A stretch of DNA of 64,000 bases from Candidatus Wildermuthbacteria bacterium. GTDB taxonomy: Bacteria; Patescibacteriota; Minisyncoccia; Minisyncoccales; UBA10102. Below, in pieces: positions 1-64,000 of the stretch. Under the pieces are notes generated by a model. The model did no database searches. It was not told the DNA's origin and saw only the letters and a program-made list of their open reading frames with translations. The translations under genes were made by a program, and so were the position numbers. The first letter of the stretch is position 1, and each line of letters opens with the position of its first letter. Location of the stretch: the NCBI GenBank assembly GCA_016181405.1, contig JACOZJ010000002.1:10608-74607 (forward strand), in the 5' to 3' direction.

Positions 1-811
1 TGTATTCTTTGGTGCTGGTTTTTAGAAAGTCTATAGCGCCGCTAAAATCCCATCCACCCAACCCTTGGATGTCTTGGAAAAAGAAAACCGCTCCCAACCC
101 GCCCATAAACAAAAACAATAAAAATGAAAGCAGCGCCACATTCTGCCTTCCAGTTAATCTAAAGACAAAATAATAAAAAGCGCCGATAAAGAGCATTGAA
201 AAGAAAAAACCAGGGAGAACAAGCGCCCAATTGAAGTTAGCTCCGATTTTAATCAAGGCCGCAGACAGAAAGTCGGCCAAAAAAGTGTACGCGAGCGGAT
301 TCCCCGAAAAAATAGGGTCAGAAAGTACAATGTTGTCAGAATACGCAAAGTGCGACGCATACGCTGCATGCAAAGCCCAATCTCCCCAAACCCCGGCTGT
401 CCCTATGGTAGAAATGCCACCAGATGTATCGCTGAAAAAAACCGTTGGCCAGAGAGTTGCGAAGAATACAAGAGCCGCTAGTGCAAACACTAAAAACAAA
501 TTCAGCTTTTTAGTTTGCAGCCTTTTCTTAAACAAAAAAAGGTCGCTTTTTAATTGTTCTATAACTAAAGCGTACCTGGAAGCGATAAGGAGAACCGCGG
601 AGACGAAGATAAGGGATAAGAACAAGGCGACTGAAAATTTAGTGAAACCGAATAGAAAAGAAAACAAAAAGAGAACCAGAGTTTGAAAAAACGTGCCAAA
701 GGCTGTGGCCCATATGATTTTTTCCTCCAAAAACAGCTCAAATTTCAAGCGACTAATTATCGCATACCCAAAACAAAAAGCTATTGCAAAATAAAGCAGA
801 ATGACCAGCAT
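1..811 (-). CDS. Polytopic integral membrane protein; its 3' end runs off the window. Possibly a GT-C/ArnT-PMT-like glycosyltransferase, but the family is not established.
   Basis: Absent from the ORF track because no stop lies inside the window. Hand translation from the ATG (rc of cat 809-811) gives MLVILLYFAIAFCFGYAIISRLKFELFLEEK... with repeated hydrophobic spans. The frame is still open at nt 2-4 (...GGWDFSGAIDFLKTSTKEY). Confidence 0.55.
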   Translation of the reverse strand, partial: MLVILLYFAIAFCFGYAIISRLKFELFLEEKIIWATAFGTFFQTLVLFLFSFLFGFTKFSVALFLSLIFVSAVLLIASRYALVIEQLKSDLFLFKKRLQTKKLNLFLVFALAALVFFATLWPTVFFSDTSGGISTIGTAGVWGDWALHAAYASHFAYSDNIVLSDPIFSGNPLAYTFLADFLSAALIKIGANFNWALVLPGFFFSMLFIGAFYYFVFRLTGRQNVALLSFLLFLFMGGLGAVFFFQDIQGLGGWDFSGAIDFLKTSTKEY

Positions 812-828
812 ATCAGAAACTTTACTAC

Positions 829-902
829 TGGAGCGGGTGACGAGAATCGAACTCGCGTATCTTGCTTGGGAAGCAAGCACACTACCACTGTGTTACACCC
901 GC
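829..902 (-). tRNA. tRNA-Gly (anticodon CCC), with CCA encoded
   Basis: The rc is GCGGGTGTAACACAGTGGTAGTGTGCTTGCTTCCCAAGCAAGATACGCGAGTTCGATTCTCGTCACCCGCTCCA. It has a 7-bp acceptor stem GCGGGTG/CACCCGC, a D-loop AGTGGTA, an anticodon arm CTTGC-TTCCCAA-GCAAG and a T-loop TTCGATT. Confidence 0.92.
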
Positions 903-934
903 ATTTCGTCACTCTGCTCCTCAATGTAAACTCG

Positions 935-1336
935 CTAAAACCAGCTGAAGGGGTTCCACCACACACGCTCCGTTTTCCCCTCTCCCTCGGTCGTTCCTTC
1001 TACCGTATTCTCTTCAGGAGGCAGAATCGTCACGACCTCCTCACCTTCTTTCTTATAAAGCCCTTGCTCGCGCAATATTTTCTCTTGGCGCTCTTCCAAT
1101 TGTATGTTGGCAATAGCGGCTTCCTTTGCTTGTATCTGCGCCAAATACTCATTCTCTTCTACCCGAAGCTCCTGCAATCTGCCTTCCAGTGAGGAACGCT
1201 TTTGAGCCATACTCACATTTTGGTATACAAGAAATCCGAGGACGATAAAAAGCATACCTCCAAATACCGCTCCCACCACAACATTCTCAAATCGTTTTCT
1301 TCTGCCTTTGCTAAATTTAGAATGTTCTGGTATCAT
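935..1336 (-). CDS. Septum-formation initiator (FtsB/DivIC/FtsL-like) bitopic coiled-coil protein
   Basis: 133 aa. A basic N-terminus is followed by one TM span (VVVGAVFGGMLFIVLGFLVY) and a heptad-like coiled coil (LEGRLQELRVEENEYLAQIQAKEAAIANIQLEE). Confidence 0.7.
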   Translation of the reverse strand: MIPEHSKFSKGRRKRFENVVVGAVFGGMLFIVLGFLVYQNVSMAQKRSSLEGRLQELRVEENEYLAQIQAKEAAIANIQLEERQEKILREQGLYKKEGEEVVTILPPEENTVEGTTEGEGKTERVWWNPFSWF

Positions 1337-1476
1337 AAAAGCGAGAATGTTATGAAATCAAAAGTCATCATACGCGGAATCTGGATTGTCGTGGTCCTGC
1401 TCATCGTCTTCAGCATGTTCGTCTTTCTCTTGGCTCCGCTCTTCTCCGGCCCCGCCTACTTCTAGCCCGCAAGCGC

Positions 1477-1505
1477 ATTATACGGAAAAATTGCGCTTTG
1501 CTCAA
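1477..1505 (-). promoter_or_regulatory. Sigma70-like promoter for the FtsB-like gene
   Basis: The minus strand reads TTGAGC (1505-1500), a 17-nt spacer, then TATAAT (1482-1477). It sits directly downstream of the lepA stop. Confidence 0.4.
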
Positions 1506-1510
1506 CCCCC

Positions 1511-3283
1511 TTACCTGCGGAATACATCCAAGAATACTTTGGAAGGAATATGCACTCGCCCCTTTGCGGCGAGTTCTTTTTTGCCCTTTTTCTGCCTTTC
1601 AAGCAATTTTCTTTTTCGCGTCACATCTCCTCCATACAAAGGAGCGGTTACGTCGCGGCGGCGCGCACGAATGGTTTCCCTCGCGATTACCCTGCCATCC
1701 GCCACCGCCTGAATGGCTACAACAAATTGCTGGGTCGGCAGCAACTCCTTGAGCTTTTCTACAATTTGTTTGCCCTCCCGATACGCTTTTTCTCTTGAAA
1801 CAATCTGCGTAAATGCCTCCTCTTTCTGGCCCGCGATATGGATTTCAAGCTTCACTAAGTTCGCGGGCCTCCAATCTGCGATTTGATAATCCATAGAAGC
1901 CATGCCCTGCGTGGCGCTTTTGAGTCTATCGTAAAAATCAATCACTATTTCCCGAAGGGGCGTTTCGAATATTACCGAAAGGGCATGTTCGGAGATGTTG
2001 ATGGTTTCCAGCAAATTTCCTTCCAACTGTCCCAGTAGCTGCACCACTTGCGAATAATAGGACGCTGGCGTCACAATTTCCAGCCACACCCAAGGCTCTT
2101 TTACCGACTGAATATTCTGTTCGGGCCATGCCGCCGCGGTTTTGATGGAAAGCTCCCTACCCTTGGGATCCGTGATCCTGAACTCCACCGACGGCCGCGA
2201 AATTACCAATGGCACCTGATACTCTCTCTGGAGACGCTCTGAAATTATTTCCGAGTGCAGCACGCCCAAAAATCCGCACCTGAATCCCCTACCAAGGGCT
2301 TCGTGAGATTCCGGCTCGTACTCAAACGAAGGATCGTTGAGTTTAAGTTTCGCAATCGCGTCTTCCAGCACATCAAAATCCTGGGGGTCTTGCGGATAAA
2401 AACTTACGAACACCACTGGCTTTGAAGGCGCATACCCTTCTAACGCGTCTACCGACGAGTTTTGCGCCAGCGTAATAGTGTCTCCAATACGCACCGTATC
2501 AGATTCTTTCAGGCCAGTAGCGATATATCCTATTTGCCCGGCGCGCAATTCTTCATCGGCAGCCTCTTTGGGCGTAAAATGCCCAACCTCTTTTGCCACC
2601 GCTTTTGCCCTTGCTGCTTTCAAGAACAAGGGATCGTTCGTTTTTACTACGCCTTCCACCACACGCACATATGCCACTACTCCTTTAAAAGCGTCAAAAT
2701 GCGAATCGAACACCAACGCGCGCAACGGCTTGCTTCCTTCTTCTTTTGCCGGGGGCACGCGCGCGATTACTGTTCGCAATAATTCCTCCACATTTTGTCC
2801 GGTTTTCGCGGAAATGCGCAAAATCTCGCGCTCATCAATCTTGAGCAGGTCCACAATGGATCGTACAACCTCGTCCACACGGGCAGAAGGCAGATCAATT
2901 TTGTTTACTGCCGGAATAATGGTAAGCCCCTCTTCTCTGGCAAGCTTGAGGTTAGCCAATGTTTGCGCCTGCACCCCCTTAGTTGCGTCAACCAGCAAAA
3001 TAGCGCCTTCCACCGCAGCAAGCGAACGCGAAACCTCGTAGCTGAAATCCGCGTGCCCGGGAGTATCTATGAGGTTCAAGACATATTCTCTATACTTTAG
3101 CCGTATCGGCTGAAGCTTTATGGTAATCCCCTTCTCCCGCTCCAAATCCATCTGATCCAAAAACTGCTCTTTCATTTGCCGCTTCTCTACGGCTCCGGTC
3201 AATTCCAAAAACCGGTCCGCAAGCGTCGACTTCCCATGGTCGATATGCGCGATTATCACAAAATTTCGAATATTATTTGCCAT
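1511..3283 (-). CDS. lepA: Elongation factor 4 (LepA)
   Basis: MANNIRNFVIIAHIDHGKSTLADRFL..., DTPGH, NKIDL and the LepA C-terminal domain. The ORF-track N-terminal extension to 3484 overlaps murJ, so it was trimmed to the ATG at 3283. Confidence 0.95.
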   Translation of the reverse strand: MANNIRNFVIIAHIDHGKSTLADRFLELTGAVEKRQMKEQFLDQMDLEREKGITIKLQPIRLKYREYVLNLIDTPGHADFSYEVSRSLAAVEGAILLVDATKGVQAQTLANLKLAREEGLTIIPAVNKIDLPSARVDEVVRSIVDLLKIDEREILRISAKTGQNVEELLRTVIARVPPAKEEGSKPLRALVFDSHFDAFKGVVAYVRVVEGVVKTNDPLFLKAARAKAVAKEVGHFTPKEAADEELRAGQIGYIATGLKESDTVRIGDTITLAQNSSVDALEGYAPSKPVVFVSFYPQDPQDFDVLEDAIAKLKLNDPSFEYEPESHEALGRGFRCGFLGVLHSEIISERLQREYQVPLVISRPSVEFRITDPKGRELSIKTAAAWPEQNIQSVKEPWVWLEIVTPASYYSQVVQLLGQLEGNLLETINISEHALSVIFETPLREIVIDFYDRLKSATQGMASMDYQIADWRPANLVKLEIHIAGQKEEAFTQIVSREKAYREGKQIVEKLKELLPTQQFVVAIQAVADGRVIARETIRARRRDVTAPLYGGDVTRKRKLLERQKKGKKELAAKGRVHIPSKVFLDVFRR

Positions 3284-4919
3284 AAAGTTTTGCCGTGAGT
3301 ATCTTCCAAAAATGGAGTGCTTCGCGAGAACCAAGCACAAAGGCGGCGGCAATAAAGGTGAGGGCGCCGGCGAAACCCGCAAGCAGAAATTGAGTGAGCA
3401 CACGCAGATACGTTTCCAGCGGGAATGGATTTCCGTAGAGATACAACACTCCGTAAGTGACAATCCCGGCCGTGAAAGCGGCAAGCGCGGTTTTCGTCAA
3501 AGAAACAAAAAATTCCTTTCCGAACATATCCCGTATCCTTCGCGCCAGCAGCAAGCTAAGCAGTCCCAGCTGAAATACGCCGGCAATGACAAACGCCAGA
3601 GGCAAAGCGAGAATGCGCACGTCTTCAATCCCTCCCAGCCGCAAGAAAGAAACAAAAAACTGTGAGAAGGCATTTGAAGAAGCAAACACCTGAATGAGAA
3701 AAAGCGCCGAAACGATATTTAACGCGACCGAAGCAATACTTGCTAGAGTAGGGGTTTTCGTATCCTGAAGCGCAAAGAATGCCCGTACAAAGAGCGGGAT
3801 TACGGCATAAAAGATAATGCCAAATGCGAATATCCCCAGCACGGCCGCGGTGAGCCGTGTTTCATCCCAACCAAACCGATCTCCAGCTCCGTAAATAAGG
3901 CGCACAATTTGCGCCCGCAAGAGAAAAATTAAAACAGAAAAGGGCAAAACAAAAAACAGAACACCAGCGGCGGTTTTTGCAAAAGCCTGCCGCAATCTGC
4001 CAAATTCCTGTTGCGCTGCAAACCGCGCGAACACAGGGAAAGCAGCTAGCGCGAAAGAAACGCCAATCAATCCAGCAGGTAATTGCTGAATAGTATTGGC
4101 ATATTCAAAAATCGTAATGCTTCCCCCAGCAATAAGGGAAGCCAATGCCGTAATAACAATGGCATTTATGTAGGAGCTAGCCGCAGCAATGGTGCGGGGG
4201 AACGCGAGTACTGTTGCCTTTTTGACAGAAGCATCTTTGAAATTCCACAGCGGTTGCCACGAAAATCCTACCTTCCGCACGGCAGGCGCTTGTACAAGAA
4301 CATGCAGGAAAGCCCCTATAACAACCCCGACGGCCACTCCCCATATACCCCAGAGCGGCGCCAAGAAAATAATTCCTAAAATAATTCCGATATTATAAAG
4401 AATAGGGGCAAGAGCGTAAACGAAAAACCTCTGAAAATAATGAAGCACACCCGAAAACACCGCAGATATCCCAAATAGCAAAGGGCTTAAAAGCATGAGT
4501 CGTGTGAGGCTGGCAGTCGTTTCCAGTTGCGAAGAAGAAAACCCGGGCGCCACAAACGAGATAAGTTGGGGCGCAAACAGAAAGACAAAAACGGCGAATG
4601 CTAGGAGAAAGACAATAATAATATTTAAAAGATTACTCGCGAATTTCCACGCACCCTGCGGGCTTCGCTCCATCTGCTCAGCAAACATAGGAAGAAAAAT
4701 CGCGGAAATCCCGCCCATAATAAGAATGCCGTAGAGAAGATCCGGGATTCGAAACGCCGCAAAGTACATATCAGTAGCTTCACTCGCGCCAAATCGCCAA
4801 GAAAGCAATCCATTTCGCGCAAACCCAAGAATTCCGCTTATAAGCGAAGAAATGAAGAGAATGCCTGCCGCGGAGGCTATGGTTTTGGACTGGCTATTAA
4901 ACAGCTTGGAAACAGTCAT
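3273..4919 (-). CDS. murJ: Lipid II flippase MurJ (MviN family)
   Basis: About 14 predicted TM spans. The N-terminus MTVSKLFNSQSKTIASAAGILFISSLISGILGFARNGLLSWRFGAS is typical of MurJ. The start was trimmed to the ATG at 4919 because the extension overlaps rnpB. It overlaps the lepA start by 11 nt. Confidence 0.9.
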   Translation of the reverse strand: MTVSKLFNSQSKTIASAAGILFISSLISGILGFARNGLLSWRFGASEATDMYFAAFRIPDLLYGILIMGGISAIFLPMFAEQMERSPQGAWKFASNLLNIIIVFLLAFAVFVFLFAPQLISFVAPGFSSSQLETTASLTRLMLLSPLLFGISAVFSGVLHYFQRFFVYALAPILYNIGIILGIIFLAPLWGIWGVAVGVVIGAFLHVLVQAPAVRKVGFSWQPLWNFKDASVKKATVLAFPRTIAAASSYINAIVITALASLIAGGSITIFEYANTIQQLPAGLIGVSFALAAFPVFARFAAQQEFGRLRQAFAKTAAGVLFFVLPFSVLIFLLRAQIVRLIYGAGDRFGWDETRLTAAVLGIFAFGIIFYAVIPLFVRAFFALQDTKTPTLASIASVALNIVSALFLIQVFASSNAFSQFFVSFLRLGGIEDVRILALPLAFVIAGVFQLGLLSLLLARRIRDMFGKEFFVSLTKTALAAFTAGIVTYGVLYLYGNPFPLETYLRVLTQFLLAGFAGALTFIAAAFVLGSREALHFWKILTAKLYGK

Positions 4920-4946
4920 CTGTCTATTATACCTATATTTTGCTTC

Positions 4947-4975
4947 TTGACAAATCCAAAAAGCATTGGTAAAAT
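4947..4975 (+). promoter_or_regulatory. Sigma70-like promoter of rnpB
   Basis: TTGACA (4947-4952), a 17-nt spacer, then TAAAAT (4970-4975). The predicted TSS (about 4982) coincides with the 5' end of helix P1. Confidence 0.6.
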
Positions 4976-4981
4976 AACCCT

Positions 4982-5393
4982 GTCGGAGGAAGTTAGGCAA
5001 TCGCTCCCCGCCTCTTCGGTGGGGGGAGGAAAGTCCGAACACTCTCCGCCCGCAAGGGCGGATAAACTACTCCGGGTAACACCCGGCCGCCGCAAGGCGA
5101 GCGGTGCGAACAGAGACGAGCCCGCCAACATCTGATGAAGTTGTGGCGGGGTGAAACGGCTAAATCCGTGTAGGGTGCAAGAGTAAACCCTTCGGCAAGT
5201 CTCAGGGTAAACCCCTACAGAAAATTTATGTTTTCTGGGGCCTGTCCCGAGCTTGTCGAGGGATGAAAAGTGACTCGCTATTGTCCTGAGAGAAATCGAA
5301 GGGCTTGATCCTTCCTGGTAACAGGTTGGACAGATAGATGATTGCCTCCGCCGATGAGGCGGAACAGAATTCGGCTTATAGGCTTCCTCCGAC
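4982..5393 (+). ncRNA. rnpB: RNase P RNA, bacterial type A
   Basis: P1 is an 11-bp helix GTCGGAGGAAG(4982-4992)/CTTCCTCCGAC(5383-5393). The universal P4 strands are GGAGGAAAGTCCGAACAC and ACAGAATTCGGCTTATAGG. GGGTAAACCCC and AGATAGATGATTGCC blocks are also present. The overlapping ORFs 4916-5395(-) and 4947-5135(+) are artefacts. Confidence 0.93.
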
Positions 5394-5401
5394 ACAAAAA
5401 A

Positions 5402-5424
5402 TCCACCGTCAAGGTGGGTTTTTC
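5402..5424 (+). terminator. Intrinsic terminator of rnpB
   Basis: TCCACC-gtcaa-GGTGGG hairpin followed by TTTTT. Confidence 0.7.
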
Positions 5425-5426
5425 GT

Positions 5427-5473
5427 TAGAAAAGTCTTTGAGTTTTGGCACGGGAGTCGAGAGCCTGGTTCAC
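5427..5473. repeat. Left copy of a 47-bp perfect direct repeat (non-coding duplicate of the rnhA 3' end)
   Basis: tagaaaagtctttgagttttggcacgggagtcgagagcctggttcac is identical to 6852-6898. Confidence 0.97.
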
Positions 5474-6831
5474 TGTTTGATTCGATACAACGAAACGGAA
5501 TTCCCCCACCAAAGAACAAGCTTTCCTTTTTCGCGTACGAATACGGCGCGCTCGCCTATGTTATCAAATTTGTTCGTTTTTTCTATGCGGAACTCATTCC
5601 TGCCTAACGGCGCAAGCATCGCGGGCGATTCTTCAAGATCCTCAAAAGGACCTTGGGCAAAAAGTTTTTCCCCAAATTGCACCACAGCAATATCTCCCCA
5701 TCTCCCCCGGTAATACCCCTCAAATCTCCGAAAGTTTTCTGTTTCATCAGGCTTATTCTGCTTATCTTCCATCGCATGGCTAAACACATTATGAATAGTA
5801 AAAGCAATCTGGCTCACGAATACTTCAATACTATTGGTGAGAATAATCGTACTCACCCTGTTTACCGGGTCAATCAAAAGATGCGTAGAAAAACCTTGAA
5901 ACATCCCTTCATGCCCATAGAATGTCCTGCTGTTCTTCTGGGAAATAATAATGCCCAGGCCATAGAAACGATCTCGATTGTCTCCGGTGCGCGCCTGAAT
6001 GCGTTTCATCTCCCTCTTTGACTTTTTCCCAAGAATTCCCACACTATCTCTTTCGTCCGCGAGAAAAACAGCGAACCTCGCGAGGTCTTTAACATTTGTC
6101 GCAACACCCGCAGCTGCGGCAAACGCGTTAGTTTTAACTCGAGAAAATTTCGCCCTCTTCTTTATACCGGGAATAAAACGGCCGTATCCGGAAGCTAAAT
6201 CTCTCGTTGATTTTTGAACATCCGCCGTGCTCGCGACCATACCAAGCGGCCTAAAAATATGGTGTTCAATGTACTTAGTATACTCCATTCCGCTGACCGC
6301 CTGGATAACTTCTCCAAGAAGCGCGAAAGCAAAGTTGGAATACTTAAATTGTTCGTGAGCATCAAAGGTAAGCGTTTCTTTGGAAAGAAGCTCCTTCAGT
6401 TTTGCGGAATTAGGAAAATGGTCATCCACCCATTGATGATGCTCTCCATCTCGAAACATCCCTGAAGTATGGGAAAGCGCCTGTCGAATGGTAATATCCT
6501 TTGAGCTCCTCCTCCCGCACTTTACCTGAAACCAAGGAAGGTAGGAAATAATGGCATCATCAAGATGTAGCTTCTTTCCCTCCGCCAACTGCAATATTGC
6601 TACCGCGGTGAACATTTTTGAAATGGAAGCTACACGGTAGCTTGTTTCCGGCTTTGTCCGCACTTTCCTCTCAACGTCCGCAAAGCCGTATCCCCTCTGG
6701 AGGACGAGCTCTCCATCCAACACTACCCCAAGGGAAAGACCGGGAACATGCTCATAATTCATGCGCTGAGGTAGCCAGAAATCAAGGAAACGTGAGAGCG
6801 AAGCTATTTTTCTCTTTTGACCCTGTTTCAT
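5470..6831 (-). CDS. Beta-lactamase-fold serine hydrolase (class C / EstB-like, penicillin-binding-protein family) with an extra C-terminal domain
   Basis: It has the SxxK motif (ASISKMF), the YxN motif (FKYSNFA) and an HEG third box. The start was set to the ATG at 6831 (MKQGQKRK...) because the ORF-track extension to 6876 lies inside the repeat and rnhA. Confidence 0.85.
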   Translation of the reverse strand: MKQGQKRKIASLSRFLDFWLPQRMNYEHVPGLSLGVVLDGELVLQRGYGFADVERKVRTKPETSYRVASISKMFTAVAILQLAEGKKLHLDDAIISYLPWFQVKCGRRSSKDITIRQALSHTSGMFRDGEHHQWVDDHFPNSAKLKELLSKETLTFDAHEQFKYSNFAFALLGEVIQAVSGMEYTKYIEHHIFRPLGMVASTADVQKSTRDLASGYGRFIPGIKKRAKFSRVKTNAFAAAAGVATNVKDLARFAVFLADERDSVGILGKKSKREMKRIQARTGDNRDRFYGLGIIISQKNSRTFYGHEGMFQGFSTHLLIDPVNRVSTIILTNSIEVFVSQIAFTIHNVFSHAMEDKQNKPDETENFRRFEGYYRGRWGDIAVVQFGEKLFAQGPFEDLEESPAMLAPLGRNEFRIEKTNKFDNIGERAVFVREKGKLVLWWGNSVSLYRIKQ

Positions 6832-6850
6832 ACACAGTAAACTAAATACA

Positions 6851-7291
6851 CTAGAAAAGTCTTTGAGTTTTGGCACGGGAGTCGAGAGCCTGGTTCACGA
6901 GCCGATCGGCGGCCTTATTTTGCTCTCGGGGCACAGCTTGAAATCTTATCTCGCCAAAATCTAATTTAAGATTCCAAAGTTCAAGGAAAAATTTCTGGAT
7001 ACCCGCGTTCTCGATTTTATACTGACCGTTCATTTGTTTTACTAAAAGTTCCGAGTCTGCGAGTATGCGCACCTGCGATTTTTTTGCCTCGGCTTTCCCC
7101 GCAAGCGCTTTGAGTTTTTTGAGAGCCGTAATAGCCGCACGATATTCCGCCTCATTATTTGTAGTTTCACCAATATACTCTGAAATCTCTTTCAGAATGC
7201 TCCCCTGCTCATTTTCTATAACAGCACCAATGGCGGCAGGCCCGGGATTGCCTCTCGCTCCCCCATCAGTACGGATAATAAACGTTTTCAT
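6851..7291 (-). CDS. rnhA: Ribonuclease HI
   Basis: 146 aa. IIRTDGGARGNPGPAAIG, NNEAEYRAAITAL, ILADSELLV and NKAADRLVNQAL fit the RNase H type 1 DEDD pattern. Confidence 0.9.
   Translation of the reverse strand: MKTFIIRTDGGARGNPGPAAIGAVIENEQGSILKEISEYIGETTNNEAEYRAAITALKKLKALAGKAEAKKSQVRILADSELLVKQMNGQYKIENAGIQKFFLELWNLKLDFGEIRFQAVPREQNKAADRLVNQALDSRAKTQRLF
6852..6898. repeat. Right copy of the 47-bp direct repeat (part of the stop codon plus the last 15 codons of rnhA)
   Basis: Identical to 5427-5473. It encodes ...VNQALDSRAKTQRLF*. Confidence 0.97.
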
Positions 7292-8445
7292 TTTTTATTC
7301 TTCTGGAAGTATTCGTATAAACAGCGCTTCACGCCTTCTTCTTTTTCGATACTCGTCTGGAAACCGGATGCCTGCGGATGTCCACCGTAGGTTTCCAAAA
7401 ATTTATCGCACGCCTGCATTGCCTTTACGGTATCATAGCCTGCAGGCGCACGCACACTTCCCAAAATATCCTTTTTACTTTTCCGGTAAATAAAGGCAGG
7501 CTTGTTTGTTTCCTGCGAGATAATAGAAGATACCGAGCCCAGAAGCATATACTCAAATTTCTCGTCTCCCTCAAACACCAAAGGATCGGTTTTCTTATGA
7601 AAAATACGCATACGCACTTCATCGGTAGCTCTGTCGACTTGTTCTCTGCGAATTTTATTTTTCTCCGCGAAAGTCTCAACCATATGCTTAGCCTTCGGCA
7701 AAGAAGGACATGAGAGAAGACGAAACGCGCCGGGTTCGCGCTTTCTGGTATCACGAACATTCAGTATGGATATCATCTGTTGTACCCTACCCTCCAAGGG
7801 CGCATCTGACCCAAAAATATCAGACTCCAAAAGTGCCCGGACGCCGGGCCGCCAAGAATACGGAAGAGCATCCATACCCTCTCGGATAATTTGCACATTG
7901 TCCTGTTCCCGTGCCATCATGTCGGCTATTGTACCCAGTGCCGCAAGCTCCACCATACTTTGATAAAGCGTATCTGACATTTTTTTGCCCAAGAGCGTTT
8001 TGGCAAGCTGCAGCGACAATCCGCACGCCGCAAATTCTTTGAAAGGATACTTGTCCCCTGGCTGTTTGGGATCCACAATAATGTCTGCTTTAGGCAACTT
8101 ATCTAACACTTTATGATGATCCACCACTATGACGGAAAACCCAAGTTTTTTTGCCATAGGAATCTCCTTAAAATTTGAAATCCCCAAATCAAACGTAACG
8201 AGCACTCCGGGCGCGTACTGCTTGAGATACTCCAGCGCTTTTGTTGTTACGCCGTATCCTTCTTTCTCACGCTCCGGAAAGTAGTACGCCACCACATTCC
8301 CGCCCAAACTCTTAATCGCCTCTTGTGCAATAAGCACGGCAGTCACCCCATCCAAATCCGCGTCGCCATATAAAATAATGCGCTCTCCTTGAGCGACCGC
8401 TTTTTTAATTCTATTCGCCGCTTTTGTAAGATTTTTTATTTTCAT
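7288..8445 (-). CDS. DHH/DHHA1 phosphoesterase, short RecJ-like exonuclease
   Basis: GDADLDGVTAV, VVDHHKV and GGHPQASGF (DHHA1) motifs. At 385 aa it is shorter than canonical RecJ. Confidence 0.8.
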   Translation of the reverse strand: MKIKNLTKAANRIKKAVAQGERIILYGDADLDGVTAVLIAQEAIKSLGGNVVAYYFPEREKEGYGVTTKALEYLKQYAPGVLVTFDLGISNFKEIPMAKKLGFSVIVVDHHKVLDKLPKADIIVDPKQPGDKYPFKEFAACGLSLQLAKTLLGKKMSDTLYQSMVELAALGTIADMMAREQDNVQIIREGMDALPYSWRPGVRALLESDIFGSDAPLEGRVQQMISILNVRDTRKREPGAFRLLSCPSLPKAKHMVETFAEKNKIRREQVDRATDEVRMRIFHKKTDPLVFEGDEKFEYMLLGSVSSIISQETNKPAFIYRKSKKDILGSVRAPAGYDTVKAMQACDKFLETYGGHPQASGFQTSIEKEEGVKRCLYEYFQKNKK

Positions 8446-9551
8446 ATTTCCAGTGCCTTTAACCCGGGGAGCTCCTCGCCGGATAAGAATGCGAGCATGG
8501 CGCTGCCGCCTGTGGATACGTGGCTAAATTTATCCCGCAGGCCGTGCGTATCAAGGAATCCAACAAGATCTCCGCCGCCAACAACAGAAAACGCACCAGA
8601 CGCGATAATGGCTTTGGCTACCGCCAAAGAACCTTTTGCATATTCTTCTTCCTCGGCTTTTCCCAAAGGGCCTGTCCAAAATACTGTTTTTGCTTTGGCT
8701 ATTTTTGCCGCATATAGTTTAACAGTTTCTGGCCCGATATCCAACGCCTGCTCTTGGGAAGGAATTCCATCTGCTGGCCCAACGATTTTTTCTCTTCCTT
8801 TTGGAGCAAGATTTTTTGATTGGATTTCGTTGAATACGGGGTTGCCGACGAGTACCTCGTCGGCAAGCTGGCACATTTCTTCAAGAAAATGTGTTTTCGA
8901 CTCTATTTTTGTACCGCCAATAATAACAACGACCGGACGCGTAGGATCTTTGACAACTTTTCCAAGTGCCTCAACTTCTTTCTCCAGCAGCAAACCTGCG
9001 GCCGAAGGCAAAAACTTTGGTATGCCTACAAGTGAAGCATGCGCCCTGTGGTTCACGGAAAATGCCTCATTAATATACACCTCCCCCAAGCTCGCCAAAA
9101 GTTTCGCGAATGCAGGATCATTTTCTTCCTCGCCCTTGTAAAAACGAATATTCTCCAGGAGTACTACATCTCCCGGCTTCATCATCTCTATCTGCTTTTC
9201 TGCTTTTTCTCCAATAGGGTCTTCGATAAATGTAATTTTTTGATTCAGTAATTGCTGCAACCTTTGTGCAATTGGTTTTAAACTTTCTTCTTTTTGAATT
9301 TGAGATCTGCTTGGGATTTGTGATTTGGAGTTTGAGGTTTCCCCGATTTGAAAAATCGTGGTTGGTCTCCCCAAATGCGCGAGCAAAATTACTTTTGCGC
9401 CCCGCTCTCTGGCATACTGAATGGTTTGCATGCTCTCTTGAATGCGAAAATCATCAACAATATTTCCTTGCTCGTCGAGCGGAACATTAAAATCGCATCG
9501 CACCAATACCCGTTTGCCCTCCAATTGAAAATCCCGAAGCGATTTCATCAT
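8442..9551 (-). CDS. pgk: Phosphoglycerate kinase
   Basis: KRVLVRCDFNVPLDEQGNIVDDFRI, LAHLGRP, VSTGGSAMLAFLSGEELPGLKAL. The start has an ATGA overlap with the upstream gene. Confidence 0.93.
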   Translation of the reverse strand: MMKSLRDFQLEGKRVLVRCDFNVPLDEQGNIVDDFRIQESMQTIQYARERGAKVILLAHLGRPTTIFQIGETSNSKSQIPSRSQIQKEESLKPIAQRLQQLLNQKITFIEDPIGEKAEKQIEMMKPGDVVLLENIRFYKGEEENDPAFAKLLASLGEVYINEAFSVNHRAHASLVGIPKFLPSAAGLLLEKEVEALGKVVKDPTRPVVVIIGGTKIESKTHFLEEMCQLADEVLVGNPVFNEIQSKNLAPKGREKIVGPADGIPSQEQALDIGPETVKLYAAKIAKAKTVFWTGPLGKAEEEEYAKGSLAVAKAIIASGAFSVVGGGDLVGFLDTHGLRDKFSHVSTGGSAMLAFLSGEELPGLKALEI

Positions 9552-11227
9552 TTCTTAAAATAAATGGTTTCTCCTGGCTTCAAAACTCCCTTACTTGCCT
9601 CTTCTCCTTCCTTGAGAGAAGGGCTGGTCGTTCGCGCTTTTTGCAGAGCTTCCTGCAAAACTGCCTGCAGACCATGCGTATCTCTCTCTTCTCTCTTTCC
9701 TTCTTCCCGTTGCGGCTTTCCCTTCGAAAGATCAGAAGGCTGCCCTTTTTGTGGGCGAGAACCCGCCACCTCACTTCCTTCCTGTTTCCGCTTGAGTTTT
9801 TTTCTGCACGCTTTGCAATACACCGGTCTTTTCCCGTCGGGAGGAAATACCACTTTGGTATCTCTGCCGCAGTTTGAACATCTGGCATCGTATAAAACCT
9901 GCTGTTCTTTGGGAGCGGGCACGGGCGGGGCCGCGGTCAATCCTTCTATTCCGGTCCACTGCATTATTTGCGCTTCCACGTTCGCAACCGCAGTCGCATA
10001 GTGCTCACGCGAAAACTGAATAACTTCTTCGCGATATGATTTTTCTGGCGCAGTGGGTGGAGGAAGCGTGGTCGCGGAAAATGGCCGTGACGCAATCCCG
10101 TCGATCATCAATTTTACGTAAATGGTGTACTTCCCCAGATTCATAAAATCTATCGCTACAAACTCGGGGAAAAACTCTTTCTCAAGAAACTCTGCGTCTT
10201 CTGCGCCAACGCGAAACGATACCATAGTCCCCACGTTTCCGAACACCGCGTCTCTCACTTTCGCCTCTGTCCCAACCCCAAGCTGCGCGATGTATTGATG
10301 GCTCAAAATTAAGGAAAGGCGGTATTTCCGTGCTTCAGACAAAATATTCACGAAGCTCTCTGTGGCAAAGTGCTGAAACTCGTCGATATAAAGAAAGAAA
10401 TCCTGCCTCTGTTCCTCTGGGACATCCACGCGCGACATTGCGGCAAGCTGAAGCTTCGTGATTAGCAGGCCGCCGATAAGCCTCGAATTGTCTTCACCGA
10501 TTCGCCCCTTTGAGATATTTACAAGAAGGATTTTATTTTCGTCCATCGCTTTTCGCATATCAATGGAAGACCTCGTCTGCCCAACAATATTCCTAATCAA
10601 AGGGTTAGACGTAAGCTGCCCTACCTTGTTCTGCACGGCAGCCGTTGCTTCCACCTCATACCGCTGGGTATATCGGGCGTACTCTTGCAGCCAGAAAGTT
10701 TTTACCACGGGATCTGACACGTGCTCCACTACTTTCTGACGATATTCAACGTCAACCAGCATCCGGTTGATGCCCAAAAGCGTGGAATCGGGATATTCCA
10801 ATAGGGCAAGCACTACATTGTTCAAAATATATTCCATGCGCGCGGACCACACGTCGGGCCAGATCTTCTTAAACACCGACATTAAACCAGAAGCCACCAT
10901 ATGGCGTTTATCTGGATCTACCTGCTCCATAACGTTAAACGCGATAGGGTGAGTCATATCTGCCGGATTAAAATAGATGACGTCCTTTACGCGCTCCTCG
11001 GGAACAAAATCCAGAAGCTCCTCTACCGCTTCGCCATGCGGATCCACAAAACCGACTCCGTGGCCGTTTTGTATATCCTGCAAAGCCATATTCTTTAGCA
11101 TCTCGGTTTTGCCCATTCCTGTTTTTCCGACAGCGTAAAAATGGCGCCGACGATCGTCGAGCTTTATTCCAAACTTTCTTCTCATATTCCGAAAGTTTGT
11201 CTCCCCAAAGAAATTAATTTCTTCCAT
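9548..11227 (-). CDS. Type IV secretion coupling-protein-like (VirD4/TraD/TraG family) P-loop ATPase with a C-terminal zinc ribbon and a Lys/Glu-rich tail
   Basis: Walker A is AVGKTGMGKT and Walker B is FFLYIDEFQHF. A LILSHQYIAQL block is present. The C-terminal CSNCGRDTKVVFPPDGKRPVYCKACRKK is a CxxC-x17-CxxC motif. Confidence 0.8.
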   Translation of the reverse strand: MEEINFFGETNFRNMRRKFGIKLDDRRRHFYAVGKTGMGKTEMLKNMALQDIQNGHGVGFVDPHGEAVEELLDFVPEERVKDVIYFNPADMTHPIAFNVMEQVDPDKRHMVASGLMSVFKKIWPDVWSARMEYILNNVVLALLEYPDSTLLGINRMLVDVEYRQKVVEHVSDPVVKTFWLQEYARYTQRYEVEATAAVQNKVGQLTSNPLIRNIVGQTRSSIDMRKAMDENKILLVNISKGRIGEDNSRLIGGLLITKLQLAAMSRVDVPEEQRQDFFLYIDEFQHFATESFVNILSEARKYRLSLILSHQYIAQLGVGTEAKVRDAVFGNVGTMVSFRVGAEDAEFLEKEFFPEFVAIDFMNLGKYTIYVKLMIDGIASRPFSATTLPPPTAPEKSYREEVIQFSREHYATAVANVEAQIMQWTGIEGLTAAPPVPAPKEQQVLYDARCSNCGRDTKVVFPPDGKRPVYCKACRKKLKRKQEGSEVAGSRPQKGQPSDLSKGKPQREEGKREERDTHGLQAVLQEALQKARTTSPSLKEGEEASKGVLKPGETIYFKK

Positions 11228-11230
11228 ATA

Positions 11231-12559
11231 TTATTCAAGAGGCAACCCGCGCGGAGCTTCTCCCTTTCTTGTCTCCACACGCGGCATTGTACCCGAAGGA
11301 AAGACATCCCTGCCCGGGAAGTGAAACATTGTCGCCAGCTCCTCAATATTCAGCATGAACGTTCCCCCGCTTCTTGGCCAATAAAAGTTATCGCGCGAGC
11401 AATATAGCCGGAACAAACGCCTGCGCCTGATATATCTTTTCCGCTCGTCTAAGAAAAAAGTCCGTACCGTATACACTTTGGTGGTTTGGAGCGCTCGCAC
11501 AAAATTGAGATTTGCCGTGTTGAATTGCTGCATATACTGGAACGGAAGCACTTTGGTAATGCCCAGATACTTTTCGGCTCTCGCCAAATAAACGAAGCGG
11601 GCGGTGGTATTGAACATCTGCTTGCTGATTTTCTCTTCTATGGCAGTAACCACGTCCCGCTCTCCGGTGGTTAAACGAAGCTCGGGCGCCATAAGCCCTT
11701 GCGGCTCTTCTTTCCCTCCGGTCATCTTCCGTTCAGTATCTTCTCCGGTTGTCAGCATATGGCCCACGGCGCGAATATCTTCTGTTATAGGAATCGTAGG
11801 CTCTCCTCCCTTTCCCTCGGTTATTCGGTGCACAAGCTTATCCACCTCTGCTTTTCCGCGTTTATAAATGTCGGTTTCAGCTGGAGCGCGAGGCGTTAAA
11901 AGAAACTGAATCCACAAATGCTCCCCTTGTCCCAACTGTGACATTCCTTCCACCAAACTCCCTACCGGATCCACCCGCTGCTCCGCCTTTATATCCTCCT
12001 TTTCCTCGAAAAACCGCTTATATGTACGAAGAGGATACACATCGGACTTCTCAAGCTTAAACGTCGCTCCCCACATACGCCATTCTTTATTGGGCACGTT
12101 CCGGGGGACTAGTTTGGTATAATCTTCAACTTCTGTTAATTCGGCATCCGGAAACTGCGCGTATAGCACAGGTTCCATAATTCGCCGTGATTGTTCTGGT
12201 ATACGGATATAAAAATGCACATTGCCTTCGGTAGACACTAATTCCAAACTAAAGCCAAGCTGGTATTGTCCGTCTATCCATACTTCCCGAAAATTCGGAG
12301 GATCATGTATCTGCCACCAGCCCGCGAATACGCTTTCCATAGCTTTGATGGGTTTTTCCACGTCGGGCGGTATCTTTATCTCAAGCACAATACGCCGCAG
12401 CGTAAGCTCAAACTTGTACATGCGCCACCACTTCCAGAAATACATGGCCTGTGGCCAAAGGAAAAACGGCGCGAAAACCCACCACCAGGTTTTCACAAAC
12501 TCCCAGAGAAACTGCACAAAGGGGAAGGTAAGGCGAAAAAAAGTTTCCGTAACTTCCAT
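11231..12559 (-). CDS. Conserved-hypothetical membrane protein, partner of the T4CP-like ATPase
   Basis: The N-terminus has Trp-rich TM spans (FVKTWWWVFAPFFLWPQAMYFWKWWRMY) and is followed by a large soluble domain. The gene sits 3 nt upstream of the ATPase. ATG at 12559; an alternative TTG start lies at 12595. Confidence 0.65.
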   Translation of the reverse strand: MEVTETFFRLTFPFVQFLWEFVKTWWWVFAPFFLWPQAMYFWKWWRMYKFELTLRRIVLEIKIPPDVEKPIKAMESVFAGWWQIHDPPNFREVWIDGQYQLGFSLELVSTEGNVHFYIRIPEQSRRIMEPVLYAQFPDAELTEVEDYTKLVPRNVPNKEWRMWGATFKLEKSDVYPLRTYKRFFEEKEDIKAEQRVDPVGSLVEGMSQLGQGEHLWIQFLLTPRAPAETDIYKRGKAEVDKLVHRITEGKGGEPTIPITEDIRAVGHMLTTGEDTERKMTGGKEEPQGLMAPELRLTTGERDVVTAIEEKISKQMFNTTARFVYLARAEKYLGITKVLPFQYMQQFNTANLNFVRALQTTKVYTVRTFFLDERKRYIRRRRLFRLYCSRDNFYWPRSGGTFMLNIEELATMFHFPGRDVFPSGTMPRVETRKGEAPRGLPLE

Positions 12560-12584
12560 TCTCCTATTGTACACCAATTTTGCC

Positions 12585-13640
12585 TTACTCTCCAATACAA
12601 TAGTATCCCTCCCCCTCCCGCAAGAAACAAGTCTTATCCTGAAGATTTAAGAGAATCGTGCTTTCTTTCACCTGCCGCTGGGCAAGTGTTTTTTGCACAA
12701 TTTCTTCTTTGGTCATTGCTTTGTTGTTCTCACGCAGGATTTCCTTGATCACATCTTTTACGGTTCCAGGTTTAAACCCCCATTCTTCCAATGCGTACGT
12801 TCCCCTTCCCACCAGCACAAACCGGGAATCCTTAATCAGTTCGTTGTGAACGGTCTGAGGCAATACTACCCTTTTCCGCCAACTAGCAGATTGTTCTGCC
12901 AAAACTTCTTGCAATCGTTCTATAAGTTTTGCCACCTCCACAAAGTGAAGAGGCCTTCCCGCATCGTGAAGCACAACATAGGCTTTGTCGCGCATTCCTT
13001 TGGGATATACCTCGGGCCATTCGCGCAACCCCCATTTTCCATTATGCGTTCGAGCAACGAGTTTGGAAATTTCAAGCAAAGAGGCCAAAGTACGAGGATG
13101 CAGCTTTTCTCCCTCATGCACACCATGCACTTTTGCCAATTCTTCAAATTCAAGCGGCGCTTTCCGATCTTGCAGATAGGAGCAAATTGCTTCCAGAAGC
13201 CCGGGGCTGATTTCTGCAATCTCCTTTTTGCTTGCCCAAAAAGGATGCACGTATTCCGTTTCTTTATGCCTATGAAACTGATCTCCCAAATGCAAGAGAA
13301 AAATAATATGATTTTCAATCTTCGGAGTTCCCACTTCCTGAACCAAAAGGTCCTGTCGCTTCACGTTGCCTGACTCACGAAGCGCCAAAAGAAACCGCTG
13401 AAAGATTGCATCAAGTTTCTCCTGCTCTTTTTTACGCGAAGCAGCTTCCTTCACCTCACGAAGCCCGTCTTCCACGATCTGGCGCACACGCTCGCGCGTA
13501 ATGCCGTGACTTTGTCCGATTGCCTCCAAAGTTTCAGGCTCCTGCTCTTGCAACCCAAATCTCCTCTGCAGGATATCTCGAGCACGAGGATGTAAATCGG
13601 AAAGAAGAGCAACGGTCAATTTTTCGTAGGGAAAAGTCAT
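12585..13640 (-). CDS. Sigma-70 region-4-like HTH protein fused to a HARE-HTH (RpoE-delta/ASXH-like) domain
   Basis: The N-terminus LSDLHPRARDILQRRFGLQEQEPETLEAIGQSHGITRERVRQIVEDGLREVK matches the sigma region 4.2 pattern. The C-terminus AYVVLHDAGRPLHFVEVAKLI...GRGTYALEEW... is HARE-HTH-like. Confidence 0.65.
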   Translation of the reverse strand: MTFPYEKLTVALLSDLHPRARDILQRRFGLQEQEPETLEAIGQSHGITRERVRQIVEDGLREVKEAASRKKEQEKLDAIFQRFLLALRESGNVKRQDLLVQEVGTPKIENHIIFLLHLGDQFHRHKETEYVHPFWASKKEIAEISPGLLEAICSYLQDRKAPLEFEELAKVHGVHEGEKLHPRTLASLLEISKLVARTHNGKWGLREWPEVYPKGMRDKAYVVLHDAGRPLHFVEVAKLIERLQEVLAEQSASWRKRVVLPQTVHNELIKDSRFVLVGRGTYALEEWGFKPGTVKDVIKEILRENNKAMTKEEIVQKTLAQRQVKESTILLNLQDKTCFLREGEGYYCIGE

Positions 13641-14524
13641 TAGGAGATTAAACCAAACTTTCCTTTACTTGTCAAGAGGGGCGGCGCCACAAACAAGGAA
13701 GACCAGTTTCCCGCCGCAATACCAATGGCTAGAGTAAGCGCAAAATCCCGAAGTGTCCCCCCTCCAAAAAATAGAATAGCGAGCACCGCAAGCAACGTGG
13801 TAAGAGAGGTATTCATGGAACGGGTGAATGTTTGCTCCAAACTTAGCCTTAAAGTATCTGCGAAATCCGCTCCTACCTTCTTGAGCAGATTTTCGCGAAC
13901 GCGATCAAACACTACCACGGTATCGTTTACGGAATATCCAACCACGGTCAAAAGCGCAACCACCACCGGAATAGTGATCTGCACCCCATAGAATCTGCCC
14001 AAAAACGCGAGCACTCCCAAGGGGAGTAAAACATCATGCAGCAATGCCGCAAGTGTTGCCAAACTCCACTGCCATGAATGCACCGGCTGCTTAACCTTTC
14101 GAAAAGCAAACATTACATAGATAACAATGGAAGCTAAGGCAAGAGCCAGAAGGATTGCGGCCCTACTCTGCAATTCTTTTCCTATTACCGGTCCAATGGA
14201 TTCAAAGCGCATCTCCTGCGTCCCTTCTCCAAGAGCAGACAACACCTCTTGGTGTTTTTCTTCCGAAAGATCTCCCATACGCAGAAGAATTCCACGCTCC
14301 TCCACTCGTTGAGCAGAAACCAAACCAACATCTAAACCCGAAAGCTGCGAACGCACTGATTCTAAAGATGGAGGGTCTTGCTCGTAAGCCACCTCCAGAA
14401 TGCTCCCTCCAGTAAACTCTATGCCGGGCTTCAAACCAAAAACCGCAATACTCATAATACTCGCGAGCATCAAAATCAAAGAAAGCGCGAAGAAAAATTT
14501 GGAATATCGCAGAATACTTTTCAT
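13640..14524 (-). CDS. secF: Protein translocase subunit SecF
   Basis: FGLKPGIEFTGGSILEV and VGYSVNDTVVVFDRVREN, with 6 TM spans. ATG at 14524, one nt after the secD stop. Confidence 0.9.
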   Translation of the reverse strand: MKSILRYSKFFFALSLILMLASIMSIAVFGLKPGIEFTGGSILEVAYEQDPPSLESVRSQLSGLDVGLVSAQRVEERGILLRMGDLSEEKHQEVLSALGEGTQEMRFESIGPVIGKELQSRAAILLALALASIVIYVMFAFRKVKQPVHSWQWSLATLAALLHDVLLPLGVLAFLGRFYGVQITIPVVVALLTVVGYSVNDTVVVFDRVRENLLKKVGADFADTLRLSLEQTFTRSMNTSLTTLLAVLAILFFGGGTLRDFALTLAIGIAAGNWSSLFVAPPLLTSKGKFGLIS

Positions 14525-14525
14525 A

Positions 14526-15869
14526 TTATTTCCACAGCCATCGAAATTCCCCAAATCTTGTATTCAAAAAAAGGCGCAGGAAATTCCTGGTCACAAAAAT
14601 CGCAGAGAACATACTCATTAAAATTCCGAGCGTGAGAGCCAGGGCAAACCCCCGCACAAAGGAGGTCCCAAACCAAAAAAGGATTATAGCAACAAATAGC
14701 GTCGTAATGTTTCCGTCGCGAATGGAAGGCCATGCCCGCCGGAATCCTTCCTCCCAGCTTATGGCAAAAGATTTTCCCTCTAAGAATTCTTCGCGAAAAC
14801 GAGAGAAAATAAGAATATTTGCGTCAACTGCCATACCTACAGAAAGAATGATTCCCGCGATTCCCGCTAACGTGAACGTAAACCCGAACATTTTAAACAA
14901 AAACAAGAGAAATACCCCATACAGAAAGAGCGCCACAACTGCAATAACGCCGGGAATCCGATAGAACAAAATCATGAATACAGCTACAAGTAAAAATCCA
15001 ACTGCGGCCGCGCGCAAACTTTGTTCCAAAGAAACTTTGCCCAACGTGGGCCCCACGGTCTGCTGAGAAATTAAACTAATGGAAACAGGCACAGCTCCCG
15101 CATTGAGATTGCGCACGACCTGTCTTACCTCTTCTATGGTAAAATCACGTCCCGTAATCTGCGCCCGGCCACCCGAAATTTCTGTCTGCACAACAGGTGC
15201 TTGCAGTAAAACATTATCAAGAAAAATCGCAAGCGGCTTGCCCACGTTGCGTTTTGTTATTTCCTGAAAAAGTTGAGCCCCTTCGCTGTTAAACGTCAAA
15301 AGAATCGTTGGCTCTTGCGTCAGCTGTTCAAAACCTACTTCAGCGCGCTCCAGAAAACTTCCATTAAGCGGAGTAGACTGAAATGGATCCTCCAGGTCCC
15401 CCTCTCCGGTTTCAGCAACCTGTTGGTTTTTCCGCACAATTTCTTCATAGTTCTCTTTAGGCTCACGGAAATCAAGAAAAGGCGCCCGCCCAATAAGCTC
15501 AATGGCCTGTTCAGAATCAATCACACCAGCGATTTCCACGATTAACCTCCGTTCATCTCCCCGCCCCTCGATTTGCACCAAGGGTTCTGCCACTCCAAAA
15601 TAATTCACTCTGCGCTCAATTACATCACGCAGTCCTTCCATCGCAGAATCGTAGTCGGCAGAATCCACACGCGATAAATCGGCTTGATATACCAGGTGAA
15701 CGCCGCCTTGGAGATCCAAGCCCAAGCGAAAGGGTATTTCCGGCACTTGCGGGCTGCCGGGAAGTTTTGCCAATTGAGGATTTATCTGTTGCGAAAAGTC
15801 AAAAAATCCGGCAGCCACCCCTGCCAGAACAATAACCAATACAATAGTAACCACCTGCCATTTTTTCAT
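14526..15869 (-). CDS. secD: Protein translocase subunit SecD
   Basis: LGLDLQGGVHLVYQ and LSVGMAVDANILIFSRFREE. Start chosen at MKKWQVV (15869), which has AAGGTG 6 nt upstream. 15875 is also possible. The ORF-track extension to 15995 was rejected. Confidence 0.9.
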   Translation of the reverse strand: MKKWQVVTIVLVIVLAGVAAGFFDFSQQINPQLAKLPGSPQVPEIPFRLGLDLQGGVHLVYQADLSRVDSADYDSAMEGLRDVIERRVNYFGVAEPLVQIEGRGDERRLIVEIAGVIDSEQAIELIGRAPFLDFREPKENYEEIVRKNQQVAETGEGDLEDPFQSTPLNGSFLERAEVGFEQLTQEPTILLTFNSEGAQLFQEITKRNVGKPLAIFLDNVLLQAPVVQTEISGGRAQITGRDFTIEEVRQVVRNLNAGAVPVSISLISQQTVGPTLGKVSLEQSLRAAAVGFLLVAVFMILFYRIPGVIAVVALFLYGVFLLFLFKMFGFTFTLAGIAGIILSVGMAVDANILIFSRFREEFLEGKSFAISWEEGFRRAWPSIRDGNITTLFVAIILFWFGTSFVRGFALALTLGILMSMFSAIFVTRNFLRLFLNTRFGEFRWLWK

Positions 15870-15937
15870 CCCCATCACCTTACCACACTTTGTTCTCCCT
15901 CGCAAGCAGAACGTATATGCCGCGGAGTATAGAGCGA

Positions 15938-16011
15938 GCATCGCGGGTTCTTCCGCAGACGCGAGGGTCCACGCCGCAGGCGGGGTAAAGCGCAAGGAAA
16001 ACCCGCGATGC
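15938..16011 (-). other. GC-rich long inverted repeat (16-bp stem, about 41-nt GC-rich loop) in the leader region between the DUF1614-like gene and secD
   Basis: GCATCGCGGGTTCTTCC (15938-15954) pairs with GGAAAACCCGCGATGC (15996-16011) with one bulged C. No U-run follows on either strand. Confidence 0.5.
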
Positions 16012-16034
16012 GAGCGATAAGAATTACTCCTTGC

Positions 16035-16679
16035 TCATCCAGATAGTCCCGCAAGAAATGTGGCGATGATGGCGACGAGAAAAATGCCGTCGAACACCCC
16101 AGCTCCTCCAATAGACATAATGCCTTGCCCCTCGCGCATCACCCGCGGCAGATGAAGCACATCCCCGCCGATAATCACGCCAAGCACGCCGGAAATAAAG
16201 GCAACGGGGGCTGCTGCTCCAAACGCCAGAACCAAAGCAAAAATTGTGGCGAAAAAGGCCGGGAAAAACACTGGAATCGCAATCCCCTTGCCCGGAATAA
16301 ACCGGGCAAGCAGAAAACAAATTACAATCATAAGAGAAGAAGCAAGCAACGTTTCACGAAGCGGCACCCTCGGCAACAAATACAGCACCAAAACCAACGG
16401 AATAACCGCTCCACCCACATTTATGGAAAGACCCTGCGCCTGCATTCGCCGCCGTTTCATTAATCCAAAAAAACGGGATTCTTCCACTTCCATTAAACGC
16501 CTTCTTCCTAAAGGAATATTAATCAGAGAACCCACAAGTATAAGAAGCAGCACTCCAAACACTGCTTCCGGCGCAAATCCTAACTTCTCAAAACCGGATA
16601 TCGCAACATGGAACAACCCAAACAACACCAAAAAAGGAATCGCCAATACAATGGCTGCAATAATAAGAAAAATCGCCAT
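16035..16679 (-). CDS. Integral membrane protein, DUF1614-like
   Basis: 214 aa and multi-TM. SLINIPLGRR and LSINVGGAVIPLVLVLYLL resemble DUF1614. The family call is from memory only. Confidence 0.6.
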   Translation of the reverse strand: MAIFLIIAAIVLAIPFLVLFGLFHVAISGFEKLGFAPEAVFGVLLLILVGSLINIPLGRRRLMEVEESRFFGLMKRRRMQAQGLSINVGGAVIPLVLVLYLLPRVPLRETLLASSLMIVICFLLARFIPGKGIAIPVFFPAFFATIFALVLAFGAAAPVAFISGVLGVIIGGDVLHLPRVMREGQGIMSIGGAGVFDGIFLVAIIATFLAGLSG

Positions 16680-16681
16680 AG

Positions 16682-17473
16682 TTATTTAGTTGGGAATAAA
16701 GCGTTTTCGCCTTCGGTTAATTCTCGATAAATCACAGGGTTTGTGGCGATAAAATCAAAATTTCGATAATCATATCCCTTACTGCCAATGTTCGCCACAA
16801 CTCCCCCTGCTTCAGCTACTAACAAAGAGCCCGGAGCAAAATCCCATATCTTTCCGAAGGGATCCGAAGATATTCTTGCGTCTAACCTTCCTGAAGCCAC
16901 CATTGCATATTCAAATCCCGCACTAATGAAGTGTAAGAGGACAGTTTTGCTATTTAGCTCAAGATATTTTTGTGCATTTTCTTTGCGCTTTTGCACATTT
17001 GTTTCAAAAGAGATATATCCTTCTTTCAAAGAACGACTGCTTACATGTATTTGCTCTTTGTTTTTCCAAGCGCCTTTACCCTTTTCTGCCCAATAAAAAT
17101 CCCCTTTCACAAAGTCGTAGATGACAGAAAAAGCAACATTGCCATCTTCAACAAGAGCAAGCATTGTCGTGCAGAAAGGAAGGCCCCGCACAAAGTGTGC
17201 CGTGCCGTCTATTGGATCACACAGCCAAAATCGTTCTCCATCCTTATCGCCGCCAAACTCTTCTCCGAAAAATTCAATCGATGGGAAAGCTTTCCGAAGC
17301 TGCGTTGCAAGAAATTTTTCAGTTTCCGTGTCCAAATCAGTAACAACATCAACATACGTGTTCACTTTTTGGTGAACATTTTTTACATTCCCAAACTGCT
17401 TTTTTAGTTCTTTTCCTGCTTCACTCAAAAGCGGAAACACAATTTTTTTATAATCCATACTTTTTACCACCAT
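16682..17473 (-). CDS. Inositol monophosphatase family phosphatase (SuhB/CysQ-like)
   Basis: FFGEEFGG, WLCDPIDGTAHFVRG and WDFAPGSLLVAEAGG motifs. Confidence 0.85.
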   Translation of the reverse strand: MVVKSMDYKKIVFPLLSEAGKELKKQFGNVKNVHQKVNTYVDVVTDLDTETEKFLATQLRKAFPSIEFFGEEFGGDKDGERFWLCDPIDGTAHFVRGLPFCTTMLALVEDGNVAFSVIYDFVKGDFYWAEKGKGAWKNKEQIHVSSRSLKEGYISFETNVQKRKENAQKYLELNSKTVLLHFISAGFEYAMVASGRLDARISSDPFGKIWDFAPGSLLVAEAGGVVANIGSKGYDYRNFDFIATNPVIYRELTEGENALFPTK

Positions 17474-17614
17474 CTGTGTACGTTATGCTATCTCATAGTA
17501 CACCAAAAGAAACCGCTTTGCATCTCCCCACAGAAGGAAAACTTTTCCCTTTTGTCTTGCCGTTCGCCGCGTTTTGTGTATAATATGGCATACGCACTTT
17601 CGGGAGGAAGCGAG

Positions 17615-18046
17615 ATGGAATGGACAAAGGTTCTCACGCCAGAGGAATACGAGCAGAACCGCAAAGGGATGGCGAAAGCACGTGGATTTCGCCGGCTCGG
17701 GAGCCGACTGTTCCGTACAACACTATTCTTGGGCTTCACTCTGATAAGCGTCGCTGGAGCGGGCAGCATCGGATGGCTCTCGCAAGACATCGTCATAATC
17801 GTCTTGACGATTGCGACGATACCGATTCTTTTGCTCATAATGGCTACCACATGGGCTATGGACAAATACTGGCAAACTCGACCCCGCAGTCAGTTCACGT
17901 TGATCACGTGCCCCAATTGCCAGCACCAAGACCGGGAGGGACACTTTACCCCAATCGAGCTCCTCGCCTGCCCAAGTTGCAGGAACACGGCTGCGCCGCA
18001 GGAGTACCAAACCGACGTGGTTGATGTACACTATAACCCGTCGTAG
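17615..18046 (+). CDS. Small two-TM membrane protein with a C-terminal CxxC...CxxC zinc ribbon (GC-richer plus-strand cassette)
   Basis: GGGAGGAAG SD lies 4 nt before the ATG at 17615 (MEWTKVL...). TATAAT at 17577-17582 excludes the ORF-track start at 17552. The ribbon is ITCPNCQHQDREGHFTPIELLACPSCRN. Confidence 0.65.
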   Translation: MEWTKVLTPEEYEQNRKGMAKARGFRRLGSRLFRTTLFLGFTLISVAGAGSIGWLSQDIVIIVLTIATIPILLLIMATTWAMDKYWQTRPRSQFTLITCPNCQHQDREGHFTPIELLACPSCRNTAAPQEYQTDVVDVHYNPS

Positions 18047-18061
18047 TGAGCACCCTAGAAA

Positions 18062-18100
18062 CCCCAAGTAACACATTCTTACGTGCTTGGGGTTTTTCTT
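18062..18100 (+). terminator. Intrinsic terminator
   Basis: CCCCAAG ... CTTGGGG stem followed by TTTTTCTTTT. Confidence 0.65.
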
Positions 18101-18139
18101 TTATCTCAATTCCATAATTTATTTCAGTCATTCACCATT

Positions 18140-18598
18140 TCATCTCCAACCATATTCGCTGTACATTACATCTTTGTCTATATATCCCAAAACTTCTCGA
18201 ATATAAGGAATGAGGTTTTCGGGAAGATCACTTTTATCAAACCAACTCAAATCATCGCACTTGTGCGGTTCAACATTTGCAATCTCCCCACTCCACCGCG
18301 CTGCAACGAAAAACACATCCGCACGTTCATTGTAGGAATCCTCACCCTTGCGATGCATCAAATGAACAAATCGCAAATCTTGCCCTCTCAATTCAACTCC
18401 CGCTTCTTCTTTCGCCTCGCGGATTATCGCATTGATATACGACTCCCCCTGCTCCACATGCCCGGAAACAAAACTGTAATTCCCATCTTCGTATCCCGTG
18501 TTGTATCTCCGCTGCAGCAGAATTTTATTTCCGTCTTGCAAAATTACATATGCCGCCGGAATAATTCTATGCCTATCTTTATTATTCGTCATCGCCAA
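18140..18598 (-). CDS. Nudix hydrolase
   Basis: Canonical Nudix box GHVEQGESYINAIIREAKEEAGV. Confidence 0.88.
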   Translation of the reverse strand: MAMTNNKDRHRIIPAAYVILQDGNKILLQRRYNTGYEDGNYSFVSGHVEQGESYINAIIREAKEEAGVELRGQDLRFVHLMHRKGEDSYNERADVFFVAARWSGEIANVEPHKCDDLSWFDKSDLPENLIPYIREVLGYIDKDVMYSEYGWR

Positions 18599-19013
18599 GC
18601 AACTTAAATAATCTTTCTTTTTCTTCTTCTGGTAAATCTTGATACAAAGGTTTTTGCACGGGGTCTGTCGCTTGGTGCAATTCGTCGTTCAAGTTGCGGG
18701 GATACAAATGAAAATGAAAATGTTTTATGCTCGTTCTGCTGTCTGAAACATAAGGTTTGTAATTTTGGCGAATGTCGCAGCCCGCAGAAAGTTTTGACAA
18801 AATCTTTTCTTCAAACTCAATAAGCAAATCTAAGAGTTCATTTCGCTCTTCTTTGGTCATTTCGGAAAGCCGCGTCACGTGCCGCTTTGGAATCACGAGC
18901 AAGTGGCCCGGCATTAGCCGCGGATTGCTCAAAATCACATGCATATACTTCCCCTCTTTGAGCGTCCGCTGTTCTTCTCTTGCCGATCCGCAAAACGGAC
19001 AATCCTTATTCAT
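18582..19013 (-). CDS. HIT-family (histidine triad) nucleotide hydrolase/transferase
   Basis: KHFHFHLYPR is an HxHxHxx motif. The N-terminus is MNKDCPFCGS. The ATG at 19013 forms an ATGA overlap with the upstream Nudix stop. The ORF-track extension was rejected. Confidence 0.85.
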   Translation of the reverse strand: MNKDCPFCGSAREEQRTLKEGKYMHVILSNPRLMPGHLLVIPKRHVTRLSEMTKEERNELLDLLIEFEEKILSKLSAGCDIRQNYKPYVSDSRTSIKHFHFHLYPRNLNDELHQATDPVQKPLYQDLPEEEKERLFKLLGDDE

Positions 19014-19441
19014 ATGTCTTTGTCTACTGCTTCCATAATCAGGTGGGTGCCGGGGAGCACATCGAGATGTTGGATCTCCTCTCTCCCATACCATTTCACT
19101 TCGGAAACTTTTTTGTCTAAAGGTTTCGGTTCGCCCGATATATGCCTCGCCTCAAAACTCCAAATAAATGCCTGAAGAGCAATACCATCATTCCTTTGCC
19201 ATATTTTATTATAAGCAAGCGGCAGAACTCGCACTATCTCAACAACACAGCCAGTTTCTTCTTTACACTCTCGACAAGCTGCTTGCTCTGGCGTCTCGCC
19301 GAACTCCACAACTCCGCCCGGAAACTCCCATTTGCCGTCTGCCTCCGGAATCAAAGGGTCAATCCTCTTTTGCATGAGAAATTTTCCCTCTGCGTTGCGG
19401 ACACACGCCACCGCAATAACCTTTTGCTTTTTATCCTCCAT
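19010..19441 (-). CDS. Nudix hydrolase (MutT-like)
   Basis: FPGGVVEFGETPEQAACRECKEETG. Start set to MEDKKQK (19441), just after the secA stop. Confidence 0.88.
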   Translation of the reverse strand: MEDKKQKVIAVACVRNAEGKFLMQKRIDPLIPEADGKWEFPGGVVEFGETPEQAACRECKEETGCVVEIVRVLPLAYNKIWQRNDGIALQAFIWSFEARHISGEPKPLDKKVSEVKWYGREEIQHLDVLPGTHLIMEAVDKDI

Positions 19442-21956
19442 GGCATTTTTTGAACTTCTTTCCGGAGCCGCAGGGGCAGGGATCGTTGCGCCCCACCTTT
19501 TCACCAGCCGGAGCGCTGCTCTGCGGCGCGGAGGCGGACGCCAGCGGCGCCGAATTCGAAGTAGAACTGGCGGGGCTCGAATAGCTCACATTTTTAGTGG
19601 GAATCACGGGTTGCGGCTGCAGATGCGCGTTCATTAAAGAAGTCGCTATGTTCTCATCTATCGCGTCGAGCAGCTGGCGGAACATTCGATGCCCTTCATT
19701 TTTGTATTCGATAAGAGGATCCTGCTGGCCATACGCGCGCAGGCGCACCGACTCTCGCACATACTCCATGTTCTCCAAATGTCCTACCCACAGAGAATCA
19801 ATCGCGTGCAAAGCCACAATTTTTTCTGCTTGGCGCATGTTTTTCTCGCCGAGCTCCTGTTCTTTCTTTTCATACTCTTCTTTGGTAAAGCCTACCTTCC
19901 CTTCCTCAAGGGTCGCACTTTGGCGTTGAATAATATTCATAACATGCTCTTTGAGTTCTCCTTTTTGAGCTTTTCCCAAAATATCTCGACGGAGGCGATA
20001 TATCGCGTCTCTATGTTTATTCAACACATCGTCAAACTGCAACAAATGCTTCCGAGCGTCAAAATGGAAACCTTCTATCTTTGACTGCGCGGATTCCAGC
20101 GCCCCAGAAAGCATTCTGTTCTCAATAGGCTGATCTTCTGGCATATGAAGTTTTTCCATTAGCCCCTTGATTTTCTCGCCGCCGAACACCCGCATCAAAT
20201 CATCTTCCAAAGAAACGAAAAACTGCGTGGAGCCAGGATCGCCCTGCCTACCCGACCGCCCGCGAAGCTGGTTATCAATTCTCCGAGCTTCATGACGCTC
20301 TGTGCCTATTACATGCAACCCGCCCAATCCTTTTACTTTTGCCGCCTCCTCTTCGTCTTGCGGATTGCCGCCCAACACAATATCCACGCCGCGGCCCGCC
20401 ATGTTTGTTGCCACGGTTACGGCACCAAAACGCCCCGCCTGAGCGATAATTTGAGCTTCTTGCTCATGGTTTTTTGCATTGAGAACTTTGTGAGGAATCC
20501 CCTCTACCTCAAGCAATTTCCCCAGATATTCATTTTTCTGAATAGACACGGTGCCCACGAGCACAGGTTGCCCTTTCTCGTGCTTCTCTGCAATCTCTCG
20601 CGCCACTGCGCGAAACTTTCCTTGTTCTGATTTGTAAATGCGGTCCGGCAAATCTTGCCTGATCATTGGTTTGTTGGTAGGAATTTCTACAACCTCCAAG
20701 CCATATACTTTGTAAAATTCCTCCTCCGAAGTTAGAGCGGTTCCGGTCATGCCGGCTAATTTTTTGTACATCCGGAAATAGTTCTGGAATGTAATGGAAG
20801 CCAACGTAAGGGATTCGGGTTGCACCTGCACTCCTTCTTTTGCTTCCAGTGCCTGATGCAGTCCACCAGAATAGCGGCGCCCGGGAAGCAAACGGCCCGT
20901 GAATTCGTCGACAATCACTACCTGCCCCGAACGCACTACATAATCGCGATCGAGCTGAAACAAACCCTGCGCGCGCAACGCCTGCTCTAAATGATGAACA
21001 TATTTAATTCCTTTTTCTTGGTAAATATCCTCCACGCCCAAAAGCTTTTCCACTTTGTTGATCCCAGGATCGGTAATCGTTACTGCCTTGAGTTTTTCAT
21101 CAATTTCGTAATCCACATCCTTTTGCAGCTGCGGCGTGATTTTCGCAAAATCCCTGTACCATGAGGAGCTTTCTTCGTCGGGCGCAGAAATAATCAAAGG
21201 TGTTCTGGCTTCATCTATTAAGATGGAATCAACTTCGTCGATAATGGCCAAGTGATGCCCCCGTTGCACTTGTTGTTCCAAGTCATACACCATATTGTCG
21301 CGCAAAAAATCAAACCCGAATTCGTTGTTTGTACCGTATGTAATATCGGCCGCGTACGCCTCCTTTCTTGTACAAGGATGCAGGTACGAATCTTCCACGA
21401 GGAAACTCCCTTTTTCATCGCGCCGCTCGTCTTTTTCATCATTTGGCTCCTGGCGATAGTTAGCATCATATATATAAGAAGCTTCATGCGTAATACATCC
21501 AACCGAAAGCCCCAGGGCATCATAAATTTGCCCCATCCATACGGCGTCACGCTTTGCCAAATAATCATTTACCGTAACCACGTGCACGCCTTTCCCTTCC
21601 AGTGCGTTCAGGTACGCGGGAAGAGTAGCAACAAGCGTTTTCCCTTCACCCGTTTTCATCTCTGCAATTTTCCCTTCATGCAGCACCGCACCTCCGATTA
21701 TCTGTACGTCGAAATGACGCTGGCCTAGGGTACGCTTCGCGGATTCGCGAACAAGGGCAAAAGCTTCGGGGAGCAAATCTTGGAGTGAACTACCCCCGCC
21801 GATTTTTTCTTTGAGTCCCTCTGTTTTTGTTTTGAGTTCTCCTAAATCGAGTTTCTCAAGCTCAAGCTCCAAAGCATTCACCTGCGAAACAATTTCTTGT
21901 AGCGCCTTCACGGTCGAACCCTGTCCACCTTTGAAAATTTTGTTTAATACTCCCAT
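19431..21956 (-). CDS. secA: Preprotein translocase ATPase SecA
   Basis: 841 aa. MKTGEGKTLVATLPAYLNAL, the DEAD-like IIDEVDSILIDEARTPLIIS and the C-terminal zinc motif CPCGSGKKFKKCHG. Confidence 0.96.
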   Translation of the reverse strand: MGVLNKIFKGGQGSTVKALQEIVSQVNALELELEKLDLGELKTKTEGLKEKIGGGSSLQDLLPEAFALVRESAKRTLGQRHFDVQIIGGAVLHEGKIAEMKTGEGKTLVATLPAYLNALEGKGVHVVTVNDYLAKRDAVWMGQIYDALGLSVGCITHEASYIYDANYRQEPNDEKDERRDEKGSFLVEDSYLHPCTRKEAYAADITYGTNNEFGFDFLRDNMVYDLEQQVQRGHHLAIIDEVDSILIDEARTPLIISAPDEESSSWYRDFAKITPQLQKDVDYEIDEKLKAVTITDPGINKVEKLLGVEDIYQEKGIKYVHHLEQALRAQGLFQLDRDYVVRSGQVVIVDEFTGRLLPGRRYSGGLHQALEAKEGVQVQPESLTLASITFQNYFRMYKKLAGMTGTALTSEEEFYKVYGLEVVEIPTNKPMIRQDLPDRIYKSEQGKFRAVAREIAEKHEKGQPVLVGTVSIQKNEYLGKLLEVEGIPHKVLNAKNHEQEAQIIAQAGRFGAVTVATNMAGRGVDIVLGGNPQDEEEAAKVKGLGGLHVIGTERHEARRIDNQLRGRSGRQGDPGSTQFFVSLEDDLMRVFGGEKIKGLMEKLHMPEDQPIENRMLSGALESAQSKIEGFHFDARKHLLQFDDVLNKHRDAIYRLRRDILGKAQKGELKEHVMNIIQRQSATLEEGKVGFTKEEYEKKEQELGEKNMRQAEKIVALHAIDSLWVGHLENMEYVRESVRLRAYGQQDPLIEYKNEGHRMFRQLLDAIDENIATSLMNAHLQPQPVIPTKNVSYSSPASSTSNSAPLASASAPQSSAPAGEKVGRNDPCPCGSGKKFKKCHGG

Positions 21957-21985
21957 GATAGATTTAAACTATACCACATTTTGCT

Positions 21986-22024
21986 CCAAAAACAAACCCG
22001 CCACATACCGTATGGTATGTGGCG
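21986..22024 (-). terminator. Intrinsic terminator between murB and secA
   Basis: The minus strand reads CGCCACATACC-atac-GGTATGTGGCG (11-bp perfect stem) followed by GGTTTGTTTTTGG. Confidence 0.75.
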
Positions 22025-22242
22025 AGGTTTGGAAAGAAAACTATCTCTTCTTTCTGCGGCGGGTTGTCTTCTTCGTAGTCTTCTTCTTTGAAGAAGCAGC
22101 CTTTCTTCTTTTTTTTGCTGGCATTGGTTTTGAAAAAATTTTCCAGACTAGTTATGAATTGTTTTGCGATAGCACGACCTTCACAAAAAATTACTATACA
22201 AAACAAATCTTTATTTCATTTTTTCATTACCAACACACTCTG

Positions 22243-23196
22243 TCAATGTGGAAAAGTTATTTCTTCTTCCAAATCAATGCTGAACTTATTTTTTATTTCT
22301 TTTTTCACGCGTGCAATCAATTGCAATACATCATTTGCGGTTGCGTTGCCACGATTCACAATGTAGTTTGGATGCTTTTCTGAAATTTCAGCGTCTCCCA
22401 CCCGCATCCCCTGCAGCTTCGCGCGCACAATGAGCGCTGCCGCGGGAATTACCGGAAAAGGATCCGCCTTGATTACGTCTTTGAATTGCGCCTGAATCGT
22501 TTCGGGAGTTTCTTTGAGATCGCAATTTTTAAAAATACTTCCCGCGCTCGGATACTCCAGCGGATGTCGCTCTTTTCGATAGCGCATATGTTCTTTCGCG
22601 ACGGCCTGAATTTTTGCTTTGTTGCCTTTCCGCAGTTGCATTGTTGCGGCAAGAATAATATAACCTTTTTTCTTAAAGATAGATGAGCGATATGCAAATT
22701 GACATTCTCTCCTTGAAAATTTCCTGCGCCTACCCTCATGATCAAGCGCTTCCACGTCAACAACGGAATCTTTTGTCTCCCCTCCAAAAGCGCCCGCGTT
22801 TCCCCGAACTGCTCCGCCCAAAGTACCCGGCAACCCACCTGCCCACTCCAATTCCTGCAATCCCCGCTTCCCTGTTTCTCGTACCAACGTAGCCATTGGC
22901 ACGCCCGCCTCAGCCCAAACTTTTGTATCGCGTACCTTATATTTTGTATTCTGTATTTTAATAACGAGACCAGAAAAACCTTTATCTGGCATAAGCACGT
23001 TGCTCCCTCCCGCCAATACAAAAAACGGCAGCTTCAACGATCGCGCCACTTGCACCGCTTTTACGATTTGCGCGTTTGTTTTTGCCGCAAAAAAATACTT
23101 CGCCGGCCCGCCAATGTGAAATGTCGTATGGCTCTTTAAAAGCACATTCCGCCGCACTCCCGGAATCTGTTTCTTCAGCGCTGCAAATTCATTCAT
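22243..23196 (-). CDS. murB: UDP-N-acetylenolpyruvoylglucosamine reductase
   Basis: LLKSHTTFHIGGPAKYF, VLAGGSNVL and GSIFKN. Start trimmed to MNEFAALKK (ATG 23196). Confidence 0.92.
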   Translation of the reverse strand: MNEFAALKKQIPGVRRNVLLKSHTTFHIGGPAKYFFAAKTNAQIVKAVQVARSLKLPFFVLAGGSNVLMPDKGFSGLVIKIQNTKYKVRDTKVWAEAGVPMATLVRETGKRGLQELEWAGGLPGTLGGAVRGNAGAFGGETKDSVVDVEALDHEGRRRKFSRRECQFAYRSSIFKKKGYIILAATMQLRKGNKAKIQAVAKEHMRYRKERHPLEYPSAGSIFKNCDLKETPETIQAQFKDVIKADPFPVIPAAALIVRAKLQGMRVGDAEISEKHPNYIVNRGNATANDVLQLIARVKKEIKNKFSIDLEEEITFPH

Positions 23197-23246
23197 ACTA
23201 GTATTTTTACCAATCCCCTCGGCCGAATGCAAGGTTTCTTGCGCTA

Positions 23247-23276
23247 TTGGCAAACATAGCACGCCTATGCTATAGT
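23247..23276 (+). promoter_or_regulatory. Sigma70-like promoter upstream of the tRNA-like gene
   Basis: TTGGCA (23247-23252), an 18-nt spacer, then TATAGT (23271-23276). Confidence 0.45.
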
Positions 23277-23341
23277 CAAAGCGGCAACTTAGACTCTCTC
23301 GAGCTGCCGGGTCGCATTCGGCAGCTTGTCATCTTATTAGT

Positions 23342-23419
23342 GCAGATGTAACTTCCTGGTACTCGCGGAAGTCACAGGGTTCATAACCCCCAGGTGCGGT
23401 TCGATTCCGCGCATCTGCA
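23342..23419 (+). tRNA. Atypical tRNA, best read as CAU anticodon (Met or Ile2-type); CCA not encoded
   Basis: Acceptor GCAGATG/CATCTGC, T-arm TGCGG-TTCGATT-CCGCG and anticodon loop TTCATAA (U33, CAT, A37). Unusual points are a 6-bp D-stem ACTTCC/GGAAGT with a 10-nt loop, and an anticodon stem CAGGG/CCCCC with only 3 GC pairs plus A.C and C.C mismatches. Confidence 0.6.
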
Positions 23420-23430
23420 CTAGGAAAATA

Positions 23431-23480
23431 AAACGAGGCACGTACTTATCATACCGTACTACCCTCGTTTTTCTTTTTTA
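23431..23480. terminator. Bidirectional intrinsic terminator (tRNA on the plus strand, helicase on the minus strand)
   Basis: AAACGAGG ... CCTCGTTT stem. It is flanked by TTTTCTTTTTT on the plus strand and by a T-rich run on the minus strand. Confidence 0.6.
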
Positions 23481-25163
23481 TTTCTGTTTTAAGGACCAAA
23501 AGTAGAGACGGATGGCGCGAAGCTTGTCAAACGACAGACTGTACCCCTGCTTATCAAGATCTCTTTTAATAGGACTTAAATAATCAAAACCCTCTTCTAT
23601 GGATGCCAGAGCGATTTCAACGGCTTTCTGAATGTGCTTGGGCGGAGCAAGATAAGAGAAATCGAGCGGGACGCCTTCTTTGAGCAAATTCTCCGCGTGG
23701 CCAATAATAGTGCCTAGGGTAAGATTCCGCTCTTTCGCTGCCTGCTCAAGCCTCATTCCTTTTTGCAGCAGCAAAAGCGTTTGTTCTTTGGTCGGAACGC
23801 GCTCTGCCTTTTTTAATCTTCCTTTCTCCTGCGGAGAAACCGCATGAAGTGAACCTCCGCACAGCGCAATAAACTTTTCCTGCCTTTCTCGCATGACGTC
23901 TGAGGAAAGCTCCGCCAAACGCGCCTCGGCTCTGGAAGAATGCGTCCTGAAGGCTTCATCTTTGGAAGCCACGTATTCATCAACCAGCAAAGCTGTTTCA
24001 TTGAGCGCCCGAAGATACAAGCCTGTAAGCGCACGCACCCGAGAAAGCGCCACGTATCCTTGCCCCGGCACAAATGAACGGCCAAGATCGATATCGGCTT
24101 CGTCTAACGTCATGCCCTGGCTCTTGTGCACAGTAATCGCCCAAGCAAGCCTGAGCGGCACTTGCGTAATTTCAGCCAATACTTTTCCGTCTTCCTCGCG
24201 CCTCCAGCTAGCAGGAAACGCGCGGATCGTATCCCCCGCCCTTGTTCGCACCACAGGATACCCCCCTTCAAACCCCGCGATTCTGCCTTGCGTTCCGTTT
24301 ACGTATTGAAAATTCTGCTCATTTTTTACGAACATTACTTCGGCGTCTTTTTTTAAACGAAGGTACTCGGGCGCCAGGCATCCGCGTATAAGCTGCTCCA
24401 CATACTGTTTTCTCCCCGCAGTTTGCATATGGAATAATTCTTCTTTCCCTTTGAGCATTGTTAATTGTTCCTCATTCAGGGCGTCCACATCAACGTTATG
24501 CGTAAAGAGCCGGGTGATTTGCCGCTCTTCCGTCAGCGACAATCCTTGTCGATTTTTGAGCTTCTCCCGTACCTCTTGGGTAACCTGCCCTCGCCGAATA
24601 GCAGAGAGAATAGCATAAAATGCATTGTCTTCGTGGCGAAACTGCTGGGTAAGATAGCAGGTTACCGGAGAAAGTTGCCTCCAGGCTTCTGACTCAAACG
24701 CGTAGGATGGCCGAACTCCTTCCCTCGCAACAGGAGGAAGCTGGAAGAAATCACCAGAGCACACGACCTGCATACCGCCGAAAGGCATATCGTTTCTCTT
24801 CATATGTCGGCATACCTGATCTACCATATTAAAAAACTCACCCGAAAGCATAGATATTTCGTCTATGATTAACACGCGTGCGGACTCAAAACGCCGCCAC
24901 AAAGGCTTCTTTTGCTCCATTTGCTCCAATTCAAAAGAAGAAACGCGTTCTCTAATACCAATACCAGACCAGGAATGAATAGTCGTTCCTTCAATGTGCG
25001 TGGCGGCAATGCCGGTGGACGCGGTTATGGCAGGCTCAATACCGTGCTGCCTAAGCCAGGCAATAAAGATGTTGAGCACATATGTTTTCCCTGTGCCAGC
25101 CTCACCTGTCAGATACACGCTATGCCCCATTTTTAAAATATTCAGCGCTTCGTGTTGTGTCAT
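23478..25163 (-). CDS. PIF1/RecD-family (SF1B) DNA helicase with a C-terminal HTH region
   Basis: YLTGEAGTGKTY (Walker A), LIIDEISML, GDFFQLPPV and TVHKSQGMT. Confidence 0.88.
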   Translation of the reverse strand: MTQHEALNILKMGHSVYLTGEAGTGKTYVLNIFIAWLRQHGIEPAITASTGIAATHIEGTTIHSWSGIGIRERVSSFELEQMEQKKPLWRRFESARVLIIDEISMLSGEFFNMVDQVCRHMKRNDMPFGGMQVVCSGDFFQLPPVAREGVRPSYAFESEAWRQLSPVTCYLTQQFRHEDNAFYAILSAIRRGQVTQEVREKLKNRQGLSLTEERQITRLFTHNVDVDALNEEQLTMLKGKEELFHMQTAGRKQYVEQLIRGCLAPEYLRLKKDAEVMFVKNEQNFQYVNGTQGRIAGFEGGYPVVRTRAGDTIRAFPASWRREEDGKVLAEITQVPLRLAWAITVHKSQGMTLDEADIDLGRSFVPGQGYVALSRVRALTGLYLRALNETALLVDEYVASKDEAFRTHSSRAEARLAELSSDVMRERQEKFIALCGGSLHAVSPQEKGRLKKAERVPTKEQTLLLLQKGMRLEQAAKERNLTLGTIIGHAENLLKEGVPLDFSYLAPPKHIQKAVEIALASIEEGFDYLSPIKRDLDKQGYSLSFDKLRAIRLYFWSLKQK

Positions 25164-25179
25164 ATACGCAGGTTTATTC

Positions 25180-25386
25180 TAAACCCGCCCCAGCTAAGCT
25201 GGGGCGGGGAAAATTCCTTATGAAACCGGGGCGGTAACCCCATGTTGTGAAACTTAATGAGTTCAGCCCCCGGTTTCAACTCCTATGATAGCAGTATCTT
25301 TATAAAAAGCAAAAGGCCTCACCTAGGGGAGGTCTTCTGCCGTTTCACGTCGGGGACGGACAACTTGCGTTGTACCGAACTCATTG
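25180..25386 (-). ncRNA. Candidate structured RNA of unknown family (an sRNA or the 5' leader of the helicase gene)
   Basis: It starts about 7 nt after a consensus promoter. Helices: AATGAGTTC/GAACTCATT (25377-85 with 25256-64), GTCCCC/GGGGGC (25352-57 with 25266-71), a GNRA-capped ACAAC-GCAA-GTTGT (25360-73), GAAACCGGGG/CCCCGGTTTC (25222-31 with 25268-77) and CCCGCCCCAGC-tta-GCTGGGGCGGG (25184-25208). No ORF is present. Confidence 0.5.
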
Positions 25387-25390
25387 CGCC

Positions 25391-25418
25391 ATTATACACT
25401 TTTAAAATAAATTGTCAA
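25391..25418 (-). promoter_or_regulatory. Consensus sigma70 promoter
   Basis: The minus strand reads TTGACA (25418-25413), a 16-nt spacer, then TATAAT (25396-25391). Confidence 0.7.
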
Positions 25419-25495
25419 TCCTGTAGTAGATTTTGGCCAGATTTCATCTATTTTTGTTTCGCATATGGCGAAACGGTCAAAAATTCACTACGGGG

Positions 25496-26752
25496 TCAAT
25501 CCCCTCTTTTCACAAAAAATATTTTGGCGAACACGCTTGCCTCCTGTACAGAAGGCACACTGTGCACAACGCCAATTTGATCTCTCCCCCGTACGCTATT
25601 TGCGGGTATCGAAACGGTAAGCGCTCTTGGTTCTGCCAACAGCAGGTTTTCTTTTGCGACTACCCGCACCGACAAGGTTCTAATCTTTCCTTCTCCAATC
25701 TGTACCGCCAAGCCCGGAAAGCTAAGGCGATAGCGATCATCCTCTACTGCCGTAAACGAACTTTCGGCAACTTCGATGGTTGCCACGGCCTGCGAACCAT
25801 CTCGAATTTCTACTGCAGAAAGAAAAAGCCAGGGCCTGTCTGTAAATTCAACATCAAGGCGTTCAATGACAATCGACGAATCTATCGCAGAAGCGCGAAA
25901 ACTCAATATATTCACGCCGCCTGCTCCCGATTGGGCCGTAGCCCCAGAAGGACTTCCTTGAATGGCAAGTGTGATAGCTCCCTCCTGCGCAAGATCCTCT
26001 AGAAAAGGGCTTCCCGCTTCGGGGATTGCGGGAGCTGCGGGCGGACACACCGCAGAAGCTTTTGCGCTTACTTCTTGAGAGAAGCTCCCCCATCCTCCCG
26101 CGTTTCCTGCCCGTACTTTGTAGGTATACGCCTTCCCTGCGCCAAGCCCTCGATCAACAAAAGAGAAGACACTGCCTCCGCCCACGCGCGTACTTCCGCG
26201 AAAAACCTCGTAGAACAGGGCTCCGGGGGAAGCACTCCATGTAACCTGCACATTCCCTCCGCAAATACCTTCCTGTGCCCATACAAATGGCGAGGCAGGA
26301 GGGCATTGGGAAGAAATGGTAATCGTTTTTACGGGAGAAACAGATCCGAGCCCTCCTGCATTTTTTGCCCGAACCGTATATGCATAGGTTGCCCCCGGCA
26401 CCAACCCAGTGTCGAGAAATTCCAAATTCTTGCCGCTGTACACCTCAAAGCCGTTCCGGTAGAGCACGTATCCGCTCGCGCCCGACACTCGATCCCACGT
26501 AACTTCAGCTTGCCCGCAATTGGAAATCGTAGGAGCCGCTGGAACAGATGGCTGCGCAAACCGTACAGCCAAAAGTTTTTGCTGCAGCTCAATAATAAGC
26601 TGAAGGAGCTGAACAATAATCGCCTGAAGTTCATTGATATGCTCTTGCTCAGTTACATCTTCGCTCTGCGCGAAAACAGGAGTCAAAACCGCCCCGAAAG
26701 CGAAAACAGAAATTAACAGCACAATCCCCAAGGCAAAAATAGTACCTTTCAT
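25496..26752 (-). CDS. Secreted/surface protein with a signal peptide, a coiled segment, two fibronectin type III domains and a C-terminal beta-rich domain
   Basis: Signal peptide MKGTIFALGIVLLISVFAFGAVLTPVFAQ. FN3-like repeats are AEVTWDRVSGASGYVLYRNG...YAYTVRAKNAGG and VQVTWSASPGALFYEVFRGS...YTYKVRAGNAGG. Confidence 0.75.
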   Translation of the reverse strand: MKGTIFALGIVLLISVFAFGAVLTPVFAQSEDVTEQEHINELQAIIVQLLQLIIELQQKLLAVRFAQPSVPAAPTISNCGQAEVTWDRVSGASGYVLYRNGFEVYSGKNLEFLDTGLVPGATYAYTVRAKNAGGLGSVSPVKTITISSQCPPASPFVWAQEGICGGNVQVTWSASPGALFYEVFRGSTRVGGGSVFSFVDRGLGAGKAYTYKVRAGNAGGWGSFSQEVSAKASAVCPPAAPAIPEAGSPFLEDLAQEGAITLAIQGSPSGATAQSGAGGVNILSFRASAIDSSIVIERLDVEFTDRPWLFLSAVEIRDGSQAVATIEVAESSFTAVEDDRYRLSFPGLAVQIGEGKIRTLSVRVVAKENLLLAEPRALTVSIPANSVRGRDQIGVVHSVPSVQEASVFAKIFFVKRGD

Positions 26753-26787
26753 AGACTATAATATACCATAAATTATAGAGAAGTCAA

Positions 26788-28704
26788 TTATGGGGTGGGC
26801 GTATAGTTTGGGACAATGGTTTGAAGAATATGTACAATCCCCTCCCTTTTCCCCTCTTGGATAGATTCTTGTAAACGCTCAAGCCCTCCTTGAAGCGTAG
26901 ATTCCTCGACGGGAGCAAGTTTCGCCATAAAGATTTTCTCATTTTTTGTAGCTTCAGTTCCCTCTTCCGCGGTCAAGATATCTTCAAAAAACTTTTCGCC
27001 GGGGCGCGGACCCACAAACACAATAGGAATATCCTGATCTGGTTCATATCCTGAAAGCCGGATCATTTCTTTTGCCAAATCTACAATCTTGATTGGTTTC
27101 CCCATATCAAGAACAAATACTTCACCTCCTCGTCCTATTGCGCCAGCTTCCAGCACCAAAAGACATGCTTCAGGAGTGCTCATAAAATATCTCCTCATGT
27201 CAGGATGAGTTACGGTTACCGGTCCGCCCTTTTTAATCTGTTCTCGGAAGATGGGTATAACGCTTCCTCTGCTATCCAATACATTGCCAAATCGCACAGA
27301 AACAAACTTCGTATGGTCTTTCGCATTGAGCCTCTGGCATATCATTTCCCCAACCCGCTTCGTTGCTCCCATCAAAGAAGTTGGATTCACGGCTTTATCG
27401 GTTGAAATAAACACAAATTTTTCTACCCCTTTGTCGCTTGCAAGTTGCGCAATAGTCCTTGTCCCAAAGATATTATTCTTTACTGCTTCGTCTGCGTGAA
27501 GCTCCATTAAAGGCACATGTTTGTAGGCAGCTGCGTGAAAAATAATGTCGGGTTTGTATTCGTCGAGCACAGAACTCATTTTCTGCTTGTCGCAGATATC
27601 CGCAACAACAGAAACTATCCCCAGTTCCAACTGCGCATTTGCTGGAACATTCTGCCGAGGGTACTTTTCGTGGAGTTCGCGATCAATATGAAAAATTCCA
27701 GTTTCGTCCTGGTCTACAAGAATCAACCCGTTAGGAGAAAAACGCATAATCTGCCGACACAATTCAGCCCCGATAGACCCTGCTGCTCCGGTTACCAATA
27801 CTCTCTTTCGCGCGATAAACTCGCGAATCGCCTGCTCATCCAACGCAACTTGTTCTCTCCCCATAAGATCTTCCACCTGTACTTCCCGCAGACTGCGAAT
27901 AGAAATTTGCCCTCCGATCAATTCTGAAAGCGGTGGCACAATTTGTATTTTTTCCAAGCCTGCCTTACGCCCTAACTCTACTGCCGTTTTAATTTGTGCT
28001 GAATATTGCGCGGGAAGAGCAATAATGATAGCTTCAATTTCATGTTCCCGCACAATTCGCTCTATGGCGTTGATTTCCCCAAGCACTCGTATCCCATGAA
28101 TAGTGGCGCCCACCCGAGAAGAATTTATATCCACAAACCCTACTGGAAGATACCTGCTTTTTTGAGACTGTAAAATACTTCGAAGAATTTCTTCGCCTTC
28201 GTCGCGCGCCCCCACAATAAGCGTTCGCTCCTTTTCCTTCTTCCCTCTGTGTTCTGTATCCCACTGTAAATACATGCGCTTGGAGAAACGCAGTCCGCCC
28301 ATAAACAAAAACAGCAGAATATAGGTAAGCAAGAATACAGAGCGGGGAAATCCAGAGAAAAACTCCGCTGTCCGTAACACAAGAAATAGCAGACCTGTCA
28401 CTATTGCGCTTACAAACAAAGCCTGGGCTAAAAGCAGGAGATCTCCAATGCTCACATACGCCCAAGTAAAAGAGTACAGCCGGAACAACAAGAAGACTGG
28501 AATGGTTGCCCCCAGCACAAGCGCAAGCCCTGCCCAAAAACCTCCTCCTTCAAAATATTGTTGAGGAATAGTCCCTTCAAAACGTAAGAGAAATGCGAGC
28601 GTTACAGCAGCCGCAACCGAAACGATATCAACTCCAAGAAAAAACGCGAAACGCTTTTTTCGCGTCCGTTCTAGCATTTTTTTCTGCAGCTCTTTGAAAT
28701 TCAT
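26788..28704 (-). CDS. Membrane-anchored NDP-sugar 4,6-dehydratase/epimerase (CapD/PglF/WbpM family)
   Basis: 4 N-terminal TM spans, then VLVTGAAGSIGAELCRQI, FHAAAYKHVP and FISTDKAVNPTS. Confidence 0.88.
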   Translation of the reverse strand: MNFKELQKKMLERTRKKRFAFFLGVDIVSVAAAVTLAFLLRFEGTIPQQYFEGGGFWAGLALVLGATIPVFLLFRLYSFTWAYVSIGDLLLLAQALFVSAIVTGLLFLVLRTAEFFSGFPRSVFLLTYILLFLFMGGLRFSKRMYLQWDTEHRGKKEKERTLIVGARDEGEEILRSILQSQKSRYLPVGFVDINSSRVGATIHGIRVLGEINAIERIVREHEIEAIIIALPAQYSAQIKTAVELGRKAGLEKIQIVPPLSELIGGQISIRSLREVQVEDLMGREQVALDEQAIREFIARKRVLVTGAAGSIGAELCRQIMRFSPNGLILVDQDETGIFHIDRELHEKYPRQNVPANAQLELGIVSVVADICDKQKMSSVLDEYKPDIIFHAAAYKHVPLMELHADEAVKNNIFGTRTIAQLASDKGVEKFVFISTDKAVNPTSLMGATKRVGEMICQRLNAKDHTKFVSVRFGNVLDSRGSVIPIFREQIKKGGPVTVTHPDMRRYFMSTPEACLLVLEAGAIGRGGEVFVLDMGKPIKIVDLAKEMIRLSGYEPDQDIPIVFVGPRPGEKFFEDILTAEEGTEATKNEKIFMAKLAPVEESTLQGGLERLQESIQEGKREGIVHILQTIVPNYTPTP

Positions 28705-28716
28705 AGTTCGACAGGT

Positions 28717-29883
28717 TTACTGCGCATAGAAACCCTTCACCTGTTCGATCACGTACTGCACCTGCTCTAAGGTGAGCTCCGGATACATAGGGAAAGACAA
28801 CACTTCTCTGCAGATTTTTTCGGTTTCGGGCAATCCGCCAGCTGGCGGATGCACATCGCCGCCAGCGCTTACTAAACGGGGCATCCCACCTTGTACAAAT
28901 ACCGGCTCTTTGTACGTTGGTGTTCCCCACGAAATCATAGTTTCCACCCCCTGTTCTTGGAGAAACTTTGCAAGCTCGTCTCTGCGTTCGGCCCGTATAA
29001 CGTAATTGGTATAGATATCAGAGAAGCGAGGATCGCCAAAGTGCGGCACTTGCACTTGAGCTACTCCCCCTAACCCTTGATGATACAGTTCAGCTATCTC
29101 TTTTCTTCTTTGAAGCCACTGGGGGAAATATTTGAACTTCACTTGCAAAAGTGCGGCCTGAAGGTTATCCATCAAAAAATTGTGAGCATGATAGTAAAAA
29201 TGTCGGTCTTCACGATTCTCGCCGTTGTAGCGCATCAGTCTTGCTTTTTCGGCAATCGCAGGATCATTCGTTGTAATCATTCCACTGCCACCAAAACCCC
29301 CCAGTGCTTTTGCCCAGTACAAACTGAAACATCCCGCAACGCCGAAAGATCCGGCTGACTGCGCAGCGCCGTCTGCCATCTTCATACTGGCGCCTAGAGA
29401 CTGCGCCGCATCTTCTATGACTATCAAACCCTTGCGCTTTGCGATATCCATGATCACTTCCATGTCGCACAGCCGTCCGTTTAAGTGTACGGGCATAATG
29501 GCTTTTGTTTTGGGCGTGATGGCTTTTTCCAAAAGTCTCGTATCCATATTAAAATCTTGGCCAACATCCACGAGCACCGGTGTTGCTCCTGCAAGATATA
29601 TAGAAGATATGCTCGCGATAAACGTGTGAGCCACAGTAATTACCTCATCCCCCTGGCCGATGCCGGCTGCTTGCAAAGCCACGTCTAAAGCCGACGTGCC
29701 AGAGTTTACGCCAATACCGTACTTTACGCCCACAAACTTGGCAAAATCCTCTTCGAACTTCCAGAGCTCTTCTTTGTTTACAATTGCGCCGCGAGAAAGC
29801 GTGTCATCAAACGCCTTGATGAATTCTTCTCTATGGTCGGCATATTGTTTTGCCGGATTCGCAAACCGCACTTTGTATTCCAT
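28717..29883 (-). CDS. DegT/DnrJ/EryC1/StrS-family sugar aminotransferase (PglE/WecE-like)
   Basis: GVNSGTSALDVAL, DEVITVAHTFIAS and CFSLYWAKALG. ATG at 29883; the ORF-track start at 29904 is a TTG. Confidence 0.88.
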   Translation of the reverse strand: MEYKVRFANPAKQYADHREEFIKAFDDTLSRGAIVNKEELWKFEEDFAKFVGVKYGIGVNSGTSALDVALQAAGIGQGDEVITVAHTFIASISSIYLAGATPVLVDVGQDFNMDTRLLEKAITPKTKAIMPVHLNGRLCDMEVIMDIAKRKGLIVIEDAAQSLGASMKMADGAAQSAGSFGVAGCFSLYWAKALGGFGGSGMITTNDPAIAEKARLMRYNGENREDRHFYYHAHNFLMDNLQAALLQVKFKYFPQWLQRRKEIAELYHQGLGGVAQVQVPHFGDPRFSDIYTNYVIRAERRDELAKFLQEQGVETMISWGTPTYKEPVFVQGGMPRLVSAGGDVHPPAGGLPETEKICREVLSFPMYPELTLEQVQYVIEQVKGFYAQ

Positions 29884-30028
29884 ATAGCTTTTATGGTAGC
29901 TCAAAAACTCTGCTTCCGCAAGTTTGACATTTAAGCAAAGTTATGCCACTCTTTGCAGTCGCATACCCGTAGACAGACGGTCAGAGCGATCGTCTTCTGA
30001 GCGAGTTACCAAACTCCCAAAGTCAAAA

Positions 30029-30068
30029 CCCCCACCGGTCGTATGACCGCGCCGGGGGATTTTCTTTT
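30029..30068. terminator. GC-rich hairpin terminator, copy A (usable on both strands)
   Basis: CCCCCACCGGTCGTATGACCGCGCCGGGGG followed by ATTTTCTTTT. On the minus strand TTTTG follows the hairpin after the stop of 30078-30539. It is 29/30 identical to 31355-31384. Confidence 0.65.
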
Positions 30069-30077
30069 AGTTTAAAA

Positions 30078-30539
30078 TTATGCCTGTCCAACTTTAATTT
30101 TACCTCCTGGGACACAAATGCTAATTTCCATTCCATAAGCCACTCCGGGAATTTTTACGCTTAAAAGTTCTACTGTATCATCGGCATGCGACTTTACGTC
30201 TGACGGACATGGGTAGTAAATATACCCTTCGTACTCCTTCCTCTCATAGTCGATCAATGTTTTTACGAACCAGAATGTCTCTGTAAGTTCTTCAAACCAC
30301 GTGCAAGTCACCCGATAATCTGGTTCAACTATCTTAAATGTGAACGGAGATATATCTACATTAATAGTACCACTATACATTTCGGAAATGCCCTCTACTC
30401 CCGCTTTCTCAAAGAATGGTTTTTGCAGAGCAATCGTATTGTTGAGTTTCATTCCGAGCTTAACTGGCGGATTTGGGTTCAAACCAGACGCTATTCTTAA
30501 CCCCTGTTTTATTTTCCCTTTTACCATTACTTCTTTCAT
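30078..30539 (-). CDS. Hypothetical protein (weak resemblance to the DUF120/CTP-dependent riboflavin-kinase beta-barrel)
   Basis: 153 aa. GKIKQGLRIASG...SGTINVDI...YYPCPSDVKSHADDTVELLS recalls G.V.SG.G...GTLN...H..EII. The family call is low confidence. Confidence 0.55.
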   Translation of the reverse strand: MKEVMVKGKIKQGLRIASGLNPNPPVKLGMKLNNTIALQKPFFEKAGVEGISEMYSGTINVDISPFTFKIVEPDYRVTCTWFEELTETFWFVKTLIDYERKEYEGYIYYPCPSDVKSHADDTVELLSVKIPGVAYGMEISICVPGGKIKVGQA

Positions 30540-30575
30540 GGAAGTATTATACGTTAAAATCCTCTTTCCGCAAAT

Positions 30576-30604
30576 TTGACAAGCTATAAAAATTGTGCTA
30601 CTAT
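30576..30604 (+). promoter_or_regulatory. Sigma70-like promoter of the GC-rich HAD cassette
   Basis: TTGACA (30576-81), a 17-nt spacer, then TACTAT (30599-604). A GGAAGGAGAG SD precedes the ATG at 30641. Confidence 0.55.
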
Positions 30605-30640
30605 TCCCCCAGTATCACCGCTCATAGGAAGGAGAGCGCG

Positions 30641-31345
30641 ATGGCGATCAAAGGGGTTGCCTTCGACCTGGAAGACACGGTTATTCATGTTGGTAACGTG
30701 CACTTTGAAGCATTCGCCCGTGCGGCGGAAGAGATCGGCGTCATATTCGACCGGAACAATCTGGCCGCAGACATCGCCCGCCAAATTGAGAATGCCATTG
30801 GAGGCGGAGACGCACTCATTGCCGAAGGCATCTCGCAATTATCGGGTAGGAGTGCTGCCGGAGCAGAGATTCGGCGCCGCAAGGTGAGGTTTTACGACGA
30901 GATCATAGAAGGCTTCGTTTCGATCGAACCTCGCCCTGGATTTTTGGACGTTCTGGAGCAAATTCGCACCCGGGGATTTCCAATAGCGATTGCATCGATG
31001 ACTCCGAGGAGGCAGGCGGAAATCCTGCTCGAGCGGTCGGGTATTGCCAAGATTTTCCCGGGAAACCTCATTCTTCTCGAGGATTCTGTGAAGCACCTCA
31101 AGCCGGCGCCTGATGTGTATCTTGAGGCGGCACGACGGATGGGGATTCCCCCGTCCAAACAGCTTGTCTTCGAAGATTCGGCCACCGGCATCAAGGCGGC
31201 TCGCGCTGCTGGATCGCCGGTAATCGCAATGCCCGGCTACACCTTCTCGGAGAATCTAACGAAACTCCGGGAAGCGGGTGCCACCAAGATCTTCTATGGT
31301 TGGGAGGAAGTGGACATCGCCGCTCTCCTCCAAGAGTTCGACTAA
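30641..31345 (+). CDS. HAD-IA family phosphatase (beta-phosphoglucomutase-like), GC-richer cassette
   Basis: Motif I is VAFDLEDTV (D-x-E variant). IASMT and FEDSATGIKAARAAG are present. The ORF-track start at 30593 lies upstream of the predicted -10 element. Confidence 0.8.
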   Translation: MAIKGVAFDLEDTVIHVGNVHFEAFARAAEEIGVIFDRNNLAADIARQIENAIGGGDALIAEGISQLSGRSAAGAEIRRRKVRFYDEIIEGFVSIEPRPGFLDVLEQIRTRGFPIAIASMTPRRQAEILLERSGIAKIFPGNLILLEDSVKHLKPAPDVYLEAARRMGIPPSKQLVFEDSATGIKAARAAGSPVIAMPGYTFSENLTKLREAGATKIFYGWEEVDIAALLQEFD

Positions 31346-31354
31346 ACCACCAAG

Positions 31355-31399
31355 CCCCCGCCGGTCGTATGACCGCGCCGGGGGCTTCTTTCTTTTTTT
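31355..31399 (+). terminator. GC-rich hairpin terminator, copy B
   Basis: CCCCCGCCGGTCGTATGACCGCGCCGGGGG followed by CTTCTTTCTTTTTTT. Confidence 0.7.
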
Positions 31400-31500
31400 A
31401 GGAGAGATTTTTTATCCAGTCCCCAATAGCCTCTTAGGAACTTTGCTCTTGAGAGGCTTATTTATTGATTTAGGAGAATGAATTTATTACAGTGGAAAGT

Positions 31501-32160
31501 ATGAGTTATCGAACAAAAGCAGTCATTTTTGATATGGATGGTACTCTTGTGAATACCGACGCCGTAACCCCTGAATTAGAGAAAAATATGTTGAAAGATT
31601 TGGGAGTTCCATACACCGATGAGTTTGAAAAAGAAATCAGCGGTTTGTCCATACGCGAATTGTACAGCCTTATACAAAAAAAATACGTTCCTGACTTTTC
31701 GGTAGAGAAGGCGAATAAAGCATACGCAGATCTCGCAAAAACAGTATACCAAGAACGATCGAGTTTAATGCCTGGGGCAAAGGAATTAATCTTTCTGTTG
31801 CAAAGAAAACATATTCCTATGGCTATAGCTTCCGCCGCACCCAAAGAATGGATCGATATGTTTGTGAAACGATTTGAATTTGAGGAAACATTTCAGCATC
31901 TTCTTTCGATACACTCCATGCAACTTCCTTCCAAGCCTAATCCAGCAATTTTCAACGAAGCAATCCAACTTTTAAACGTAGAGCCGCAAGATACGGTAAT
32001 TTTTGAGGATACGGCGAGAGGTGTTCAGGCAGGGAAGATGGCTGGCGCTCGCGTGGTCGCGGTGCCAGACAAAAGATGGAGTTTTGGAGATTTCAGCTCG
32101 GCAGATCTTGTTGCGAACACTCTGCAAGATCCAAATATAATCCCTTTTCTATTTTCCTAA
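31501..32160 (+). CDS. HAD-IA family phosphatase (canonical DxDGT)
   Basis: AVIFDMDGTLVNTD, ASAAPKEW and FEDTARGVQAGKMAGARVVAV. ATG at 31501 (GTG at 31492 is possible). Its 3' end overlaps the convergent aminotransferase by 12 nt. Confidence 0.82.
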   Translation: MSYRTKAVIFDMDGTLVNTDAVTPELEKNMLKDLGVPYTDEFEKEISGLSIRELYSLIQKKYVPDFSVEKANKAYADLAKTVYQERSSLMPGAKELIFLLQRKHIPMAIASAAPKEWIDMFVKRFEFEETFQHLLSIHSMQLPSKPNPAIFNEAIQLLNVEPQDTVIFEDTARGVQAGKMAGARVVAVPDKRWSFGDFSSADLVANTLQDPNIIPFLFS

Positions 32161-33381
32161 CGTTTCCGTCCAAACGCGGAGACGTTGGAAACCTTCGTCA
32201 ATTTCTTCGGGACTGCAGGCAAAAGAAAAACGAAGGTGGCCTTCGCCATAAGGGCCAAACGCAACGCCCGGAATCGTAACGACCTTGGCTTCTTGTAAGA
32301 TCTTCACGGCAAGTTCGGCAGACCCCAATCCAGACTTTTGATATTTCGCAAGAATATAATAAGCGCCTTGCGGTTTTTTATACTCAAAAAATCCAGAAAG
32401 TTCGTCTAACTTCTTACACATTAACTCACGGTTTTCCGTGAGTTTTTCTACAAACTCCGCAACGCTCTTTTGATCTCCGCGCAAAGCCGTAATGACTGCC
32501 TTTTGCGAAATGGCAGGCGCGCAAATAGCAAGAGCGTCGTGCACCTTAAGCATATGCGCCATAATGCCTTGCTCTGCAAACGCATATCCTACCCGGTAGC
32601 CGGTAAGAGCGTATTTTTTCGAAAAGCTTCCGCACAGAATAACACGATCTCGAATATCGGAAAAGGAAGCTGGAGAAACATGTGTTTTCCCTTCATAGAC
32701 AAGAAAGTCATATGTTTCGTCGGTTATAAGAACAAGGTCATGTTCTTTCGCGAGATCTGCCAAAATTCGCAGTTCCTCTTGGGCAAATACTGTTCCCGTG
32801 GGATTGGAAGGGTGTGAGAATAAAATCGCTTTTGTTTTTGGGCTCACCTTTTCGAGCAGAGCTTCTTTGTTTAAATGCCACCCGCGATCTTCATCTAAAG
32901 GCACAAACACTGGCACGCCGCCCAGCTGAAGAATTTGTTCTGAATACGATGCAAACGAAGGCGAAAGCAACAGTACTTCGTCGCCTTCGTCGACCACCGT
33001 AACCAAAGCGCACATAACGGCTTCCTGGCAGCCGGAACTTATCATAACTTCGCGAGAGAATTTTACGTTCTCAACCCCCTTTCTTGCCATTAAGTCTTTT
33101 GCCACAAGCTCTCGCAATTCTGTAATGCCGGGCTCCAAGGTATAGCGAGCAGTATCTCTTTCTTGCAGCGCCGCGCGGATGCCTTCCTTAATGTACTCTG
33201 GCGTATCGAAATATGGGATGCCCTGCCCAAAAGAAACAATTGTTGCTCCAGTATCTTGGCGCACCTCATCTGCCAGAATCGACATTTCTTTAATAGGCGA
33301 GAGAACGATTCTCTGCACGCGCTCTGAAATATTTTTTGTCCGGACCTCGCGACCCAAAGCCCCAAAAGCAGACCTATGCAT
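32149..33381 (-). CDS. Class I/II pyridoxal-phosphate aminotransferase (aspartate-aminotransferase-like)
   Basis: SHPSNPTG and the SFSKKYALTGYRVGY lysine box. Confidence 0.85.
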   Translation of the reverse strand: MHRSAFGALGREVRTKNISERVQRIVLSPIKEMSILADEVRQDTGATIVSFGQGIPYFDTPEYIKEGIRAALQERDTARYTLEPGITELRELVAKDLMARKGVENVKFSREVMISSGCQEAVMCALVTVVDEGDEVLLLSPSFASYSEQILQLGGVPVFVPLDEDRGWHLNKEALLEKVSPKTKAILFSHPSNPTGTVFAQEELRILADLAKEHDLVLITDETYDFLVYEGKTHVSPASFSDIRDRVILCGSFSKKYALTGYRVGYAFAEQGIMAHMLKVHDALAICAPAISQKAVITALRGDQKSVAEFVEKLTENRELMCKKLDELSGFFEYKKPQGAYYILAKYQKSGLGSAELAVKILQEAKVVTIPGVAFGPYGEGHLRFSFACSPEEIDEGFQRLRVWTETLGK

Positions 33382-33419
33382 ATAAAAATATTATACTCTT
33401 GTACTCACAACCCCGCAAC

Positions 33420-33448
33420 TTGACACTTCCTTAAACTTACATTATACT
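33420..33448 (+). promoter_or_regulatory. Sigma70-like promoter of the GC-rich two-gene island
   Basis: CCGCAAC-TTGACA (33420-25), a 17-nt spacer, then TATACT (33443-48). An AGGAGG SD lies at 33483-88. Confidence 0.55.
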
Positions 33449-33494
33449 AGCACCCACTGGAGATCCCAGCACACCATGGAGCAGGAGGCCAGAG

Positions 33495-34265
33495 ATGGTA
33501 GAGAAAGTCCGAGTGGACAATATCGCCAGCGTGGGGATCATCTACAGGAGGTTCCACCCAGACCAGATCTTGATTGACATCAAGGATGGAGGGTATCCGC
33601 TCAAGGCATTCAGGTGGATGCTCTGCCCCATCGGAGGAAACTGGATCGGGCCTACAGCCCGCAACGACCAGAACACCCGAGATACCTTGATCCGCGAGAT
33701 GAGCGAGGAACTCTCTCTCGATTCGAGGGAAACCTCCACGGAAGACGCAGCGCTGCTGGGCCTCGAGCCCGAGCAAGCGACATACGTGGTTCCCAAGAAG
33801 GGCGTTGCGTCGACCGACGAAGATCGCGAGAAGCTCGGGCGCCTCAAGGGGGCCTTCGCAAACACTGCAGAGCCCTTCGGTGATTTCCTAGTCAACGTAC
33901 CGAAGTCGGTGCTCGACCGGGGAGTCCCCGACAACACCCGGCCAGGTTACACTTCCATCCTTTCCTACTGGCGCGTGCCAGTGGACGAAGAGGATTGGGC
34001 GACTCTCGTCGATATGCATGCAAAGTACGGCAACCTCTCTGTCGAGAGTATAGCCGTAATCATCTCGCTCGAAGAAATCGTGACCACGCGCAGGCACACC
34101 TGCTGCGGCCACGATCGGATCCTGCAACAATGGTTTGCGAGCATGGGGTGCGTCGAAACGATGCATCTCCCCCTGCTCCCTGATATCTTCTGCGCCTACC
34201 TCCATCAACCGCTCGCGAGCTACGAAGAGTACCTCGAGCGGTACGAGGTAGTCAGGCACCCCTAG
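33495..34265 (+). CDS. Divergent Nudix-fold protein with a C-terminal extension (GC-rich island)
   Basis: GGNWIGPTARNDQNTRDTLIREMSEELSL aligns to the Nudix box (REMSEEL = REUxEEx), but the upstream Glu and the Gly are replaced. About 120 aa of unassigned C-terminal domain follow. Confidence 0.6.
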   Translation: MVEKVRVDNIASVGIIYRRFHPDQILIDIKDGGYPLKAFRWMLCPIGGNWIGPTARNDQNTRDTLIREMSEELSLDSRETSTEDAALLGLEPEQATYVVPKKGVASTDEDREKLGRLKGAFANTAEPFGDFLVNVPKSVLDRGVPDNTRPGYTSILSYWRVPVDEEDWATLVDMHAKYGNLSVESIAVIISLEEIVTTRRHTCCGHDRILQQWFASMGCVETMHLPLLPDIFCAYLHQPLASYEEYLERYEVVRHP

Positions 34266-34407
34266 CACCTTTCAAGCGCCTGGCGGAAATTCGTTTTCGT
34301 ATCAACGACAACGAACCCGCTCGGCGCTTCTTTTTTAGTTGACAACCGCAAAAAAAGTGGTAAGCTTTAACCACGAGGAATCGTAAACTACCGAAGGAGT
34401 TTCAAGC

Positions 34408-35247
34408 ATGGAGAACCTACAAGAAGAGCGTTGGCTCGCAATTGAGCTCGCGGTCCGCGGGGGCGAGATGATCCAAACAGCTCTCTCCTCTGCCAGATCT
34501 CCCGAGGCAATCGGGCGCAGGTGGTCGCGCGCGCGCCACACCGAAATCAAAACCAAGATCGACAAAGATGTCGATGATATGTTGAGAGGCGAAATCCAGC
34601 GCGCTTTTCTGGACGATGCGATTCTCTCTGAAGAGAATGCGCCTCGAGAAGGAAAGTCTGGGAGAGTTTGGGTCATTGATCCAATCGACGGCACTCTCAA
34701 CCTCCAAGATCCGCTTTTCGGAACATTTGGAGTATGCGTGGCTCTCGCGGTGGACAACGTCCCAGTCTTGGGAGTTGTCTTCTCGCCTGATGTAAGGGCT
34801 GGACGCGGTGGACGCATTTGGATCGGAGAAGAAGGCAAGCAAGCGCTTTACTCTCCCGATTATCCCAATGTGGAACCCACGGGAACGCACGTTTCTGACT
34901 GCGCCATACGCAATCACGCGATCGGCGCTTTCGACTCGGGCAAACACGATCGGGCTGTCGTGTATCCCTACGTGAAAAAACTGGATCACGACACAGCCGG
35001 CGTGACCTGCGTATACCGCATTGCTTCAGCATCCATGTCTCTTGCTGCGGTTGCAACTGGAGATTGGGATTTTTACGGTGCCACTTCTGCAGAATCCGAA
35101 GACCTATCAGCGATGGTCCCAATCTTGAAAGGCACCGGAGCTGTAGTCACCACTCTCGACGGCCGGCCGTGGACCATTAAAGAACCGTCGATCCTGACGG
35201 CCAACTCTGTACTCCATGGCGATCTCCTGCAGTACCTTAACTCATAG
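34408..35247 (+). CDS. Inositol-monophosphatase-family phosphatase (second, GC-rich paralogue)
   Basis: ILSEENAP, VWVIDPIDGTLNL and WDFYGATSAESEDL...GTGAVVTTLDG. A GAAGGAG SD is present. Confidence 0.8.
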   Translation: MENLQEERWLAIELAVRGGEMIQTALSSARSPEAIGRRWSRARHTEIKTKIDKDVDDMLRGEIQRAFLDDAILSEENAPREGKSGRVWVIDPIDGTLNLQDPLFGTFGVCVALAVDNVPVLGVVFSPDVRAGRGGRIWIGEEGKQALYSPDYPNVEPTGTHVSDCAIRNHAIGAFDSGKHDRAVVYPYVKKLDHDTAGVTCVYRIASASMSLAAVATGDWDFYGATSAESEDLSAMVPILKGTGAVVTTLDGRPWTIKEPSILTANSVLHGDLLQYLNS

Positions 35248-35255
35248 AACACAAG

Positions 35256-35288
35256 CCCCTGCTGTTGCCGGCAAGGGGATTTTCTTTT
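35256..35288 (+). terminator. Intrinsic terminator of the GC-rich island
   Basis: CCCCTGCTGTTGCCGGCAAGGGG followed by ATTTTCTTTT. The T-run overlaps the stop codon of the convergent truncated transketolase subunit. Confidence 0.65.
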
Positions 35289-35793
35289 ACAGGCGGATGT
35301 AGGCGGGGCCGTGCTCTACGTATGTTTTTTGGATAATATCCCGAGTTTCTTCCGGATCTTTTGGAATATACGTTTTCATTCCAGGCAGTTTGCTCAAAAA
35401 ATCAATTTCTTCGTCATCCCGCAAAAGATTGTGAGAAAACCCGAGGAACTTATATTTTTCAGACCCCTTCACCCCGAGGATTTTCACATTCGCTCCATGC
35501 ATGCAAATGGCGTTCCTCACCATCTCGTGAACTCTGAAGGTAACAAAATTAATCATGGAGTACAGATAGGGTTTCTTTCCGCTCAATGCCATGGCCGCGG
35601 CGATGATAGTTGAACTTGCCTCGGTCACGCCAAAATTGAAGAATCTTTCGGGATACAGTTTTTGGAATTTCTCTGTGTAGTTGAAACCGACGTCCGGAAT
35701 GATAAAAATAATATCCCTGTCTTTTTCTGCCAACTCGCAGAGAGTATCAATGAACGCCCGACGGTTATCTAATTGTTGTACTATTTCACCCAT
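35287..35793 (-). CDS. Transketolase C-terminal-subunit homologue, truncated (pyrimidine-binding domain only)
   Basis: 168 aa ending ...EHGPAYIRL*. The paralogue at 43176-44105 continues about 140 aa beyond the equivalent QKPAYLRIGKG. Confidence 0.65.
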   Translation of the reverse strand: MGEIVQQLDNRRAFIDTLCELAEKDRDIIFIIPDVGFNYTEKFQKLYPERFFNFGVTEASSTIIAAAMALSGKKPYLYSMINFVTFRVHEMVRNAICMHGANVKILGVKGSEKYKFLGFSHNLLRDDEEIDFLSKLPGMKTYIPKDPEETRDIIQKTYVEHGPAYIRL

Positions 35794-35794
35794 T

Positions 35795-36580
35795 CTATGC
35801 TTTGTTTAGCTCTTCCATCGCTTCCTCAAACTCTTCTTGCGATAGATTTTTGTAATGGTACACGTTGTTGTTTTCCGCCCTCTTCCAACCTTTTCCCTTA
35901 ATTGTATCGCATACAATCATGCGCGGGGACTGGACACGAGATCCTGCAAAAGCAGCTTCAATCTGTTCAAAATTATGGCCATCTATCCGCTCCACAGCCC
36001 AACCAAATGCCCGAACCCTCTCGTCGAGCGGTTCAATGTTCAAAATCTCTTCTGTTTTTCCCATTGCCTGAAATCGATTGTTGTCCACCCACACCACAAG
36101 ATTTGAAAGGCCATGCTGCTTGGCGATTAAGATTGATTCCCACGTAGTACCTATTTGCATTTCTCCATCTGACATAAGAATATGGGTTGTTCCATTGTCC
36201 GCGTTGAGTTTTTTTGCCAAGGAGAACCCAACGCCCGCAGGCAAACCAAACCCCATGCTTCCGCCGGCAAATTCCAGCCCAAACTTTCCTTGCGGCTCTA
36301 TCAGACCTATATATTTTGTTTCGTTCGGCTGGCAATATCGTTCCAAATCTTTCTCTGGGATAACCCCCTTTTGCCCAAGGAAATAATACACAGAAGCCGC
36401 CACCCAACCCTTGCTTGCAATAAATGTATCTTTCTGAAGATCCATTTTCTCGAAGAGAACGCTTAATATATCGATACAGCTAAAGTTACTCCCAATATGG
36501 CTGGATTGGGCTTTGTAAATCATACGGAGAACGGTTTTACGCGCATCGTTAGTTATTTTCGTGTACTCATTAGGTGTCAT
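35795..36580 (-). CDS. Transketolase N-terminal (ThDP-binding) subunit
   Basis: SSHIGSNFSCIDILSVLF, GSMGFGLPAGVGFS and LMSDGEMQIGTTWESI. Confidence 0.85.
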   Translation of the reverse strand: MTPNEYTKITNDARKTVLRMIYKAQSSHIGSNFSCIDILSVLFEKMDLQKDTFIASKGWVAASVYYFLGQKGVIPEKDLERYCQPNETKYIGLIEPQGKFGLEFAGGSMGFGLPAGVGFSLAKKLNADNGTTHILMSDGEMQIGTTWESILIAKQHGLSNLVVWVDNNRFQAMGKTEEILNIEPLDERVRAFGWAVERIDGHNFEQIEAAFAGSRVQSPRMIVCDTIKGKGWKRAENNNVYHYKNLSQEEFEEAMEELNKA

Positions 36581-37170
36581 TGGAAAATTTTTAAAACAGT
36601 TTGAAGAATAATATTCAAATCCACCAGAAAATTCCTTTCTCTCACATATTTCATCTGCAGGCGCATCTTCTCTGGCCGTATTTTCTCCTGGTACGTTTTT
36701 TCCGGATCTGCACTTCCCCGCAAAATTTCTCCTTCATGAAAATTCCATAAAGAAGCCCAATCGGTCATGCCGGGCCGCACAGAAAGGATAACATTTCTTT
36801 CTTCGGATGTCATCATATCCACATAAAACGGCACTTCCGGTCTTGGACCTACAATGCTCATTTCTCCCTTTATGACGTTAAGAAGCTGGGGCAGTTCGTC
36901 GAGCTGAAACTTTTTCAAAAACTTTCCCATGCGGGTTAGCCGAGGATCGTCGCCTGCCGTGGAAGGCCCTCCTATTTTATCAGCGTTTTGCACCATGCTG
37001 CGAAACTTAAACATACGGAATTCTTTTCCCTGCTTCCCCACTCTTAACCCTTTGTAAAACACGGGACCCGACGAATCCAGTTTAATCGCGAAGGCGATGG
37101 CAAGAAAGATAGGAGCTATCAGTATAAACCCGAACAATGCTGCTATAAAATCAAAGACTCTTTTTACCAT
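36577..37170 (-). CDS. Monotopic phosphoglycosyl transferase (PglC/WbaP C-domain family, initiating sugar-1-P transferase)
   Basis: KRVFDFIAALFGFILIAP, FKFRSM, LDELPQLLNVIKGEMSIVGPRPE. Confidence 0.9.
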   Translation of the reverse strand: MVKRVFDFIAALFGFILIAPIFLAIAFAIKLDSSGPVFYKGLRVGKQGKEFRMFKFRSMVQNADKIGGPSTAGDDPRLTRMGKFLKKFQLDELPQLLNVIKGEMSIVGPRPEVPFYVDMMTSEERNVILSVRPGMTDWASLWNFHEGEILRGSADPEKTYQEKIRPEKMRLQMKYVRERNFLVDLNIILQTVLKIFQ

Positions 37171-37909
37171 GTTTGCAAACGAATACCACCTTAAATGCGT
37201 ATTTGCGCAGAAAAGGAATGCGCAAAACCATGGAATCTATCATCTCTGTTACGCGTAACACAAAATATCCTCCCGGCAAGTTTAAAAAAGGAAATGCGAA
37301 CAAAGAAACTGCATGAAAGTAGAATATTTCACAGTTTTCGAAGCGTTTTTTCAAAAGCAGGATTTCTTCTTGTCGCACAATGTGCGAAGCCGCCCACGAT
37401 GTTCTCTTCCCTGCAATGCGGTTAAGGGCGCGTTTTGCGTTTGCCAAAGGGTTGTGCCCAAAAGTTTCAATGCCAACCAACACTCCATCTGGCCGCAGCA
37501 CACGCGTAATTTCTGCGAGCGATGTTTCAAAATCCAATGAAGAAAATGTGCCCCCGTCGAACACCACATCAAAGGAATTATCCGGAAACTCAAGCTTCTC
37601 GCAGTCCATGACAAGAAATTTCGCTTTGTTCTCAACTTTTTCTTTCTCGGCGTTTCTCCTGGCGATCGCCAAAGCTCCTTGGGACAAATCAATGCCGACC
37701 ACTTCTCTCGCATGGTTTGCGAGAAATTTCGTATGTACGCCGTTCCCACACCCATAATCCAGCACTTTTTTGTCCTTTACCAGAGGGACGGCAATGGAAT
37801 ACAGAAAACTATAACTTCCCAGCACCTGAGGGGCAAATCCTTCCTCCCCCCGCTGGCGGGCTGCTGCTTCGTCATAATATTCAATTTCCTTCCTCTTCCT
37901 ATCTTCCAT
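37151..37909 (-). CDS. Class I SAM-dependent methyltransferase
   Basis: VLDYGCGNGVHT (motif I) and FDVVFDGGTF. Confidence 0.8.
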   Translation of the reverse strand: MEDRKRKEIEYYDEAAARQRGEEGFAPQVLGSYSFLYSIAVPLVKDKKVLDYGCGNGVHTKFLANHAREVVGIDLSQGALAIARRNAEKEKVENKAKFLVMDCEKLEFPDNSFDVVFDGGTFSSLDFETSLAEITRVLRPDGVLVGIETFGHNPLANAKRALNRIAGKRTSWAASHIVRQEEILLLKKRFENCEIFYFHAVSLFAFPFLNLPGGYFVLRVTEMIDSMVLRIPFLRKYAFKVVFVCKHGKKSL

Positions 37910-38004
37910 ACAATATGTTCAATCTTACCAATTTTCTCTTGCAAAAACAATTCGTGCAAAATAGGAGAGCCCACGCTGTACACGTGAGCCCCTTCGCAAT
38001 ACGT

Positions 38005-39054
38005 TTAGCGACCCTCAACAAGATCGCAGATTGCCGATGCCCCAACAGCGGGATCGAACGGCATAAGTTGATCTCGCGCCTCGCTGGAGCAAGGATTCAG
38101 CAAGGCCAAGTTCACAGGAGTTACCACGAGATCCGCGACGCCAAGTACCACCTGCGGCACCTCCAGCAAACCAGACTCTTCCTGGAGAGATTTCTGAACC
38201 GCCGGCGTCACAAGAGCAGCTACAGGAACTCCTGCTTTAGCTGCCGTCGTCAGCAACGTGGAAAATCCGGCGAGAACCAAATCCGAAGCAACAACAATGT
38301 TATCGGTTGGTGGCCCGTCCACACGAACTACACGATCCCCAAGCGGCGCCAGCAAGGCGTTCCACGTTTCCCGGTACGGCTGGTTGCCGTTTTTTTTATC
38401 CGGGCGGTCTGCCTCTTTAGGGTGCCAACGAGGGATCAGCTTCCACGGTTTGCTCGTAACCGCCAAGCATTGGGATAGAAGATCTATCTGCTCGGCGGTT
38501 TCGGAGCCGCCTCCGCAGAATGCAATAACCAGTTCGCCTCCATACCGCATCCAATAAACCTCCGGGTCTGGCTCAACGCCCACCCGAACACCAGGATTGC
38601 CCGTGATGCATATCTTCGTCTTTCGGCCAAAATCTTGCCGGACAAGGCTTGATGAATACTCATCAAGCGTAAGCGCAAGATCTGGAGGTCGGCGAAGGCC
38701 GGTGATGCGTCGGAAACCTCCCCAAAAATCCTCCATGAGAACCAGTGGAATATGGTGAATTTGCGCAGCGCGCGCAAACTCCCCTTCCAAATGGCTCGGG
38801 GAACCTACGCCCACAACCACCACGTCGGGACGATAATATCCAAGTACCGCTCCCACATCCAGCGAGAAAGGAACTATCCTGTAGTCATCGGTACCGCGGA
38901 AGATCGGCGGTACCGAGCACAGCTGGGACCAAAGATAAGCCCCCATCCCCTCTAAAACGGGGAACACCTCGTGGCCCTGGTTGCTTAACACCTGCGCAAT
39001 GGGGGCAACCACGTTAGCTCCACCCATATCCTTGCAAACCGTCACTATCTTCAA
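38005..39054 (-). CDS. GC-rich uncharacterised protein, possibly a GT-B-fold glycosyltransferase-like enzyme
   Basis: 349 aa with a TTG start and AAGGGG 8 nt upstream. MKIVTVCKDMGGANVVAPIAQVL and two Rossmann-like halves are present. No diagnostic motif was recognised. It lies between a terminator and the next methyltransferase. Confidence 0.55.
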   Translation of the reverse strand: MKIVTVCKDMGGANVVAPIAQVLSNQGHEVFPVLEGMGAYLWSQLCSVPPIFRGTDDYRIVPFSLDVGAVLGYYRPDVVVVGVGSPSHLEGEFARAAQIHHIPLVLMEDFWGGFRRITGLRRPPDLALTLDEYSSSLVRQDFGRKTKICITGNPGVRVGVEPDPEVYWMRYGGELVIAFCGGGSETAEQIDLLSQCLAVTSKPWKLIPRWHPKEADRPDKKNGNQPYRETWNALLAPLGDRVVRVDGPPTDNIVVASDLVLAGFSTLLTTAAKAGVPVAALVTPAVQKSLQEESGLLEVPQVVLGVADLVVTPVNLALLNPCSSEARDQLMPFDPAVGASAICDLVEGR

Positions 39055-39083
39055 CTCACGCCCCTTTCAAACAGCTAACTACA

Positions 39084-39118
39084 AAAAAGCACAAAAAATC
39101 GGGAACGTCAAGTTTCCG
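39084..39118 (-). terminator. Intrinsic terminator after methyltransferase 39146-39970
   Basis: The minus strand reads CGGAAAC-ttgac-GTTCCCG followed by ATTTTTTGTGCTTTTTT. Confidence 0.6.
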
Positions 39119-39145
39119 ATTTTCAAAACTCTCACCTATTTACTA

Positions 39146-39970
39146 TTACTTCTTATGCAGCTCAAACGTAAACATCCACGACATCATTTTTATGAGTGGG
39201 ATCTTGAGGAATACTTTGTCTAAAGCATTCAAAAAAGGCAGGGCAGAAGGCACGTACGCAGCTGCAATACTAAACAAATGCCAATGCCTAATGTTTTTTA
39301 CCTCAAAAAATCTTTTTGCAAACCCAATCTCTTTGTAGGAAAGAATGTGCCGCTTTTCCCAATCAGTGCGCAAATGAGGCGTAAGCATACGATACGCCTT
39401 AATGGCAGGGTTGCAATCCAATGCCTCCACTGCCAAAAGCACTCCTCCCTTTTTCAAAATCCTCCTTAACTCCGGAAACGCATACGATAAATCCAAATGA
39501 TGCAGCATGCCAGAGCAGATAACAACATCCACAGATTCATTAGGAAGACCGGTATTCTCGCAATCTCCCTGGAGAAAATAGGTATTTCTCAAAACCCCTT
39601 CTTTTTCGGCTAACGCGCGGGCATTCTTAATAGAAACATCGCTTATATCCAAACCAATTGCCAACTCTGCCCCTGCTTTTGCCGCTTTCACGGCATTCTC
39701 CCCATCGCCGCAGGCATAATCCAAAAAGATTTTGCCCTTGCTATATTGAGCTATCCAGGCATCAACATACTCATTAATGAGGTGCGCGGTCTGGTAGAAC
39801 TTGGCATTCTCGTGAAGCTTCTCATACTCGCCTTCCGCAAGTGTTTTATCTTTGTCTATATTATGAAATTCAATTTCCTTTTGTTTCCTCTCGTCCAAAG
39901 AAGCTAGCCACTCCTCGTTTGTCTTCTTGCTTACACTGTCTAGTTGTTCAATAAGTTCTTGTGTAGTCAT
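39146..39970 (-). CDS. Class I SAM-dependent methyltransferase
   Basis: FLDYACGDGENAVKAAKAGAELAIGLDIS and VVICSGMLHHL. Confidence 0.82.
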   Translation of the reverse strand: MTTQELIEQLDSVSKKTNEEWLASLDERKQKEIEFHNIDKDKTLAEGEYEKLHENAKFYQTAHLINEYVDAWIAQYSKGKIFLDYACGDGENAVKAAKAGAELAIGLDISDVSIKNARALAEKEGVLRNTYFLQGDCENTGLPNESVDVVICSGMLHHLDLSYAFPELRRILKKGGVLLAVEALDCNPAIKAYRMLTPHLRTDWEKRHILSYKEIGFAKRFFEVKNIRHWHLFSIAAAYVPSALPFLNALDKVFLKIPLIKMMSWMFTFELHKK

Positions 39971-40917
39971 ACCACGAGTTTCGCTATGCCAAAGAGAGAC
40001 CCTAACCCATACCCGATATGGCGCGCCGCAAAGACCAGGGGCATAGCGAATACTAACTTATTATCTCCCTCAATTATGGCAATTTTCAAAGAGAAAAACA
40101 AGGAAAGTATCATATAAGGCCAAATGCTTACGGGCAGGGTTAAGACAAAGATCAAAGGGATATAATGCCGCAAAGATCCTGAAACAAAACCAAATTTTAG
40201 AGGATATGTCGTCCAGATGCCGTCGGTAACATTATGCACAAAAAAATCTTTCAGGTTATCGGAAGAAGGGTAGTACAATGCCTTGATATCCGGAAACAGC
40301 ATAATTTTCCCGCCAGCTTTCCGCAACCGTACATTGAAATCCAAGTCTTCTATTTTCTCCATCCGCTCGTCGAACATCCCTATCTTCTCAAACACTTCTC
40401 TTCTATAACAACCAAAAGCCACCGTATCCACCTCCATTGGTTCTGCGGCGCCCGTTCTAAAATAAGAACCTCCTGCGCCAAACACATGGGACAAACAAAT
40501 GACAATTGCTTTTGCCATCAACGTATTTGCAGGAGCAACGCTTTCCAGTACTCCCCCAACGTTGTCTGATCCAGATTCTTCCAAATGCTGAACGCATTTT
40601 GAAATATAGTCTTTCGCATATACGCTGTGCGCATCCATTTTGATGATAATATCGCCCTTTGCATTTTTGATGCCCACATTCATTGCCGCTGGCGTAATAA
40701 CCCTTGGATTATCGAGAAGCTGTATCTTGTATCTAGTATTTTGTATCTGGTATTTTTCTACAATTTCGCGCGTACTATCTTTCGAAAGTCCATCCACCAC
40801 TAAAACCTCCACTCTGTCTTTGGGATAATCATTCGCAATAATCGACTCCAAGCATTTTCCAATATGTTGCTCCTCGTTTAAACAAGGAACTATGACCGTA
40901 ACAAACTTCTCGCCCAT
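39967..40917 (-). CDS. Family 2 glycosyltransferase with C-terminal TM spans
   Basis: VTVIVPCLNEEQHIGKCLESI, VVDGLSKDST and KMDAHS. Confidence 0.88.
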   Translation of the reverse strand: MGEKFVTVIVPCLNEEQHIGKCLESIIANDYPKDRVEVLVVDGLSKDSTREIVEKYQIQNTRYKIQLLDNPRVITPAAMNVGIKNAKGDIIIKMDAHSVYAKDYISKCVQHLEESGSDNVGGVLESVAPANTLMAKAIVICLSHVFGAGGSYFRTGAAEPMEVDTVAFGCYRREVFEKIGMFDERMEKIEDLDFNVRLRKAGGKIMLFPDIKALYYPSSDNLKDFFVHNVTDGIWTTYPLKFGFVSGSLRHYIPLIFVLTLPVSIWPYMILSLFFSLKIAIIEGDNKLVFAMPLVFAARHIGYGLGSLFGIAKLVV

Positions 40918-41867
40918 CGTGCTGCGCTAATTATTTTTTTGCTTTTCAATACTATGCTCACTGCAGAAACCAATCCGTGCGCGTCAATATATCGAAAATC
41001 TCTGTATCGGATAAACTGTTGCTGATGGCACTTTTGCAGAAATCGCAGTGAATAAAAAAACCCTTTGTTGATATGGGCGCAAGCCCTAAGCAAGAAATTG
41101 ACAGAATATCTGCGAAGCAGCATTTCATCCTTCTTGTCTAACACAGAGGGCAGGCTTTCTCTGCAAAAAGAAAGCATTTCCTTAGCGCCTTGCTCATATT
41201 CTTCCCCAAGCACTCTGTTTTGTCCGGGATGAATGCGATAATTCATCAAGGGAGCTTTCAAGAAAGCACAAGGCCCTCTTTTGGAAATTCCCATAAGGAA
41301 CACCAAATCGGCGAACTCTGAAAATTTATCCTCATGCATTCGGGCAGTAAGAAAAGCACTTTTTCTATACATAACTGAACCGAACGCGCACCGCAACCAT
41401 GACATCTCCGCTCGCACAAACTCATAGGGATTTTTATACACAGCGCTCTTCATGTTGTTCTCGTCAAAATCTGCGAAGCTCCGAATGGTTTTGTCTGAAA
41501 CTTCATTGAAATCTGAAGCTACAAATAACATACCCTGACGGGCGTCCAAAAAAGAACTCTGCAGTTCAAGTTTTTTTGGATGCATCGCATCATCATCATG
41601 GAATATGGCTACGTACTCTGAATCAAAAGGATATTCCAAAATACGGTTAATATTCCCAATAGGCCCTCTGTTTTGAGTGCTGCCAATAAAATGTATCCGC
41701 TCATCTTGGTACTTTTGCAGTTCCTGTTCGACTGGATCGTCTGAAGCGTTATCAAATACAAAAAGAGAAAAATCCTGGAACGTCTGGTTCAGGATACTTT
41801 CGATACATTCTTTGAGATACCCAAGTCTGTTATATGTTGGGATAGCAACAGCTACTTTATTCTTCAT
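40890..41867 (-). CDS. Family 2 glycosyltransferase
   Basis: VAVAIPTYNRLGYLKECIESILNQTFQDF and VFDNASDD. Confidence 0.85.
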   Translation of the reverse strand: MKNKVAVAIPTYNRLGYLKECIESILNQTFQDFSLFVFDNASDDPVEQELQKYQDERIHFIGSTQNRGPIGNINRILEYPFDSEYVAIFHDDDAMHPKKLELQSSFLDARQGMLFVASDFNEVSDKTIRSFADFDENNMKSAVYKNPYEFVRAEMSWLRCAFGSVMYRKSAFLTARMHEDKFSEFADLVFLMGISKRGPCAFLKAPLMNYRIHPGQNRVLGEEYEQGAKEMLSFCRESLPSVLDKKDEMLLRRYSVNFLLRACAHINKGFFYSLRFLQKCHQQQFIRYRDFRYIDAHGLVSAVSIVLKSKKIISAARWARSLLRS

Positions 41868-43179
41868 GTATCTTATCTCTATACGGCTCCAAAAACCTCA
41901 GCAGTACGTCAGTCATATAGCGCATTTTTTCTTTCGTGATGCCAGAATAGACGCCAATCCAAAGCAAATTTTCCATAATCGAATCTGTGTTGCTCAAAGA
42001 ATCGAAAACCCGATATTTTATATCTTTATACGCAGGCTGCTTTAAAAGATTGCCGCCCAGAAACATCCGCGTCATGACTTTCCGCTCTTCCAAAAACTCC
42101 ACCATTTCTTTCCTAGTGAAAGGAGCTGCTTGCTTTACAAGCATAGGAAACCCAAACCAGCAGGGGTCTGCCTCTTTTTCCTGCCGGGGGAAAGCGAGAA
42201 ACTTGCTATAGGGCCCAAGAGCTTGTTTAAGCGCTGCAAAGTTCTTTTCCCTTGCTTCTATAAACGAAGGCAGTTTTTCGAGCTGCGCCAAACCAATAGC
42301 GGGCTGAAGATCAGTAATCTTAAGATTGTACCCGATATGGGAAAAGATGTATCTGCGATCATATCCGAAAGGCAATTCTCCCACTTTCGAGGAAAACCGG
42401 TTGGTTTGCATCCCAGGTTCGTCGAATTCCCTGCCCCAATCCCGGAAAGAAGCAACAATATTCTTGAGTGTTTCGTTGCTCGTGAGCACCGCGCCCCCTT
42501 CCCCCATAGTCATGTCGTGGCTTGCGTAAAAACTGCAAGTAGCAATATCGCCAAAGGTTCCCGTATACTTTCCCTGATACTTCGATCCTACGGCATCACA
42601 ATTGTCTTCAATAAGCCATAGCTTGTGCTTTTTTGCGATACGCAAAAGCTCCCGAAGGTTCGCGGGGTTACCAAGCCCGTGAGCCACAAAAATTGCCTTT
42701 GTTTTTGGAGAAAGCGCCTTTTCAATATCTCCAACCTTAATATTATACGTGTCGAGCTCAACATCGAGGAAAACAGGAACAAGGTTATTCTGCACGATGG
42801 GATTGAGTGTGGTAGGAAATCCGCAAGCAGTGGTGATAACTTCGTCTCCCGGCTTCAGCTGTCTTGCTCCCAGTTTTGGGGAAGTGAGCGCCGAAACAGC
42901 AAGCAGATTTGCAGAAGATCCAGAATTTGCAAGAAGACAATACTTTACTCCGAGAAACGCGGCAAATTCTTTTTCGAACTGCGCTGCAAATCTACCCATG
43001 GAGAGCCAAAAATCCAAAGCAGCATCCACCAAATTCATCATTTCTTTTTCGTTGTACACGCGGCCACCATAGCTAATCTGCGTCTGGCCTGGCAGGAATG
43101 TTTCCTGGCTTTTCCGCGCTTTGTAAAACTCTTTTGTGAGCTTTAAAATTTCTTTTCGCAGCTGTTTTTCTGTTTTCAT
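41857..43179 (-). CDS. rfbH: NDP-4-keto-6-deoxyhexose 3-dehydratase (RfbH/DdhC/E1-type, DegT superfamily)
   Basis: LVDAALDFWLSMGRFAAQFEKEFAAFLGVKYCLLANSGSSANLLAVSALTSPKLGARQLKPGDEVITTACGFPTTLNPIVQN is the RfbH signature region. The ATG at 43179 forms an ATGA overlap with the transketolase subunit stop. Confidence 0.85.
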   Translation of the reverse strand: MKTEKQLRKEILKLTKEFYKARKSQETFLPGQTQISYGGRVYNEKEMMNLVDAALDFWLSMGRFAAQFEKEFAAFLGVKYCLLANSGSSANLLAVSALTSPKLGARQLKPGDEVITTACGFPTTLNPIVQNNLVPVFLDVELDTYNIKVGDIEKALSPKTKAIFVAHGLGNPANLRELLRIAKKHKLWLIEDNCDAVGSKYQGKYTGTFGDIATCSFYASHDMTMGEGGAVLTSNETLKNIVASFRDWGREFDEPGMQTNRFSSKVGELPFGYDRRYIFSHIGYNLKITDLQPAIGLAQLEKLPSFIEAREKNFAALKQALGPYSKFLAFPRQEKEADPCWFGFPMLVKQAAPFTRKEMVEFLEERKVMTRMFLGGNLLKQPAYKDIKYRVFDSLSNTDSIMENLLWIGVYSGITKEKMRYMTDVLLRFLEPYRDKIHEE

Positions 43180-44105
43180 AGACTCTCTTTTATGTGGCGC
43201 TGGATGCGCTCTGCCATTGCTTCTGGCGATAATCCATACGCTTGCCGCAGATATTCCTGACTTCCAATCTCTTTGCAAAAGCTGTCCGGAAATCCAATGC
43301 GCGCAAAAAGTGGCTTCGCATCTTTATATTCTGCCAGCGTCTCGGCAACTGCTCCTCCTAATCCGCCGATAATACTGTGTTCCTCAATAGAGAAAATGGC
43401 TTTCGTTTCTCGCGCCGCTTTGTGTATTGCCTCTTTATCAATAGGTTTCACGCTTGGCATGCTAAACAAACACACGCTCAACCCAGCTTGGCCGAGAATC
43501 TTTGCAGCTTCTCTCGCGTTCCATAAAATATTCCCCGTTGCGAAGATGCTAATATCGCTCCCATCCCGCAGAAGAATTGCCTTTCCAGGCGCAAAATCAG
43601 GTTTCTTCTCGTGCACTATAGGATCATTTCCCTTCCCGATACGGAGATATGCTGGCTTTTGTGATGTAGAGAGATACGCCATTATCGCCTGTGTTTCTGC
43701 GGGATCTCCCGGGCAAAAAACTTCCATATTTGGCAGGCTTCTCATAATAGCAATGTCGTTTAAAGAATGGTGGGTAAGACCTGCGGTACCGTATGATAAA
43801 CCGCCTCCCACCCCAACCAATACGACGGGCAAATTTGCAGAACATACATCATTTCGAATCTGTTCAAAACAGCGCATGGTAACAAAAGGCACAATGGAAT
43901 ACACGAAAACTTTTTTCGCTGAATGCGCAACTCCTGCCGCGACACCAATCATATTCTGTTCTGCGACTCCCACGTTCAAGAAACGTTTGGGAAATTTTTG
44001 TTCAAACGGCTCCAATACGGAAAACCCCAAATCGTTGGTAATAAGCATAACACTTTCTTCTTTTTCTGCTGCTTCAAGTAAACTGTCGCAAAACGCTTTT
44101 CTCAT
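43176..44105 (-). CDS. Transketolase C-terminal subunit (pyrimidine-binding plus C-terminal domains), full length
   Basis: FLNVGVAEQNMIGVAAG, GGLSYGTAGLTHH and EEHSIIGGLG. Confidence 0.88.
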   Translation of the reverse strand: MRKAFCDSLLEAAEKEESVMLITNDLGFSVLEPFEQKFPKRFLNVGVAEQNMIGVAAGVAHSAKKVFVYSIVPFVTMRCFEQIRNDVCSANLPVVLVGVGGGLSYGTAGLTHHSLNDIAIMRSLPNMEVFCPGDPAETQAIMAYLSTSQKPAYLRIGKGNDPIVHEKKPDFAPGKAILLRDGSDISIFATGNILWNAREAAKILGQAGLSVCLFSMPSVKPIDKEAIHKAARETKAIFSIEEHSIIGGLGGAVAETLAEYKDAKPLFARIGFPDSFCKEIGSQEYLRQAYGLSPEAMAERIQRHIKESL

Positions 44106-44905
44106 AGAGAACGAATTTCTTCTATTGCCTGCTGATATTGTTCTTCATTTGGCGATTTATAGTGCCAATCTAACTTATTCTCCATATACGATACTCCCTT
44201 CCCGTTTATGGTGTGAGCCACAAGCACTGTGGGTTTCCCCTGCTCTTGCGGAATAGCTTTCAGCGCGCGCTCGAGCTCCTCATAGCTATGCCCGTCCACA
44301 CTTCCAGCGACCCACCCAAAGTCTTGCCATTTTTTCTCCAAAGGCTCCAAATTCAGGATATCGTTTGTTTTTCCAAAACCCTGAAACTTATTGTAATCTA
44401 CAATAGCAACAAGATTGTCCAGCTTATGATGACTGGCAAAGAGCGCCGCTTCCCACAAAGCACCTTCGTCGCATTCTCCGTCGCTCAAAAGCACAAATAC
44501 TCGCTCCTTTCCATTACCCCTCTTTTCAGCAAGCGCCATGCCGGCCCCAATAGACAAACCATGGCCAAGAGATCCTGTGGAGACTTCAACGCCGGGCACG
44601 CAATCTTTTGTGGAGTGGCCGGTCAATGTTCCTCCATCCGTACAATAGGAATCAAGAACCTCCGCAGGGAAAAATCCTCGCTCTGCAAGCGTGGCATACA
44701 GGGCCGAAGCCGCGTGTCCTTTACTTAGAATAAACCGATCGCGCGGCCCATGAGGATTTTTCGGATCTATTGATAAGATGCCAAAATACAAAACCGTGAG
44801 GATATCGGCACACGACAAAGCACAAGCCACATGAGAATTTTTGGCCAAAAATGCCATTCGCACGATATTCTCCCGAATCTGTTTTGCCAAACTGCTATAA
44901 TCCAT
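44102..44905 (-). CDS. Transketolase N-terminal (ThDP-binding) subunit
   Basis: SKGHAASALYATL, GSLGHGLSIGAGMA and LLSDGECDEGALWEAA. Confidence 0.88.
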   Translation of the reverse strand: MDYSSLAKQIRENIVRMAFLAKNSHVACALSCADILTVLYFGILSIDPKNPHGPRDRFILSKGHAASALYATLAERGFFPAEVLDSYCTDGGTLTGHSTKDCVPGVEVSTGSLGHGLSIGAGMALAEKRGNGKERVFVLLSDGECDEGALWEAALFASHHKLDNLVAIVDYNKFQGFGKTNDILNLEPLEKKWQDFGWVAGSVDGHSYEELERALKAIPQEQGKPTVLVAHTINGKGVSYMENKLDWHYKSPNEEQYQQAIEEIRSL

Positions 44906-46024
44906 TTACGAAACTCCAGTTAAATCCAGCACATTCTCTGCGACATAATCTGCCTGTTCTTTGGTTAAGGTCATTGGGCTCGGAAGATTAATCCCTCTCT
45001 GCCCCACAAATTCAGCAACCGGGTTCTCCCCCTTTATAAACATAGGAAAGTTGCTTATCGGAGGGAAAATAGGCCGTGTGTCTATATTTCTCTCTTTCAA
45101 TTTTGTCCTCAATTCTTCCCTGTCGATTTGAACGGTATCTTCTAAAAGTATAGAAGACATCCAGTGATTGGTTTTGGCCCAGTCTTTCTCCGCACTTAAG
45201 GTAATGCCTTTCTTCCCTCCAAGATTGGATGTATACCATTCATAAATGCGCCTTTTCTTCTCCAGCAGCTCGTTTATTCTTTCCAGCTGCGCCAAACCGA
45301 GAGCAGCTTGAATGTTAGACATCTTGTACTTATACGAGATTTCATTTATGTAAAATTGCCTATGAGAATCTCTCCCTTGATCGGCCAAGAAAGATGCTCT
45401 CTCGTATATCTTTTCATCGCTTGTGACCAGCATTCCTCCTTCTCCCGTAACCAATAATTTTGCTCCTTGGAAACTAAAGGCCGCCGCGTCTCCCAAACTT
45501 CCTGTTTTCCTGCCTTTGTATTCTGAACCAATAGAGGGAGCCGCGTCTTCCAGGATAAAGAGGCCATGCTCTTTCGCAATGCGTGTGATTTCGTCCATAT
45601 TGGCGGGGTGGCCATATAAATGCACAGGAAGAATCCCTTTTGTTTTCGGAGTTATCGCCTTTTTTAAGCTTTCGGGATCCATGGTCCACGTATCTCTTTC
45701 AATATCCACAAAAACAGGCGTGGCGCCCACATACATTACGACAGCAGCCGTCCCCCCCCAGGTTGTTTCAGGAACAATAATTTCATCGCCCTTGCCTACG
45801 CGCAAAGCTGCCAACGCTATATGCATGGCTCCCGTGCAAGAAGATGTGGCTATGGCATATTTTGTTCCCACGTATTCAGCAAATTTTTGCTCAAACTTTT
45901 TGAGGTAACCGTTCCAACTCTCATACCAGCCGTTTTTCACGGCATCCGTAACATAATCAATTTCTTTCTGGGTTATAGATGGCCCGGCCGTAAGTATCAT
46001 TTTGTCTATATGTTTCTCGTTCAT
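44906..46024 (-). CDS. DegT/DnrJ/EryC1/StrS-family sugar aminotransferase
   Basis: ATSSCTGAMHIALAAL, DEIIVPETTW and AFSFQGAKLL. Confidence 0.88.
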   Translation of the reverse strand: MNEKHIDKMILTAGPSITQKEIDYVTDAVKNGWYESWNGYLKKFEQKFAEYVGTKYAIATSSCTGAMHIALAALRVGKGDEIIVPETTWGGTAAVVMYVGATPVFVDIERDTWTMDPESLKKAITPKTKGILPVHLYGHPANMDEITRIAKEHGLFILEDAAPSIGSEYKGRKTGSLGDAAAFSFQGAKLLVTGEGGMLVTSDEKIYERASFLADQGRDSHRQFYINEISYKYKMSNIQAALGLAQLERINELLEKKRRIYEWYTSNLGGKKGITLSAEKDWAKTNHWMSSILLEDTVQIDREELRTKLKERNIDTRPIFPPISNFPMFIKGENPVAEFVGQRGINLPSPMTLTKEQADYVAENVLDLTGVS

Positions 46025-46034
46025 ATATTTATTT

Positions 46035-46730
46035 TTATTTGTTCTGCGTATCGTATTTTAGTTTTGTTATGCGAAATTGGCTAAAATATCTTTCGGCTTT
46101 TTCTTCAGAGTCGTTTTCTCTCTCCACCAACTGGACCATGGTTTCGCTCACCACTTTCTTGAGCGGTATATCTCTTACCTTTTCAAACCCGCACCGTTGA
46201 TACAAAACGATAGCTCTTTCGTTATCAGAAAATACCCGCAACGTAAGAGCTTGAAGCCCCAAGGCAGTGAATGACCAGTTCAATAAACTCTTAAGCGCCA
46301 TGGTCATAATTCCCGGCATTGCATCTTGTTTTCCTCTCATGACGTTGTCAATCTCGCATGAACGGTCTTCAAAATCGAATCGGTAAAGACCTATGTGACC
46401 GAGCAAGGAATCGTCTAAAGCTTGAATCCAAAACAAGATCCGATCTTCAGCTTCAATCACTTGGGCTTGCACCCACTTCTTTGTCCCTTCTTCTGTAACT
46501 TTAAATTGTGAAGGGAACCATTGGGCGTTTGCTTCCCGCCATTCGGCAAGAAACTTCACCTCTTCTTCGGTAAAGTCTGCGGTCAATGGCACTAGATGAG
46601 CTACCACTTCCTCTTTGTTATAAATCGGAATCATCAGCTTGCTGCCCCTGTCAAACTTAAGAGCTCTCAACGTCGACAAAACCTTGCTGCGAAATTCTGT
46701 ATTTTCATTTGTCATCAAGGGCTTATCCAT
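46035..46730 (-). CDS. GNAT-family N-acetyltransferase with an N-terminal extension
   Basis: GHIGLYRFDFEDRSCEIDNV...LTLRVFSDNERAIVLYQRCGFEKV. Confidence 0.8.
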   Translation of the reverse strand: MDKPLMTNENTEFRSKVLSTLRALKFDRGSKLMIPIYNKEEVVAHLVPLTADFTEEEVKFLAEWREANAQWFPSQFKVTEEGTKKWVQAQVIEAEDRILFWIQALDDSLLGHIGLYRFDFEDRSCEIDNVMRGKQDAMPGIMTMALKSLLNWSFTALGLQALTLRVFSDNERAIVLYQRCGFEKVRDIPLKKVVSETMVQLVERENDSEEKAERYFSQFRITKLKYDTQNK

Positions 46731-46766
46731 AGGAACTTTATATCATACAATATCCATCTTTTCTAC

Positions 46767-46794
46767 TTGACATTTTCGATAAATAATGTATATT
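46767..46794 (+). promoter_or_regulatory. Sigma70-like promoter of the GC-rich Nudix-fold cassette
   Basis: TTGACA (46767-72), a 16-nt spacer, then TATATT (46789-94). A TAGGAGGAAA SD precedes the ATG at 46839. Confidence 0.55.
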
Positions 46795-46838
46795 CTGCTT
46801 ACCGTAGCTGAGACTACGAACTCCATAGGAGGAAACCC

Positions 46839-47348
46839 ATGGACATCAATGGCGTTGATCTTTCAAAACTACCCCAGAGCGAGCTGAAGGTGCTCGCGGC
46901 ACGGGCCATACGGCTCGTGCAGAATCCCGAAAAGGGAATCGGCACAGAGCTCTTCGAGGCCTTGCTGAAGATCGTGCCTCAAGCCTGTGTCGAGACGGTG
47001 GTGGTGGATGACCTGAACCATCCCCACCGTATCTACCTCACGTGGCGGGAGGACGAGCATTACCGAGGTTGGCATTGCCCGGGCACCTACATTCGCCTCG
47101 GCGAGAGCTTCGAGGACGCCATCCGCCGCGTTCTCCAGCAAGAGATCAATGTGGAGCTCCGCAACTTTCGCTCCACAAAGATCCAGTACAGTCATGTAGA
47201 CTCCCGCGGCCACACCATCGGGACCGTCTGGCTTGTCCAGGCCGATGGAGAGCCGACCGGCGGGAAGTGGCTCCGCGTCAGCCAGCTCCCCGAGCCGACG
47301 CTCCCCCACCACGTCCAGTTCATCCAAGAGGTATTGAGCAAGCTATAG
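46839..47348 (+). CDS. Divergent Nudix-fold protein (GC-rich cassette)
   Basis: CPGTYIRLGESFEDAIRRVLQQEINVEL aligns to PGG....GES...A..RE..EE.G, but REUxEE is replaced by RRVLQQE. Confidence 0.6.
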   Translation: MDINGVDLSKLPQSELKVLAARAIRLVQNPEKGIGTELFEALLKIVPQACVETVVVDDLNHPHRIYLTWREDEHYRGWHCPGTYIRLGESFEDAIRRVLQQEINVELRNFRSTKIQYSHVDSRGHTIGTVWLVQADGEPTGGKWLRVSQLPEPTLPHHVQFIQEVLSKL

Positions 47349-47373
47349 CGCTCGCTCTCAATACTCCCATTGC

Positions 47374-47413
47374 ACCCACCGCGAGTTCTCCGGAGCTCTA
47401 GGTGGGTTTTCTT
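47374..47413 (+). terminator. Intrinsic terminator
   Basis: ACCCACC ... GGTGGGT stem (7 bp) followed by TTTTCTT. Confidence 0.6.
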
Positions 47414-47468
47414 ATATCTTAAAGTGCACTCCTTTTTTTATCTCTTCGAAAATCTTCTTTCATATGTT

Positions 47469-48224
47469 TCATAATACCCTTTGAATTTCAGCGACAATTG
47501 CCATATGGTCGCTTATCCCGTCTTGCAGGCGAACATTGGCACACTCATACTGTAGCGTAGTAAAAAGTCCATCAACCATTAACAATTTATTACGTACTTT
47601 TTCACCGTCGTGGTGTAAATTCGCATCAATGCTTGTGGCATAGTGCGCAGGAATATTGTCTTTATAGTATCTGGCTAATGTATCAAATGTCTCTCTGCCA
47701 CGAGGGGCATTGAAGTCGCCGACCAATACGGTTTCCGGGAATTTTTCAAGAGTACGCAAGAGACTGACCAAATCGTTTCTCTGCAAATCATCTGGCTCTC
47801 CATTTTGGGTCCATGTAAAATGTGTCGTTCCGACAACAAAGCTTTGGTCCCCTTTCTTGATGCTCGCGCACAAAAGCGGATGAGGATCGTCTCGAGAAAG
47901 ACCCTGGAACTCCCGCTGCTTTGCGGTTTCCTCGTCGCCCCGATAATATGGTCGCTGAACGCTTTGTATAGGCAGTCGAGAAAGTATTCCCACTCCATAC
48001 GGCGCAAAGGGCGGTTTTGTGTATTCACCTTTACCTATCAAACTCATCTGCGCGAACACGGCTTCCATTTCAAACTCCTTTGCGAATTCTTTTAAGTCCG
48101 CTTCACACACCTCCTGGAGGCACGCAATATCGGGTTTTTCTTTTTCCAAAAACGCCCGCACCAAACCGAGATGCTTCGCCAGCTCAATATTCACCGAAAT
48201 AAGTTTTATGCTATCTTTCTCCAT
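47469..48224 (-). CDS. Endonuclease/exonuclease/phosphatase (EEP) family protein
   Basis: IKLISVNIE...PDIACLQEV, VVGTTHFTW, LVGDFNAPRG and SDHMAIVAE. The ATG at 48224 lies 1 nt after the upstream stop, so the ORF-track extension was rejected. Confidence 0.82.
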   Translation of the reverse strand: MEKDSIKLISVNIELAKHLGLVRAFLEKEKPDIACLQEVCEADLKEFAKEFEMEAVFAQMSLIGKGEYTKPPFAPYGVGILSRLPIQSVQRPYYRGDEETAKQREFQGLSRDDPHPLLCASIKKGDQSFVVGTTHFTWTQNGEPDDLQRNDLVSLLRTLEKFPETVLVGDFNAPRGRETFDTLARYYKDNIPAHYATSIDANLHHDGEKVRNKLLMVDGLFTTLQYECANVRLQDGISDHMAIVAEIQRVL

Positions 48225-48225
48225 G

Positions 48226-49167
48226 TTACTTTTTATACCACTCAAAGGATTCGCGGATGCCTTGAGCAAATGTATACTTTTGCTGCCAGGCGAGCAAGCG
48301 CTTTGCCTTGCTCCAATCCAGATACTGTTTGGGGATTTCATTTTTTGCGGTGTTTAAGATATTATATGGGATTTTTACTTCCAGTATCTTTTCTATTTCC
48401 TGCACAACCTCAAACACGCTCAAGATATTGTCGCTTCCAAAATTAAACGCTTCCCCCTTGCTGTTCTCAATGTGCTGAGCAAGTTTTAGACATGCTTCTG
48501 CCACGTCTTTTGCATACACATACTCTCTGACCATTTTCCCGTCGCTCCGTATAACCAGCTCTTTATTCTTCAAAATAGCCTGAAAACAATCTGGAATAAT
48601 TCTTCCCCAATTACGGTCGCGCGGCCCAAACGTATTGCCGAATCTCGCAATAGTTACAGGCATTCCATACGTTTTAAAATAACTCTGGGCCGCCAGATCG
48701 CCGGCTGCCTTTGAAACTTCGTATGGGTGGTCTCCCCCGACCGGCATATCCTCTGTATAAGGCAGTATCTTCGATTTGCCGTATGCCTTATCTGAAGAAA
48801 CCACAACGATTGCTTCGATACCTTCTTGTGCTCTGCAGGCTTCCAACACATGCACAGTTCCCATAAAATTCACCTCGAGCGTTTCCAAAGGGTTTTCATA
48901 CGCGGTCTCCACAAGAGGCTGGGCAGCCAAATGAAAAACTGCCGAGGGCGCTTCCTTTTGGATTATGTCTCGTACCTCCTGTATATCTCTCACGTCTGCT
49001 TGATAAAATATGGCTTTGGAATTGAGGTTTTCCTTGCTCCCCGAAGACAAATTGTCCAGCACAACCACGCGGGCGCCCTCCTCAACAAGTCGATCCACCA
49101 CATGGCTGCCGATAAACCCGGCTCCTCCAGTAACCAAAACTGTTTTATCCTTGAGATTTATTTCCAT
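48226..49167 (-). CDS. NAD-dependent NDP-sugar epimerase/dehydratase (extended SDR). It is a candidate partner dehydratase for RfbF, but its specificity is unknown.
   Basis: KTVLVTGGAGFIGSHVVDRL, DNLSSGSKENL and the YEVSKAAGD (YxxxK) motif. The start is uncertain (49167, 49176 or 49194). Confidence 0.85.
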   Translation of the reverse strand: MEINLKDKTVLVTGGAGFIGSHVVDRLVEEGARVVVLDNLSSGSKENLNSKAIFYQADVRDIQEVRDIIQKEAPSAVFHLAAQPLVETAYENPLETLEVNFMGTVHVLEACRAQEGIEAIVVVSSDKAYGKSKILPYTEDMPVGGDHPYEVSKAAGDLAAQSYFKTYGMPVTIARFGNTFGPRDRNWGRIIPDCFQAILKNKELVIRSDGKMVREYVYAKDVAEACLKLAQHIENSKGEAFNFGSDNILSVFEVVQEIEKILEVKIPYNILNTAKNEIPKQYLDWSKAKRLLAWQQKYTFAQGIRESFEWYKK

Positions 49168-49958
49168 ACTTTCCATTTGGGATCTCTCTTCCACAACTCG
49201 TTTAACGCAAGAAAATCTTTATACGTATCCATGCCGTACCAGAAACCTTCATGCTTATACATCGCCAGTTCTTTTTGGGGGATAAGACGCACTAAAGCAT
49301 CTTCAATCATATCGCCTGGCTTCAAAAACTCGAAGAACCGCTTGTCAAATACCATAAACCCGCCATTTACATACTCATACAACATGGGTTTTTGATCGAG
49401 TTGAGTAATCATGCTGTCTGCGTCTGTATTGATAAGCCCCCACCTTGCAATTGGGTGAATGCCTGTGATAGTGGCAATTTTCCCATGATTCTTATGGAAC
49501 GCTACCAGCTTTTCAATATCAATGTCTGCCACACCGTCCCCGTAGGTTACCATAAACAAGTCGCTGTCTTTGAGATATTTTTGCAGCATCAATACGCGCT
49601 CTCCATGGGGCGTTTCCAAACCGGTTTCCCCGAAAATAATATGGAAATCTTCTTCCTCACGCTTTCCGTTATTCAAAAAATGGATCCTTCTATCTTCTCC
49701 AGTACTCATGGAAAAATCCTCCTCGTAATACCTTCTCTTCAAAAGGTAATCTCGTATAGAATCCCCTTTATACCCAAGCGCCAGCACAAAATCACGGAAT
49801 CCATAGTGAGCATATATTTTCATAATATGCCACAGAATGGGCCTCCCGCCTATTTCCACCATTGGCTTTGGCTTAAATTCGGTTTCTTCCTTGAGGCGCG
49901 TACCCATGCCTCCGCAAAGGATAACGACCGGAATAGTATTTTTTTGAGATGTTTCCAT
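49158..49958 (-). CDS. rfbF: Glucose-1-phosphate cytidylyltransferase (RfbF/DdhA-like)
   Basis: VVILCGGMGTRLKEETEFKPKPMVEIGGRPILWHIMKIYAHYGFRDFVLALGYKG. ATG at 49958. Confidence 0.88.
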   Translation of the reverse strand: METSQKNTIPVVILCGGMGTRLKEETEFKPKPMVEIGGRPILWHIMKIYAHYGFRDFVLALGYKGDSIRDYLLKRRYYEEDFSMSTGEDRRIHFLNNGKREEEDFHIIFGETGLETPHGERVLMLQKYLKDSDLFMVTYGDGVADIDIEKLVAFHKNHGKIATITGIHPIARWGLINTDADSMITQLDQKPMLYEYVNGGFMVFDKRFFEFLKPGDMIEDALVRLIPQKELAMYKHEGFWYGMDTYKDFLALNELWKRDPKWKVWK

Positions 49959-49971
49959 AAATGGCGCCAGC

Positions 49972-50997
49972 TTATGCGTCTTGGCAAGCTTCCACGAACA
50001 GCCGCGCAAAATGTTCTTTGGTAAAAGGCTTATAGTGCTCCGACTCCAAGAAACGGCGACCGTTTTCTTTATATGTTTTTATTTCTTCTTGCGATAGCTG
50101 TTTCAAAAACTTCCGCAGCTCTTCGTAGTTTCTGAAATCTCGCATATCAATAAAGCAATTTTTCGGGATATATTCTTCAATATCGGGCGCCCCCAAATAC
50201 AGGGGAACTGTTCCTGCGTAGAAGCAATCAAATATTTTGTCGGTGATATACCCTGGAAGCTCGCAGTTTTCGACAGCAAACGCAAATGTATATTGGCTTA
50301 ATGTTTTGTACTTATCCTCCACCGAACCCTTATAGGTTTTTCGTATTGCATCTCCCGCGAACCAATACGGGAAAAGGGGGCGGGCATCCCATCCAAAGCC
50401 GTACAAATCTATGTCATGCGTTTTGCCAAAAAACAGAATCGCCCGAACTCGCTCTGTAAGCAGTTCTTTGTAGCGCGACAGGGAGTTTCGGTTTGAATTG
50501 ATAAGAGTAAGAAACGCGCGGTTTTCATTTTTCCAATATTCAGGGAACAAACTCTCGTGTGCTTGGGGAGTGTGAAAATATTGGGCTTTTGTGCCGGGAA
50601 TTTTCCATGTGAAGAAAGCTTTGTCGTATGCGCGCATGGCGCTCTTTGCGATATAGCGAATCTCGGGCATTACAGTGGGCGGCTCAAAATGAAATAATAT
50701 TCGCTTTTTGAATTTTGCGAGATCCACTCGAGGGTATTGAGGATTTCTTTTGCGCCAGTACCATTTCCGCAAGAAAAACTTGTGATCAAAAGAAACATAT
50801 ACGTCTTGCGCGCCTGCCTTTTTGCGATCCCAGAAATCAATTGTCTGTAGATTAATTCCCTGCTTTGCGCAGTATTCGCTCAAAAAGATAACTGGCTCGC
50901 GGCAGTTGTTTGTATTATATCTATCACTTCTTTCAAACAACACATTCTGCAGATGCACGTATGAGTTTGGATCAAGATATACGTTTTGCATACACAT
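49972..50997 (-). CDS. GT10-family (alpha-1,3/4-fucosyltransferase-like) glycosyltransferase
   Basis: FAFAVENCELPGYITDKIFDCFYAGTVPLYLGAPDIEEYIP matches the GT10 FENS..DYVTEK...G.VPVY block. Confidence 0.78.
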   Translation of the reverse strand: MCMQNVYLDPNSYVHLQNVLFERSDRYNTNNCREPVIFLSEYCAKQGINLQTIDFWDRKKAGAQDVYVSFDHKFFLRKWYWRKRNPQYPRVDLAKFKKRILFHFEPPTVMPEIRYIAKSAMRAYDKAFFTWKIPGTKAQYFHTPQAHESLFPEYWKNENRAFLTLINSNRNSLSRYKELLTERVRAILFFGKTHDIDLYGFGWDARPLFPYWFAGDAIRKTYKGSVEDKYKTLSQYTFAFAVENCELPGYITDKIFDCFYAGTVPLYLGAPDIEEYIPKNCFIDMRDFRNYEELRKFLKQLSQEEIKTYKENGRRFLESEHYKPFTKEHFARLFVEACQDA

Positions 50998-52276
50998 AAT
51001 TAACTAATTCTGAAGCGCTCCCAAAATCGAATGTTTCTGTGTTCTCTCCTTCTTTGCGATATGTTCCCTTTCCAATGTCATGTATTGTCTCATCGAGCCT
51101 CTCTTCCGTATCTATATATTCAATACCCTCAAAATCCTTGTAGCTATCCCCTAGAAATTCATTATCTAAGTTGAGCGACAGGATGATTTTTCCAGGGTAC
51201 TGTTTCTGCGCGGTAAAAAGAGTTGTGCTTGGCAGTGAGATGCCCACAATACATTGGCTCATTTCAATATATTTCTCGGCTGGCTCTACGGGGTTCACAA
51301 CTGCAACACTCGGCGAAATTCTCTCAAGCGATTCTTTAATTTGCGCAGCTTCTTTTTCCGTAGGATGAGGTTTAATAAAAATTTTCCAGTCTCCAAGACA
51401 GGCTGCAATACGCTTTACAATAGAAACCCTTCTTCCCCAAATATCCTGTTCTGAAATAAGAGAATGGTCTTGCTCTCGAAACCCGACCTTCTCGCCTGGC
51501 CACATGATTGTTAAGGTCTTTGAATCTTCTCGTGTTTTTCCGTAAACAGAATAGGCTTTTTCAAAAAATTTCCTTGTCCCTGTATGCTCTAAAGGATGCC
51601 CAAGCACAAAAATCTTTTCTGGCCTCACCCCATCTTTTACGCAGAGATCACGGTCTCTTTTTGAGAAAACTGCAGAATAATCTGCATCACGCTTTCCTGA
51701 GCTCTCTTCCCAGAATATAAAACTCACTTTGCCGACAAACGGCATTTCCCCTGCTGCAAGCGGCAACATCCAGTGATACAACGCATACCCAAGAAATTTT
51801 TTTGCTTTTGCTATAGGCATCTTTATCGAAAGCGGCAAAAAACTCGGCATTCTCGCGCAGGAGTTTTGGTACGCCCAAGGAAGAAGTCTCTTTTGCTCTG
51901 CCATTTTAAACCCAGGCTGCATGGCGAGTGTAACTGCACGTGCTCTTTTCGCCAGTCGAAGCAAATACATTTCGGCAGGCCATAAATCACTTGGGGCGAC
52001 AACAACATCTGGCTTATACCTGCTAACTGCTTTTGCAAGGATAGCGTGCAATCGGATGTTTTTCCGAATCACATTTTTTCCGAACGGCGATTCGAAAAAT
52101 ATGATATTCTCCAATCCGGGAAACAAACCTTTGTCCTGAAGCAAACTCTTCGTGTGCTCATCCATGCCATCAGCCAGCAGCACTACTTGATGTTCCTGGG
52201 CAATTTCATACAAATATCCAACAAAGGTAGACCGGAGAAGGCGCGGATTTGTGGATTGAAAAAGAACTTTCGCCAT
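50972..52276 (-). CDS. Hypothetical GT-B-like protein, possibly a sialyl/ulosonic-acid transferase-like enzyme
   Basis: KIFIKPHPTEK (HP motif) and ISLPSTTLFTA (S-S/T motif) recall bacterial sialyltransferase families. The assignment is tentative. Confidence 0.5.
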   Translation of the reverse strand: MAKVLFQSTNPRLLRSTFVGYLYEIAQEHQVVLLADGMDEHTKSLLQDKGLFPGLENIIFFESPFGKNVIRKNIRLHAILAKAVSRYKPDVVVAPSDLWPAEMYLLRLAKRARAVTLAMQPGFKMAEQKRLLPWAYQNSCARMPSFLPLSIKMPIAKAKKFLGYALYHWMLPLAAGEMPFVGKVSFIFWEESSGKRDADYSAVFSKRDRDLCVKDGVRPEKIFVLGHPLEHTGTRKFFEKAYSVYGKTREDSKTLTIMWPGEKVGFREQDHSLISEQDIWGRRVSIVKRIAACLGDWKIFIKPHPTEKEAAQIKESLERISPSVAVVNPVEPAEKYIEMSQCIVGISLPSTTLFTAQKQYPGKIILSLNLDNEFLGDSYKDFEGIEYIDTEERLDETIHDIGKGTYRKEGENTETFDFGSASELVNYVYAKRIS

Positions 52277-52279
52277 ATC

Positions 52280-52846
52280 TTATTCAAACAGCGTACTTTC
52301 GATTAAATCCGATAGCGTATGAATAACAAGCGCATGCATTTCTTGAATGCGCGGAGTATCTTCTGCGGGAATATTAATCAGAAAATCGCACAGTTCCTTC
52401 ATACTTCCTCCCGACCTCCCTGTTAAGCCTACTACCTTGCAGCCAGCCTGCCTTGCGGCCTTTATTGCCTCCAACACATTCTCTGAATTGCCAGAAGTGC
52501 TTATCCCAAAGAAAACATCGCCTGGTCTGGCCAATGCTTCTACCTGCCTCGCGAACACATACTTAAATGCATAATCGTTTGAAATGGCAGTTATCGCCGA
52601 AGGATTTATGTCCAGCGCAATAACTGGCAGAGCTCTTCGTTCCTTTCTGAATCTTCCCACAAGTTCTGCTGCAAAGTGATGGGCATCTGCCACGGAGCCA
52701 CCGTTGCCCGCTACCAAAACCTTGTTCCCCGACCGTAAAGCTTCCACGCAAAGCACAGCCACGCCTTCAATGTCGGGCATCTCATTTACAAACTTACGTA
52801 CCGTATCAATATGGGCCTCTATGTGGCTTTTGATTATTTCTTTCAT
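52280..52846 (-). CDS. gmhA: Sedoheptulose-7-phosphate isomerase (SIS domain)
   Basis: VLVAGNGGSVADAHHFAAELVGRF and FGISTSGNSENVLEAIKAARQAG. Confidence 0.88.
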   Translation of the reverse strand: MKEIIKSHIEAHIDTVRKFVNEMPDIEGVAVLCVEALRSGNKVLVAGNGGSVADAHHFAAELVGRFRKERRALPVIALDINPSAITAISNDYAFKYVFARQVEALARPGDVFFGISTSGNSENVLEAIKAARQAGCKVVGLTGRSGGSMKELCDFLINIPAEDTPRIQEMHALVIHTLSDLIESTLFE

Positions 52847-52849
52847 GAT

Positions 52850-53722
52850 TTATTTTACCCTCCGGAGTTTCTGCAGAATGGGAAGTTCGCTTTCGAATAC
52901 TCTTTTTTTGCCGTCTCCCAACCATATAGGGATAGATCTGATACTGCCAACCAGTCGTTCAATTCCCTGTGGCTCCAGAGAGGCTGCTTGATCCGACCCC
53001 CACATTGCACGATCCAGCGTAATATGTCGCTCCACCACACAAGCACCCAACACAGCTGCCACCAACGAAGAATACACTCCAACCTCATGGCCGCTGTACC
53101 CGATAGGGCAGGAAAATTGCTCTTTTAACCACGGGATTACCTTTAAATTCAACTCTTCGTCTGCCCCTGGATATGTGGAAGTGCAATGGAGAAGAATCAG
53201 ATCACCTTCACCCAAAACCTCCACGGCATGGCGAATTTGCTCCACTGTGCTCATGCCCGTGGAAAGGATAACCGGCTTTCCCTTGGATCGGACGTACCTT
53301 AAAAGGTTGTCATCCGTAAGGGAAGGCGATGCTATTTTATAACACGGAATATCAAACTTTGCAAGAAAATCAACACTCCCCTCATCCCACGGGGAAGCGA
53401 ACCACATAATGCCTTTTTCTTTGCAGTATCGGTCAATTTCCGTGTATTCTTTCTCGCCAAACTCGAGCCCGCGCTTTAAATCTCCATTTGTATTCCCAAA
53501 CACGCTTTCTCTCGGCCGCGCTAACTCTTCTGGCGTGTACACGACGTCTACAGTCCGCTTTTGGAACTTTACCGCGTCGCACCCCGCGCCCACTGCAACA
53601 TCAATAAGTTTTTTGGCGTTTTCCAAGCTGCCGTTATGGTTAATTCCAATTTCGGCGATCACAAACACTGGCTTGCCCTCTCCTATCGTTTTTCCTCCGA
53701 TTGTCACTTTTTTTCTTTCCAT
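52850..53722 (-). CDS. NeuB-family ulosonic (sialic/legionaminic/pseudaminic-type) acid synthase, short form without an obvious SAF domain
   Basis: PVFVIAEIGINHNGSLENAKKLIDVAVGAGCDAVKFQKR and GYSGHEVG. It is 290 aa, against about 340-350 aa for SAF-containing NeuB. Confidence 0.8.
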   Translation of the reverse strand: MERKKVTIGGKTIGEGKPVFVIAEIGINHNGSLENAKKLIDVAVGAGCDAVKFQKRTVDVVYTPEELARPRESVFGNTNGDLKRGLEFGEKEYTEIDRYCKEKGIMWFASPWDEGSVDFLAKFDIPCYKIASPSLTDDNLLRYVRSKGKPVILSTGMSTVEQIRHAVEVLGEGDLILLHCTSTYPGADEELNLKVIPWLKEQFSCPIGYSGHEVGVYSSLVAAVLGACVVERHITLDRAMWGSDQAASLEPQGIERLVGSIRSIPIWLGDGKKRVFESELPILQKLRRVK

Positions 53723-53735
53723 AGTTTTATTATTA

Positions 53736-54524
53736 TTACCAACACGTTCGACCTCCCTCTATTGCCAGAACTGATCCGGTCATATACGAAGAGGCATCTG
53801 ATAGCAAGAAGATAACCACGGCTTGATACTCGTCTTTATTTGCCATCCTTCCCATGGGAATAAGATTCGAAAGCCGTTTTACAAAATCTTCATCTTGCCC
53901 ATTCAATATCCCACCGGGGCACAATGCGTTCGCTCTAACACCTTTTTCTGCCCAATAAGTTGCCAAGTAGCGAGTTAATCCAATAAGTCCGTGCTTTACG
54001 ACCGAATACGTAACCGATTTTACCATTTGCTGCTCTTCCGGAAGCCCCTCTTTTCGATATATGCGTTGGTCCGGCGCAATCAAGCCAAGATCTGATGAGA
54101 TGTTTAGAATAACACCCCTACCCTGAGAAGCCATATATGAGCCGAAAACCTGACTGCACAGAAATGCTCCCTTAAGCCCGACATCCAAATCCTCCTGCCA
54201 AACTTTTTCTGGGAAATTTTCAAACCTAGTCCAGTTCTTTCCGGCTTGCGTACTTTCCACCTTGGGGTTGTTTGCTGCATTGTTGATAAGAGTATCAATA
54301 CGACCATATTTCTCAAGAATCTTTTCTCGCGTTTCCTCTAAAGTTTTCTTATCTGTAATGTCGACGAGAAAATCCGGTTCCCCGACGATATCCAAGGTAA
54401 CGGGTATGCCGCCCGCATCCCGAATGGCCTCTCTATGCCTTTGCCCCAAAAGACCAATTCCTCCAGTAATGAGGCACACGCGCCCTGAAAGATCAAATTT
54501 GTTCATTGTTTCTGTTTGTTTCAT
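53736..54524 (-). CDS. Short-chain dehydrogenase/reductase
   Basis: RVCLITGGIGLLGQRH, NNAANN and YSVVKHG (YxxxK). Confidence 0.82.
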   Translation of the reverse strand: MKQTETMNKFDLSGRVCLITGGIGLLGQRHREAIRDAGGIPVTLDIVGEPDFLVDITDKKTLEETREKILEKYGRIDTLINNAANNPKVESTQAGKNWTRFENFPEKVWQEDLDVGLKGAFLCSQVFGSYMASQGRGVILNISSDLGLIAPDQRIYRKEGLPEEQQMVKSVTYSVVKHGLIGLTRYLATYWAEKGVRANALCPGGILNGQDEDFVKRLSNLIPMGRMANKDEYQAVVIFLLSDASSYMTGSVLAIEGGRTCW

Positions 54525-55552
54525 ACCTTTTTTGCAATTTGCCTTTTTATTGCGAACGCCACTTGCAGACTTTTTCTTGCTTCAGCGATATTGACGTTGG
54601 ACTCTTTGCGCACGTTAACACACTCAAAAAAGTGCAAAACCTCTGCTTCAAACAATTCTTTTCTGCTTGTCGAGTCGGTTTTTTCTTCCACCAATTCCCC
54701 TTCTTTCCCGTACAAGGCATATTTATTTTCCATACTATCCACAAACAATGTACTGTCTTCGAATTGAAACTCAAATTTGCGCACTTCTTTTGTCTGCGCG
54801 TAAGAAAGCCGAAGCGTAACAGGAAACGTCTTCCCCTTTTTGGGGTAATTCAAGATGGCGGCCACAGTATCTTCCACGTTCATTTTTAAGTTGCTCAATT
54901 TCCCCCCCACAGCAATAACCTTTTTGGGTAAACCAAGCAAATAACACATCAAATCAATCTCATGGATTAAACCAAGTACCACCCCGCCGCCCAAATCTTT
55001 TCTTGCTGCGTATCCTTTGGAATAATCTTCATATGTATGATGCGCAGGCAAAAACGTGTTCCAAGTAAAGGCTGCGCTTATAATCCTTTCTCTTTTGCCC
55101 CCTACAAGATCCTTTATTTTGGTAACCAGCGGGTTGAACCTGGTTTGAAATCCTACCATCGTAATCAGCTTTTTGCTCTTTACAATGCGCTCTAGCTCGC
55201 TCAATCCCTTTGTGGTGTGGCCCAGCGGCTTTTCAATAAACAAGTCGCTTCCCAAACGAGCAAATTCGAGCGCACTTGGGATATGCAGCGAGCTTGGATT
55301 GGTAACAAACACCGCATCTGGCCGCACCTTTTTTGCTTCTGTCCAAGATACTACGGGAGTCATGCCGTAATATTCGCTGATATCTGCAACTTTCTTTTCC
55401 TGCCCTTCTTGTATCACACGGTGCCTGTCTTCTAGCCGCACCAAACCAAAAAACTCAAGGTTGCCAGGAAGTTTTTTCTCTTTCTGAAGCTTCTGGATAT
55501 TTTGAAGGTGGCGCTGACCTATGGAACCCAAACCCAAAAATAGTATTTTCAT
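54521..55552 (-). CDS. Gfo/Idh/MocA-family NAD(P)-dependent oxidoreductase
   Basis: MKILFLGLGSIGQRHLQNI and LFIEKPLG. The ATG at 55552 forms an ATGA overlap with the upstream stop. Confidence 0.82.
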   Translation of the reverse strand: MKILFLGLGSIGQRHLQNIQKLQKEKKLPGNLEFFGLVRLEDRHRVIQEGQEKKVADISEYYGMTPVVSWTEAKKVRPDAVFVTNPSSLHIPSALEFARLGSDLFIEKPLGHTTKGLSELERIVKSKKLITMVGFQTRFNPLVTKIKDLVGGKRERIISAAFTWNTFLPAHHTYEDYSKGYAARKDLGGGVVLGLIHEIDLMCYLLGLPKKVIAVGGKLSNLKMNVEDTVAAILNYPKKGKTFPVTLRLSYAQTKEVRKFEFQFEDSTLFVDSMENKYALYGKEGELVEEKTDSTSRKELFEAEVLHFFECVNVRKESNVNIAEARKSLQVAFAIKRQIAKKV

Positions 55553-56370
55553 AGCGGTATCCCTTGCATTAGTTTTTTTACTGTTGCCAAATTCGTCTTT
55601 GCTTCTTCTGCGGGAACCGGCGTAATACATGTTTCTAAGGTAAGCAACCCTCCGTATCCTATCTCTTTCAGCGCTTCGAAAGCGTCGATCAGTTCTTTTG
55701 TGTGTGCACCAAGCCGCACATTTTTTCCGTTTTCTTTATCTTTTACGTGAACATGAGTTATCAGAGTTCCCAAACTCCTAATGTCTTCTTGCACCGGAAA
55801 GCCGTTTCCAATACTGTTGCCAATGTCATAGCACATTCCGATGGCGCCAAACGAAAATTCTTCAAATGCTCCCACAATATCTTTTGCGGGTAGCAGTACT
55901 TCCAAGGCAAAACGCAGACCCTTCTGCTGCAATAGTTCATCAAATGGGGTCAAAGCCGCAAGCGCTTGCTTGAGTTCTTCGGCTGAATGGATCTGATTTT
56001 CGTCGAAAAACGGCATTATCACCAAAAATCCAGCTTGCCCTTCTATCAACTGCAGCAAATCTCTTATGCGCTCCTTAAACTCGACAGGATTGCCCAGCAA
56101 CGAATACTTACACAGTTGATCAGCACATAAAGAAGTACACTGCAGGCCAGCACGCAAAATACTGGCAAAAACTTCTTGCTTTTGGGTTTTGAGCAAATCG
56201 CGCAAGCGATTTTCTTTATCATCCAATAGCTCAATGTGGTCAAAGCCCAGCTCTTTTGCCGTGCGAAACTCTTCCTCCCAACGCTCGGGGAAAACCTGCA
56301 GTCGCTCCAAAGTTTGGGGCACCACCCTTCCCTGCATTATACCGATACTGTTTTGCATTTCTTCTGCCAT
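55549..56370 (-). CDS. Xylose-isomerase-like TIM-barrel sugar(-phosphate) isomerase/epimerase
   Basis: ELGFDHIELL, GMCYDIGN and HVHVKD. Confidence 0.75.
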   Translation of the reverse strand: MAEEMQNSIGIMQGRVVPQTLERLQVFPERWEEEFRTAKELGFDHIELLDDKENRLRDLLKTQKQEVFASILRAGLQCTSLCADQLCKYSLLGNPVEFKERIRDLLQLIEGQAGFLVIMPFFDENQIHSAEELKQALAALTPFDELLQQKGLRFALEVLLPAKDIVGAFEEFSFGAIGMCYDIGNSIGNGFPVQEDIRSLGTLITHVHVKDKENGKNVRLGAHTKELIDAFEALKEIGYGGLLTLETCITPVPAEEAKTNLATVKKLMQGIPL

Positions 56371-56373
56371 AGG

Positions 56374-57033
56374 TTATGTCTTGATAATATATTGCGGTGT
56401 TTTGCAAAACGGAAACTGATGAATTTCCACGCCCTGGCCCTGAAAGTAATCATCCACTGCTTTGGTTTCCCCTGGAAATCTGCCATAATCGTCCAGAATA
56501 AGCACACCCCCTTTCTCTAATTTTGGATACAAATACTGCAGCACCGTGACGCTTGGCTCATAAATATCAACATCCAGATTAATAAGCGAAAACTTCATAT
56601 CGGGATGCAAAGCCGCATATTCTGGAACTGTTTTGGTAATATCTCCCGCCACAAGCTCCGCATCTTGCCCCAAACCCTTATGCTGAAGCGCAGTTTGCAG
56701 CTGCTCTACGGTGATGCTTTCTGCCCCTGCGTCATCAATAAATTTTTGGCGTGGGCCCTTGTCTCCCTCAAAACTGGTCTCTGGAAACATGCCAAAGGTA
56801 TCGAATCCAATCACTTTTTTGGGCATCTCGCCAAACAACTTTTGGAACATGGCAAAACGCACCAGCGCCACCCCCTTAAATACTCCACACTCTGCTATAT
56901 CGCCCGCGATGCCGCTCGACAGTTTATACAACTCATAGTGAGCTGCCATTTTTGCCATGCGAGAAGAATCGCACGAAAGATAAAAATCGTTTTCGTAGTC
57001 AAACGCTTTGTTAAAATCAGGCAATGAAATCAT
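56374..57033 (-). CDS. TylF/MycF-like O-methyltransferase
   Basis: GDIAECGVFKGVALVRF and LINLDVDIYEPSVTVLQYLYPKLEKGGVLILDDY. Confidence 0.8.
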   Translation of the reverse strand: MISLPDFNKAFDYENDFYLSCDSSRMAKMAAHYELYKLSSGIAGDIAECGVFKGVALVRFAMFQKLFGEMPKKVIGFDTFGMFPETSFEGDKGPRQKFIDDAGAESITVEQLQTALQHKGLGQDAELVAGDITKTVPEYAALHPDMKFSLINLDVDIYEPSVTVLQYLYPKLEKGGVLILDDYGRFPGETKAVDDYFQGQGVEIHQFPFCKTPQYIIKT

Positions 57034-57050
57034 ATGATGAAATACATTTA

Positions 57051-57755
57051 TTATTTTACTCCTTTCCCAATAAGCATTTGCTCTTTGGAGAACCGGACGA
57101 AAACACGCGACCTCATTTCATCTGCGTCGCGAAAACGCAAAGAATCAGGAAGCAACGCGATAATACGAGGCACAAACCGCAAAAATGGATATTTCCATAC
57201 GAACGGCAGCTGGAAGAACCTAAAACATTCTACTTCCTGAAGGTTCTTGAGCTTTAACGCGTTCTGAAGGCTTTTTCTGGAAAAGGGCCGCACATGGGTA
57301 TAATCATCCCAGAAAAACTTCATTTGCGACTGCCAATCAGGAGTCATTAACACCACAATTCCGCCGGGCTTTAATACGCGGAACGATTCGTCGAGAAAAT
57401 TATCCGTGTTGTACACATGTTCGATAACGGATTTCGAGAAGATGAAATCGAAAGAATTATCCTCAAAAGGAAATCGATCCTTTTCAATGTCGCACTCTCG
57501 AATATCGAAGTAATCTAAAATCTCTACGCACTCCTCTCTTTTATCGATACCAAAAGCCTCAATCCCATGCCTTGAAAAAGCCACCAAATGATTCCCCTTG
57601 CCGCTTCCAATATCCAAAAGCTTTTTCTTGCCGTCGGGATGAGAGTCCATATACGATTTGAAAAATCGCTCATAGAGATAATCACAGAGCTTTTGCGGAT
57701 ATTCGTTTGCTCCATACTCTTCTCTAAAATATACTGTTTCCAAATAATTAGGCAT
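57051..57755 (-). CDS. Class I SAM-dependent methyltransferase
   Basis: KKLLDIGSGKGNHLVAFSRHGIEAFGIDK and LKPGGIVVLMTP. Confidence 0.8.
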   Translation of the reverse strand: MPNYLETVYFREEYGANEYPQKLCDYLYERFFKSYMDSHPDGKKKLLDIGSGKGNHLVAFSRHGIEAFGIDKREECVEILDYFDIRECDIEKDRFPFEDNSFDFIFSKSVIEHVYNTDNFLDESFRVLKPGGIVVLMTPDWQSQMKFFWDDYTHVRPFSRKSLQNALKLKNLQEVECFRFFQLPFVWKYPFLRFVPRIIALLPDSLRFRDADEMRSRVFVRFSKEQMLIGKGVK

Positions 57756-58515
57756 AGGTAGTTAATTTTTGATTTTCTAAAAAGCGTAAAAGAGGTCGGA
57801 ATTTCTCTTCTCCGAGCAGCTTCTCGGCAAAAGCAATATCTTCTCTTCGGTCGATATCCGCTACGCGTTCGGTGATAAACGCGCGTATGCGAAGACCATG
57901 GAGCATACCGGTCTGCTGCAACACTTCCGGCCGTATTACGTCCACATACCCATTCGGATTGTATGTTTTTGGAAGAAATTGTCTTCCCCGATTGTAATAC
58001 TCTTCGTTTTGTGCAAAATCTTCCTGCCCAAAAAAATGAATATACTCGCCCTCTTTTCGAAACAGCTTATAGGCGGTGTGTTCTGACTCATGCGCGCTGC
58101 GAAGAGCAGTAGCGTGTTCGTCGCCAATGATCTCTTTGATGGCCTTATCAATAAGCGCGGGCTCTCGCAACGGAGTGGTAGGACGAAGATGCACAACCAG
58201 ATCTGGCACATATCCTTCGTATTCTTGCAGCCAGTCAAAAGCGTGACGAAAAAACTCGATATCTGGAGAATCGTCTCTGGCATATTCTGCCGGCCGCAGA
58301 AAAGGAACTTGGACGCCGTAGTGTTTTGCAACTTCCGCTATCTCTGAAGAATCTGTACTCACCAAAACTCTTGAAATATACGGCGACATTTTGGCGGCAG
58401 CTATAGAATAGGCAATCAACGGAAACCCGCCCAAATCAACAATGTTTTTCTTGGGTATGGATTTTGAACCCCCGCGTGCCGGTATCAAAGCTAAAATCTT
58501 TTTATCTTTATGCAT
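57748..58515 (-). CDS. CMP-ulosonic acid synthetase (acylneuraminate cytidylyltransferase / NeuA-LegF-PseF family)
   Basis: KILALIPARGGSKSIPKKNIVDLGGFPLIAYSI. ATG at 58515 (MHKDKK). Confidence 0.85.
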   Translation of the reverse strand: MHKDKKILALIPARGGSKSIPKKNIVDLGGFPLIAYSIAAAKMSPYISRVLVSTDSSEIAEVAKHYGVQVPFLRPAEYARDDSPDIEFFRHAFDWLQEYEGYVPDLVVHLRPTTPLREPALIDKAIKEIIGDEHATALRSAHESEHTAYKLFRKEGEYIHFFGQEDFAQNEEYYNRGRQFLPKTYNPNGYVDVIRPEVLQQTGMLHGLRIRAFITERVADIDRREDIAFAEKLLGEEKFRPLLRFLENQKLTTYA

Positions 58516-59980
58516 AGAGCTGTTTAAAATATTTCGATACAACAAACTTCCGCAGACCCAAAAAGGCTGTCAGATACACTGCCGCGCCAACAAGAATCAA
58601 CAGCACAACATGCATGTGAGATAAAAGCAGATATTGCAGTGTCACATACATAAGAAATGCTGAAAAACCGGACGTCAACACCGTAAACCCAACGCGTGCA
58701 AGAGGAAACCGTAAAGTGGTAAACTTTTTTACAAAAACCATAATAACTATCAAAAGCAAGCTATAAGTAGCTACCGTTGCCCCTGCTGCTCCATACAAAC
58801 TGTACCGGGGGATAAGAATTAGATTTAGAGCTACATTTATTCCAGCTCCAGCAAGCGTAATCCAAAACATTTTCCCTTCATGATTTAAGATAATCATTAC
58901 ATCGTTAAACGGCCTATACAAGAAATTAAGCCCCGCGGTTACGACTAAAAATTGAAGGGCCAAAATAGCGGGCGTGAAATCTGCAGTGTATAGAAAGAGG
59001 ATAATGGTTGATGCTAACACGATTCCACCCGTTACCAAGGGGAAAGCAAGCGCAAGCATTATTTCCAACTCGTAGTCCCACATTTTCTGGAAAAGTCGTC
59101 CTGACTCTTTAGACAGCTTGCTTAGGGCAGGATAAAAACTCGAGGCGATAAGGCCCATGAGGATTAAAGCCAACAATACAATTCTTTGGGCAGCATTATA
59201 CCACCCTGTTTCCGCAAACATACCCGAGTAGCCAAGCATTACTGAATCGGTATATGCATACAGCATGGCAAATGTACTACTTAACGCTAACGGTAAAGAC
59301 ATTTTTAAATACTTTTTCCAGATAGAAATATCATATTTCAACTTCAGGCGGAAAATCTTTCTTTCGAAGAAAACATATGTCGCCAAGAGAGCCAAAAAAG
59401 CAGATACAAGATATACGTAGCTTAAGTTCTGAGGTGAAGGGAAACGGAACAAAACAAATAATCCCAAACTTAACATAAGCAGCATCTGGACGCTCTCCAG
59501 CAAAGCCTCATATTCCATTTTCTGTCGTGCGTGGAAAAAAGAGTACGCAGTACCGATAAGACTATTCAGTAACAAGAAAATCCCTATGATTACAGTAAGT
59601 ATACGTACTTCCGACGATGAAATCGTCAAAAAACTTACTGTTGCAATCAAGATGAATGTTAATAGAACCAATATAATTTTCAAACTAAGGATTGCATAGA
59701 ATTCGTCTTCCCCTTCCTCTTTTTTTGCAAATTCACGCGTAATGATAGAGGGCAATCCAAGATGGGAAAGTATGGTAAAGAGAGATGCAAAAGCCAATGC
59801 AAAGGTGATTTGTCCATACCCTTCAGCTCCCAAAATGCGGGCGGCATAAATCAACAAAACAAAAGAAAGCAGCTTGTTAACCATACTACCTGCCGACCCC
59901 CAAACAACATTTTTAAAAATCGTCTGCTTGAGCGTTCCGTTCGTGAACAAGAGATTTTTTATTTCGATCCCGTAATTCAT
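58508..59980 (-). CDS. Wzx-type polysaccharide/oligosaccharide flippase (MOP superfamily)
   Basis: 490 aa with about 14 TM spans. The N-terminus KNVVWGSAGSMVNKLLSFVLLIYAARILGAEGYG is typical. Confidence 0.85.
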   Translation of the reverse strand: MNYGIEIKNLLFTNGTLKQTIFKNVVWGSAGSMVNKLLSFVLLIYAARILGAEGYGQITFALAFASLFTILSHLGLPSIITREFAKKEEGEDEFYAILSLKIILVLLTFILIATVSFLTISSSEVRILTVIIGIFLLLNSLIGTAYSFFHARQKMEYEALLESVQMLLMLSLGLFVLFRFPSPQNLSYVYLVSAFLALLATYVFFERKIFRLKLKYDISIWKKYLKMSLPLALSSTFAMLYAYTDSVMLGYSGMFAETGWYNAAQRIVLLALILMGLIASSFYPALSKLSKESGRLFQKMWDYELEIMLALAFPLVTGGIVLASTIILFLYTADFTPAILALQFLVVTAGLNFLYRPFNDVMIILNHEGKMFWITLAGAGINVALNLILIPRYSLYGAAGATVATYSLLLIVIMVFVKKFTTLRFPLARVGFTVLTSGFSAFLMYVTLQYLLLSHMHVVLLILVGAAVYLTAFLGLRKFVVSKYFKQLYA

Positions 59981-61296
59981 AAAGCAGCTTGTGCAAGCAT
60001 TATGTTATTTACCGCATCCAAAACGTCTTGAGCTCTTCCGTCTGGCTCTACCTTACACCTTGCATCTTTCCCTGCGTACCCTGTTTGTACCAATACTGTT
60101 TTGCAGCCAGCGTTCTTGCCGGCCAAAATATCCACCGTCTGGTCTCCTATCATATAGGATCTCTTGAGATCTATATGAAAATCTTTTTGCGCCTCCAGCA
60201 AAAGACCGGGTTTTGGCTTCCTGCAGTTACATTCGATTTTTAATTCGGGTCTCTCACCGTCAAACCCCTTTTCCGGGTGGTGAAAACAATAATACGCAGC
60301 GTCTATCTTGGCACCCCTCTTTCCCAGCTCCGTTTCCAGTTTTTTCTGTATTTCTTGCACATCCTTCTCTGACATAAATCCTTTGGCGACCATGGGTTGA
60401 TTGGAAACTACGATTGCCATAAAATCATTCTCATTAATTTTCTTCACCGCTTCCGGTGTAAAATCATACATTTTGAAATCCTCACTCTTCGAAAGCTGGT
60501 CAACTTCTTCATTGAGCACTCCATCACGGTCAAGAAAAATTGCTCGTCTTTTATTTTTCAAACTCATTCTAGATATTTTTCCGGATTCATAATCTTTTCT
60601 TACTTCTTCTAACCTATTGGGCGTACCCATATCCTTAATGTATTCTGGCGTATTGTAGGCATAGAGGCGTTCTTTTGCCTGCAAAAGCTTTGGCAAAATA
60701 TCTTTCTCTATGTCGGATTTTTCTCCTTTGGGTATATAAGGGAAAATGCTTGGCGAAAAAATGTACAGGGAGGCAATGCTTAAGTTGCGAAACACGAGGT
60801 CCTCTGCGTGCGGCCTTCGCAAAAGCGCCAATACCCTTCCTTCCTCATCCGCTTCCACCAGGTCTGAATCAAACGGGTGGTCATTCGGATGAACCATGAG
60901 AGATGCGATTCCCTCTTTTTGTGCGTGCCGATCTGCGAATCTCTGGAGGTCAACGTTTACCATGACATCTCCCGACAGCATCAAAAAATCTTCTTGTATT
61001 TCCCCCTCAAGCTGCTTGAGCGCGCCTGCAGTACCCAAAGGCTGCTCCTCATGGAGAAAATGCAAAACAACTCCCCAATCCTTTTGCTCGGCAAAATGCC
61101 GTATTTGCTCTCCTAAATAGCCGAGCAGCAGCCAAATCTCTTTGACTCCCTGTTCTCGTAAAAGCTCAATTTGATGCTGGATAATCGGCTTCTCCCCAAT
61201 TTCCACCAGGGCTTTGGGCGTATTGTTGGTAAAAGTCGCCAAACGCGTTCCCTTCCCCCCAGCTACGATAACTGCTCTTGTAATGCTATTTGACAT
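59977..61296 (-). CDS. Fusion of a sugar-1-phosphate nucleotidyltransferase (HddC-like) with D,D-heptose 1,7-bisphosphate phosphatase (GmhB, HAD-IIIA)
   Basis: The N-terminal half has AVIVAGGKGTRLATFTNNTPKALVEIGEKPII. The C-terminal half has AIFLDRDGVLNE, VVSNQP, CFHHP...CNCRKPKPGLL (Zn site) and MIGDQTVDILAGKNAG. ATG at 61296. Confidence 0.85.
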   Translation of the reverse strand: MSNSITRAVIVAGGKGTRLATFTNNTPKALVEIGEKPIIQHQIELLREQGVKEIWLLLGYLGEQIRHFAEQKDWGVVLHFLHEEQPLGTAGALKQLEGEIQEDFLMLSGDVMVNVDLQRFADRHAQKEGIASLMVHPNDHPFDSDLVEADEEGRVLALLRRPHAEDLVFRNLSIASLYIFSPSIFPYIPKGEKSDIEKDILPKLLQAKERLYAYNTPEYIKDMGTPNRLEEVRKDYESGKISRMSLKNKRRAIFLDRDGVLNEEVDQLSKSEDFKMYDFTPEAVKKINENDFMAIVVSNQPMVAKGFMSEKDVQEIQKKLETELGKRGAKIDAAYYCFHHPEKGFDGERPELKIECNCRKPKPGLLLEAQKDFHIDLKRSYMIGDQTVDILAGKNAGCKTVLVQTGYAGKDARCKVEPDGRAQDVLDAVNNIMLAQAAL

Positions 61297-61804
61297 AATG
61301 CCCCGCTTTATCTCTTTCCGACAAAATAGGATTTTGTATCGGCCATGAAATGTTAAATCTAGGATCATCCCACCTATAGCTGAATTGGCGTCCATGGGTA
61401 AAATACGTCGATTGTTTGTAGCTGAATAAACCGTCGGGGCTTAGAACCAAATAGGCGTTGCCGTGCTTCGGGGGAACAAAGATCTGCATTCTGTTTTCGT
61501 CAGACAAGATGAAAGACTGCCATTTGCCAAAATCTTTTGACTCTTCGTCGCAATTCACGACCACAAAATATAGCTTTCCATATAAGCATGACAGCAACTT
61601 GGCAGTTTCGTTGTCCCCATGAATTCCCCGCAAAACATCTTTCTTTGAGTAAGAAATATCATCCTGTACAAACGTCGCGTCAATGCCGTTTTCCTTATAG
61701 AGTTTCTCTGAATACGTTTCGACAAACTGCCCGCGGAAATCCGTGAAGATATCGGGGACTACCTGCAGCACTCCTTCTAAATTTGTTTTTGAAACTTGAA
61801 TCAT
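61286..61804 (-). CDS. RmlC-like cupin NDP-sugar 3,5-epimerase
   Basis: FTDFRGQFVETY, LRGIHGD and HGNAYLVL. Confidence 0.82.
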   Translation of the reverse strand: MIQVSKTNLEGVLQVVPDIFTDFRGQFVETYSEKLYKENGIDATFVQDDISYSKKDVLRGIHGDNETAKLLSCLYGKLYFVVVNCDEESKDFGKWQSFILSDENRMQIFVPPKHGNAYLVLSPDGLFSYKQSTYFTHGRQFSYRWDDPRFNISWPIQNPILSERDKAGHYVK

Positions 61805-61808
61805 GCGC

Positions 61809-62981
61809 TCATTTTATATGGGTTTCTAAAAATTCTTTTATGGTTTGCATGAAGTACTCGATATGCTCTTCTGTTATATCCTGATGCACGCCGATGTGAA
61901 GCCCATTGTTTCCAATAAATTCTGCGTTTGGAAACTCGCCTGCCTTATGCCCCAAAAACTCAAATCCTTTACATTGCGTCGGCATGGAAGAAAAGAGCTG
62001 TCGTGCGTCAATTTCCTTTTCTTCAATGTATTCGTAGAGCTCACCTCTTGTGAATGGAGCGCCCTCTGCCACTACAAACGGAAAAGCGTGCGGCCCGATT
62101 TGCTCATGCGCTTCTTCCCGAAACGTCGTAAGATAGGGCTTAAACGCCTCAAATTTTTTCATAAAGCTCAACAGATTTTTCCTTCGGATTGCCAATACTT
62201 TCTCGTATATCTCCAAACTTCCCACACCAACTGCTGCTTCCAGATCATTCATTTTCGCGGAATATCCTATTCTGCTGAATAGAAAGCGGTCTGGGCAATG
62301 GCCAAACTTCGCATTGGAACTGCATACTTGGCAGTGGCAGAATTTGCCGTGGTTACGCAACGCCCTTGCGATATCGGCAAAATCACTGTTGTCCGTGGTA
62401 ATCATGCCTCCTTCCACACTCGAAACCAAATGCGCAACATATGTACTGAAAGCCCCCATATCGCCAATAGAACCAACGTTTTTACCCTTATATATGGCAC
62501 CGTGCGCTTCAGCCGCGTCTTCTATAACATACAGGCCATGCTGCTTTGCTATTTGGCAAATAGCGTCCATGTCTGCCGGTTTCCCCATTAGGTGAACTGG
62601 CATAATGGCTTTTGTCTTTTCCGTAATGGCCTCCTCAATCTTAGTAGGATCGATATTATAGGTTTCTCTCTTCACATCAACAAAAACCGGGATAAATCCA
62701 GCGTGCAACACCGCGTTTCCTGTAGATACAAAGGATAGAGCCGGCACGATAATTTCATCTCCCCGTTTTGCGCCAAAATCATGCAACACCGCCAGAGCTA
62801 TTGTGTCAGCGTCGGTGCCGGAACTTACTGCTACTACTTCTTTTACTCCAACTATTTTTGCAAACCCTTGCTCAAACTCCTTTACATATTTGCCATTGGA
62901 AACTCGCCCCGAATCCAGCGCCTCATTTACCAACTCTTTCGCTTTGGGAGTAATTGATATGGTACCAAAAGGAATTCTCAT
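61809..62981 (-). CDS. DegT/DnrJ/EryC1/StrS-family sugar aminotransferase
   Basis: AVSSGTDADTIALAVL, DEIIVPALSFVSTGNA and AFSTYVAHLV. Confidence 0.85.
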   Translation of the reverse strand: MRIPFGTISITPKAKELVNEALDSGRVSNGKYVKEFEQGFAKIVGVKEVVAVSSGTDADTIALAVLHDFGAKRGDEIIVPALSFVSTGNAVLHAGFIPVFVDVKRETYNIDPTKIEEAITEKTKAIMPVHLMGKPADMDAICQIAKQHGLYVIEDAAEAHGAIYKGKNVGSIGDMGAFSTYVAHLVSSVEGGMITTDNSDFADIARALRNHGKFCHCQVCSSNAKFGHCPDRFLFSRIGYSAKMNDLEAAVGVGSLEIYEKVLAIRRKNLLSFMKKFEAFKPYLTTFREEAHEQIGPHAFPFVVAEGAPFTRGELYEYIEEKEIDARQLFSSMPTQCKGFEFLGHKAGEFPNAEFIGNNGLHIGVHQDITEEHIEYFMQTIKEFLETHIK

Positions 62982-63970
62982 ATGTGTGAGTTATGGTAAA
63001 TAATTTGGCTGCCTCCATTTTCAAACTTGCATTTCACCTCCAAAAAATCCTTAAGCTCCCTTCTTACACTTTCCTGCTTCTCCGGGGGAATAAAGAGCAG
63101 CATAAATCCTCCACCGCCCGCTCCCAAAAGCTTTCCGCCGACAGCTCCAACCCTTATTGCCCTTTCATAAAGCACATCTATTTCTGGGGTCGATATCTTA
63201 TCTGTTAAACTTTTTTTCAGCTGCCATGACTCTCCTAGCAATTTCCCAAATTCTGAAATGTTTCTTTGCTCGTCCTGCAAGATGCGTATTCCCTCATTCA
63301 CCATATCGCTCATTTCCTGCAGTTCTTTTTGCTTTTGCGGCGTCTTTTCAATCTGCTCTTTCGCCACTTCCGATGCGTATCGGGAAAATCCCGTGAAATA
63401 AAGAACAATGTGCGACTCCAACTCTTTCCTCCTTGCCTCACTCACGGCCACGGGTTGAACACTCACGTCATTGGTTGCAGAAAACACGAGTTTATTCAAC
63501 CCCCCATATGTGACTGCCACTTGATCTTGGGAGCCAACATTTTCTTTGAGCACGTCCCGTTCCAAATGAATTGCTTCTCTTGCTAATTCCTCCTTTGTAA
63601 CGTTCTGCCCCCGCAAGCCGTGCAAAGCGTGCAGTAAACCCACGGTAAAGGCGGAACTCGACCCCAAACCGGTACGCGCAGGCAAATCTCCATCATGATG
63701 AATAGATAAACCCTTATCAATTTTGAAAAATTCCAAAGCCGCCCTTACGGCAGGATGCAAAATCTCATTAGTATCGTTCACCGTCTCAATCTTGGAATAT
63801 ACAATCCGATGCTTATAGGGGAAAAAAGGCGGAAAATACCGAACGCTCAAATAGCAATACTTGTCTATGGCAGTAGACAACACTTGCCCTCCGTGTTCTT
63901 TAAACCAAACCGGGTAGTCGGTCCCTCCTCCAAAAAAAGATATGCGAAATGGAGTTTTACTGATGATCAT
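62978..63970 (-). CDS. GHMP-family sugar kinase, D-glycero-D-manno-heptose 7-phosphate kinase (HddA)-like
   Basis: MIISKTPFRISFFGGGTDYPVW, LPARTGLGSSSAFTVGLLHAL and GAVGGKLLGAGGGGF. Confidence 0.82.
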   Translation of the reverse strand: MIISKTPFRISFFGGGTDYPVWFKEHGGQVLSTAIDKYCYLSVRYFPPFFPYKHRIVYSKIETVNDTNEILHPAVRAALEFFKIDKGLSIHHDGDLPARTGLGSSSAFTVGLLHALHGLRGQNVTKEELAREAIHLERDVLKENVGSQDQVAVTYGGLNKLVFSATNDVSVQPVAVSEARRKELESHIVLYFTGFSRYASEVAKEQIEKTPQKQKELQEMSDMVNEGIRILQDEQRNISEFGKLLGESWQLKKSLTDKISTPEIDVLYERAIRVGAVGGKLLGAGGGGFMLLFIPPEKQESVRRELKDFLEVKCKFENGGSQIIYHNSHI

Positions 63971-64000
63971 AATGCTCTTTATACCAAGCCATGGTTCTTT
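63957..64000 (-). CDS. 3' end of an upstream gene entering from the right edge (C-terminus resembles an NDP-sugar epimerase/dehydratase)
   Basis: Hand translation gives ...TMAWYKEHYDHQ* with the stop at 63957-63959, overlapping the HddA-like start by 14 nt. Compare the ...FEWYKK* end of 48226-49167. The fragment is very short. Confidence 0.3.
   Translation of the reverse strand, partial: RTMAWYKEHYDHQ

Follow-up and report, generated by a model that had tools for sequence, protein, structure and literature searches.

Genomic islands and prophages that depend on a tyrosine integrase occupy the 3' ends of tRNA, tmRNA, and protein-coding genes; they carry their own integrase by the att site and are much larger than the unit described below. 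The insertion of an integron cassette, for its part, does not duplicate 47 bp of the target. CIMEs are remnants of larger elements whose integrase-bearing kin use the same att site (PMC5704250). The microcin H47 island is a small (13 kb) island with extensive imperfect direct repeats that are widespread among strains; it encodes no recombinase, is excised and integrated by host functions in a RecA-independent manner, and has been shown experimentally to be mobile (PMC3191183; PMC5426353).

The closest known kind of event to the one considered here is the "insertion with long target duplication" of the Kobayashi laboratory (Nobusato et al., 2000, cited as reference 37 of Furuta, Abe & Kobayashi, NAR 2010; PMC2853133). 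In the published cases, repeats of more than 30 bp, including some of 45–47 bp and longer, duplicate the target, and an empty site is present in a related genome (PMC2853133). The inserts lack a transposase or integrase, the repeat is unique in the genome, and single-gene inserts such as mcrA are on record; some repeats extend into the 3' end of a neighboring gene, such as 15 bp of HI0105 (PMC2853133). The hosts are mostly naturally competent, and the survey, which sought restriction-modification (RM) genes, led its authors to link the process to RM-induced DNA breakage (PMC2853133).

The CPR/Patescibacteria have tiny genomes, few recognizable mobile elements, and no genetic system, and little is therefore known about how these organisms gain accessory genes. 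In the current study, we describe a locus of an uncultivated groundwater bacterium, Candidatus Wildermuthbacteria (CPR), that is a lineage-specific and probably recent insertion with target duplication, as judged from its sequence and that of its relatives. The locus provides an unusually clean before-and-after snapshot, combining an empty site at approximately 94% identity, perfect repeats, one gene, and an essential target that has been preserved.

A perfect repeat at the end of rnhA

The DNA analyzed (hereafter the window) is a 64-kb stretch of a 239.5-kb contig. It holds exactly two copies of the 47-mer TAGAAAAGTCTTTGAGTTTTGGCACGGGAGTCGAGAGCCTGGTTCAC (R), at 5427–5473 and 6852–6898, which are 100% identical (47/47 nt) and spaced by 1425 nt from start to start. 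No further copies were found in the window with up to three mismatches allowed, R was matched in none of 100 shuffles, and no other perfect repeat of the window reaches 24 nt; dispersal of the 47-mer over other loci, which the earlier note had named as a sign of a repeat family, is thus not seen within these 64 kb. R contains no hairpin or palindrome and folds weakly (−4.1 and −7.5 kcal/mol).

The right copy of R (6852..6898, minus strand) comprises the last 15 codons of rnhA, which encode ...VNQALDSRAKTQRLF, and the TA of its stop codon, completed to TAG by the G that is the first base of the insert. The rnhA gene (6851..7291, minus strand; RNase HI, 146 aa, Pfam RVT_3/RNase_H) is intact, and its start overlaps the stop of the recJ-like DHH/DHHA1 gene (7288..8445, minus strand) that forms the upstream flank and served to retrieve syntenic loci. 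The left copy (5427..5473, minus strand) is non-coding and carries the stop codon of the neighboring hydrolase gene (TGA, 5470–5472). On the minus strand, the base that follows the left copy is an A, giving a full TAA stop, after which comes a hairpin at 5403–5417; TAA and hairpin follow rnhA in this same order in relatives with an empty site. The hairpin lies between A- and T-runs in a bidirectional intrinsic terminator (5398..5425) and was called on the minus strand by a terminator scan, indicating that the terminator is common to rnpB and the recJ-rnhA(-hydrolase) operon. Convergent with the operon is rnpB (4985..5394, plus strand; class A RNase P RNA, Rfam RF00010, 117 bits), the downstream flank, and murJ (3273..4922, minus strand) was used as the downstream syntenic anchor. 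The genes around the insert (rnhA, recJ, pgk, rnpB, murJ, and lepA) include none for mobility.

The inserted unit and its cargo

The segment between the repeats (5474..6851, minus strand) is 1378 nt long and consists of a 20-nt leader (6832–6851) and the hydrolase ORF as far as the last sense codon, so that with one R the inserted unit measures 1425 nt. The insert is ORF-tight, with 20 nt upstream and 0 nt downstream of the ORF. Its single gene (5470..6831, minus strand; ATG 6831) encodes a 453-aa serine hydrolase of the S12/beta-lactamase fold (PF00144, E = 4.5e-63) that keeps the SxxK (S69/K72), YxN (Y164/N166), and HxG (H307/G309) motifs and has Flp (4gdn), Pab87 (2qmi), and LACTB as its best solved relatives. 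The protein ends where homologous proteins end, and the right junction therefore coincides with GTGA, a motif common to the hydrolase stop and the target. The anatomy given in the earlier note, in which a perfect repeat reproduces the last 15 codons and part of the stop of rnhA and encloses a single hydrolase gene that ends within the left copy, is confirmed by these results.

The nearest homolog of the hydrolase is only 58% identical, with none above this value among 5.8 billion protein clusters, and the homologs at this identity (L005–L008) lie in unrelated gene contexts without comparable flanking repeats. Two repeats close to homologs were set aside: a 17-nt repeat in L008 is a promoter-like TGGTATAAT motif, and a 93-nt repeat in L005, which encloses three genes, is unrelated. 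The composition and codon usage of the hydrolase gene are typical of the host genome (rank 20/51) and hence can neither date nor source it.

The earlier note had seen no integrase, transposase, or terminal inverted repeat, and this view held on closer inspection. Terminal inverted repeats are lacking: the insert scored 6, and shuffled sequences averaged 6.8. No attC-like imperfect palindrome, GTTRRRY/RYYYAAC core sites, or Xer/dif-like features were found at the insert. Neither the insert nor the approximately 40 ORFs of the window, which is the part of the contig covered by the recombinase search on the host side, encodes an integrase or transposase. Neither R nor the hydrolase was matched in viral contigs, and a phage origin of the insert was rejected on these grounds; one family member of the hydrolase occurs among them, at 35% identity.

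Empty sites in related genomes

In at least seven related lineages of Wildermuthbacteria (L015, L010/L016, L011/L024/L026, L023, L027, L009, and L013/L021), the gene order is recJ-rnhA-terminator-rnpB-murJ with a single 47-mer and without the hydrolase, and these empty sites read one copy of R, TAA, terminator, and rnpB. In the closest relative, L015 (approximately 94% nucleotide identity), BLASTN aligned window positions 8004..6852 with L015 3036–4188 and window positions 5473..5303 with L015 4142–4299; both alignments stop at the repeat edges, and they overlap on L015 4142–4188, which is the single R. Three of the 47 positions of this R are different in the window copies, which match each other fully, indicating that the duplication postdates the split from L015; across the relatives, R differs from that of the window at 3–5 of 47 positions. 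The hydrolase is absent from the rnhA locus in all 86 related loci. The proposal made from the window, that a single-gene unit entered the rnhA 3' end and duplicated its target, is thus supported by one-copy sites, and no relative carries the hydrolase here without a duplication. A precise loss between the R copies would restore the ancestral order of rnhA, TAA, and terminator; an allele of this kind was not seen.

Along the region, identity to L015 and L016 forms a mosaic, showing that homologous exchange is active here. A recombination tract ending at the insertion was rejected, since identity to L015 is 93.5% and 93.9% on the two sides; the breakpoint in L015 identity falls within recJ, approximately 1.1 kb upstream, with no apparent relation to the insertion.

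Downstream of rnhA, gene content varies: depending on the relative, there are toxin-type genes (Fic, PIN, zeta toxin), a reverse transcriptase, or metabolic genes. In 94 related loci, no recombinase was found downstream of rnhA except for Xer-like genes in two distant loci, and no relative has an integrase-bearing element at the rnhA-end site. One locus (L019) presents a second, older case of duplication, in which Fic-domain and PIN-domain genes, without a recombinase, are bracketed by a copy of the rnhA end that spans 103 nt at 81% identity. The rnhA stop codon is where this duplication ends, as in the window. The unequal lengths of the two duplications (47 nt in the window versus 103 nt in L019) speak against a fixed att site. 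Among 20 loci that have cargo after rnhA, a sensitive search recovered an rnhA-end duplicate only in L019; a candidate in L014, a locus with 3.7 kb of additional genes, amounted to just a 15/18-nt match and was judged to be due to chance. The distal copy in L019 was also compared with other lineages for the sign of a donor/recipient hybrid, and its best match is the rnhA end of L019 itself, a result that is uninformative as to its source.

Assembly evidence

Repeats of this kind break short-k assemblies and can pass for mis-assemblies. Logan contigs (k=31) from four runs match the window at 100% identity and necessarily break at the 47-nt R: three of them (L002–L004) end at base 30 of R, and the fourth (L001, from run SRR12113420) loops from R through the gene to bases 1–30 of R, that is, one turn of the unit plus k−1 bases (1425+30 nt). 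These contig ends and the loop place the junctions from rnhA to R, from the hydrolase to R, and from R to the hydrolase in independent assemblies, so the repeat junctions, for which an artefact had been considered in the earlier note, are reproduced by an independent assembler. Exact-protein look-ups for rnhA, murJ, and lepA returned no rnpB-side contigs and no same-strain empty allele on record. The possibility that the unit is present in excess copies in SRR12113420 was considered and rejected, as the chromosome contigs of this run are equally fragmented (1.6–4.5 kb); the run is simply of low coverage, and the closed loop is no evidence for a circle.

Origin of the insertion

We put at about even chances a one-off insertion, with long target duplication, of a single accessory gene at the 3' end of rnhA. 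In such an event, a 1378-nt DNA (the 20-nt leader and the complete S12 hydrolase ORF) would have been joined at the extreme 3' end of rnhA, and in the same step the target would have had its final 47 nt duplicated, a stretch from codon 132 through the second base of the stop codon; because the duplication reaches the stop codon, rnhA would have been kept intact, now ending in TAG. The hydrolase would thereby have become the last cistron of the pgk-recJ-rnhA operon, probably co-transcribed with rnhA, taking its stop codon from the distal R and leaving the ancestral bidirectional terminator in place. We infer a one-off recombination or repair accident rather than the movement of a self-mobile element. 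The DNA may have been joined at short microhomologies, for which GTGA at the hydrolase stop and TA at the rnhA stop are candidates, after a staggered break or during replication template switching; another possible route is homology-facilitated illegitimate recombination after DNA uptake. The microhomologies are proposed only, the nearest homolog being as distant as 58% identity.

That the chromosome is empty, and that a separate molecule or another genome with R and the hydrolase was threaded in via the shared 47-mer, is very unlikely. At k=31, the de Bruijn graph is the same for the integrated form and for an empty chromosome plus a circle, and among the retrieved contigs only the MAG contig links rnhA-R-hydrolase or hydrolase-R-terminator across the full repeat. 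However, the hydrolase-to-R and rnhA-to-R junctions co-occur in the runs of the strain, with a branch at R in three and the loop in the fourth, and the composition of the hydrolase gene is that of the genome; a 1.4-kb replicon without a replication gene is implausible, as is another genome that has exactly 47 nt of the strain's rnhA in common with it. Assemblers in current use finish at k ≥ 55 and so span a 47-nt repeat, though the one used for this MAG may differ. It is extremely improbable that the hydrolase is ancestral at the locus and was lost in the relatives by recombination between the repeats. Deletion between the R copies would indeed yield the exact empty-site sequence, but independent precise losses would be needed in at least seven lineages with 75–99% rnhA identity, including clades with an inverted rnpB, whereas none of the 86 related loci retains the gene, no ortholog exceeds 58% identity among the protein clusters searched, and the window repeats still agree at 47/47 while orthologous copies of R differ at 3–5 positions.

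The remaining alternative, an att-flanked, integrase-less cassette mobilized in trans in a CIME-like or MccH47-island-like manner, is a serious one that we nonetheless hold to be unlikely. Under this reading, a 1425-nt circle (R, 20 nt, and the hydrolase) recombined with the identical 47-nt rnhA end, the catalyst being RecA, in a Campbell-type single crossover, or a site-specific recombinase with its gene elsewhere; the element-borne R would have replaced the gene end, and the unit could re-excise through the repeats. The perfect direct repeats at the 3' end of a conserved gene, with ORF and stop restored, speak for such a cassette, as does the compact, ORF-tight unit, which looks cassette-like. 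So does the fact that the duplications in both the window and L019 stop at the rnhA stop codon, the outcome of an att-type replacement of the 3' end, for which a random break would need selection as an explanation. Moreover, 47 bp exceeds the minimal length for RecA-dependent exchange, and the L001 contig, at exactly one turn of the unit plus k−1 bases, is compatible with a circle, although the chromosome in SRR12113420 is as fragmented as the loop and there is no sign of excess copies. Att-flanked integrase-less islands and CIMEs are also documented (PMC5704250; PMC3191183). Against the cassette stand the lack of a recombinase in the insert and the window ORFs, with only the two distant Xer-like genes in the 94 rnhA loci; the lack of any relative with an integrase-bearing element at the rnhA end; the unequal duplication lengths; viral contigs devoid of R and the hydrolase; and hydrolase homologs whose contexts are unrelated and free of comparable flanking repeats. 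In addition, R is identical to the strain's own rnhA, from which the relatives differ at 3–5 of 47 positions, as befits a copy of the local target rather than an imported surrogate. A bolder form of the same idea, that R and the hydrolase form a live, integrase-less gene circle of 1425 nt that attaches at the final 47 nt of rnhA and owes its movement to a host recombinase or RecA in competent CPR bacteria, with the Fic/PIN unit of L019 as a second, older member, strikes us as quite improbable; if true, it would constitute a minimal single-gene cassette system aimed at the end of a housekeeping gene. On balance, a one-off event of break repair or illegitimate recombination seems to us more likely than an att-type cassette.

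Comparison with known systems

The locus does not represent a new class of element. It departs from DNA transposons, IS elements, and MITEs, which have duplications of 2–14 bp, terminal inverted repeats, and a transposase, in its 47-bp duplication, its inverted-repeat score of 6 versus 6.8, and its lack of a transposase. Like an integron cassette, it is a promoterless, ORF-tight unit of approximately 1.4 kb with a very short leader, and its recombination site would overlap the stop; unlike one, it is accompanied by no attC-like palindrome, core sites, intI, or attI in the window. As in tyrosine-integrase islands and prophages, the target's 3' end makes up the repeat and the gene is restored, but the insert contains no integrase. 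The resemblance to CIMEs lies in direct repeats at the 3' end of a conserved protein gene that include the gene end, and in the lack of integration and transfer genes. In contrast to CIMEs, the window insert is a bare ORF, and an integrase-bearing element at rnhA is found in 0 of 94 related loci; for integrase-mediated islands and CIMEs alike, the repeat at the gene end is present and the recombinase is missing from the insert, the approximately 40 window ORFs, and the 94 loci. The microcin H47 island is similar in its flanking direct repeats and lack of an encoded recombinase, whereas the window unit is 1.4 kb in size, has a local gene end as its repeat, and is known from sequence alone.

The best correspondence is with insertion with long target duplication: the empty site (L015 and others) aligns on both sides with one repeat copy, the repeats exceed 30 bp (47/47 nt), and the insert is below 20 kb (1378 nt) and free of mobility genes. 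The published repeats are unique in the genome; for R, the count of two copies applies to the 64-kb window. The differences lie in the cargo, which is RM in the published cases and here an S12 hydrolase or, in L019, Fic-domain and PIN-domain genes; in the CPR host; and in the duplication of 45 nt of coding sequence with the target gene preserved. The locus thus extends this kind of insertion beyond RM cargo and beyond cultivated, classically competent bacteria, and non-RM cargo in a CPR host weakens the need to invoke RM-inflicted breaks in such insertions.

The Duplicated rnhA End and Its Single Gene

The window contains two copies of the 47-nt direct repeat R, R-left at 5427-5473 and R-right at 6852-6898. 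They are 100% identical and lie 1425 nt apart; no third copy is present in the window at up to three mismatches (0 of 100 shuffles gave any match), and no other perfect repeat in the 64 kb reaches 24 nt. All protein genes at the rnhA locus lie on the minus strand, in the order pgk (8442-9551), a recJ-like DHH/DHHA1 gene (7288-8445) and rnhA (6851-7291), with overlapping start and stop codons, and R-right spans the final 15 codons of rnhA and the first two bases (TA) of the stop codon. The hydrolase gene (453 aa; PF00144, E = 4.5e-63) begins 20 nt past R-right with an ATG at 6831 and ends with a TGA (5470-5472) that is bases 2-4 of R-left. The base after R-left is an A, giving TAA in the rnhA frame, and is followed by a hairpin (5403-5417; a minus-strand terminator by scan) with A- and T-runs on both sides; just beyond lies the 3′ end of rnpB (4985-5394; Rfam, 117 bits), which is convergent with the rnhA operon genes, and past rnpB come murJ and then lepA. 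There is no GC step across the insert.

The coordinates in the earlier note were all correct, and its observation that no integrase, transposase or terminal inverted repeat is visible holds for the roughly 40 window ORFs and the insert ends, respectively. R contains no significant hairpin, and no viral match was obtained for R or for the hydrolase. In a motif screen of all ORFs at all loci, tyrosine recombinases appeared only in two distant relatives and were Xer-like in look. In the conserved operon upstream of pgk, 9548-12595 encodes a TrwB/VirD4-like ATPase with a zinc-finger domain and then a DUF8128 protein; the pair is coupling-protein-like, and the surroundings contain no further transfer genes.

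Empty Sites in Related Genomes

Related loci (n = 86) were collected by scanning GTDB genomes with RecJ and JGI metagenomes with RNase HI. None encodes the hydrolase and none carries a second copy of R; that the hydrolase is ancestral and was repeatedly lost is very unlikely. The empty site envisaged in the earlier note, a hydrolase-free recJ-rnhA-rnpB-murJ order, was found in L015, L010/L016, L011/L024/L026, L023, L027, L009 and L013/L021. One R-like copy each is present in L015, the closest of these relatives (rnhA 99% identical to the window in amino acids), and in L010/L016 (95-96%), and R was undetected in the remaining empty-site loci. In L010, the rnhA stop is TAA with the terminator and rnpB directly after, exactly as at R-left. 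rnpB is inverted in L009 (7638-8052), L013 (7629-8059) and L021; in this clade it is co-directional with rnhA, its promoter directly following the rnhA stop, whereas in the window clade it is convergent and its terminator is common with rnhA.

When the window was aligned to L015 by BLASTN (about 93.5-94% identity), 8004..6852 matched L015 3036-4188 and 5473..5303 matched L015 4142-4299, so that both alignments overlap on the one R copy of L015. Judged from these alignments, this overlap is the classic signature of insertion with target duplication; the finding is real, and the interpretation proposed earlier, a single-gene insertion at the rnhA 3′ end with target duplication, is supported. One gene was gained and 47 nt of target were duplicated. 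At three of its 47 positions the R copy of L015 departs from the window sequence, and these are the same three for either window copy; the window copies are mutually identical where about three differences would be expected had they been as old as the L015 split, which suggests that the insertion is probably younger than that split.

The Hydrolase Cargo

The SxxK, YxN and HxG positions, invariant among relatives, are kept in the hydrolase, and its C-terminus lies no more than two residues from where relatives end; the insert is thus an entire ORF preceded by 20 nt, with no extra sequence after it. The GTGA at the hydrolase-R junction is common to the hydrolase stop and the target. With S. aureus Flp, Pyrococcus Pab87 and LACTB as its best solved relatives, the protein is a predicted S12 peptidase/esterase of the "CubicO" type rather than a demonstrated beta-lactamase. 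Among 5.8 billion clusters, identity to the closest homolog is only 58%, and such homologs occur in unrelated contexts. The gene is host-like (GC 0.459, GC3 0.467, codon usage rank 20 of 51), and its source was probably a compositionally similar organism. The contig of a 58%-identical homolog (L005, JGI 3300022707) has a 93-nt direct repeat (84% identical; 804-896 and 3438-3530), a repeated intergenic element, which encloses the homolog together with two further genes; the hydrolase there is followed by a weaker repeat of 44 nt.

A Variable Site After rnhA

In L019 (JGI Ga0209542_10023484; rnhA 80% identical), a duplicated rnhA end likewise encloses an insertion at 3994-9312. Here the genes for a 1354-aa Fic-domain protein and a PIN_3 protein come after rnhA, and behind them lies a 103-nt copy (81% identical) of the last ~100 nt of rnhA, again ending at the stop codon. 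This insertion contains no recombinase. Its distal copy best matches L019's own rnhA, which would fit an earlier insertion of this type. The Fic gene is also found in L018, where the downstream antitoxin/PIN pair differs. At other loci the genes after rnhA encode a zeta toxin, an alpha/beta hydrolase and a pentapeptide-repeat protein (L014), an MGMT-like DNA-binding protein and then a reverse transcriptase in the rnhA-murJ variable region (L029; 7368-8354, 328 aa, PF00078, YADD motif), a dehydrogenase (L031) or a ChrB_C-domain protein (L034); an rnhA-end duplication is undetectable in these four loci.

Within the window, a 49-nt direct repeat (30026-30074 and 31352-31400; 84% identical), a GC-rich terminator-like hairpin, surrounds 1.3 kb with a 153-aa ORF (30078-30539, minus) and a HAD hydrolase gene (30593-31345, plus; GC 0.56 versus about 0.46 for the window); this may be a further insertion with duplicated flanking sequence. 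Three ORFs in a glycan-biosynthesis cluster (33495-34265, 34408-35247 and 38005-39054), two of them without a Pfam match, have clearly higher GC (0.55-0.58), GC3 values as high as 0.75 and atypical codon usage, and are likely horizontal acquisitions.

Origin of the Insertion

NCBI lists the hydrolase among the proteins of a Candidatus Wildermuthbacteria MAG, encoded on a contig of 239.5 kb, and the window strain is present at 100% identity in independent Logan assemblies (k=31) of four sequencing runs. Three recJ-rnhA contigs (SRR12113430, SRR12113384 and SRR12113383) all break off at base 30 of R, as is typical where two paths meet on its first 31-mer, and a 1455-nt contig of SRR12113420 runs from R through the leader and hydrolase to the first 30 nt of R, equivalent to a single turn of the 1425-nt unit with k-1 bases added. 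Thus, the junctions rnhA to R, hydrolase to R and R to the hydrolase leader are all in reads. Since these contigs lack linkage across the whole 47-mer, the integrated order depends on the MAG contig; a mis-join or an episome in place of the integrated form is improbable. Chromosome contigs in SRR12113420 are themselves only 1.6-4.5 kb, and the closed loop is therefore no evidence for extra copies.

As to mechanism, we give an even chance to a one-off illegitimate event, which could have proceeded through a staggered break that was filled in, through template switching in which replication returned to a site 47 nt upstream of where it had departed, or through DNA uptake followed by one-sided homologous plus illegitimate joining. 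Such an event is favoured because recombinase and end signature are lacking, because duplication lengths differ between the window and L019, because R is the strain's own sequence rather than a diverged surrogate, because the published class of insertions with long target duplication behaves alike, and because mosaic identity shows active exchange in the region. Across 3338-11928, L016 is the closer match in the pgk/TrwB-like region (93% identity, against 85% for L015), and L015 is the closer one in the 3′ part of recJ and in rnhA (93.5%, against 85% for L016). This pattern indicates that homologous exchange has taken place among lineages of Wildermuthbacteria, with a breakpoint near 8004-8093. 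In L015 there is also about 0.9 kb of additional sequence between pgk and recJ, and residues 119-147 are missing from the recJ alignment. The main rival is that a circle of att type was integrated in trans, through a site-specific recombinase or through RecA. It is supported by the ORF-tight unit and by a duplication that stops at the stop codon in both the window and L019, and we hold it to be a doubtful but appreciable possibility.

Relation to Known Systems

The window insertion is not a new system. CIMEs (PMC5704250) and the integrase-less MccH47 island (PMC3191183) resemble its unit in having att-like repeats without a recombinase, but their size and origin are different, and for them there are either related elements with an integrase or a demonstrated ability to move. 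The nearest published class is insertion with long target duplication, in which repeats exceed 30 bp (several being 45-47 bp), some overlap gene 3′ ends, relatives carry empty sites, mobility genes are absent and hosts are mostly naturally competent (PMC2853133). That survey concerned restriction-modification genes and ascribed the process to DNA breakage by them, whereas the cargo here is not a restriction-modification system; with such cargo and a host among the Patescibacteria (CPR), the example widens an under-studied mode of gene gain.

What the first reader, a model, noticed from the sequence alone, without database searches (positions are those of the whole stretch)
9548..13640. An orphan T4SS coupling-protein-like ATPase with a membrane partner and a sigma-r4/HARE-HTH protein, embedded in the secDF-pgk operon
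A VirD4/TraD-like P-loop ATPase (Walker A GKTGMGKT, Walker B FFLYIDEFQHF) sits 3 nt downstream of a 440-450-aa protein. That partner has Trp-rich N-terminal TM spans and no recognisable domain.

The pair is preceded by a protein fusing a sigma-70 region-4.2-like HTH to a HARE-HTH. Translational overlaps or close abutment couple these genes to secD-secF upstream and pgk downstream (1-, 4- and possibly 11-nt overlaps; the last depends on the TTG start at 12595).

No other T4SS component (VirB4, VirB6, VirB10, relaxase, pilin) is present in the 64 kb. The ATPase lacks the usual N-terminal TM anchor. Instead it ends in a CxxC-x17-CxxC zinc ribbon plus a Lys/Glu-rich tail, so the separate membrane protein may supply the anchor.

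A two-component, Sec-linked DNA or protein translocation module of this kind is not a described system as far as I know.
Basis: partly seen in the sequence, partly recalled or inferred. Interest (0 to 1): 0.55.

Follow-up and report, generated by a model that had tools for sequence, protein, structure and literature searches.

The report
Split conjugation-type coupling ATPase in Patescibacteria
Two adjacent genes in this ultra-small bacterium are the two halves of a conjugation-type "coupling" ATPase that has been cut in two, moved into a housekeeping operon and kept almost unchanged across a whole bacterial class; what it transports is unknown.

Summary
All three ORFs, the Walker A/B motifs, the CxxC-x17-CxxC zinc ribbon, the Lys/Glu-rich tail and the 1-, 3- and 4-nt gene junctions are present as described.

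The ATPase (9548-11227) is a VirD4/TrwB-type coupling protein (T4CP) by Pfam and by fold. The "domain-less" partner (11231-12595) belongs to Pfam DUF8128. It is homologous to the N-terminal ~300 residues of 800-900-aa single-chain T4CPs. Those sit next to Replic_Relax relaxases and VirB4 on Firmicutes and Actinobacteria plasmids and in some Bacillus phages. The pair is therefore one T4CP split at its domain junction, and the partner supplies the membrane anchor.

The gene order secD-secF-HTH-DUF8128-ATPase-pgk-DHH-RNaseH recurs in 80 species-level Patescibacteria genomes. The ATPase is adjacent to DUF8128 in 70 of 73 loci. It is more conserved (median 63.5% identity) than SecD or PGK.

Published work already counted 5,713 such T4CP homologues in 2,918 Patescibacteria genomes, rarely near virB4, and raised exaptation. 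About 80% of those genomes carry a T4SS elsewhere, so "orphan" holds only locally. The Sec link is synteny only.

I found no publication describing the split architecture or the identity of DUF8128. Verdict: a new variant of a known kind, of moderate interest.

The parts
9548..11227 (-). T4CP-type ATPase, 559 aa: nucleotide-binding domain with a helical insert, then a zinc ribbon and a low-complexity tail
   Evidence: Pfam TrwB_AAD_bind, TraG-D_C, T4SS-DNA_transf and zf_Tbcl_2. Best solved-structure matches are DotL, TrwB and Cag-beta. Identity to Patescibacteria homologues is 60-96%, with more than 8000 hits.
11105..11128 (-). Walker A, GKTGMGKT (residues 34-41)
   Evidence: Read from the sequence. 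Six of the eight positions (G34-K40 except M38 variants) are invariant in the 36-sequence alignment.
10367..10399 (-). Walker B region, FFLYIDEFQHF (residues 277-287)
   Evidence: Read from the sequence. D282, E283, F284 and Q285 are invariant.
9806..9880 (-). CxxC-x17-CxxC zinc ribbon (C450, C453, C471, C474)
   Evidence: PF23477 3.6e-11 and TIGR04272 42.6 bits, above the 36-bit cut-off. The four Cys are invariant. Zinc binding has been shown for this domain type in M. mazei small proteins (PMC12704099).
9551..9796 (-). Lys/Glu-rich variable tail ending in a conserved C-terminal motif (KGVLKPGETIYFKK; consensus G-x-L-x-PGETV-x-F)
   Evidence: In alignment A3 the linker varies in length and sequence, while G547, P551, G552, T554 and F557 are nearly invariant. 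AF2 confidence is low here.
11231..12595 (-). DUF8128 partner: an N-terminal aromatic membrane segment plus a cytoplasmic alpha/beta domain homologous to the N-terminal domain of single-chain T4CPs
   Evidence: Homologues carry PF26449. hhalign against the Shouchella plasmid 883-aa T4CP gives 97.9%, 5.3e-13, over profile columns 97-430. hhalign against phage G gp156 gives 97%, 4.7e-11. AF2 pLDDT is 83. Foldseek hits are phage G gp156 at 1.5e-16 and TrwK/VirB4.
12434..12490 (-). Predicted membrane segment TWWWVFAPFFLWPQAMYFW (residues 36-54)
   Evidence: The Wimley-White octanol-scale sum is -18 kcal/mol, and the same segment scores -15 to -22 in 11 homologues. It is followed by K/R-rich residues, which implies a cytoplasmic C-terminal domain (inference).
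12585..13640 (-). Sigma-70 region-4 plus HARE-HTH protein, conserved immediately upstream. Its functional link to the pair is unproven.
   Evidence: Pfam. Its profile matches RpoS/RpoD region 4 in the PDB at 1e-13. It is adjacent to DUF8128 in 66 of 72 loci. No sigma region 2 is present.
6851..15995 (-). Conserved, tightly packed housekeeping block: secD-secF-HTH-DUF8128-ATPase-pgk-DHH-RNaseH
   Evidence: The same order is seen in L001 and in nearly all of the 80 species-level genomes.

Best explanation
The two genes encode the two halves of one type IV coupling protein (T4CP, VirD4/TrwB family) that has been split at its domain junction.

DUF8128 corresponds to the N-terminal region of single-chain T4CPs of monoderm conjugative plasmids. 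It has a membrane segment plus a roughly 380-residue cytoplasmic alpha/beta domain whose fold weakly resembles full-length TrwK/VirB4. The ATPase gene encodes the nucleotide-binding motor, starting about 30 residues before Walker A. It carries an added zinc ribbon and a flexible tail with a conserved C-terminal peptide.

Shown:
- homology of both halves to one fused protein class
- obligate adjacency of the two genes
- vertical inheritance inside a housekeeping operon across Paceibacteria-type Patescibacteria
- stronger conservation than SecD or PGK

Inferred: the two chains assemble on the cytoplasmic face of the membrane into a TrwB-like hexameric NTP-driven motor that recognises a substrate and pushes it towards a membrane channel. 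The zinc ribbon, the basic residues and the DNA-binding T4CP ancestry make the substrate more likely nucleic acid than protein.

My best guess for the channel is the chromosomal, relaxase-less T4SS that most Patescibacteria encode elsewhere and that lacks its own T4CP (about 0.45). A T4SS-independent, exapted role is nearly as likely (about 0.35).

The upstream sigma-r4/HARE-HTH protein is co-inherited, but its participation is not shown.
For: - T4CP identity of the ATPase: Pfam and NCBIfam hits. Foldseek ranks DotL 6sz9_A (6e-7), TrwB and Cag-beta ahead of HerA and the VirB4 C-terminal domain.
- Fusion evidence: PHROG 5156 covers the partner at profile positions 73-285 and the ATPase at 408-806. 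The DUF8128 profile matches phage G gp156 residues 47-160 (97%) and Shouchella plasmid T4CP residues 54-313 (97.9%, 5e-13). In both proteins the C-terminal half matches the window ATPase. BFVD structural hits are 1.5e-16, 4.8e-13 and 3e-12.
- The fused relatives are true T4CPs. In Embleya the order is TrbL/VirB6, PrgI, VirB4-like, fused T4CP, Replic_Relax, NlpC/P60. In Shouchella the fused T4CP is followed by Replic_Relax, with an AAA_10 VirB4 nearby. In phage JL, gp150 is followed by a Replic_Relax gene, gp149.
- Obligate pairing and vertical inheritance: at least 552 species genomes have relatives. The ATPase is within 400 nt downstream in 70 of 73 loci, with a median spacer of 18 nt. The same housekeeping synteny recurs.
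- Conservation: ATPase median identity 63.5%, against SecD 55%, RNase H 56%, SecF 48% and PGK 44%.
- Membrane anchor. No hydrophobic segment in the ATPase.
- Literature: 5,713 T4CP homologues in 2,918 of 3,035 genomes, only 148 near virB4, and VirB4 in 2,417 genomes. The Southlakia T4SS cluster lacks a recognisable coupling protein.
Against: - No physical interaction or hexamer was tested. The multimer or pseudo-fusion model could not be run.
- The AF2 model of the ATPase is mediocre (pLDDT 69; residues 290-382 below 50), so fold ranks rest mainly on residues 40-290.
- Similarity of DUF8128 to VirB4 is structural only, with low TM-scores (0.27-0.34). Sequence profiles did not match TrsD, TrsE or phage G gp155.
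- Against a T4SS role: the genes are essentially never near virB4. No relaxase is present. PMC12102498 states that the t4cp homologue of S. epibionticum is dispensable while the T4SS genes are essential. T4CP homologues are found in more genomes than VirB4.
- Orthology of the Southlakia gene to this pair was not checked.
- The substrate is entirely inferred.
Confidence: 0.6

Rival explanations
1. Exapted, T4SS-independent housekeeping translocase. The split T4CP works on its own or with another channel such as ComEC or the type IV pilus machinery. Possible roles are import of nucleic acid for nucleotide salvage, or handling of chromosomal DNA at the membrane.
For: - It sits in a core housekeeping operon and is more conserved than SecD or PGK.
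- T4CP homologues occur in 96% of genomes against 80% for VirB4, and almost never near virB4. The authors themselves raise exaptation, and the Southlakia homologue is non-essential while the T4SS is essential.
- A zinc ribbon and a basic stretch have been added to the motor.
- RecJ-like DHH and RNase H genes are conserved downstream.
- Two loci place type IV pilin or pilus genes next to or inside the pair.
Against: - No T4CP is known to act without a T4SS-type channel.
- The prevalence difference can arise from MAG incompleteness combined with about two T4CP copies per genome.
- The pilin associations are two anecdotes in pilin-rich genomes.
- pgk lies between the ATPase and the nuclease genes, so the block looks like generic conserved synteny.
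- According to PMC12857230, ComEC deletion in Southlakia abolishes competence without affecting viability.
Confidence: 0.3
2. Sec-linked two-component protein or DNA translocation module. The pair cooperates with SecDF/SecA because the genes are translationally coupled.
For: secD-secF-HTH-pair order occurs in 53 of 61 loci with enough upstream sequence. SecA lies a few genes further upstream both in the window (19431-21956) and in L001.
Against: - Equally conserved adjacency to pgk, DHH and RNase H shows this is a general syntenic block.
- In L051, L065, L069-L071, L075 and L080 the pair persists without adjacent secDF.
- Fused homologues on plasmids and phages sit with relaxases and VirB4, never with Sec genes.
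Confidence: 0.04
3. Remnant of a mobile element, prophage or defence system: an integrated conjugative element T4CP, or a MADS mad8-like ATPase.
For: - PADLOC mad8 hit at 3.4e-14.
- The closest non-Patescibacteria relatives are on plasmids and phages.
Against: - Composition is the same as the surroundings.
- No integrase, relaxase or other MADS or T4SS genes are present.
- The chromosomal position is identical in 80 species with vertical-looking divergence.
- The scan of viral contigs found no relative of the partner.
Confidence: 0.03

Closest known systems
Single-chain T4CPs of monoderm conjugative plasmids that carry Replic_Relax relaxases (Shouchella clausii plasmid WP_248290882.1, 883 aa; Embleya plasmid WP_331738717.1, 812 aa)
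   Same: Both halves are homologous and colinear. The DUF8128 profile aligns to residues 54-313 of the Shouchella protein (97.9%). The ATPase aligns to the C-terminal half: 27% identity in Shouchella and 31% in Embleya (E 2e-54). Walker motifs and the TraG-D_C region are shared.
   Different: Those are one polypeptide, plasmid-borne, and next to a relaxase and VirB4/VirB6/PrgI. Here there are two genes, on the chromosome, in a housekeeping operon with no relaxase. A C-terminal zinc ribbon and a conserved tail peptide have been added, and the membrane segment sits at the extreme N-terminus rather than mid-domain as in the phage forms.
Bacillus phage proteins of PHROG 5156 (phage G gp156, phage JL gp150, TP-84 754-aa protein)
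   Same: These are fused DUF8128-like plus T4CP-like proteins. Phage G has a VirB4-like gp155 immediately upstream, and JL has a Replic_Relax gene immediately downstream.
   Different: They are fused and phage- or plasmid-like in context, with 25-28% identity. Their function in phages is unknown.
TrwB (R388), DotL and Cag-beta: canonical VirD4-family coupling proteins
   Same: They are the best solved-structure matches for the ATPase (prob 1.0, about 300 aligned columns). The P-loop domain with a helical insert is shared, and Pfam TrwB_AAD_bind matches.
   Different: Identity is only 14-17%. Canonical T4CPs have their own N-terminal transmembrane helices and no DUF8128-type domain, and they are encoded with relaxosome or T4SS genes.
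TrwK/VirB4 and the TrsD+TrsE arrangement of pGO1-type systems
   Same: Ten of the eleven best PDB matches for the DUF8128 model come from R388 TrwK/VirB4 entries. According to PMC12102498, TrsD is remotely homologous to the N-terminal part of VirB4 and is encoded as a separate protein beside VirB4. That is a precedent for an N-terminal domain and a motor on separate chains.
   Different: TM-scores are low (0.27-0.34). There is no profile similarity to S. aureus TrsD or TrsE. The ATPase does not hit VirB4-type families (AAA_10, P-loop_TraG), and it ranks T4CPs above the VirB4 C-terminal domain.
Patescibacteria 'T4CP homologues' of Quinonero-Coronel et al. 2025 (PMC12102498)
   Same: Almost certainly the same gene family: VirD4-type, near-universal and far from virB4.
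   Different: In the text I read, that study did not describe the DUF8128 partner, the split, the zinc ribbon or the conserved secDF-pgk context. Searches for DUF8128 and PF26449 returned no paper.

Membership tests
Type IV coupling protein (VirD4/TrwB/TraD family) | VirD4/TrwB-type P-loop nucleotide-binding domain with Walker A and B | tested here: met
   PF10412 43.7 bits (cut-off 20.5), PF02534 22.6 bits (cut-off 20.1) and PF12696 24.0 bits (cut-off 22). The motifs are invariant. Foldseek top hits are DotL, TrwB and Cag-beta.
Type IV coupling protein (VirD4/TrwB/TraD family) | All-alpha domain inserted in the nucleotide-binding domain | tested here: inconclusive
   The AF2 model shows a confident helical block at residues 105-230, between Walker A and Walker B. 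The Pfam TrwB_AAD_bind match spans residues 24-341. No residue-level superposition on the TrwB all-alpha domain was available.
Type IV coupling protein (VirD4/TrwB/TraD family) | N-terminal membrane anchor on the same polypeptide | tested here: not met
   Walker A starts at residue 34 and there is no hydrophobic segment. The anchor lies on the separate DUF8128 protein, which is homologous to the N-terminal region of fused T4CPs.
Type IV coupling protein (VirD4/TrwB/TraD family) | Genetic linkage to a relaxase and/or mating-pair-formation genes (VirB4, VirB6) | tested here: not met
   None is present in the 64-kb window. The 80 related loci show housekeeping neighbours. The literature reports 148 of 5,713 homologues near virB4. 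Linkage in trans to a T4SS elsewhere in this genome could not be tested.
Type IV coupling protein (VirD4/TrwB/TraD family) | Hexameric, nucleic-acid-stimulated NTPase that couples a substrate to a T4SS | not testable with these tools
   This needs biochemistry and genetics.
Pfam PF26449 (DUF8128) | Significant match to the family model | tested here: met
   The local Pfam copy lacks the model. However, 113 of the 120 listed homologues, including one at 95% identity, carry the precomputed PF26449 annotation, and L001 names it DUF8128.
VirB4 (T4SS signature ATPase) | VirB4-type C-terminal ATPase (AAA_10, P-loop_TraG, CagE_TrbE_VirB) joined to the VirB4 N-terminal domain | tested here: not met
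   The ATPase hits none of these families and ranks the VirB4 C-terminal domain structures 4ag5/4ag6 below T4CPs and HerA. Only the partner's fold weakly resembles full-length TrwK.
MADS defence system (mad8) | mad8 ATPase together with the other mad genes in one locus | tested here: not met
   There is a single PADLOC hit at 3.4e-14 to mad8. No other PADLOC hits occur in the partner or the neighbours tested, and the context is housekeeping.
Sigma-70 family sigma factor (for the HTH protein) | Region 2 (-10 recognition and core binding) together with region 4 | tested here: not met
   Only region 4 matches (residues 12-65). All NCBIfam sigma models score far below their cut-offs.
RNA polymerase delta subunit (for the HTH protein) | HARE-HTH N-terminal domain plus an acidic C-terminal tail, scoring above the TIGR04567 cut-off | tested here: inconclusive
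   TIGR04567 scores 39.7 bits against a cut-off of 42. The HARE-HTH lies at residues 217-287, not at the N-terminus.

The most novel reading that the evidence does not exclude
A conjugation coupling ATPase was domesticated early in Patescibacteria, split into an anchor and a motor, and became a core, T4SS-independent membrane translocase. One candidate role is import of host-derived nucleic acid for organisms that cannot make nucleotides. The co-inherited sigma-r4/HARE-HTH protein would serve as its nucleic-acid adaptor.
Probability: 0.25. Interest if true: 0.75.

Novelty: new variant of a known kind. Interest (0 to 1): 0.45.

Why it matters
Patescibacteria make up a large share of bacterial diversity and depend on hosts for building blocks. 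Their T4SS is essential in the one strain tested, yet its gene cluster lacks a coupling protein.

This work shows three things about the near-universal "stray" T4CP homologue. It has a dedicated membrane partner, DUF8128. It is a split version of a specific plasmid T4CP class. It is under stronger constraint than SecD or PGK. Together these turn an annotation oddity into a defined two-protein target.

The pair can now be tested in cultivable strains such as Minisyncoccus archaeiphilus or Saccharibacteria. The question is whether it feeds the T4SS or has a separate housekeeping role.

The result also assigns an evolutionary identity to a domain of unknown function with about 2,800 sequence clusters. 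It further identifies T4CP-relaxase modules inside Bacillus phage genomes.

Tried and rejected
1. Exact look-up of the window ATPase in the assembly index found nothing on record.
2. A pseudo-fusion structure model did not work. A linker-joined sequence aligned with unpaired homologues gave a wrong MAFFT alignment (A2), so it was not submitted.
4. The DUF8128 profile found nothing among PDB sequences, even at E up to 10.
5. hhalign of DUF8128 against S. aureus TrsD, TrsE/VirB4 and phage G gp155 showed no signal. The match to phage JL gp150 was colinear but not significant, as was the match to the TP-84 protein.
6. The idea that the HTH protein is a diverged Replic_Relax relaxase was rejected: hhalign probability 0.1%.
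7. The programmed-readthrough idea was rejected. In the window the partner and the ATPase are in frame, separated by a stop codon plus one codon. Across 75 loci the frame relation is random (26/27/22).
8. A scan of viral contigs for DUF8128 relatives found none.
9. Literature searches for DUF8128/PF26449 returned no paper. Searches for the zinc-ribbon domain name returned only an M. mazei small-protein study and one unrelated paper.
10. R388 (accession BR000038) could not be fetched from the plasmid collection.

Full report
**1. The observation**

- a 351-aa protein (12585-13640);
- a 454-aa protein (11231-12595, if the TTG start is used);
- a 559-aa ATPase (9548-11227).

They sit between secD/secF upstream and pgk, a DHH phosphoesterase and RNase H downstream.

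The junctions are tight. secF and the HTH gene share 1 nt. The partner and the ATPase are 3 nt apart. The ATPase and pgk overlap by 4 nt. The 11-nt overlap between the HTH gene and the partner depends on the TTG at 12595. A GTG at 12574 and an ATG at 12559 are equally plausible starts.

Pfam confirms TrwB_AAD_bind, TraG-D_C, T4SS-DNA_transf and the CxxC-x17-CxxC zinc finger in the ATPase. It confirms Sigma70_r4 plus HARE-HTH in the first protein. The Walker motifs and the four cysteines are invariant among 36 homologues.

The ATPase has no hydrophobic segment. The partner has one strongly membrane-favourable aromatic segment at residues 36-54, conserved in its relatives.

I found no other T4SS gene in the 64 kb. 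The only other Walker-A ORF is a PIF1-type helicase. The rest of the window is SecA, MurB, envelope and sugar-nucleotide genes. Base composition is uniform.

**2. The partner is not domain-less**

Its relatives carry the precomputed Pfam family PF26449, named DUF8128 in locus L001. The local Pfam copy lacks this model. A full HMMER scan of 1.84 billion cluster representatives finds 2,846 clusters at E up to 1e-3, and 929 at 1e-30.

An AlphaFold2 model (pLDDT 83, pTM 0.76) shows a long N-terminal helix followed by alpha/beta domains.

**3. The two genes are one protein elsewhere**

Several lines of evidence show this.
- PHROG 5156 is an 824-position profile. It matches the partner at positions 73-285 and the ATPase at positions 408-806.
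- tblastn of the ATPase against phage genomes hits the C-terminal halves of 750-910-aa proteins of Bacillus phage G (gp156), CP-51/JL/Shanette and TP-84.
- The DUF8128 profile matches the N-terminus of gp156 (hhalign 97%, 4.7e-11).
- The partner model matches the predicted structures of gp156, JL gp150 and a phage Slash protein at 1.5e-16 to 3e-12.

The decisive case is a Shouchella clausii plasmid protein of 883 aa. The DUF8128 profile aligns to its residues 54-313, covering profile columns 97-430 (97.9%, 5.3e-13). The window ATPase aligns from about residue 325 onward. The break between the two window genes therefore falls at the domain junction of the fused protein.

**4. The fused relatives are genuine coupling proteins**

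- On the Embleya plasmid the 812-aa homologue (31% identity to the ATPase, 2e-54) lies in the order TrbL/VirB6-like, PrgI, VirB4-like ATPase, T4CP, Replic_Relax relaxase, NlpC/P60 hydrolase.
- On the Shouchella plasmid it is followed by a Replic_Relax gene, with conjugal-transfer genes and an AAA_10 VirB4 a few kb downstream.
- In phage JL the next gene, gp149, is also Replic_Relax, and a ParM/StbA gene lies nearby.
- In phage G a VirB4-like gp155 lies immediately upstream.

The window ATPase's best solved-structure matches are DotL, TrwB and Cag-beta, ahead of HerA and the VirB4 C-terminal domain. That model is only moderately confident (pLDDT 69).

The partner model's best PDB matches are, in ten of the top eleven, chains from R388 TrwK/VirB4 entries. 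The domain-only VirB4 structure and the T4CPs are absent from that list. I read this as a resemblance to the VirB4 N-terminal domain. The TM-scores are low (0.27-0.34) and profile comparisons with TrsD, TrsE and gp155 were negative. I therefore treat this only as a hint that this T4CP class keeps an N-terminal domain of the kind seen in its paralogue VirB4.

**5. Distribution and context**

A scan of one genome per species found at least 552 genomes with a DUF8128 relative. All labels are Patescibacteria, including the cultured Minisyncoccus archaeiphilus.

In the best 80 loci:
- the ATPase follows DUF8128 within 400 nt in 70 of the 73 cases with enough sequence, with a median spacer of about 18 nt;
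- the HTH gene precedes DUF8128 in 66 of 72 cases;
- the whole order secD-secF-HTH-DUF8128-ATPase-pgk-DHH-RNaseH is kept in most loci.

Where rearrangements occur, the pair stays together while secDF or the HTH gene are displaced.

Measured against the window proteins, the ATPase is the most conserved gene of the block. Median identities are:

| Protein | Median identity |
|---|---|
| ATPase | 63.5% |
| RNase H | 56% |
| SecD | 55% |
| SecF | 48% |
| PGK | 44% |
| HTH protein | 40% |
| DUF8128 | 39% |

. This pattern is that of a vertically inherited housekeeping gene, not of a mobile element.

**6. What is already known**

Quinonero-Coronel et al. 2025 (PMC12102498) searched 3,035 Patescibacteria genomes.
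- They found VirB4 in 2,417 genomes, mostly in one Patescibacteria-specific clade nested in the monoderm MPF-FATA class. In Paceibacteria it often lies near dnaA.
- They found 5,713 VirD4-type T4CP homologues in 2,918 genomes, of which only 148 were near virB4.
- They noted that the Southlakia homologue is dispensable although the T4SS genes are essential, and that exaptation "cannot be ruled out".

Wang et al. 2023 stated that the Southlakia T4SS cluster lacks recognisable coupling and relaxase proteins.

The existence of stray T4CP homologues in this phylum is therefore published. I found nothing on DUF8128, the split, or the conserved operon context.

**7. Mechanism**

Shown: the pair is a split T4CP whose N-terminal half carries the membrane segment, and the two halves are inherited as a unit.

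Inferred from established properties of the family (TrwB forms membrane-anchored hexamers and is a DNA-dependent ATPase):
- DUF8128 tethers and scaffolds a hexameric motor on the cytoplasmic face.
- The motor recognises a substrate and drives it towards a channel.

The added zinc ribbon is of a type shown to bind zinc in M. mazei small proteins (PMC12704099). The adjacent basic stretch and the T4CP's DNA-binding ancestry favour a nucleic-acid substrate. The conserved extreme C-terminal peptide (G-x-L-x-PGETV-x-F) after a variable linker looks like a docking motif for an unknown partner.

On which channel it serves, I give about 0.45 to the chromosomal relaxase-less T4SS, which lacks its own T4CP and descends from the same monoderm conjugation stock. 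I give about 0.35 to a T4SS-independent, exapted role, and the remainder to other possibilities.

Arguments for independence:
- the housekeeping context;
- higher prevalence than VirB4;
- the reported dispensability in Southlakia.

Arguments for coupling:
- no T4CP is known to work without a T4SS-type channel;
- T4CP genes are commonly encoded away from the mating-pair-formation genes.

**8. The other claims**

The Sec link is synteny only. Fused homologues never sit with Sec genes, and the pair outlasts secDF adjacency.

The HTH protein has a true sigma region 4 (1e-13 to RpoS/RpoD region 4 in the PDB) and a HARE-HTH. It has no region 2 and no similarity to Replic_Relax. It may be an RNA-polymerase-associated or DNA-binding factor that merely shares the operon, or it may be an adaptor. 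Nothing tested here decides between these.

The defence (mad8) and mobile-element readings are contradicted by the conserved chromosomal position.

**9. Verdict**

The module is a split member of a known family rather than an undescribed system. It is probably not orphan at genome level, and its ATPase half is already in the literature.

The new elements are the identity of DUF8128, the split architecture, the unusually strong conservation and the fixed housekeeping context. This is a new variant of a known kind, of moderate interest. It offers a clear experimental route in the few cultivable Patescibacteria.

Noticed in passing
L050:9402-12896 (Minisyncoccus archaeiphilus PMX.108, NZ_AP038758.1): In the cultured Minisyncoccus archaeiphilus, a 1164-aa gene is inserted between DUF8128 and the ATPase. 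It has a classic type IV prepilin N-terminus (MNKRAFTLIELLVIIAIIAILAA). This is the only locus of the 80 where a gene was seen inserted between the two (gap 3.7 kb).
   Followed up: partly
L083:381-5043: Type IV pilus genes lie divergently just upstream of the HTH-DUF8128-ATPase trio in one Patescibacteria genome. They were recognised from their N-terminal sequences only: PilB/GspE-like, PilC/GspF-like and three pseudopilins.
   Followed up: no
L085:4744-8311 (Bacillus phage JL gp150-gp149) and L002:2223-6365 (phage G gp155-gp156): Large Bacillus phages carry plasmid-style conjugation modules. In JL, a fused T4CP is followed by a Replic_Relax relaxase-family gene, with ParM/StbA nearby. In phage G, a VirB4-like ATPase is followed by the fused T4CP. 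In GenBank these are annotated 'MsbA-like' or hypothetical.
   Followed up: partly
window 9551-9796 (ATPase residues 478-559): After a linker of very variable length and composition (0 to more than 200 residues in homologues), the last ~12 residues are conserved across the family (consensus KG-x-L-x-PGETV-x-F). This suggests a docking peptide for an unidentified partner.
   Followed up: no
window 9548-11227 versus neighbours, 80 loci: The ATPase is more conserved across species (median 63.5% identity) than SecD (55%), RNase H (56%), SecF (48%) or PGK (44%) from the same loci.
   Followed up: yes
window 11228-11233: The partner and the ATPase are in the same reading frame, separated only by a stop codon and one Tyr codon. 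A single readthrough would recreate the fused protein. Across 75 loci the frame relation is random, so this is coincidence.
   Followed up: yes
window 12559-12595: The partner's start codon is ambiguous. Candidates are TTG 12595, TTG 12577, GTG 12574 and ATG 12559. AGGAG lies only 1 nt before the ATG, and homologues mostly begin at the positions equivalent to the GTG or the ATG.
   Followed up: partly
window 23478-25163: A PIF1-like helicase with a C-terminal HTH_40 domain lies between MurB and an fn3-domain protein. It is the only other Walker-A ORF of 100 aa or more found in the window.
   Followed up: no
window 5470-6876: A 468-aa beta-lactamase-family (PF00144) gene sits between RNase H and MurJ. 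L001 has two small unannotated genes at that position.
   Followed up: no
L087:7986-9173 (Sulfitobacter mediterraneus plasmid): The closest non-Patescibacteria relative of the ATPase (38% identity, 3e-84) is a 395-aa stand-alone protein on a non-mobilizable alphaproteobacterial plasmid. It sits among transposases and a recombinase, with no DUF8128-like gene annotated beside it. The record holds a second match that I did not inspect.
   Followed up: partly
L071:11502-15558: Downstream of the ATPase in one Staskawiczbacteria genome are two paralogous ~550-570-aa proteins. Both start with a zinc-ribbon-like motif (CQNC...x...FCPECR) of the same flavour as the ATPase's C-terminal ribbon.
   Followed up: no

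Follow-up and report, generated by a model that had tools for sequence, protein, structure and literature searches.

The analysed window, a 64-kb stretch of a Candidatus Wildermuthbacteria MAG (CPR), lies inside a nonulosonic-acid/glycan locus, and in it six GC-rich genes stand among 56 native genes. The host is a groundwater bacterium with a tiny genome. Five of the six genes lie on the plus strand, each with a sigma70-like promoter, a 5-6-nt SD sequence at 4-6 nt and a terminator; together with these elements they are called units 1, b, c, d and e here. A further unit, a, is empty, and the sixth gene, 38005, lies on the minus strand. The features are:

4985-5394, plus strand: RNase P RNA
17557..17584, plus strand: promoter of unit 1, TTGCCG-16-TATAAT
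17615..18046, plus strand: cargo of unit 1, 143 aa, with a CxxC...CxxC zinc ribbon at the C-terminus and two predicted membrane segments (GC 0.546, GC3 0.660, SD GGAGG 5 nt before ATG)
18057..18105, plus strand: terminator of unit 1, CCCCAAG...CTTGGGG followed by TTTTTCTTTT (-18 kcal/mol, z -4.4)
23342-23419, plus strand: tRNA-like element
29924..29952, plus strand: promoter of empty unit a, TTGACA-17-CACTCT
29953..30028, plus strand: interior of unit a, ~70 nt of unrelated sequence in place of the 277-279-aa GC-rich PP2C-like gene of L019 and L026
30029..30074, plus strand: terminator of empty unit a, with a 21-nt core identical to that of the unit b terminator
30576..30604, plus strand: promoter of unit b, TTGACA-17-TACTAT with TG extension
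30641..31345, plus strand: cargo of unit b, HAD-superfamily phosphatase, beta-PGM-like subfamily (GC 0.559, SD AAGGAG at 4 nt)
31352..31400, plus strand: terminator of unit b (-27.4 kcal/mol, z -4.7)
31492/31501-32160, plus strand: HAD gene, the sixth plus-strand protein gene, of low GC (0.417)
33420..33448, plus strand: promoter of unit c, TTGACA-17-TATACT
33495..34265, plus strand: cargo of unit c, 256-aa Nudix-fold protein; its family is small, and only CPR occur among the named members (GC 0.582, GC3 0.747, SD AGGAGG at 4 nt)
34274..34337, plus strand: terminator of unit c, long compound hairpin (AAGCGCCTGGCGG...CCGCTCGGCGCTT, then a T-run; -31.4 kcal/mol, z -6.8)
34339..34366, plus strand: promoter of unit d, TTGACA-16-TAAGCT, TGG just before
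34408..35247, plus strand: cargo of unit d, inositol-monophosphatase-family phosphatase, IMPase (GC 0.549, GC3 0.568, SD AAGGAG at 6 nt)
35256..35288, plus strand: terminator of unit d, weak hairpin followed by ATTTTCTTTT (-13.9 kcal/mol, z -1.65)
37966..37992, minus strand: terminator after 38005 (-17.4 kcal/mol, z -2.7)
38005..39054, minus strand: co-directional GC-rich gene for a 349-aa protein (GC 0.558, weak SD-like AAAGGGG)
39080..39112, minus strand: terminator of the upstream native gene 39146-39970 (-11.3 kcal/mol, z -2.4)
46767..46794, plus strand: promoter of unit e, TTGACA-16-TATATT
46839..47348, plus strand: cargo of unit e, 169-aa Nudix protein (GC 0.600, GC3 0.776, SD AGGAGG at 4 nt)
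47374..47415, plus strand: terminator of unit e (-22.9 kcal/mol, z -5.3)

The initial annotation regarded the plus-strand genes as GC-rich interruptions, which is correct for the five unit genes, but the low-GC HAD gene, the RNase P RNA and the tRNA-like element share their strand, so plus strand is not synonymous with GC-rich. In per-gene statistics, the six candidates reached GC 0.546-0.600 and GC3 0.566-0.776, about 10 points above their neighbours in G+C, compared to 0.452±0.028 (maximum 0.517) and 0.458±0.038 (maximum 0.547) in the 56 native genes (z = 3.4-5.3 for GC and 2.8-8.3 for GC3). Since all six exceeded every native gene in both measures, with no rank overlap (Mann-Whitney p = 1.6e-8), the proposed GC-rich class lies outside the native spread, and the ten G+C values counted by hand on single 60-nt lines, on which it had been based, were all exact. 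GC1 and GC2 were likewise raised, indicating that the amino-acid composition differs as well (GARP/FYMINK 1.09-1.86 in the candidates versus mostly 0.6-1.0). Tetranucleotide profiles correlated among candidates (r 0.45-0.64) but hardly between candidates and natives (r -0.04 to 0.28), and the codon usage of the five plus-strand candidates, with 38005 as the exception, was nearer to one another than to natives. The codon bias of the units is mostly NNC over NNT.

The signals for expression follow the same division. SD sequences (GGAGG, AAGGAG or AGGAGG, 4-6 nt 5' of ATG) precede 5/5 plus-strand candidates in leaders of 25-40 nt, whereas 0/56 native genes have a comparable one at that spacing, the nearest being 4-nt matches at 6-8 nt; the reported confinement of strong GGAGG-type SDs to the units was thus confirmed. 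Native genes are, judged from their upstream regions, essentially SD-less, and many look leaderless or translationally coupled; a leaderless-type -10 hexamer ending 4-12 nt before the start codon was found in 9/51 of them (1.5 expected). The promoters of units a, b and c stand back-to-back with the TTGCGG -35 of a divergent, leaderless-looking native gene, namely the DegT gene (unit a), 30078-30539 (unit b; TTGCGG-16-TATAAT) and the aminotransferase gene 32149-33381 (unit c; TTGCGG-17-TATAAT), and the terminators of the units face a convergent native operon. Four promoters had been described before and were found in place. For 34408, for which no clean promoter had been seen, a promoter of its own begins at 34339, and its TTGACA and 16/17-nt spacing recur in L026 and L005 with differing -10 elements (TAATTT, TAATCT). 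Folding gave -18 to -31 kcal/mol (z -4.4 to -6.8) for the terminators of four units; that of 33495, previously called the weaker one, is in fact the strongest, and the marginal one is that of 34408, which had been grouped with the clear hairpins. A repeated 14-mer had been placed at 30055 and 35274; the first position is right, the second copy starts at 35275, and an additional one-mismatch copy lies at 18089 (0.12 expected by chance). The copy at 30055 follows no gene and is the terminator of the empty unit. With promoter, SD and terminator all present, the genes appear ready to express, as had been suggested, and by GC, SD and terminators they form a separate compositional and regulatory class within the window.

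The units are embedded in a cell-surface glycan (nonulosonic-acid type) locus of Wildermuthbacteria-like CPR bacteria. By family assignment, their putative cargo comprises a HAD, an IMPase, two Nudix, a GT-B-like and a small membrane zinc-ribbon protein, and its plausible substrates would be sugar-phosphate and nucleotide-sugar intermediates of the pathway encoded around it. Both Nudix folds had been thought to carry degraded catalytic boxes. The fold of 33495 is supported by an AlphaFold model (pLDDT 95) with structural matches to Nudix only, but its box is not clearly degraded, as the R-E-x-x-E-E core (REXXEE) is invariant across 40 relatives. The unit 1 protein gave no Pfam or NCBIfam match, and the interior of unit a, which had no Rfam match, may be a cargo-less shell or possibly a short transcript. 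Gene 38005 does not encode a phosphohydrolase, as had been assumed, but probably a protein with GT-B glycosyltransferase fold. Terminator 39080..39112 would isolate it from the transcript of 39146-39970. L004, L005 and L028 lack it, and L031 and L032 have it in the same slot; at four-fold sites its identity to the L031 copy is 0.79, the same as for its flanks, indicating vertical inheritance since the split from L031 with GC-richness retained. In L031, the 38005 homologue is preceded, at a distance of ~70 nt, by the C-terminus of an IS30-type transposase.

The same class of units was found in at least ten related genomes, including L019, L026/L027, L031, L028, L004, L005, L033, L034 and L035, with a GC excess of +0.07 to +0.13, an SD and mostly on the opposite strand. 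The slots are conserved, as seen in L026/L027, among others (DegT, PP2C-like, 153-aa gene, HAD, aminotransferase, 33495, IMPase), and the cargo in relatives comprises PP2C-like, aldo/keto-reductase and AAA_33-kinase genes. In L004, flanking natives abut where the window has 33495 with 34408 and 38005. Unit a (29924-30074), empty in the window, is filled in L019 and L026, where its promoter has its homologue upstream of the PP2C-like gene. Promoter and terminator modules with 83-95% identity are common to units with different cargo; the terminator module of unit c also flanks an aldo/keto-reductase gene in L005, and a ~50-nt segment is repeated after both terminators in L019.

Between the window and L019, nucleotide identity is 91-94% in the flanks and 95-98% in the promoter, including that of unit b, and falls abruptly to 58-73% from the leader onward. 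The unit b HAD has a mere 59-65% amino-acid identity to the same-slot copies in L019, L026 and L031, and the same cargo family occurs as very deep alleles in genomes with flanks 90-95% identical. At four-fold sites, identity was 0.39-0.56 for HAD, IMPase and 33495, which is near saturation, versus 0.72-0.87 for natives in the same genome pairs. IMPase relatedness disagrees with host relatedness, since IMPase identity was 0.64 to the close L026 and 0.70 to the distant L005, compared to 0.94 and 0.72 for the host aminotransferase. Allele identity matrices were star-like, mostly at 59-70%; the IMPase clade comprises about 7 clusters at 65-69% identity before a fall to 41% or less, and the unit e Nudix family just 11 clusters. 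The presence or absence of units among relatives, a synonymous divergence that greatly exceeds that of the flanks, and discordant relatedness bear out the earlier suggestion that the units have a different evolutionary history from their neighbours. The native locus genes n35795 and n36577 also have deep alleles and keep native GC, indicating that the locus is a recombination mosaic and that recombination by itself is not enough to raise GC. L030 has the same gene set with its SDs retained but without GC excess, so architecture and composition are separable.

Judged from these comparisons, the units behave as replaceable modules, with absent cargo, cargo swapped in homologous shells, and deep alleles. 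The best reading, which we consider probable by a narrow measure, is a lineage-wide flexible pool of self-contained plug-in transcription units that related CPR genomes exchange by recombination. Alleles and cargo would be exchanged by homologous recombination in conserved flanks and shells, the route of other hypervariable surface-polysaccharide loci, and no dedicated recombinase would be involved. GC-richness would mark a gene pool whose history differs from that of the core genome, probably reflecting a higher-GC, SD-using origin, ongoing exchange and partial amelioration. Against the best reading, a donor or recombination event was not directly observed, and no near-identical allele in distant hosts occurred among the compared pairs. 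The host's strand-fixed GC3 skew, carried by 27/27 units and identical to that of natives, and an IMPase that is GC-rich at the same slot in the window and in distant L005 fit long residence; over such a time a foreign GC signal would be expected to ameliorate, and an in-situ force may therefore be needed. The GC-rich 38005, vertically inherited since the L031 split, and L030, with SDs but no GC excess, also speak against it.

Alternatively, the units could be ordinary native accessory genes whose composition and fast divergence were produced locally, without a separate gene pool, by codon selection in strongly expressed SD-led genes, GC-biased gene conversion, or transcription- or orientation-associated mutation. 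We regard this as possible, although rather unlikely. The GC offset is found across many genomes and roughly follows host GC (slope about 1, r 0.76), the NNC-over-NNT bias resembles highly expressed genes of many bacteria, near-consensus promoters with strong SDs and terminators suggest high expression, and the divergence boundary is close to the transcription start; the shared GC3 skew and the vertically inherited 38005 point the same way. However, four-fold sites are near saturation in the units and not in the flanks, and codon selection would lower, not raise, synonymous divergence. IMPase divergence does not rise with host distance, the shift extends to GC1, GC2 and amino-acid composition, the same architecture occurs in L030 without the excess, and natives with deep alleles retain native GC. 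The low-GC plus-strand HAD gene 31501-32160 and the high-GC minus-strand 38005 indicate that orientation is not the cause. The coding strand of plus-strand units has C3 > T3, opposite to what deamination of the non-transcribed strand would produce.

A dedicated cassette system, integron-like or a new kind of element, with the repeated hairpin modules as the sites at which a transposase or site-specific recombinase acts, seems improbable to us. The initial annotation's shared vehicle gains from the shells common to different cargo, the empty one included, and the L019 repeat and the IS30-type transposase C-terminus in L031 can be added in its favour. However, the 64-kb window contains no transposase, integrase or other recombinase, in line with the mobility gene already reported as lacking nearby. 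No GTTRRRY-type, att-like core was seen by eye at the unit c/d junction, where the sequence is GTTGACA, and no target-site duplications were seen. The units have their own promoters and fixed syntenic slots, their hairpins run into T-runs like ordinary terminators, and the likeness of terminators could come from local duplication or gene conversion.

The main proposal of the initial annotation, that ready-to-express genes were captured recently and independently from a source outside the lineage that has a higher GC and uses SDs, such as a non-CPR bacterium or the host of an episymbiont, is equally doubtful and was not sustained. It would explain the atypical GC, codon usage, amino-acid composition and SD usage, the patchy presence among relatives, and a GC3 that is heterogeneous (0.57-0.78) at uniformly high GC1 and GC2, resembling different stages of amelioration. 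Homologues were searched for the 33495, IMPase (34408) and Nudix (46839) families. All three are small, and their close relatives are few, CPR-only where named and in CPR-type glycan clusters where examined. No non-CPR or uniformly GC-rich donor was found for these families, although the searches require shared 5-residue words and could have missed non-CPR homologues of the HAD, IMPase and Nudix cargo that are distant. Every close homologue found was again a GC-rich insert among lower-GC glycan genes on its contig, none of these contigs being uniformly GC-rich, and viral contigs gave no match for 33495 or 17615. The recurrence of slots in at least ten genomes, unit promoters as conserved as the flanks and the host-type GC3 skew of every unit likewise argue against an outside donor.

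An assembly or binning artefact joining GC-rich pieces of another organism into a lower-GC contig, as the sharp GC steps at unit borders and the MAG source might suggest, has a negligible probability: assemblies from two independent read sets agree with 100% identity over 30342-34314 and 32699-35271 and span six junctions, which refutes it and establishes a non-chimeric arrangement for 30.3-35.3 kb, comparable GC mosaics recur in contigs from many unrelated projects, and unit promoters are back-to-back with native promoters.

A flexible pool exchanged among relatives has parallels in known systems. Hypervariable surface-polysaccharide loci (O-antigen, capsule, flagellin-glycosylation islands) combine atypical GC, deep alleles and recombination in conserved flanks. 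The units similarly lie in a glycan/nonulosonic-acid biosynthesis cluster and are atypical in base composition; genomes that are otherwise close differ by presence/absence and by very deep alleles, the flanks are conserved, and the mosaic divergence reaches some native genes. In contrast to such loci, a gene subset is atypical here, consisting of small accessory hydrolases rather than glycosyltransferases or a flippase; the units are GC-richer, not GC-poorer, and appear insulated and monocistronic, with an SD that the rest of the genome seems not to use. Horizontally acquired genes and compositional genomic islands reportedly follow the amelioration model of Lawrence and Ochman, and the units accord with it in deviating GC, GC3, codon usage and amino-acid composition, in patchy distribution, and in GC3, which is nearer to that of the host for IMPase and 38005, apparently the longer-established genes, than for 33495 and Nudix. 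Unlike islands, they are single-gene units at scattered, fixed syntenic slots without tRNA, integrase or direct-repeat border; unlike the model's genes, the searched families have CPR matches only where named, and the GC excess persists across host divergences with saturated synonymous sites. Integron gene cassettes share single-gene modules, variable cargo, imperfect inverted-repeat borders and one empty module with the units, whose locus, however, has no IntI, attI or Pc, whose hairpins resemble intrinsic terminators with T-runs rather than attC sites, and which each have their own promoter and SD and are dispersed, mostly antiparallel to neighbours. Leaderless and SD-led initiation are mixed in one genome in mycobacteria and Deinococcus, and in SD-poor genomes of Bacteroidota few genes, e.g. 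rpsU, keep strong SDs. The window likewise combines core genes that are leaderless or lack an SD with a strongly SD-led minority, but here this minority coincides with a compositional class and with accessory, exchangeable genes, and internal operon genes also lack an SD. The anti-SD motif was lost in part of the Parcubacteria (PMC9297842).

If the units indeed belong to a pool exchanged by recombination, their genes would be swapped between related genomes much faster than the genes that surround them.

The overall GC content of the window is 46.4%, and nearly all of its genes lie on the minus strand. Our curated set of 62 genes comprised 56 natives of lower GC content and six GC-rich candidates, which are named by their start positions and of which five are the cargo of plus-strand units, enclosed by a promoter and a terminator that together form the shell. 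The candidates, with the extent of their protein families where determined, and one unit lacking cargo are:

17615, plus strand: cargo of unit 1
29924-30074: unit a, a promoter and a terminator without cargo
30641, plus strand: HAD gene, cargo of unit b
33495, plus strand: cargo of unit c; 42 clusters among 5.8 billion, all named matches from CPR
34408, plus strand: IMPase gene, cargo of unit d; about 7 clusters at 65-69% identity, after which identity falls to 41% or less
46839, plus strand: Nudix gene, cargo of unit e; 11 clusters
38005, minus strand: 326 representative clusters, the nearest at 53% identity, then 42% or less

GC content was 0.546-0.600 and GC3 0.566-0.776 in the candidates (n=6), compared to 0.452±0.028 (maximum 0.517) and 0.458±0.038 (maximum 0.547) in the natives of the 64-kb window (n=56). 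By both measures, every candidate ranked above every native (6/6 over 56/56; Mann-Whitney p = 1.6e-8, with the spread being that of the 64-kb window), and the six genes also had distinct tetranucleotide profiles. The hand-counted GC values on which the initial annotation had based its claim of deviating composition were exact in 10/10 lines, and the claim holds without any overlap in rank. GC1 and GC2 were also elevated, and the candidate proteins are rich in Gly, Ala, Arg and Pro, compared to K/N/F-rich native paralogues. Tetranucleotide profiles correlated among candidates (r 0.45-0.64) but hardly between candidates and natives (r -0.04 to 0.28). The five plus-strand candidates have a common codon usage, the bias of the candidates consisting chiefly of a preference for NNC over NNT, and the step in GC content falls at the borders of the transcription units. 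Strand orientation as the source of the GC-richness is ruled out by 38005, which has a GC content of 0.558 on the minus strand, and by a low-GC HAD gene on the plus strand (31501-32160, GC 0.417), which was missing from the initial list of plus-strand genes. This second HAD phosphatase (31492/31501-32160) directly follows unit b, has no clear SD and is absent from the related loci L019 and L026, indicating that it was gained separately, in the window only, and from a source of low GC content.

The candidates are also set apart by their expression signals. An SD of 5-6 nt, positioned 4-6 nt 5' of the ATG, precedes 5/5 plus-strand candidates and essentially 0/56 natives, in agreement with the initial observation of a strong SD class. 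Among the natives, 9 of 51 have a TATAAT-like hexamer ending 4-12 nt 5' of the start codon (1.5 expected), a placement that appears to be the signature of leaderless or near-leaderless mRNAs. Start-codon calling for this genome needs leaderless-aware gene finding. For the DegT gene at 28717-29904 (minus strand), the longest ORF begins with TTG at 29904, while L026 is annotated with a start at an ATG lying about 24 nt further downstream. This ATG stands 8 nt behind a TACCAT and would be leaderless, and an ATG located farther upstream (29930) is not in frame. Four promoters previously proposed for plus-strand units were found at their places, and 34408, for which no clean promoter had been recognized, has a conserved promoter of its own. 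Stable GC-rich hairpins followed by a T-run lie 3' of the stop codons of the plus-strand units and are predicted to act as intrinsic terminators. In four units, the predicted hairpins reach -18 to -31 kcal/mol (z -4.4 to -6.8), and the hairpin of unit d behind 34408 is marginal (z -1.65). The predicted terminator behind 33495, initially described as the weakest, is the strongest of all. A CCGCAA·TTGACA box was considered as a motif shared by cassettes, but CCGCAA, read in reverse complement, is the TTGCGG -35 element of the divergent native promoter (TTGCGG-16/17-TATAAT, with the ATG 6-8 nt further on). Its recurrence beside TTGACA therefore reflects two promoters standing back-to-back, and a string resembling the box in L022 and L023 is DegT coding sequence.

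The same class of genes recurs at loci from relatives (L019, L026/L027, L031, L028, L004, L005, L033, L034 and L035), where opposite-strand genes with a GC content of 0.52-0.59 and strong SDs are found among main-strand genes of GC 0.40-0.51 without SD, the offset of the class amounting to +0.07 to +0.13. The order of the genes is conserved and in L026/L027 runs DegT(-), PP2C-like(+), a 153-aa gene(-), HAD(+), aminotransferase(-), 33495(+) and IMPase(+), followed by Nudix(+) and an AAA_33 kinase(+). In L005, the slot of 33495 and the IMPase is occupied by genes for Nudix, aldo/keto reductase and IMPase. L004 lacks 33495, 34408 and 38005, with native genes abutting at those places, and has two PP2C-like genes elsewhere; among the loci compared, homologues of 38005 were present only in L031 and L032. 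Presence among close relatives is patchy for 33495, 34408, 38005 and unit a. In more distant CPR genomes the pattern is weaker, with a small or absent GC excess. Members of the 33495 family in L022 (Daviesbacteria), L023 and L030 are lone genes in a glycan cluster, divergent from a DegT/aminotransferase gene, and L030 has kept the SDs without a GC excess, so that architecture and composition are separable. In these MAGs, GC-rich units are easily annotated on the wrong strand: public calls at L026 7723-9861 (a 712-aa 'aminotransferase') and L027 6926-7858 (310-aa) are antisense ORFs that fuse or replace the GC-rich 33495 homologue, and longest-ORF calling gives an antisense ORF at L019 2155-2832. 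Genes of L019, L026 and L027 were reassigned by homology.

Shells are shared between units of different cargo. A promoter (TTGACA-17-CACTCT) stands in the intergenic region 29904-30078 and is followed after about 100 nt by a terminator with a 21-nt core identical to that of the terminator behind the HAD gene. In L019 and L026, homologous promoter and terminator sequences enclose a GC-rich PP2C-like gene of 277-279 aa, indicating that unit a is an empty shell in the window. The copy at 30055 of a 14-mer noted in the initial annotation sits in this gene-less unit and not behind a gene. A known RNA in unit a was rejected, as Rfam gave no match even at E ≤ 1. Terminator modules are alike between PP2C-like and HAD genes in L026 (47/52 positions), between PP2C in L004 and HAD in L026 (38/42), and between the stretch behind 33495 in the window and those flanking the aldo/keto reductase gene of L005 on either side (44/51 and 44/53). 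Over 50 nt, the promoters of units a and b share 76% identity, a likeness that is partly functional owing to the TTGCGG -35 of the divergent native promoter. In L019, a segment of about 50 nt (CCCTCCATAATTCTATCGTTTTAAAACTGCGATAGCATAATTAAAACGA) is repeated behind both unit terminators (~2105-2180 and 705-780), downstream of minus-strand native genes. The segment includes a palindrome, CTATCG...CGATAG, and begins with ~10 nt (CCCTCCATAA) that are found behind the HAD terminator of L026 as well.

Within conserved surroundings, the cargo has diverged far more deeply than its neighbors. Between the window and L019, nucleotide identity is 91-94% in the flanks and 95-98% in the promoter of unit b. 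At the leader it drops abruptly, to 58-73%, and remains at this level across most of the HAD coding sequence; the terminators are different as well. Across the window, L019 and L026, natives have four-fold-site identities of 0.72-0.87 and amino-acid identities of 0.84-0.95, compared to 0.39-0.55 and 0.59-0.75 for HAD, IMPase and 33495, a depth that natives reach only against L004 and L005. Relaxed constraint cannot account for this divergence, because it cannot saturate synonymous sites and the four-fold sites of the cargo are near saturation. A simple increase in evolutionary rate is contradicted by the IMPase, which is closer to its counterpart in the distant L005 (identity 0.70) than in the close L026 (0.64), whereas the adjoining host aminotransferase shows 0.72 and 0.94, respectively. 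On pairwise distances, gene relatedness is thus discordant with host relatedness, with 38005 as an exception, and the four-fold-site identity of cargo is 0.39-0.56 overall, compared to 0.72-0.87 for flanks. The allele identity matrices are star-like, mostly at 59-70%. The 38005 gene has a four-fold identity of 0.79 to L031, equal to that of its flanks, with an amino-acid identity of only 0.77, and is GC-rich in both genomes; judged by these values, it appears to have been inherited vertically since the split from L031, with a fast-evolving protein.

Two natives, n35795 and n36577, also have deep alleles between close genomes, at native GC content, indicating that the whole locus is a recombination mosaic and that recombination alone does not raise GC. 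GC-biased gene conversion through recombination alone is weakened as an explanation by the same two genes. Third-position GC skew has the native (leading-strand) sign in 27/27 GC-rich genes, 6 from the window and 21 from relatives. Since even co-directional orthologues of 38005 share this sign, the skew belongs to the strand irrespective of reading direction, which indicates that the units either have long resided in this orientation or are exchanged between equivalent slots in similar genomes. With regard to long residence, a GC excess maintained across saturated synonymous divergence should have ameliorated, suggesting either continual replacement from a GC-richer pool or some force that keeps the GC content high. 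We favor a scenario in which the units would be SD-led modules, insulated and monocistronic, for expressing accessory enzymes of the glycan pathway, and in which related CPR genomes may exchange them through homologous recombination in conserved flanks and shells. Anatomy, composition, recurrence, patchy presence, the excess of synonymous divergence, discordance, the sharing of shells and the integrity of the assembly were observed; transcription and translation from these signals, the roles of the enzymes, recombination as the underlying process and the source of the GC excess are inferred.

The initial annotation had instead proposed capture of the genes from an outside donor of higher GC content. 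Recent capture of this kind is unlikely in view of the host-type skew, the conserved slots and promoters, and the restriction of named relatives to CPR. Within the limited sensitivity of the searches, the relatives were CPR only and invariably GC-rich inserts in lower-GC contexts, and no donor lineage of matching composition was identified. None of the contigs examined was uniformly GC-rich and contained a close homologue. For 33495 and 17615, a phage origin was rejected after a scan of viral contigs gave no relatives. The units are also not integron cassettes: no IntI, attI, attC or Pc was detected in the 64-kb window, and no GTTRRRY core was seen by eye at the junction of units c and d. While integron cassettes are promoterless, uniformly oriented and attC-ended, the units are dispersed, have their own promoters and SDs, and possess hairpins ending in T-runs.

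In their behavior, the units come closest to hypervariable surface-polysaccharide loci and compositional islands. Like O-antigen or capsule loci, the units, except unit 1, reside in a biosynthetic cluster, here for nonulosonic acid, and deep variation in alleles and gene content between conserved flanks is found here as well, including at n35795 and n36577. Atypical composition, patchy presence and discordant relatedness are shared with compositional islands, but a matching donor lineage and borders with mobility genes, tRNA or direct repeats are not found for the units. In the incomplete literature that we searched, we found no earlier account of a GC-rich class coinciding with an SD-led class in an otherwise SD-less CPR genome, a coincidence seen here in at least 10 genomes.

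The cluster extends from about 26.8 kb to the window end and encodes PseB/PseC-like enzymes, several DegT aminotransferases, split transketolase-like genes, methyltransferases, glycosyltransferases, NeuB, a CMP-sugar cytidylyltransferase, a polysialyltransferase-like gene, a Wzx-type flippase and a polyprenyl-phosphate sugar transferase. Housekeeping genes (LepA, MurJ, RNase P RNA, PGK, SecDF, SecA, MurB) occupy the left part of the window, and unit 1 lies outside the glycan cluster, near SecA. Exact matches to window proteins are HYT49_00255 and HYT49_00260, hypothetical proteins by annotation, from a Candidatus Wildermuthbacteria MAG (239.5-kb contig), and the closest relatives of the native aminotransferase are in Wildermuthbacteria, Paceibacterota and other CPR MAGs. 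These relatives rule out a Firmicute origin, which SecA and the GC content of 46% had suggested. Two assemblies from independent read sets match the window at 100% over 30342-34314 and 32699-35271, which excludes a chimeric join, a concern raised at the outset, for units b, c and d.

The 33495 product is predicted to be a Nudix-fold protein by an AlphaFold model (pLDDT 95.4) for which every top Foldseek match is a Nudix protein. Searches with 33495 gave no Pfam match. In 40 relatives, R67, E68, E71 and E72 of its REXXEE core as well as G52 and D58 are invariant; compared to the GX5EX7REUXEEXGU box, the spacing is non-canonical, with D replacing the first E and 8 instead of 7 residues. The 38005 protein is probably GT-B-like, the sole functional lead being that 11 of 41 relatives touch Glyco_transf_4. 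It had no PDB sequence match and no profile match, and its single-sequence AlphaFold model was unusable (pLDDT 42).

In agreement with the initial annotation, no integrase, transposase or IntI was detected when nearly all ORFs of gene size in the 64-kb window were scanned with Pfam or NCBIfam. At the unit borders in the window, neither mobility genes, tRNAs nor direct repeats were found, the sole border repeats being the duplicated terminator at 30026/31352. Near the units, a single mobility gene was seen, namely the C-terminal end of an IS30-type transposase (...LNTRPRKRLGYLTPLEA...) at the contig edge of L031 (1-170), about 70 nt upstream of the 38005 homologue. Several elements elsewhere in the window deserve mention. 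A perfect 47-nt direct repeat (5427-5473 and 6852-6898, spacing 1425 nt) flanks a beta-lactamase-fold/PBP-like gene (5470-6876), one copy overlapping the start of an RNase H/RVT_3 gene and the other lying just past the RNase P RNA; it could represent a recent duplication, an insertion junction or an assembly repeat. The minus-strand gene at 9548-11227, of native composition and located amid housekeeping genes, encodes a TrwB/TraG-type (type IV coupling protein-like) ATPase with a treble-clef zinc finger. The gene for a PIF1-like helicase with C-terminal HTH_40 (23478-25163, minus strand), also of native composition, is another presence/absence polymorphism, as it is present in the window, L019 and L026 and absent from L004, where the flanks abut. 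In the gap beside it lies a tRNA-like element (23342-23419, plus strand) with the T-arm GGTTCGATTCC and an anticodon-loop-like TTCATAA (CAT), which scored 24.9 bits against the Rfam tRNA model, below the gathering score of 29, and was missed by ARAGORN; a promoter-like site (23247-23276) and a hairpin (23300-23328) precede it. The region ~25180-25418 (minus strand), upstream of the helicase gene, has a promoter of perfect consensus (TTGACA-16-TATAAT, 12/12) followed by about 190 nt that look structured by eye and end in a hairpin and T-run (CCCCGCCCCAGCTTAGCTGGGGCGGG, then TTT). This sequence, for which Rfam gave no match at E ≤ 1, is a candidate small RNA or long regulated leader.

CPR have small, streamlined genomes, and their ways of gaining and varying functions are poorly understood. 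Here, the turnover of a recognizable gene class exceeds that of the surrounding genome several-fold, in at least 10 related genomes and at a locus for the cell surface, which is probably the interface with hosts and phages. As the class can be recognized from sequence alone by its GC offset, its SDs in an SD-less background and its insulated units, it could be mapped across thousands of CPR MAGs. The anti-SD motif was reported to be missing from about half of Parcubacteria, Wildermuthbacteria not being named (PMC9297842), which makes the SDs described here worth testing; they would be especially striking if the lineage were among the Parcubacteria reported to lack this motif. It is conceivable, although rather doubtful, that CPR of the Wildermuthbacteria type use two expression dialects in one small genome, a leaderless or SD-less core and a dedicated, horizontally exchangeable pool of units with promoter, SD, GC-rich coding sequence and terminator, in which the shells would serve as homology arms for recombinase-independent cargo swaps and the SDs as a separate translational control channel. 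The class also offers a concrete test of whether SD-led initiation works where core genes do not use SDs, and if the GC excess is maintained in situ and not imported, it would point to an unexplained gene-specific compositional force.
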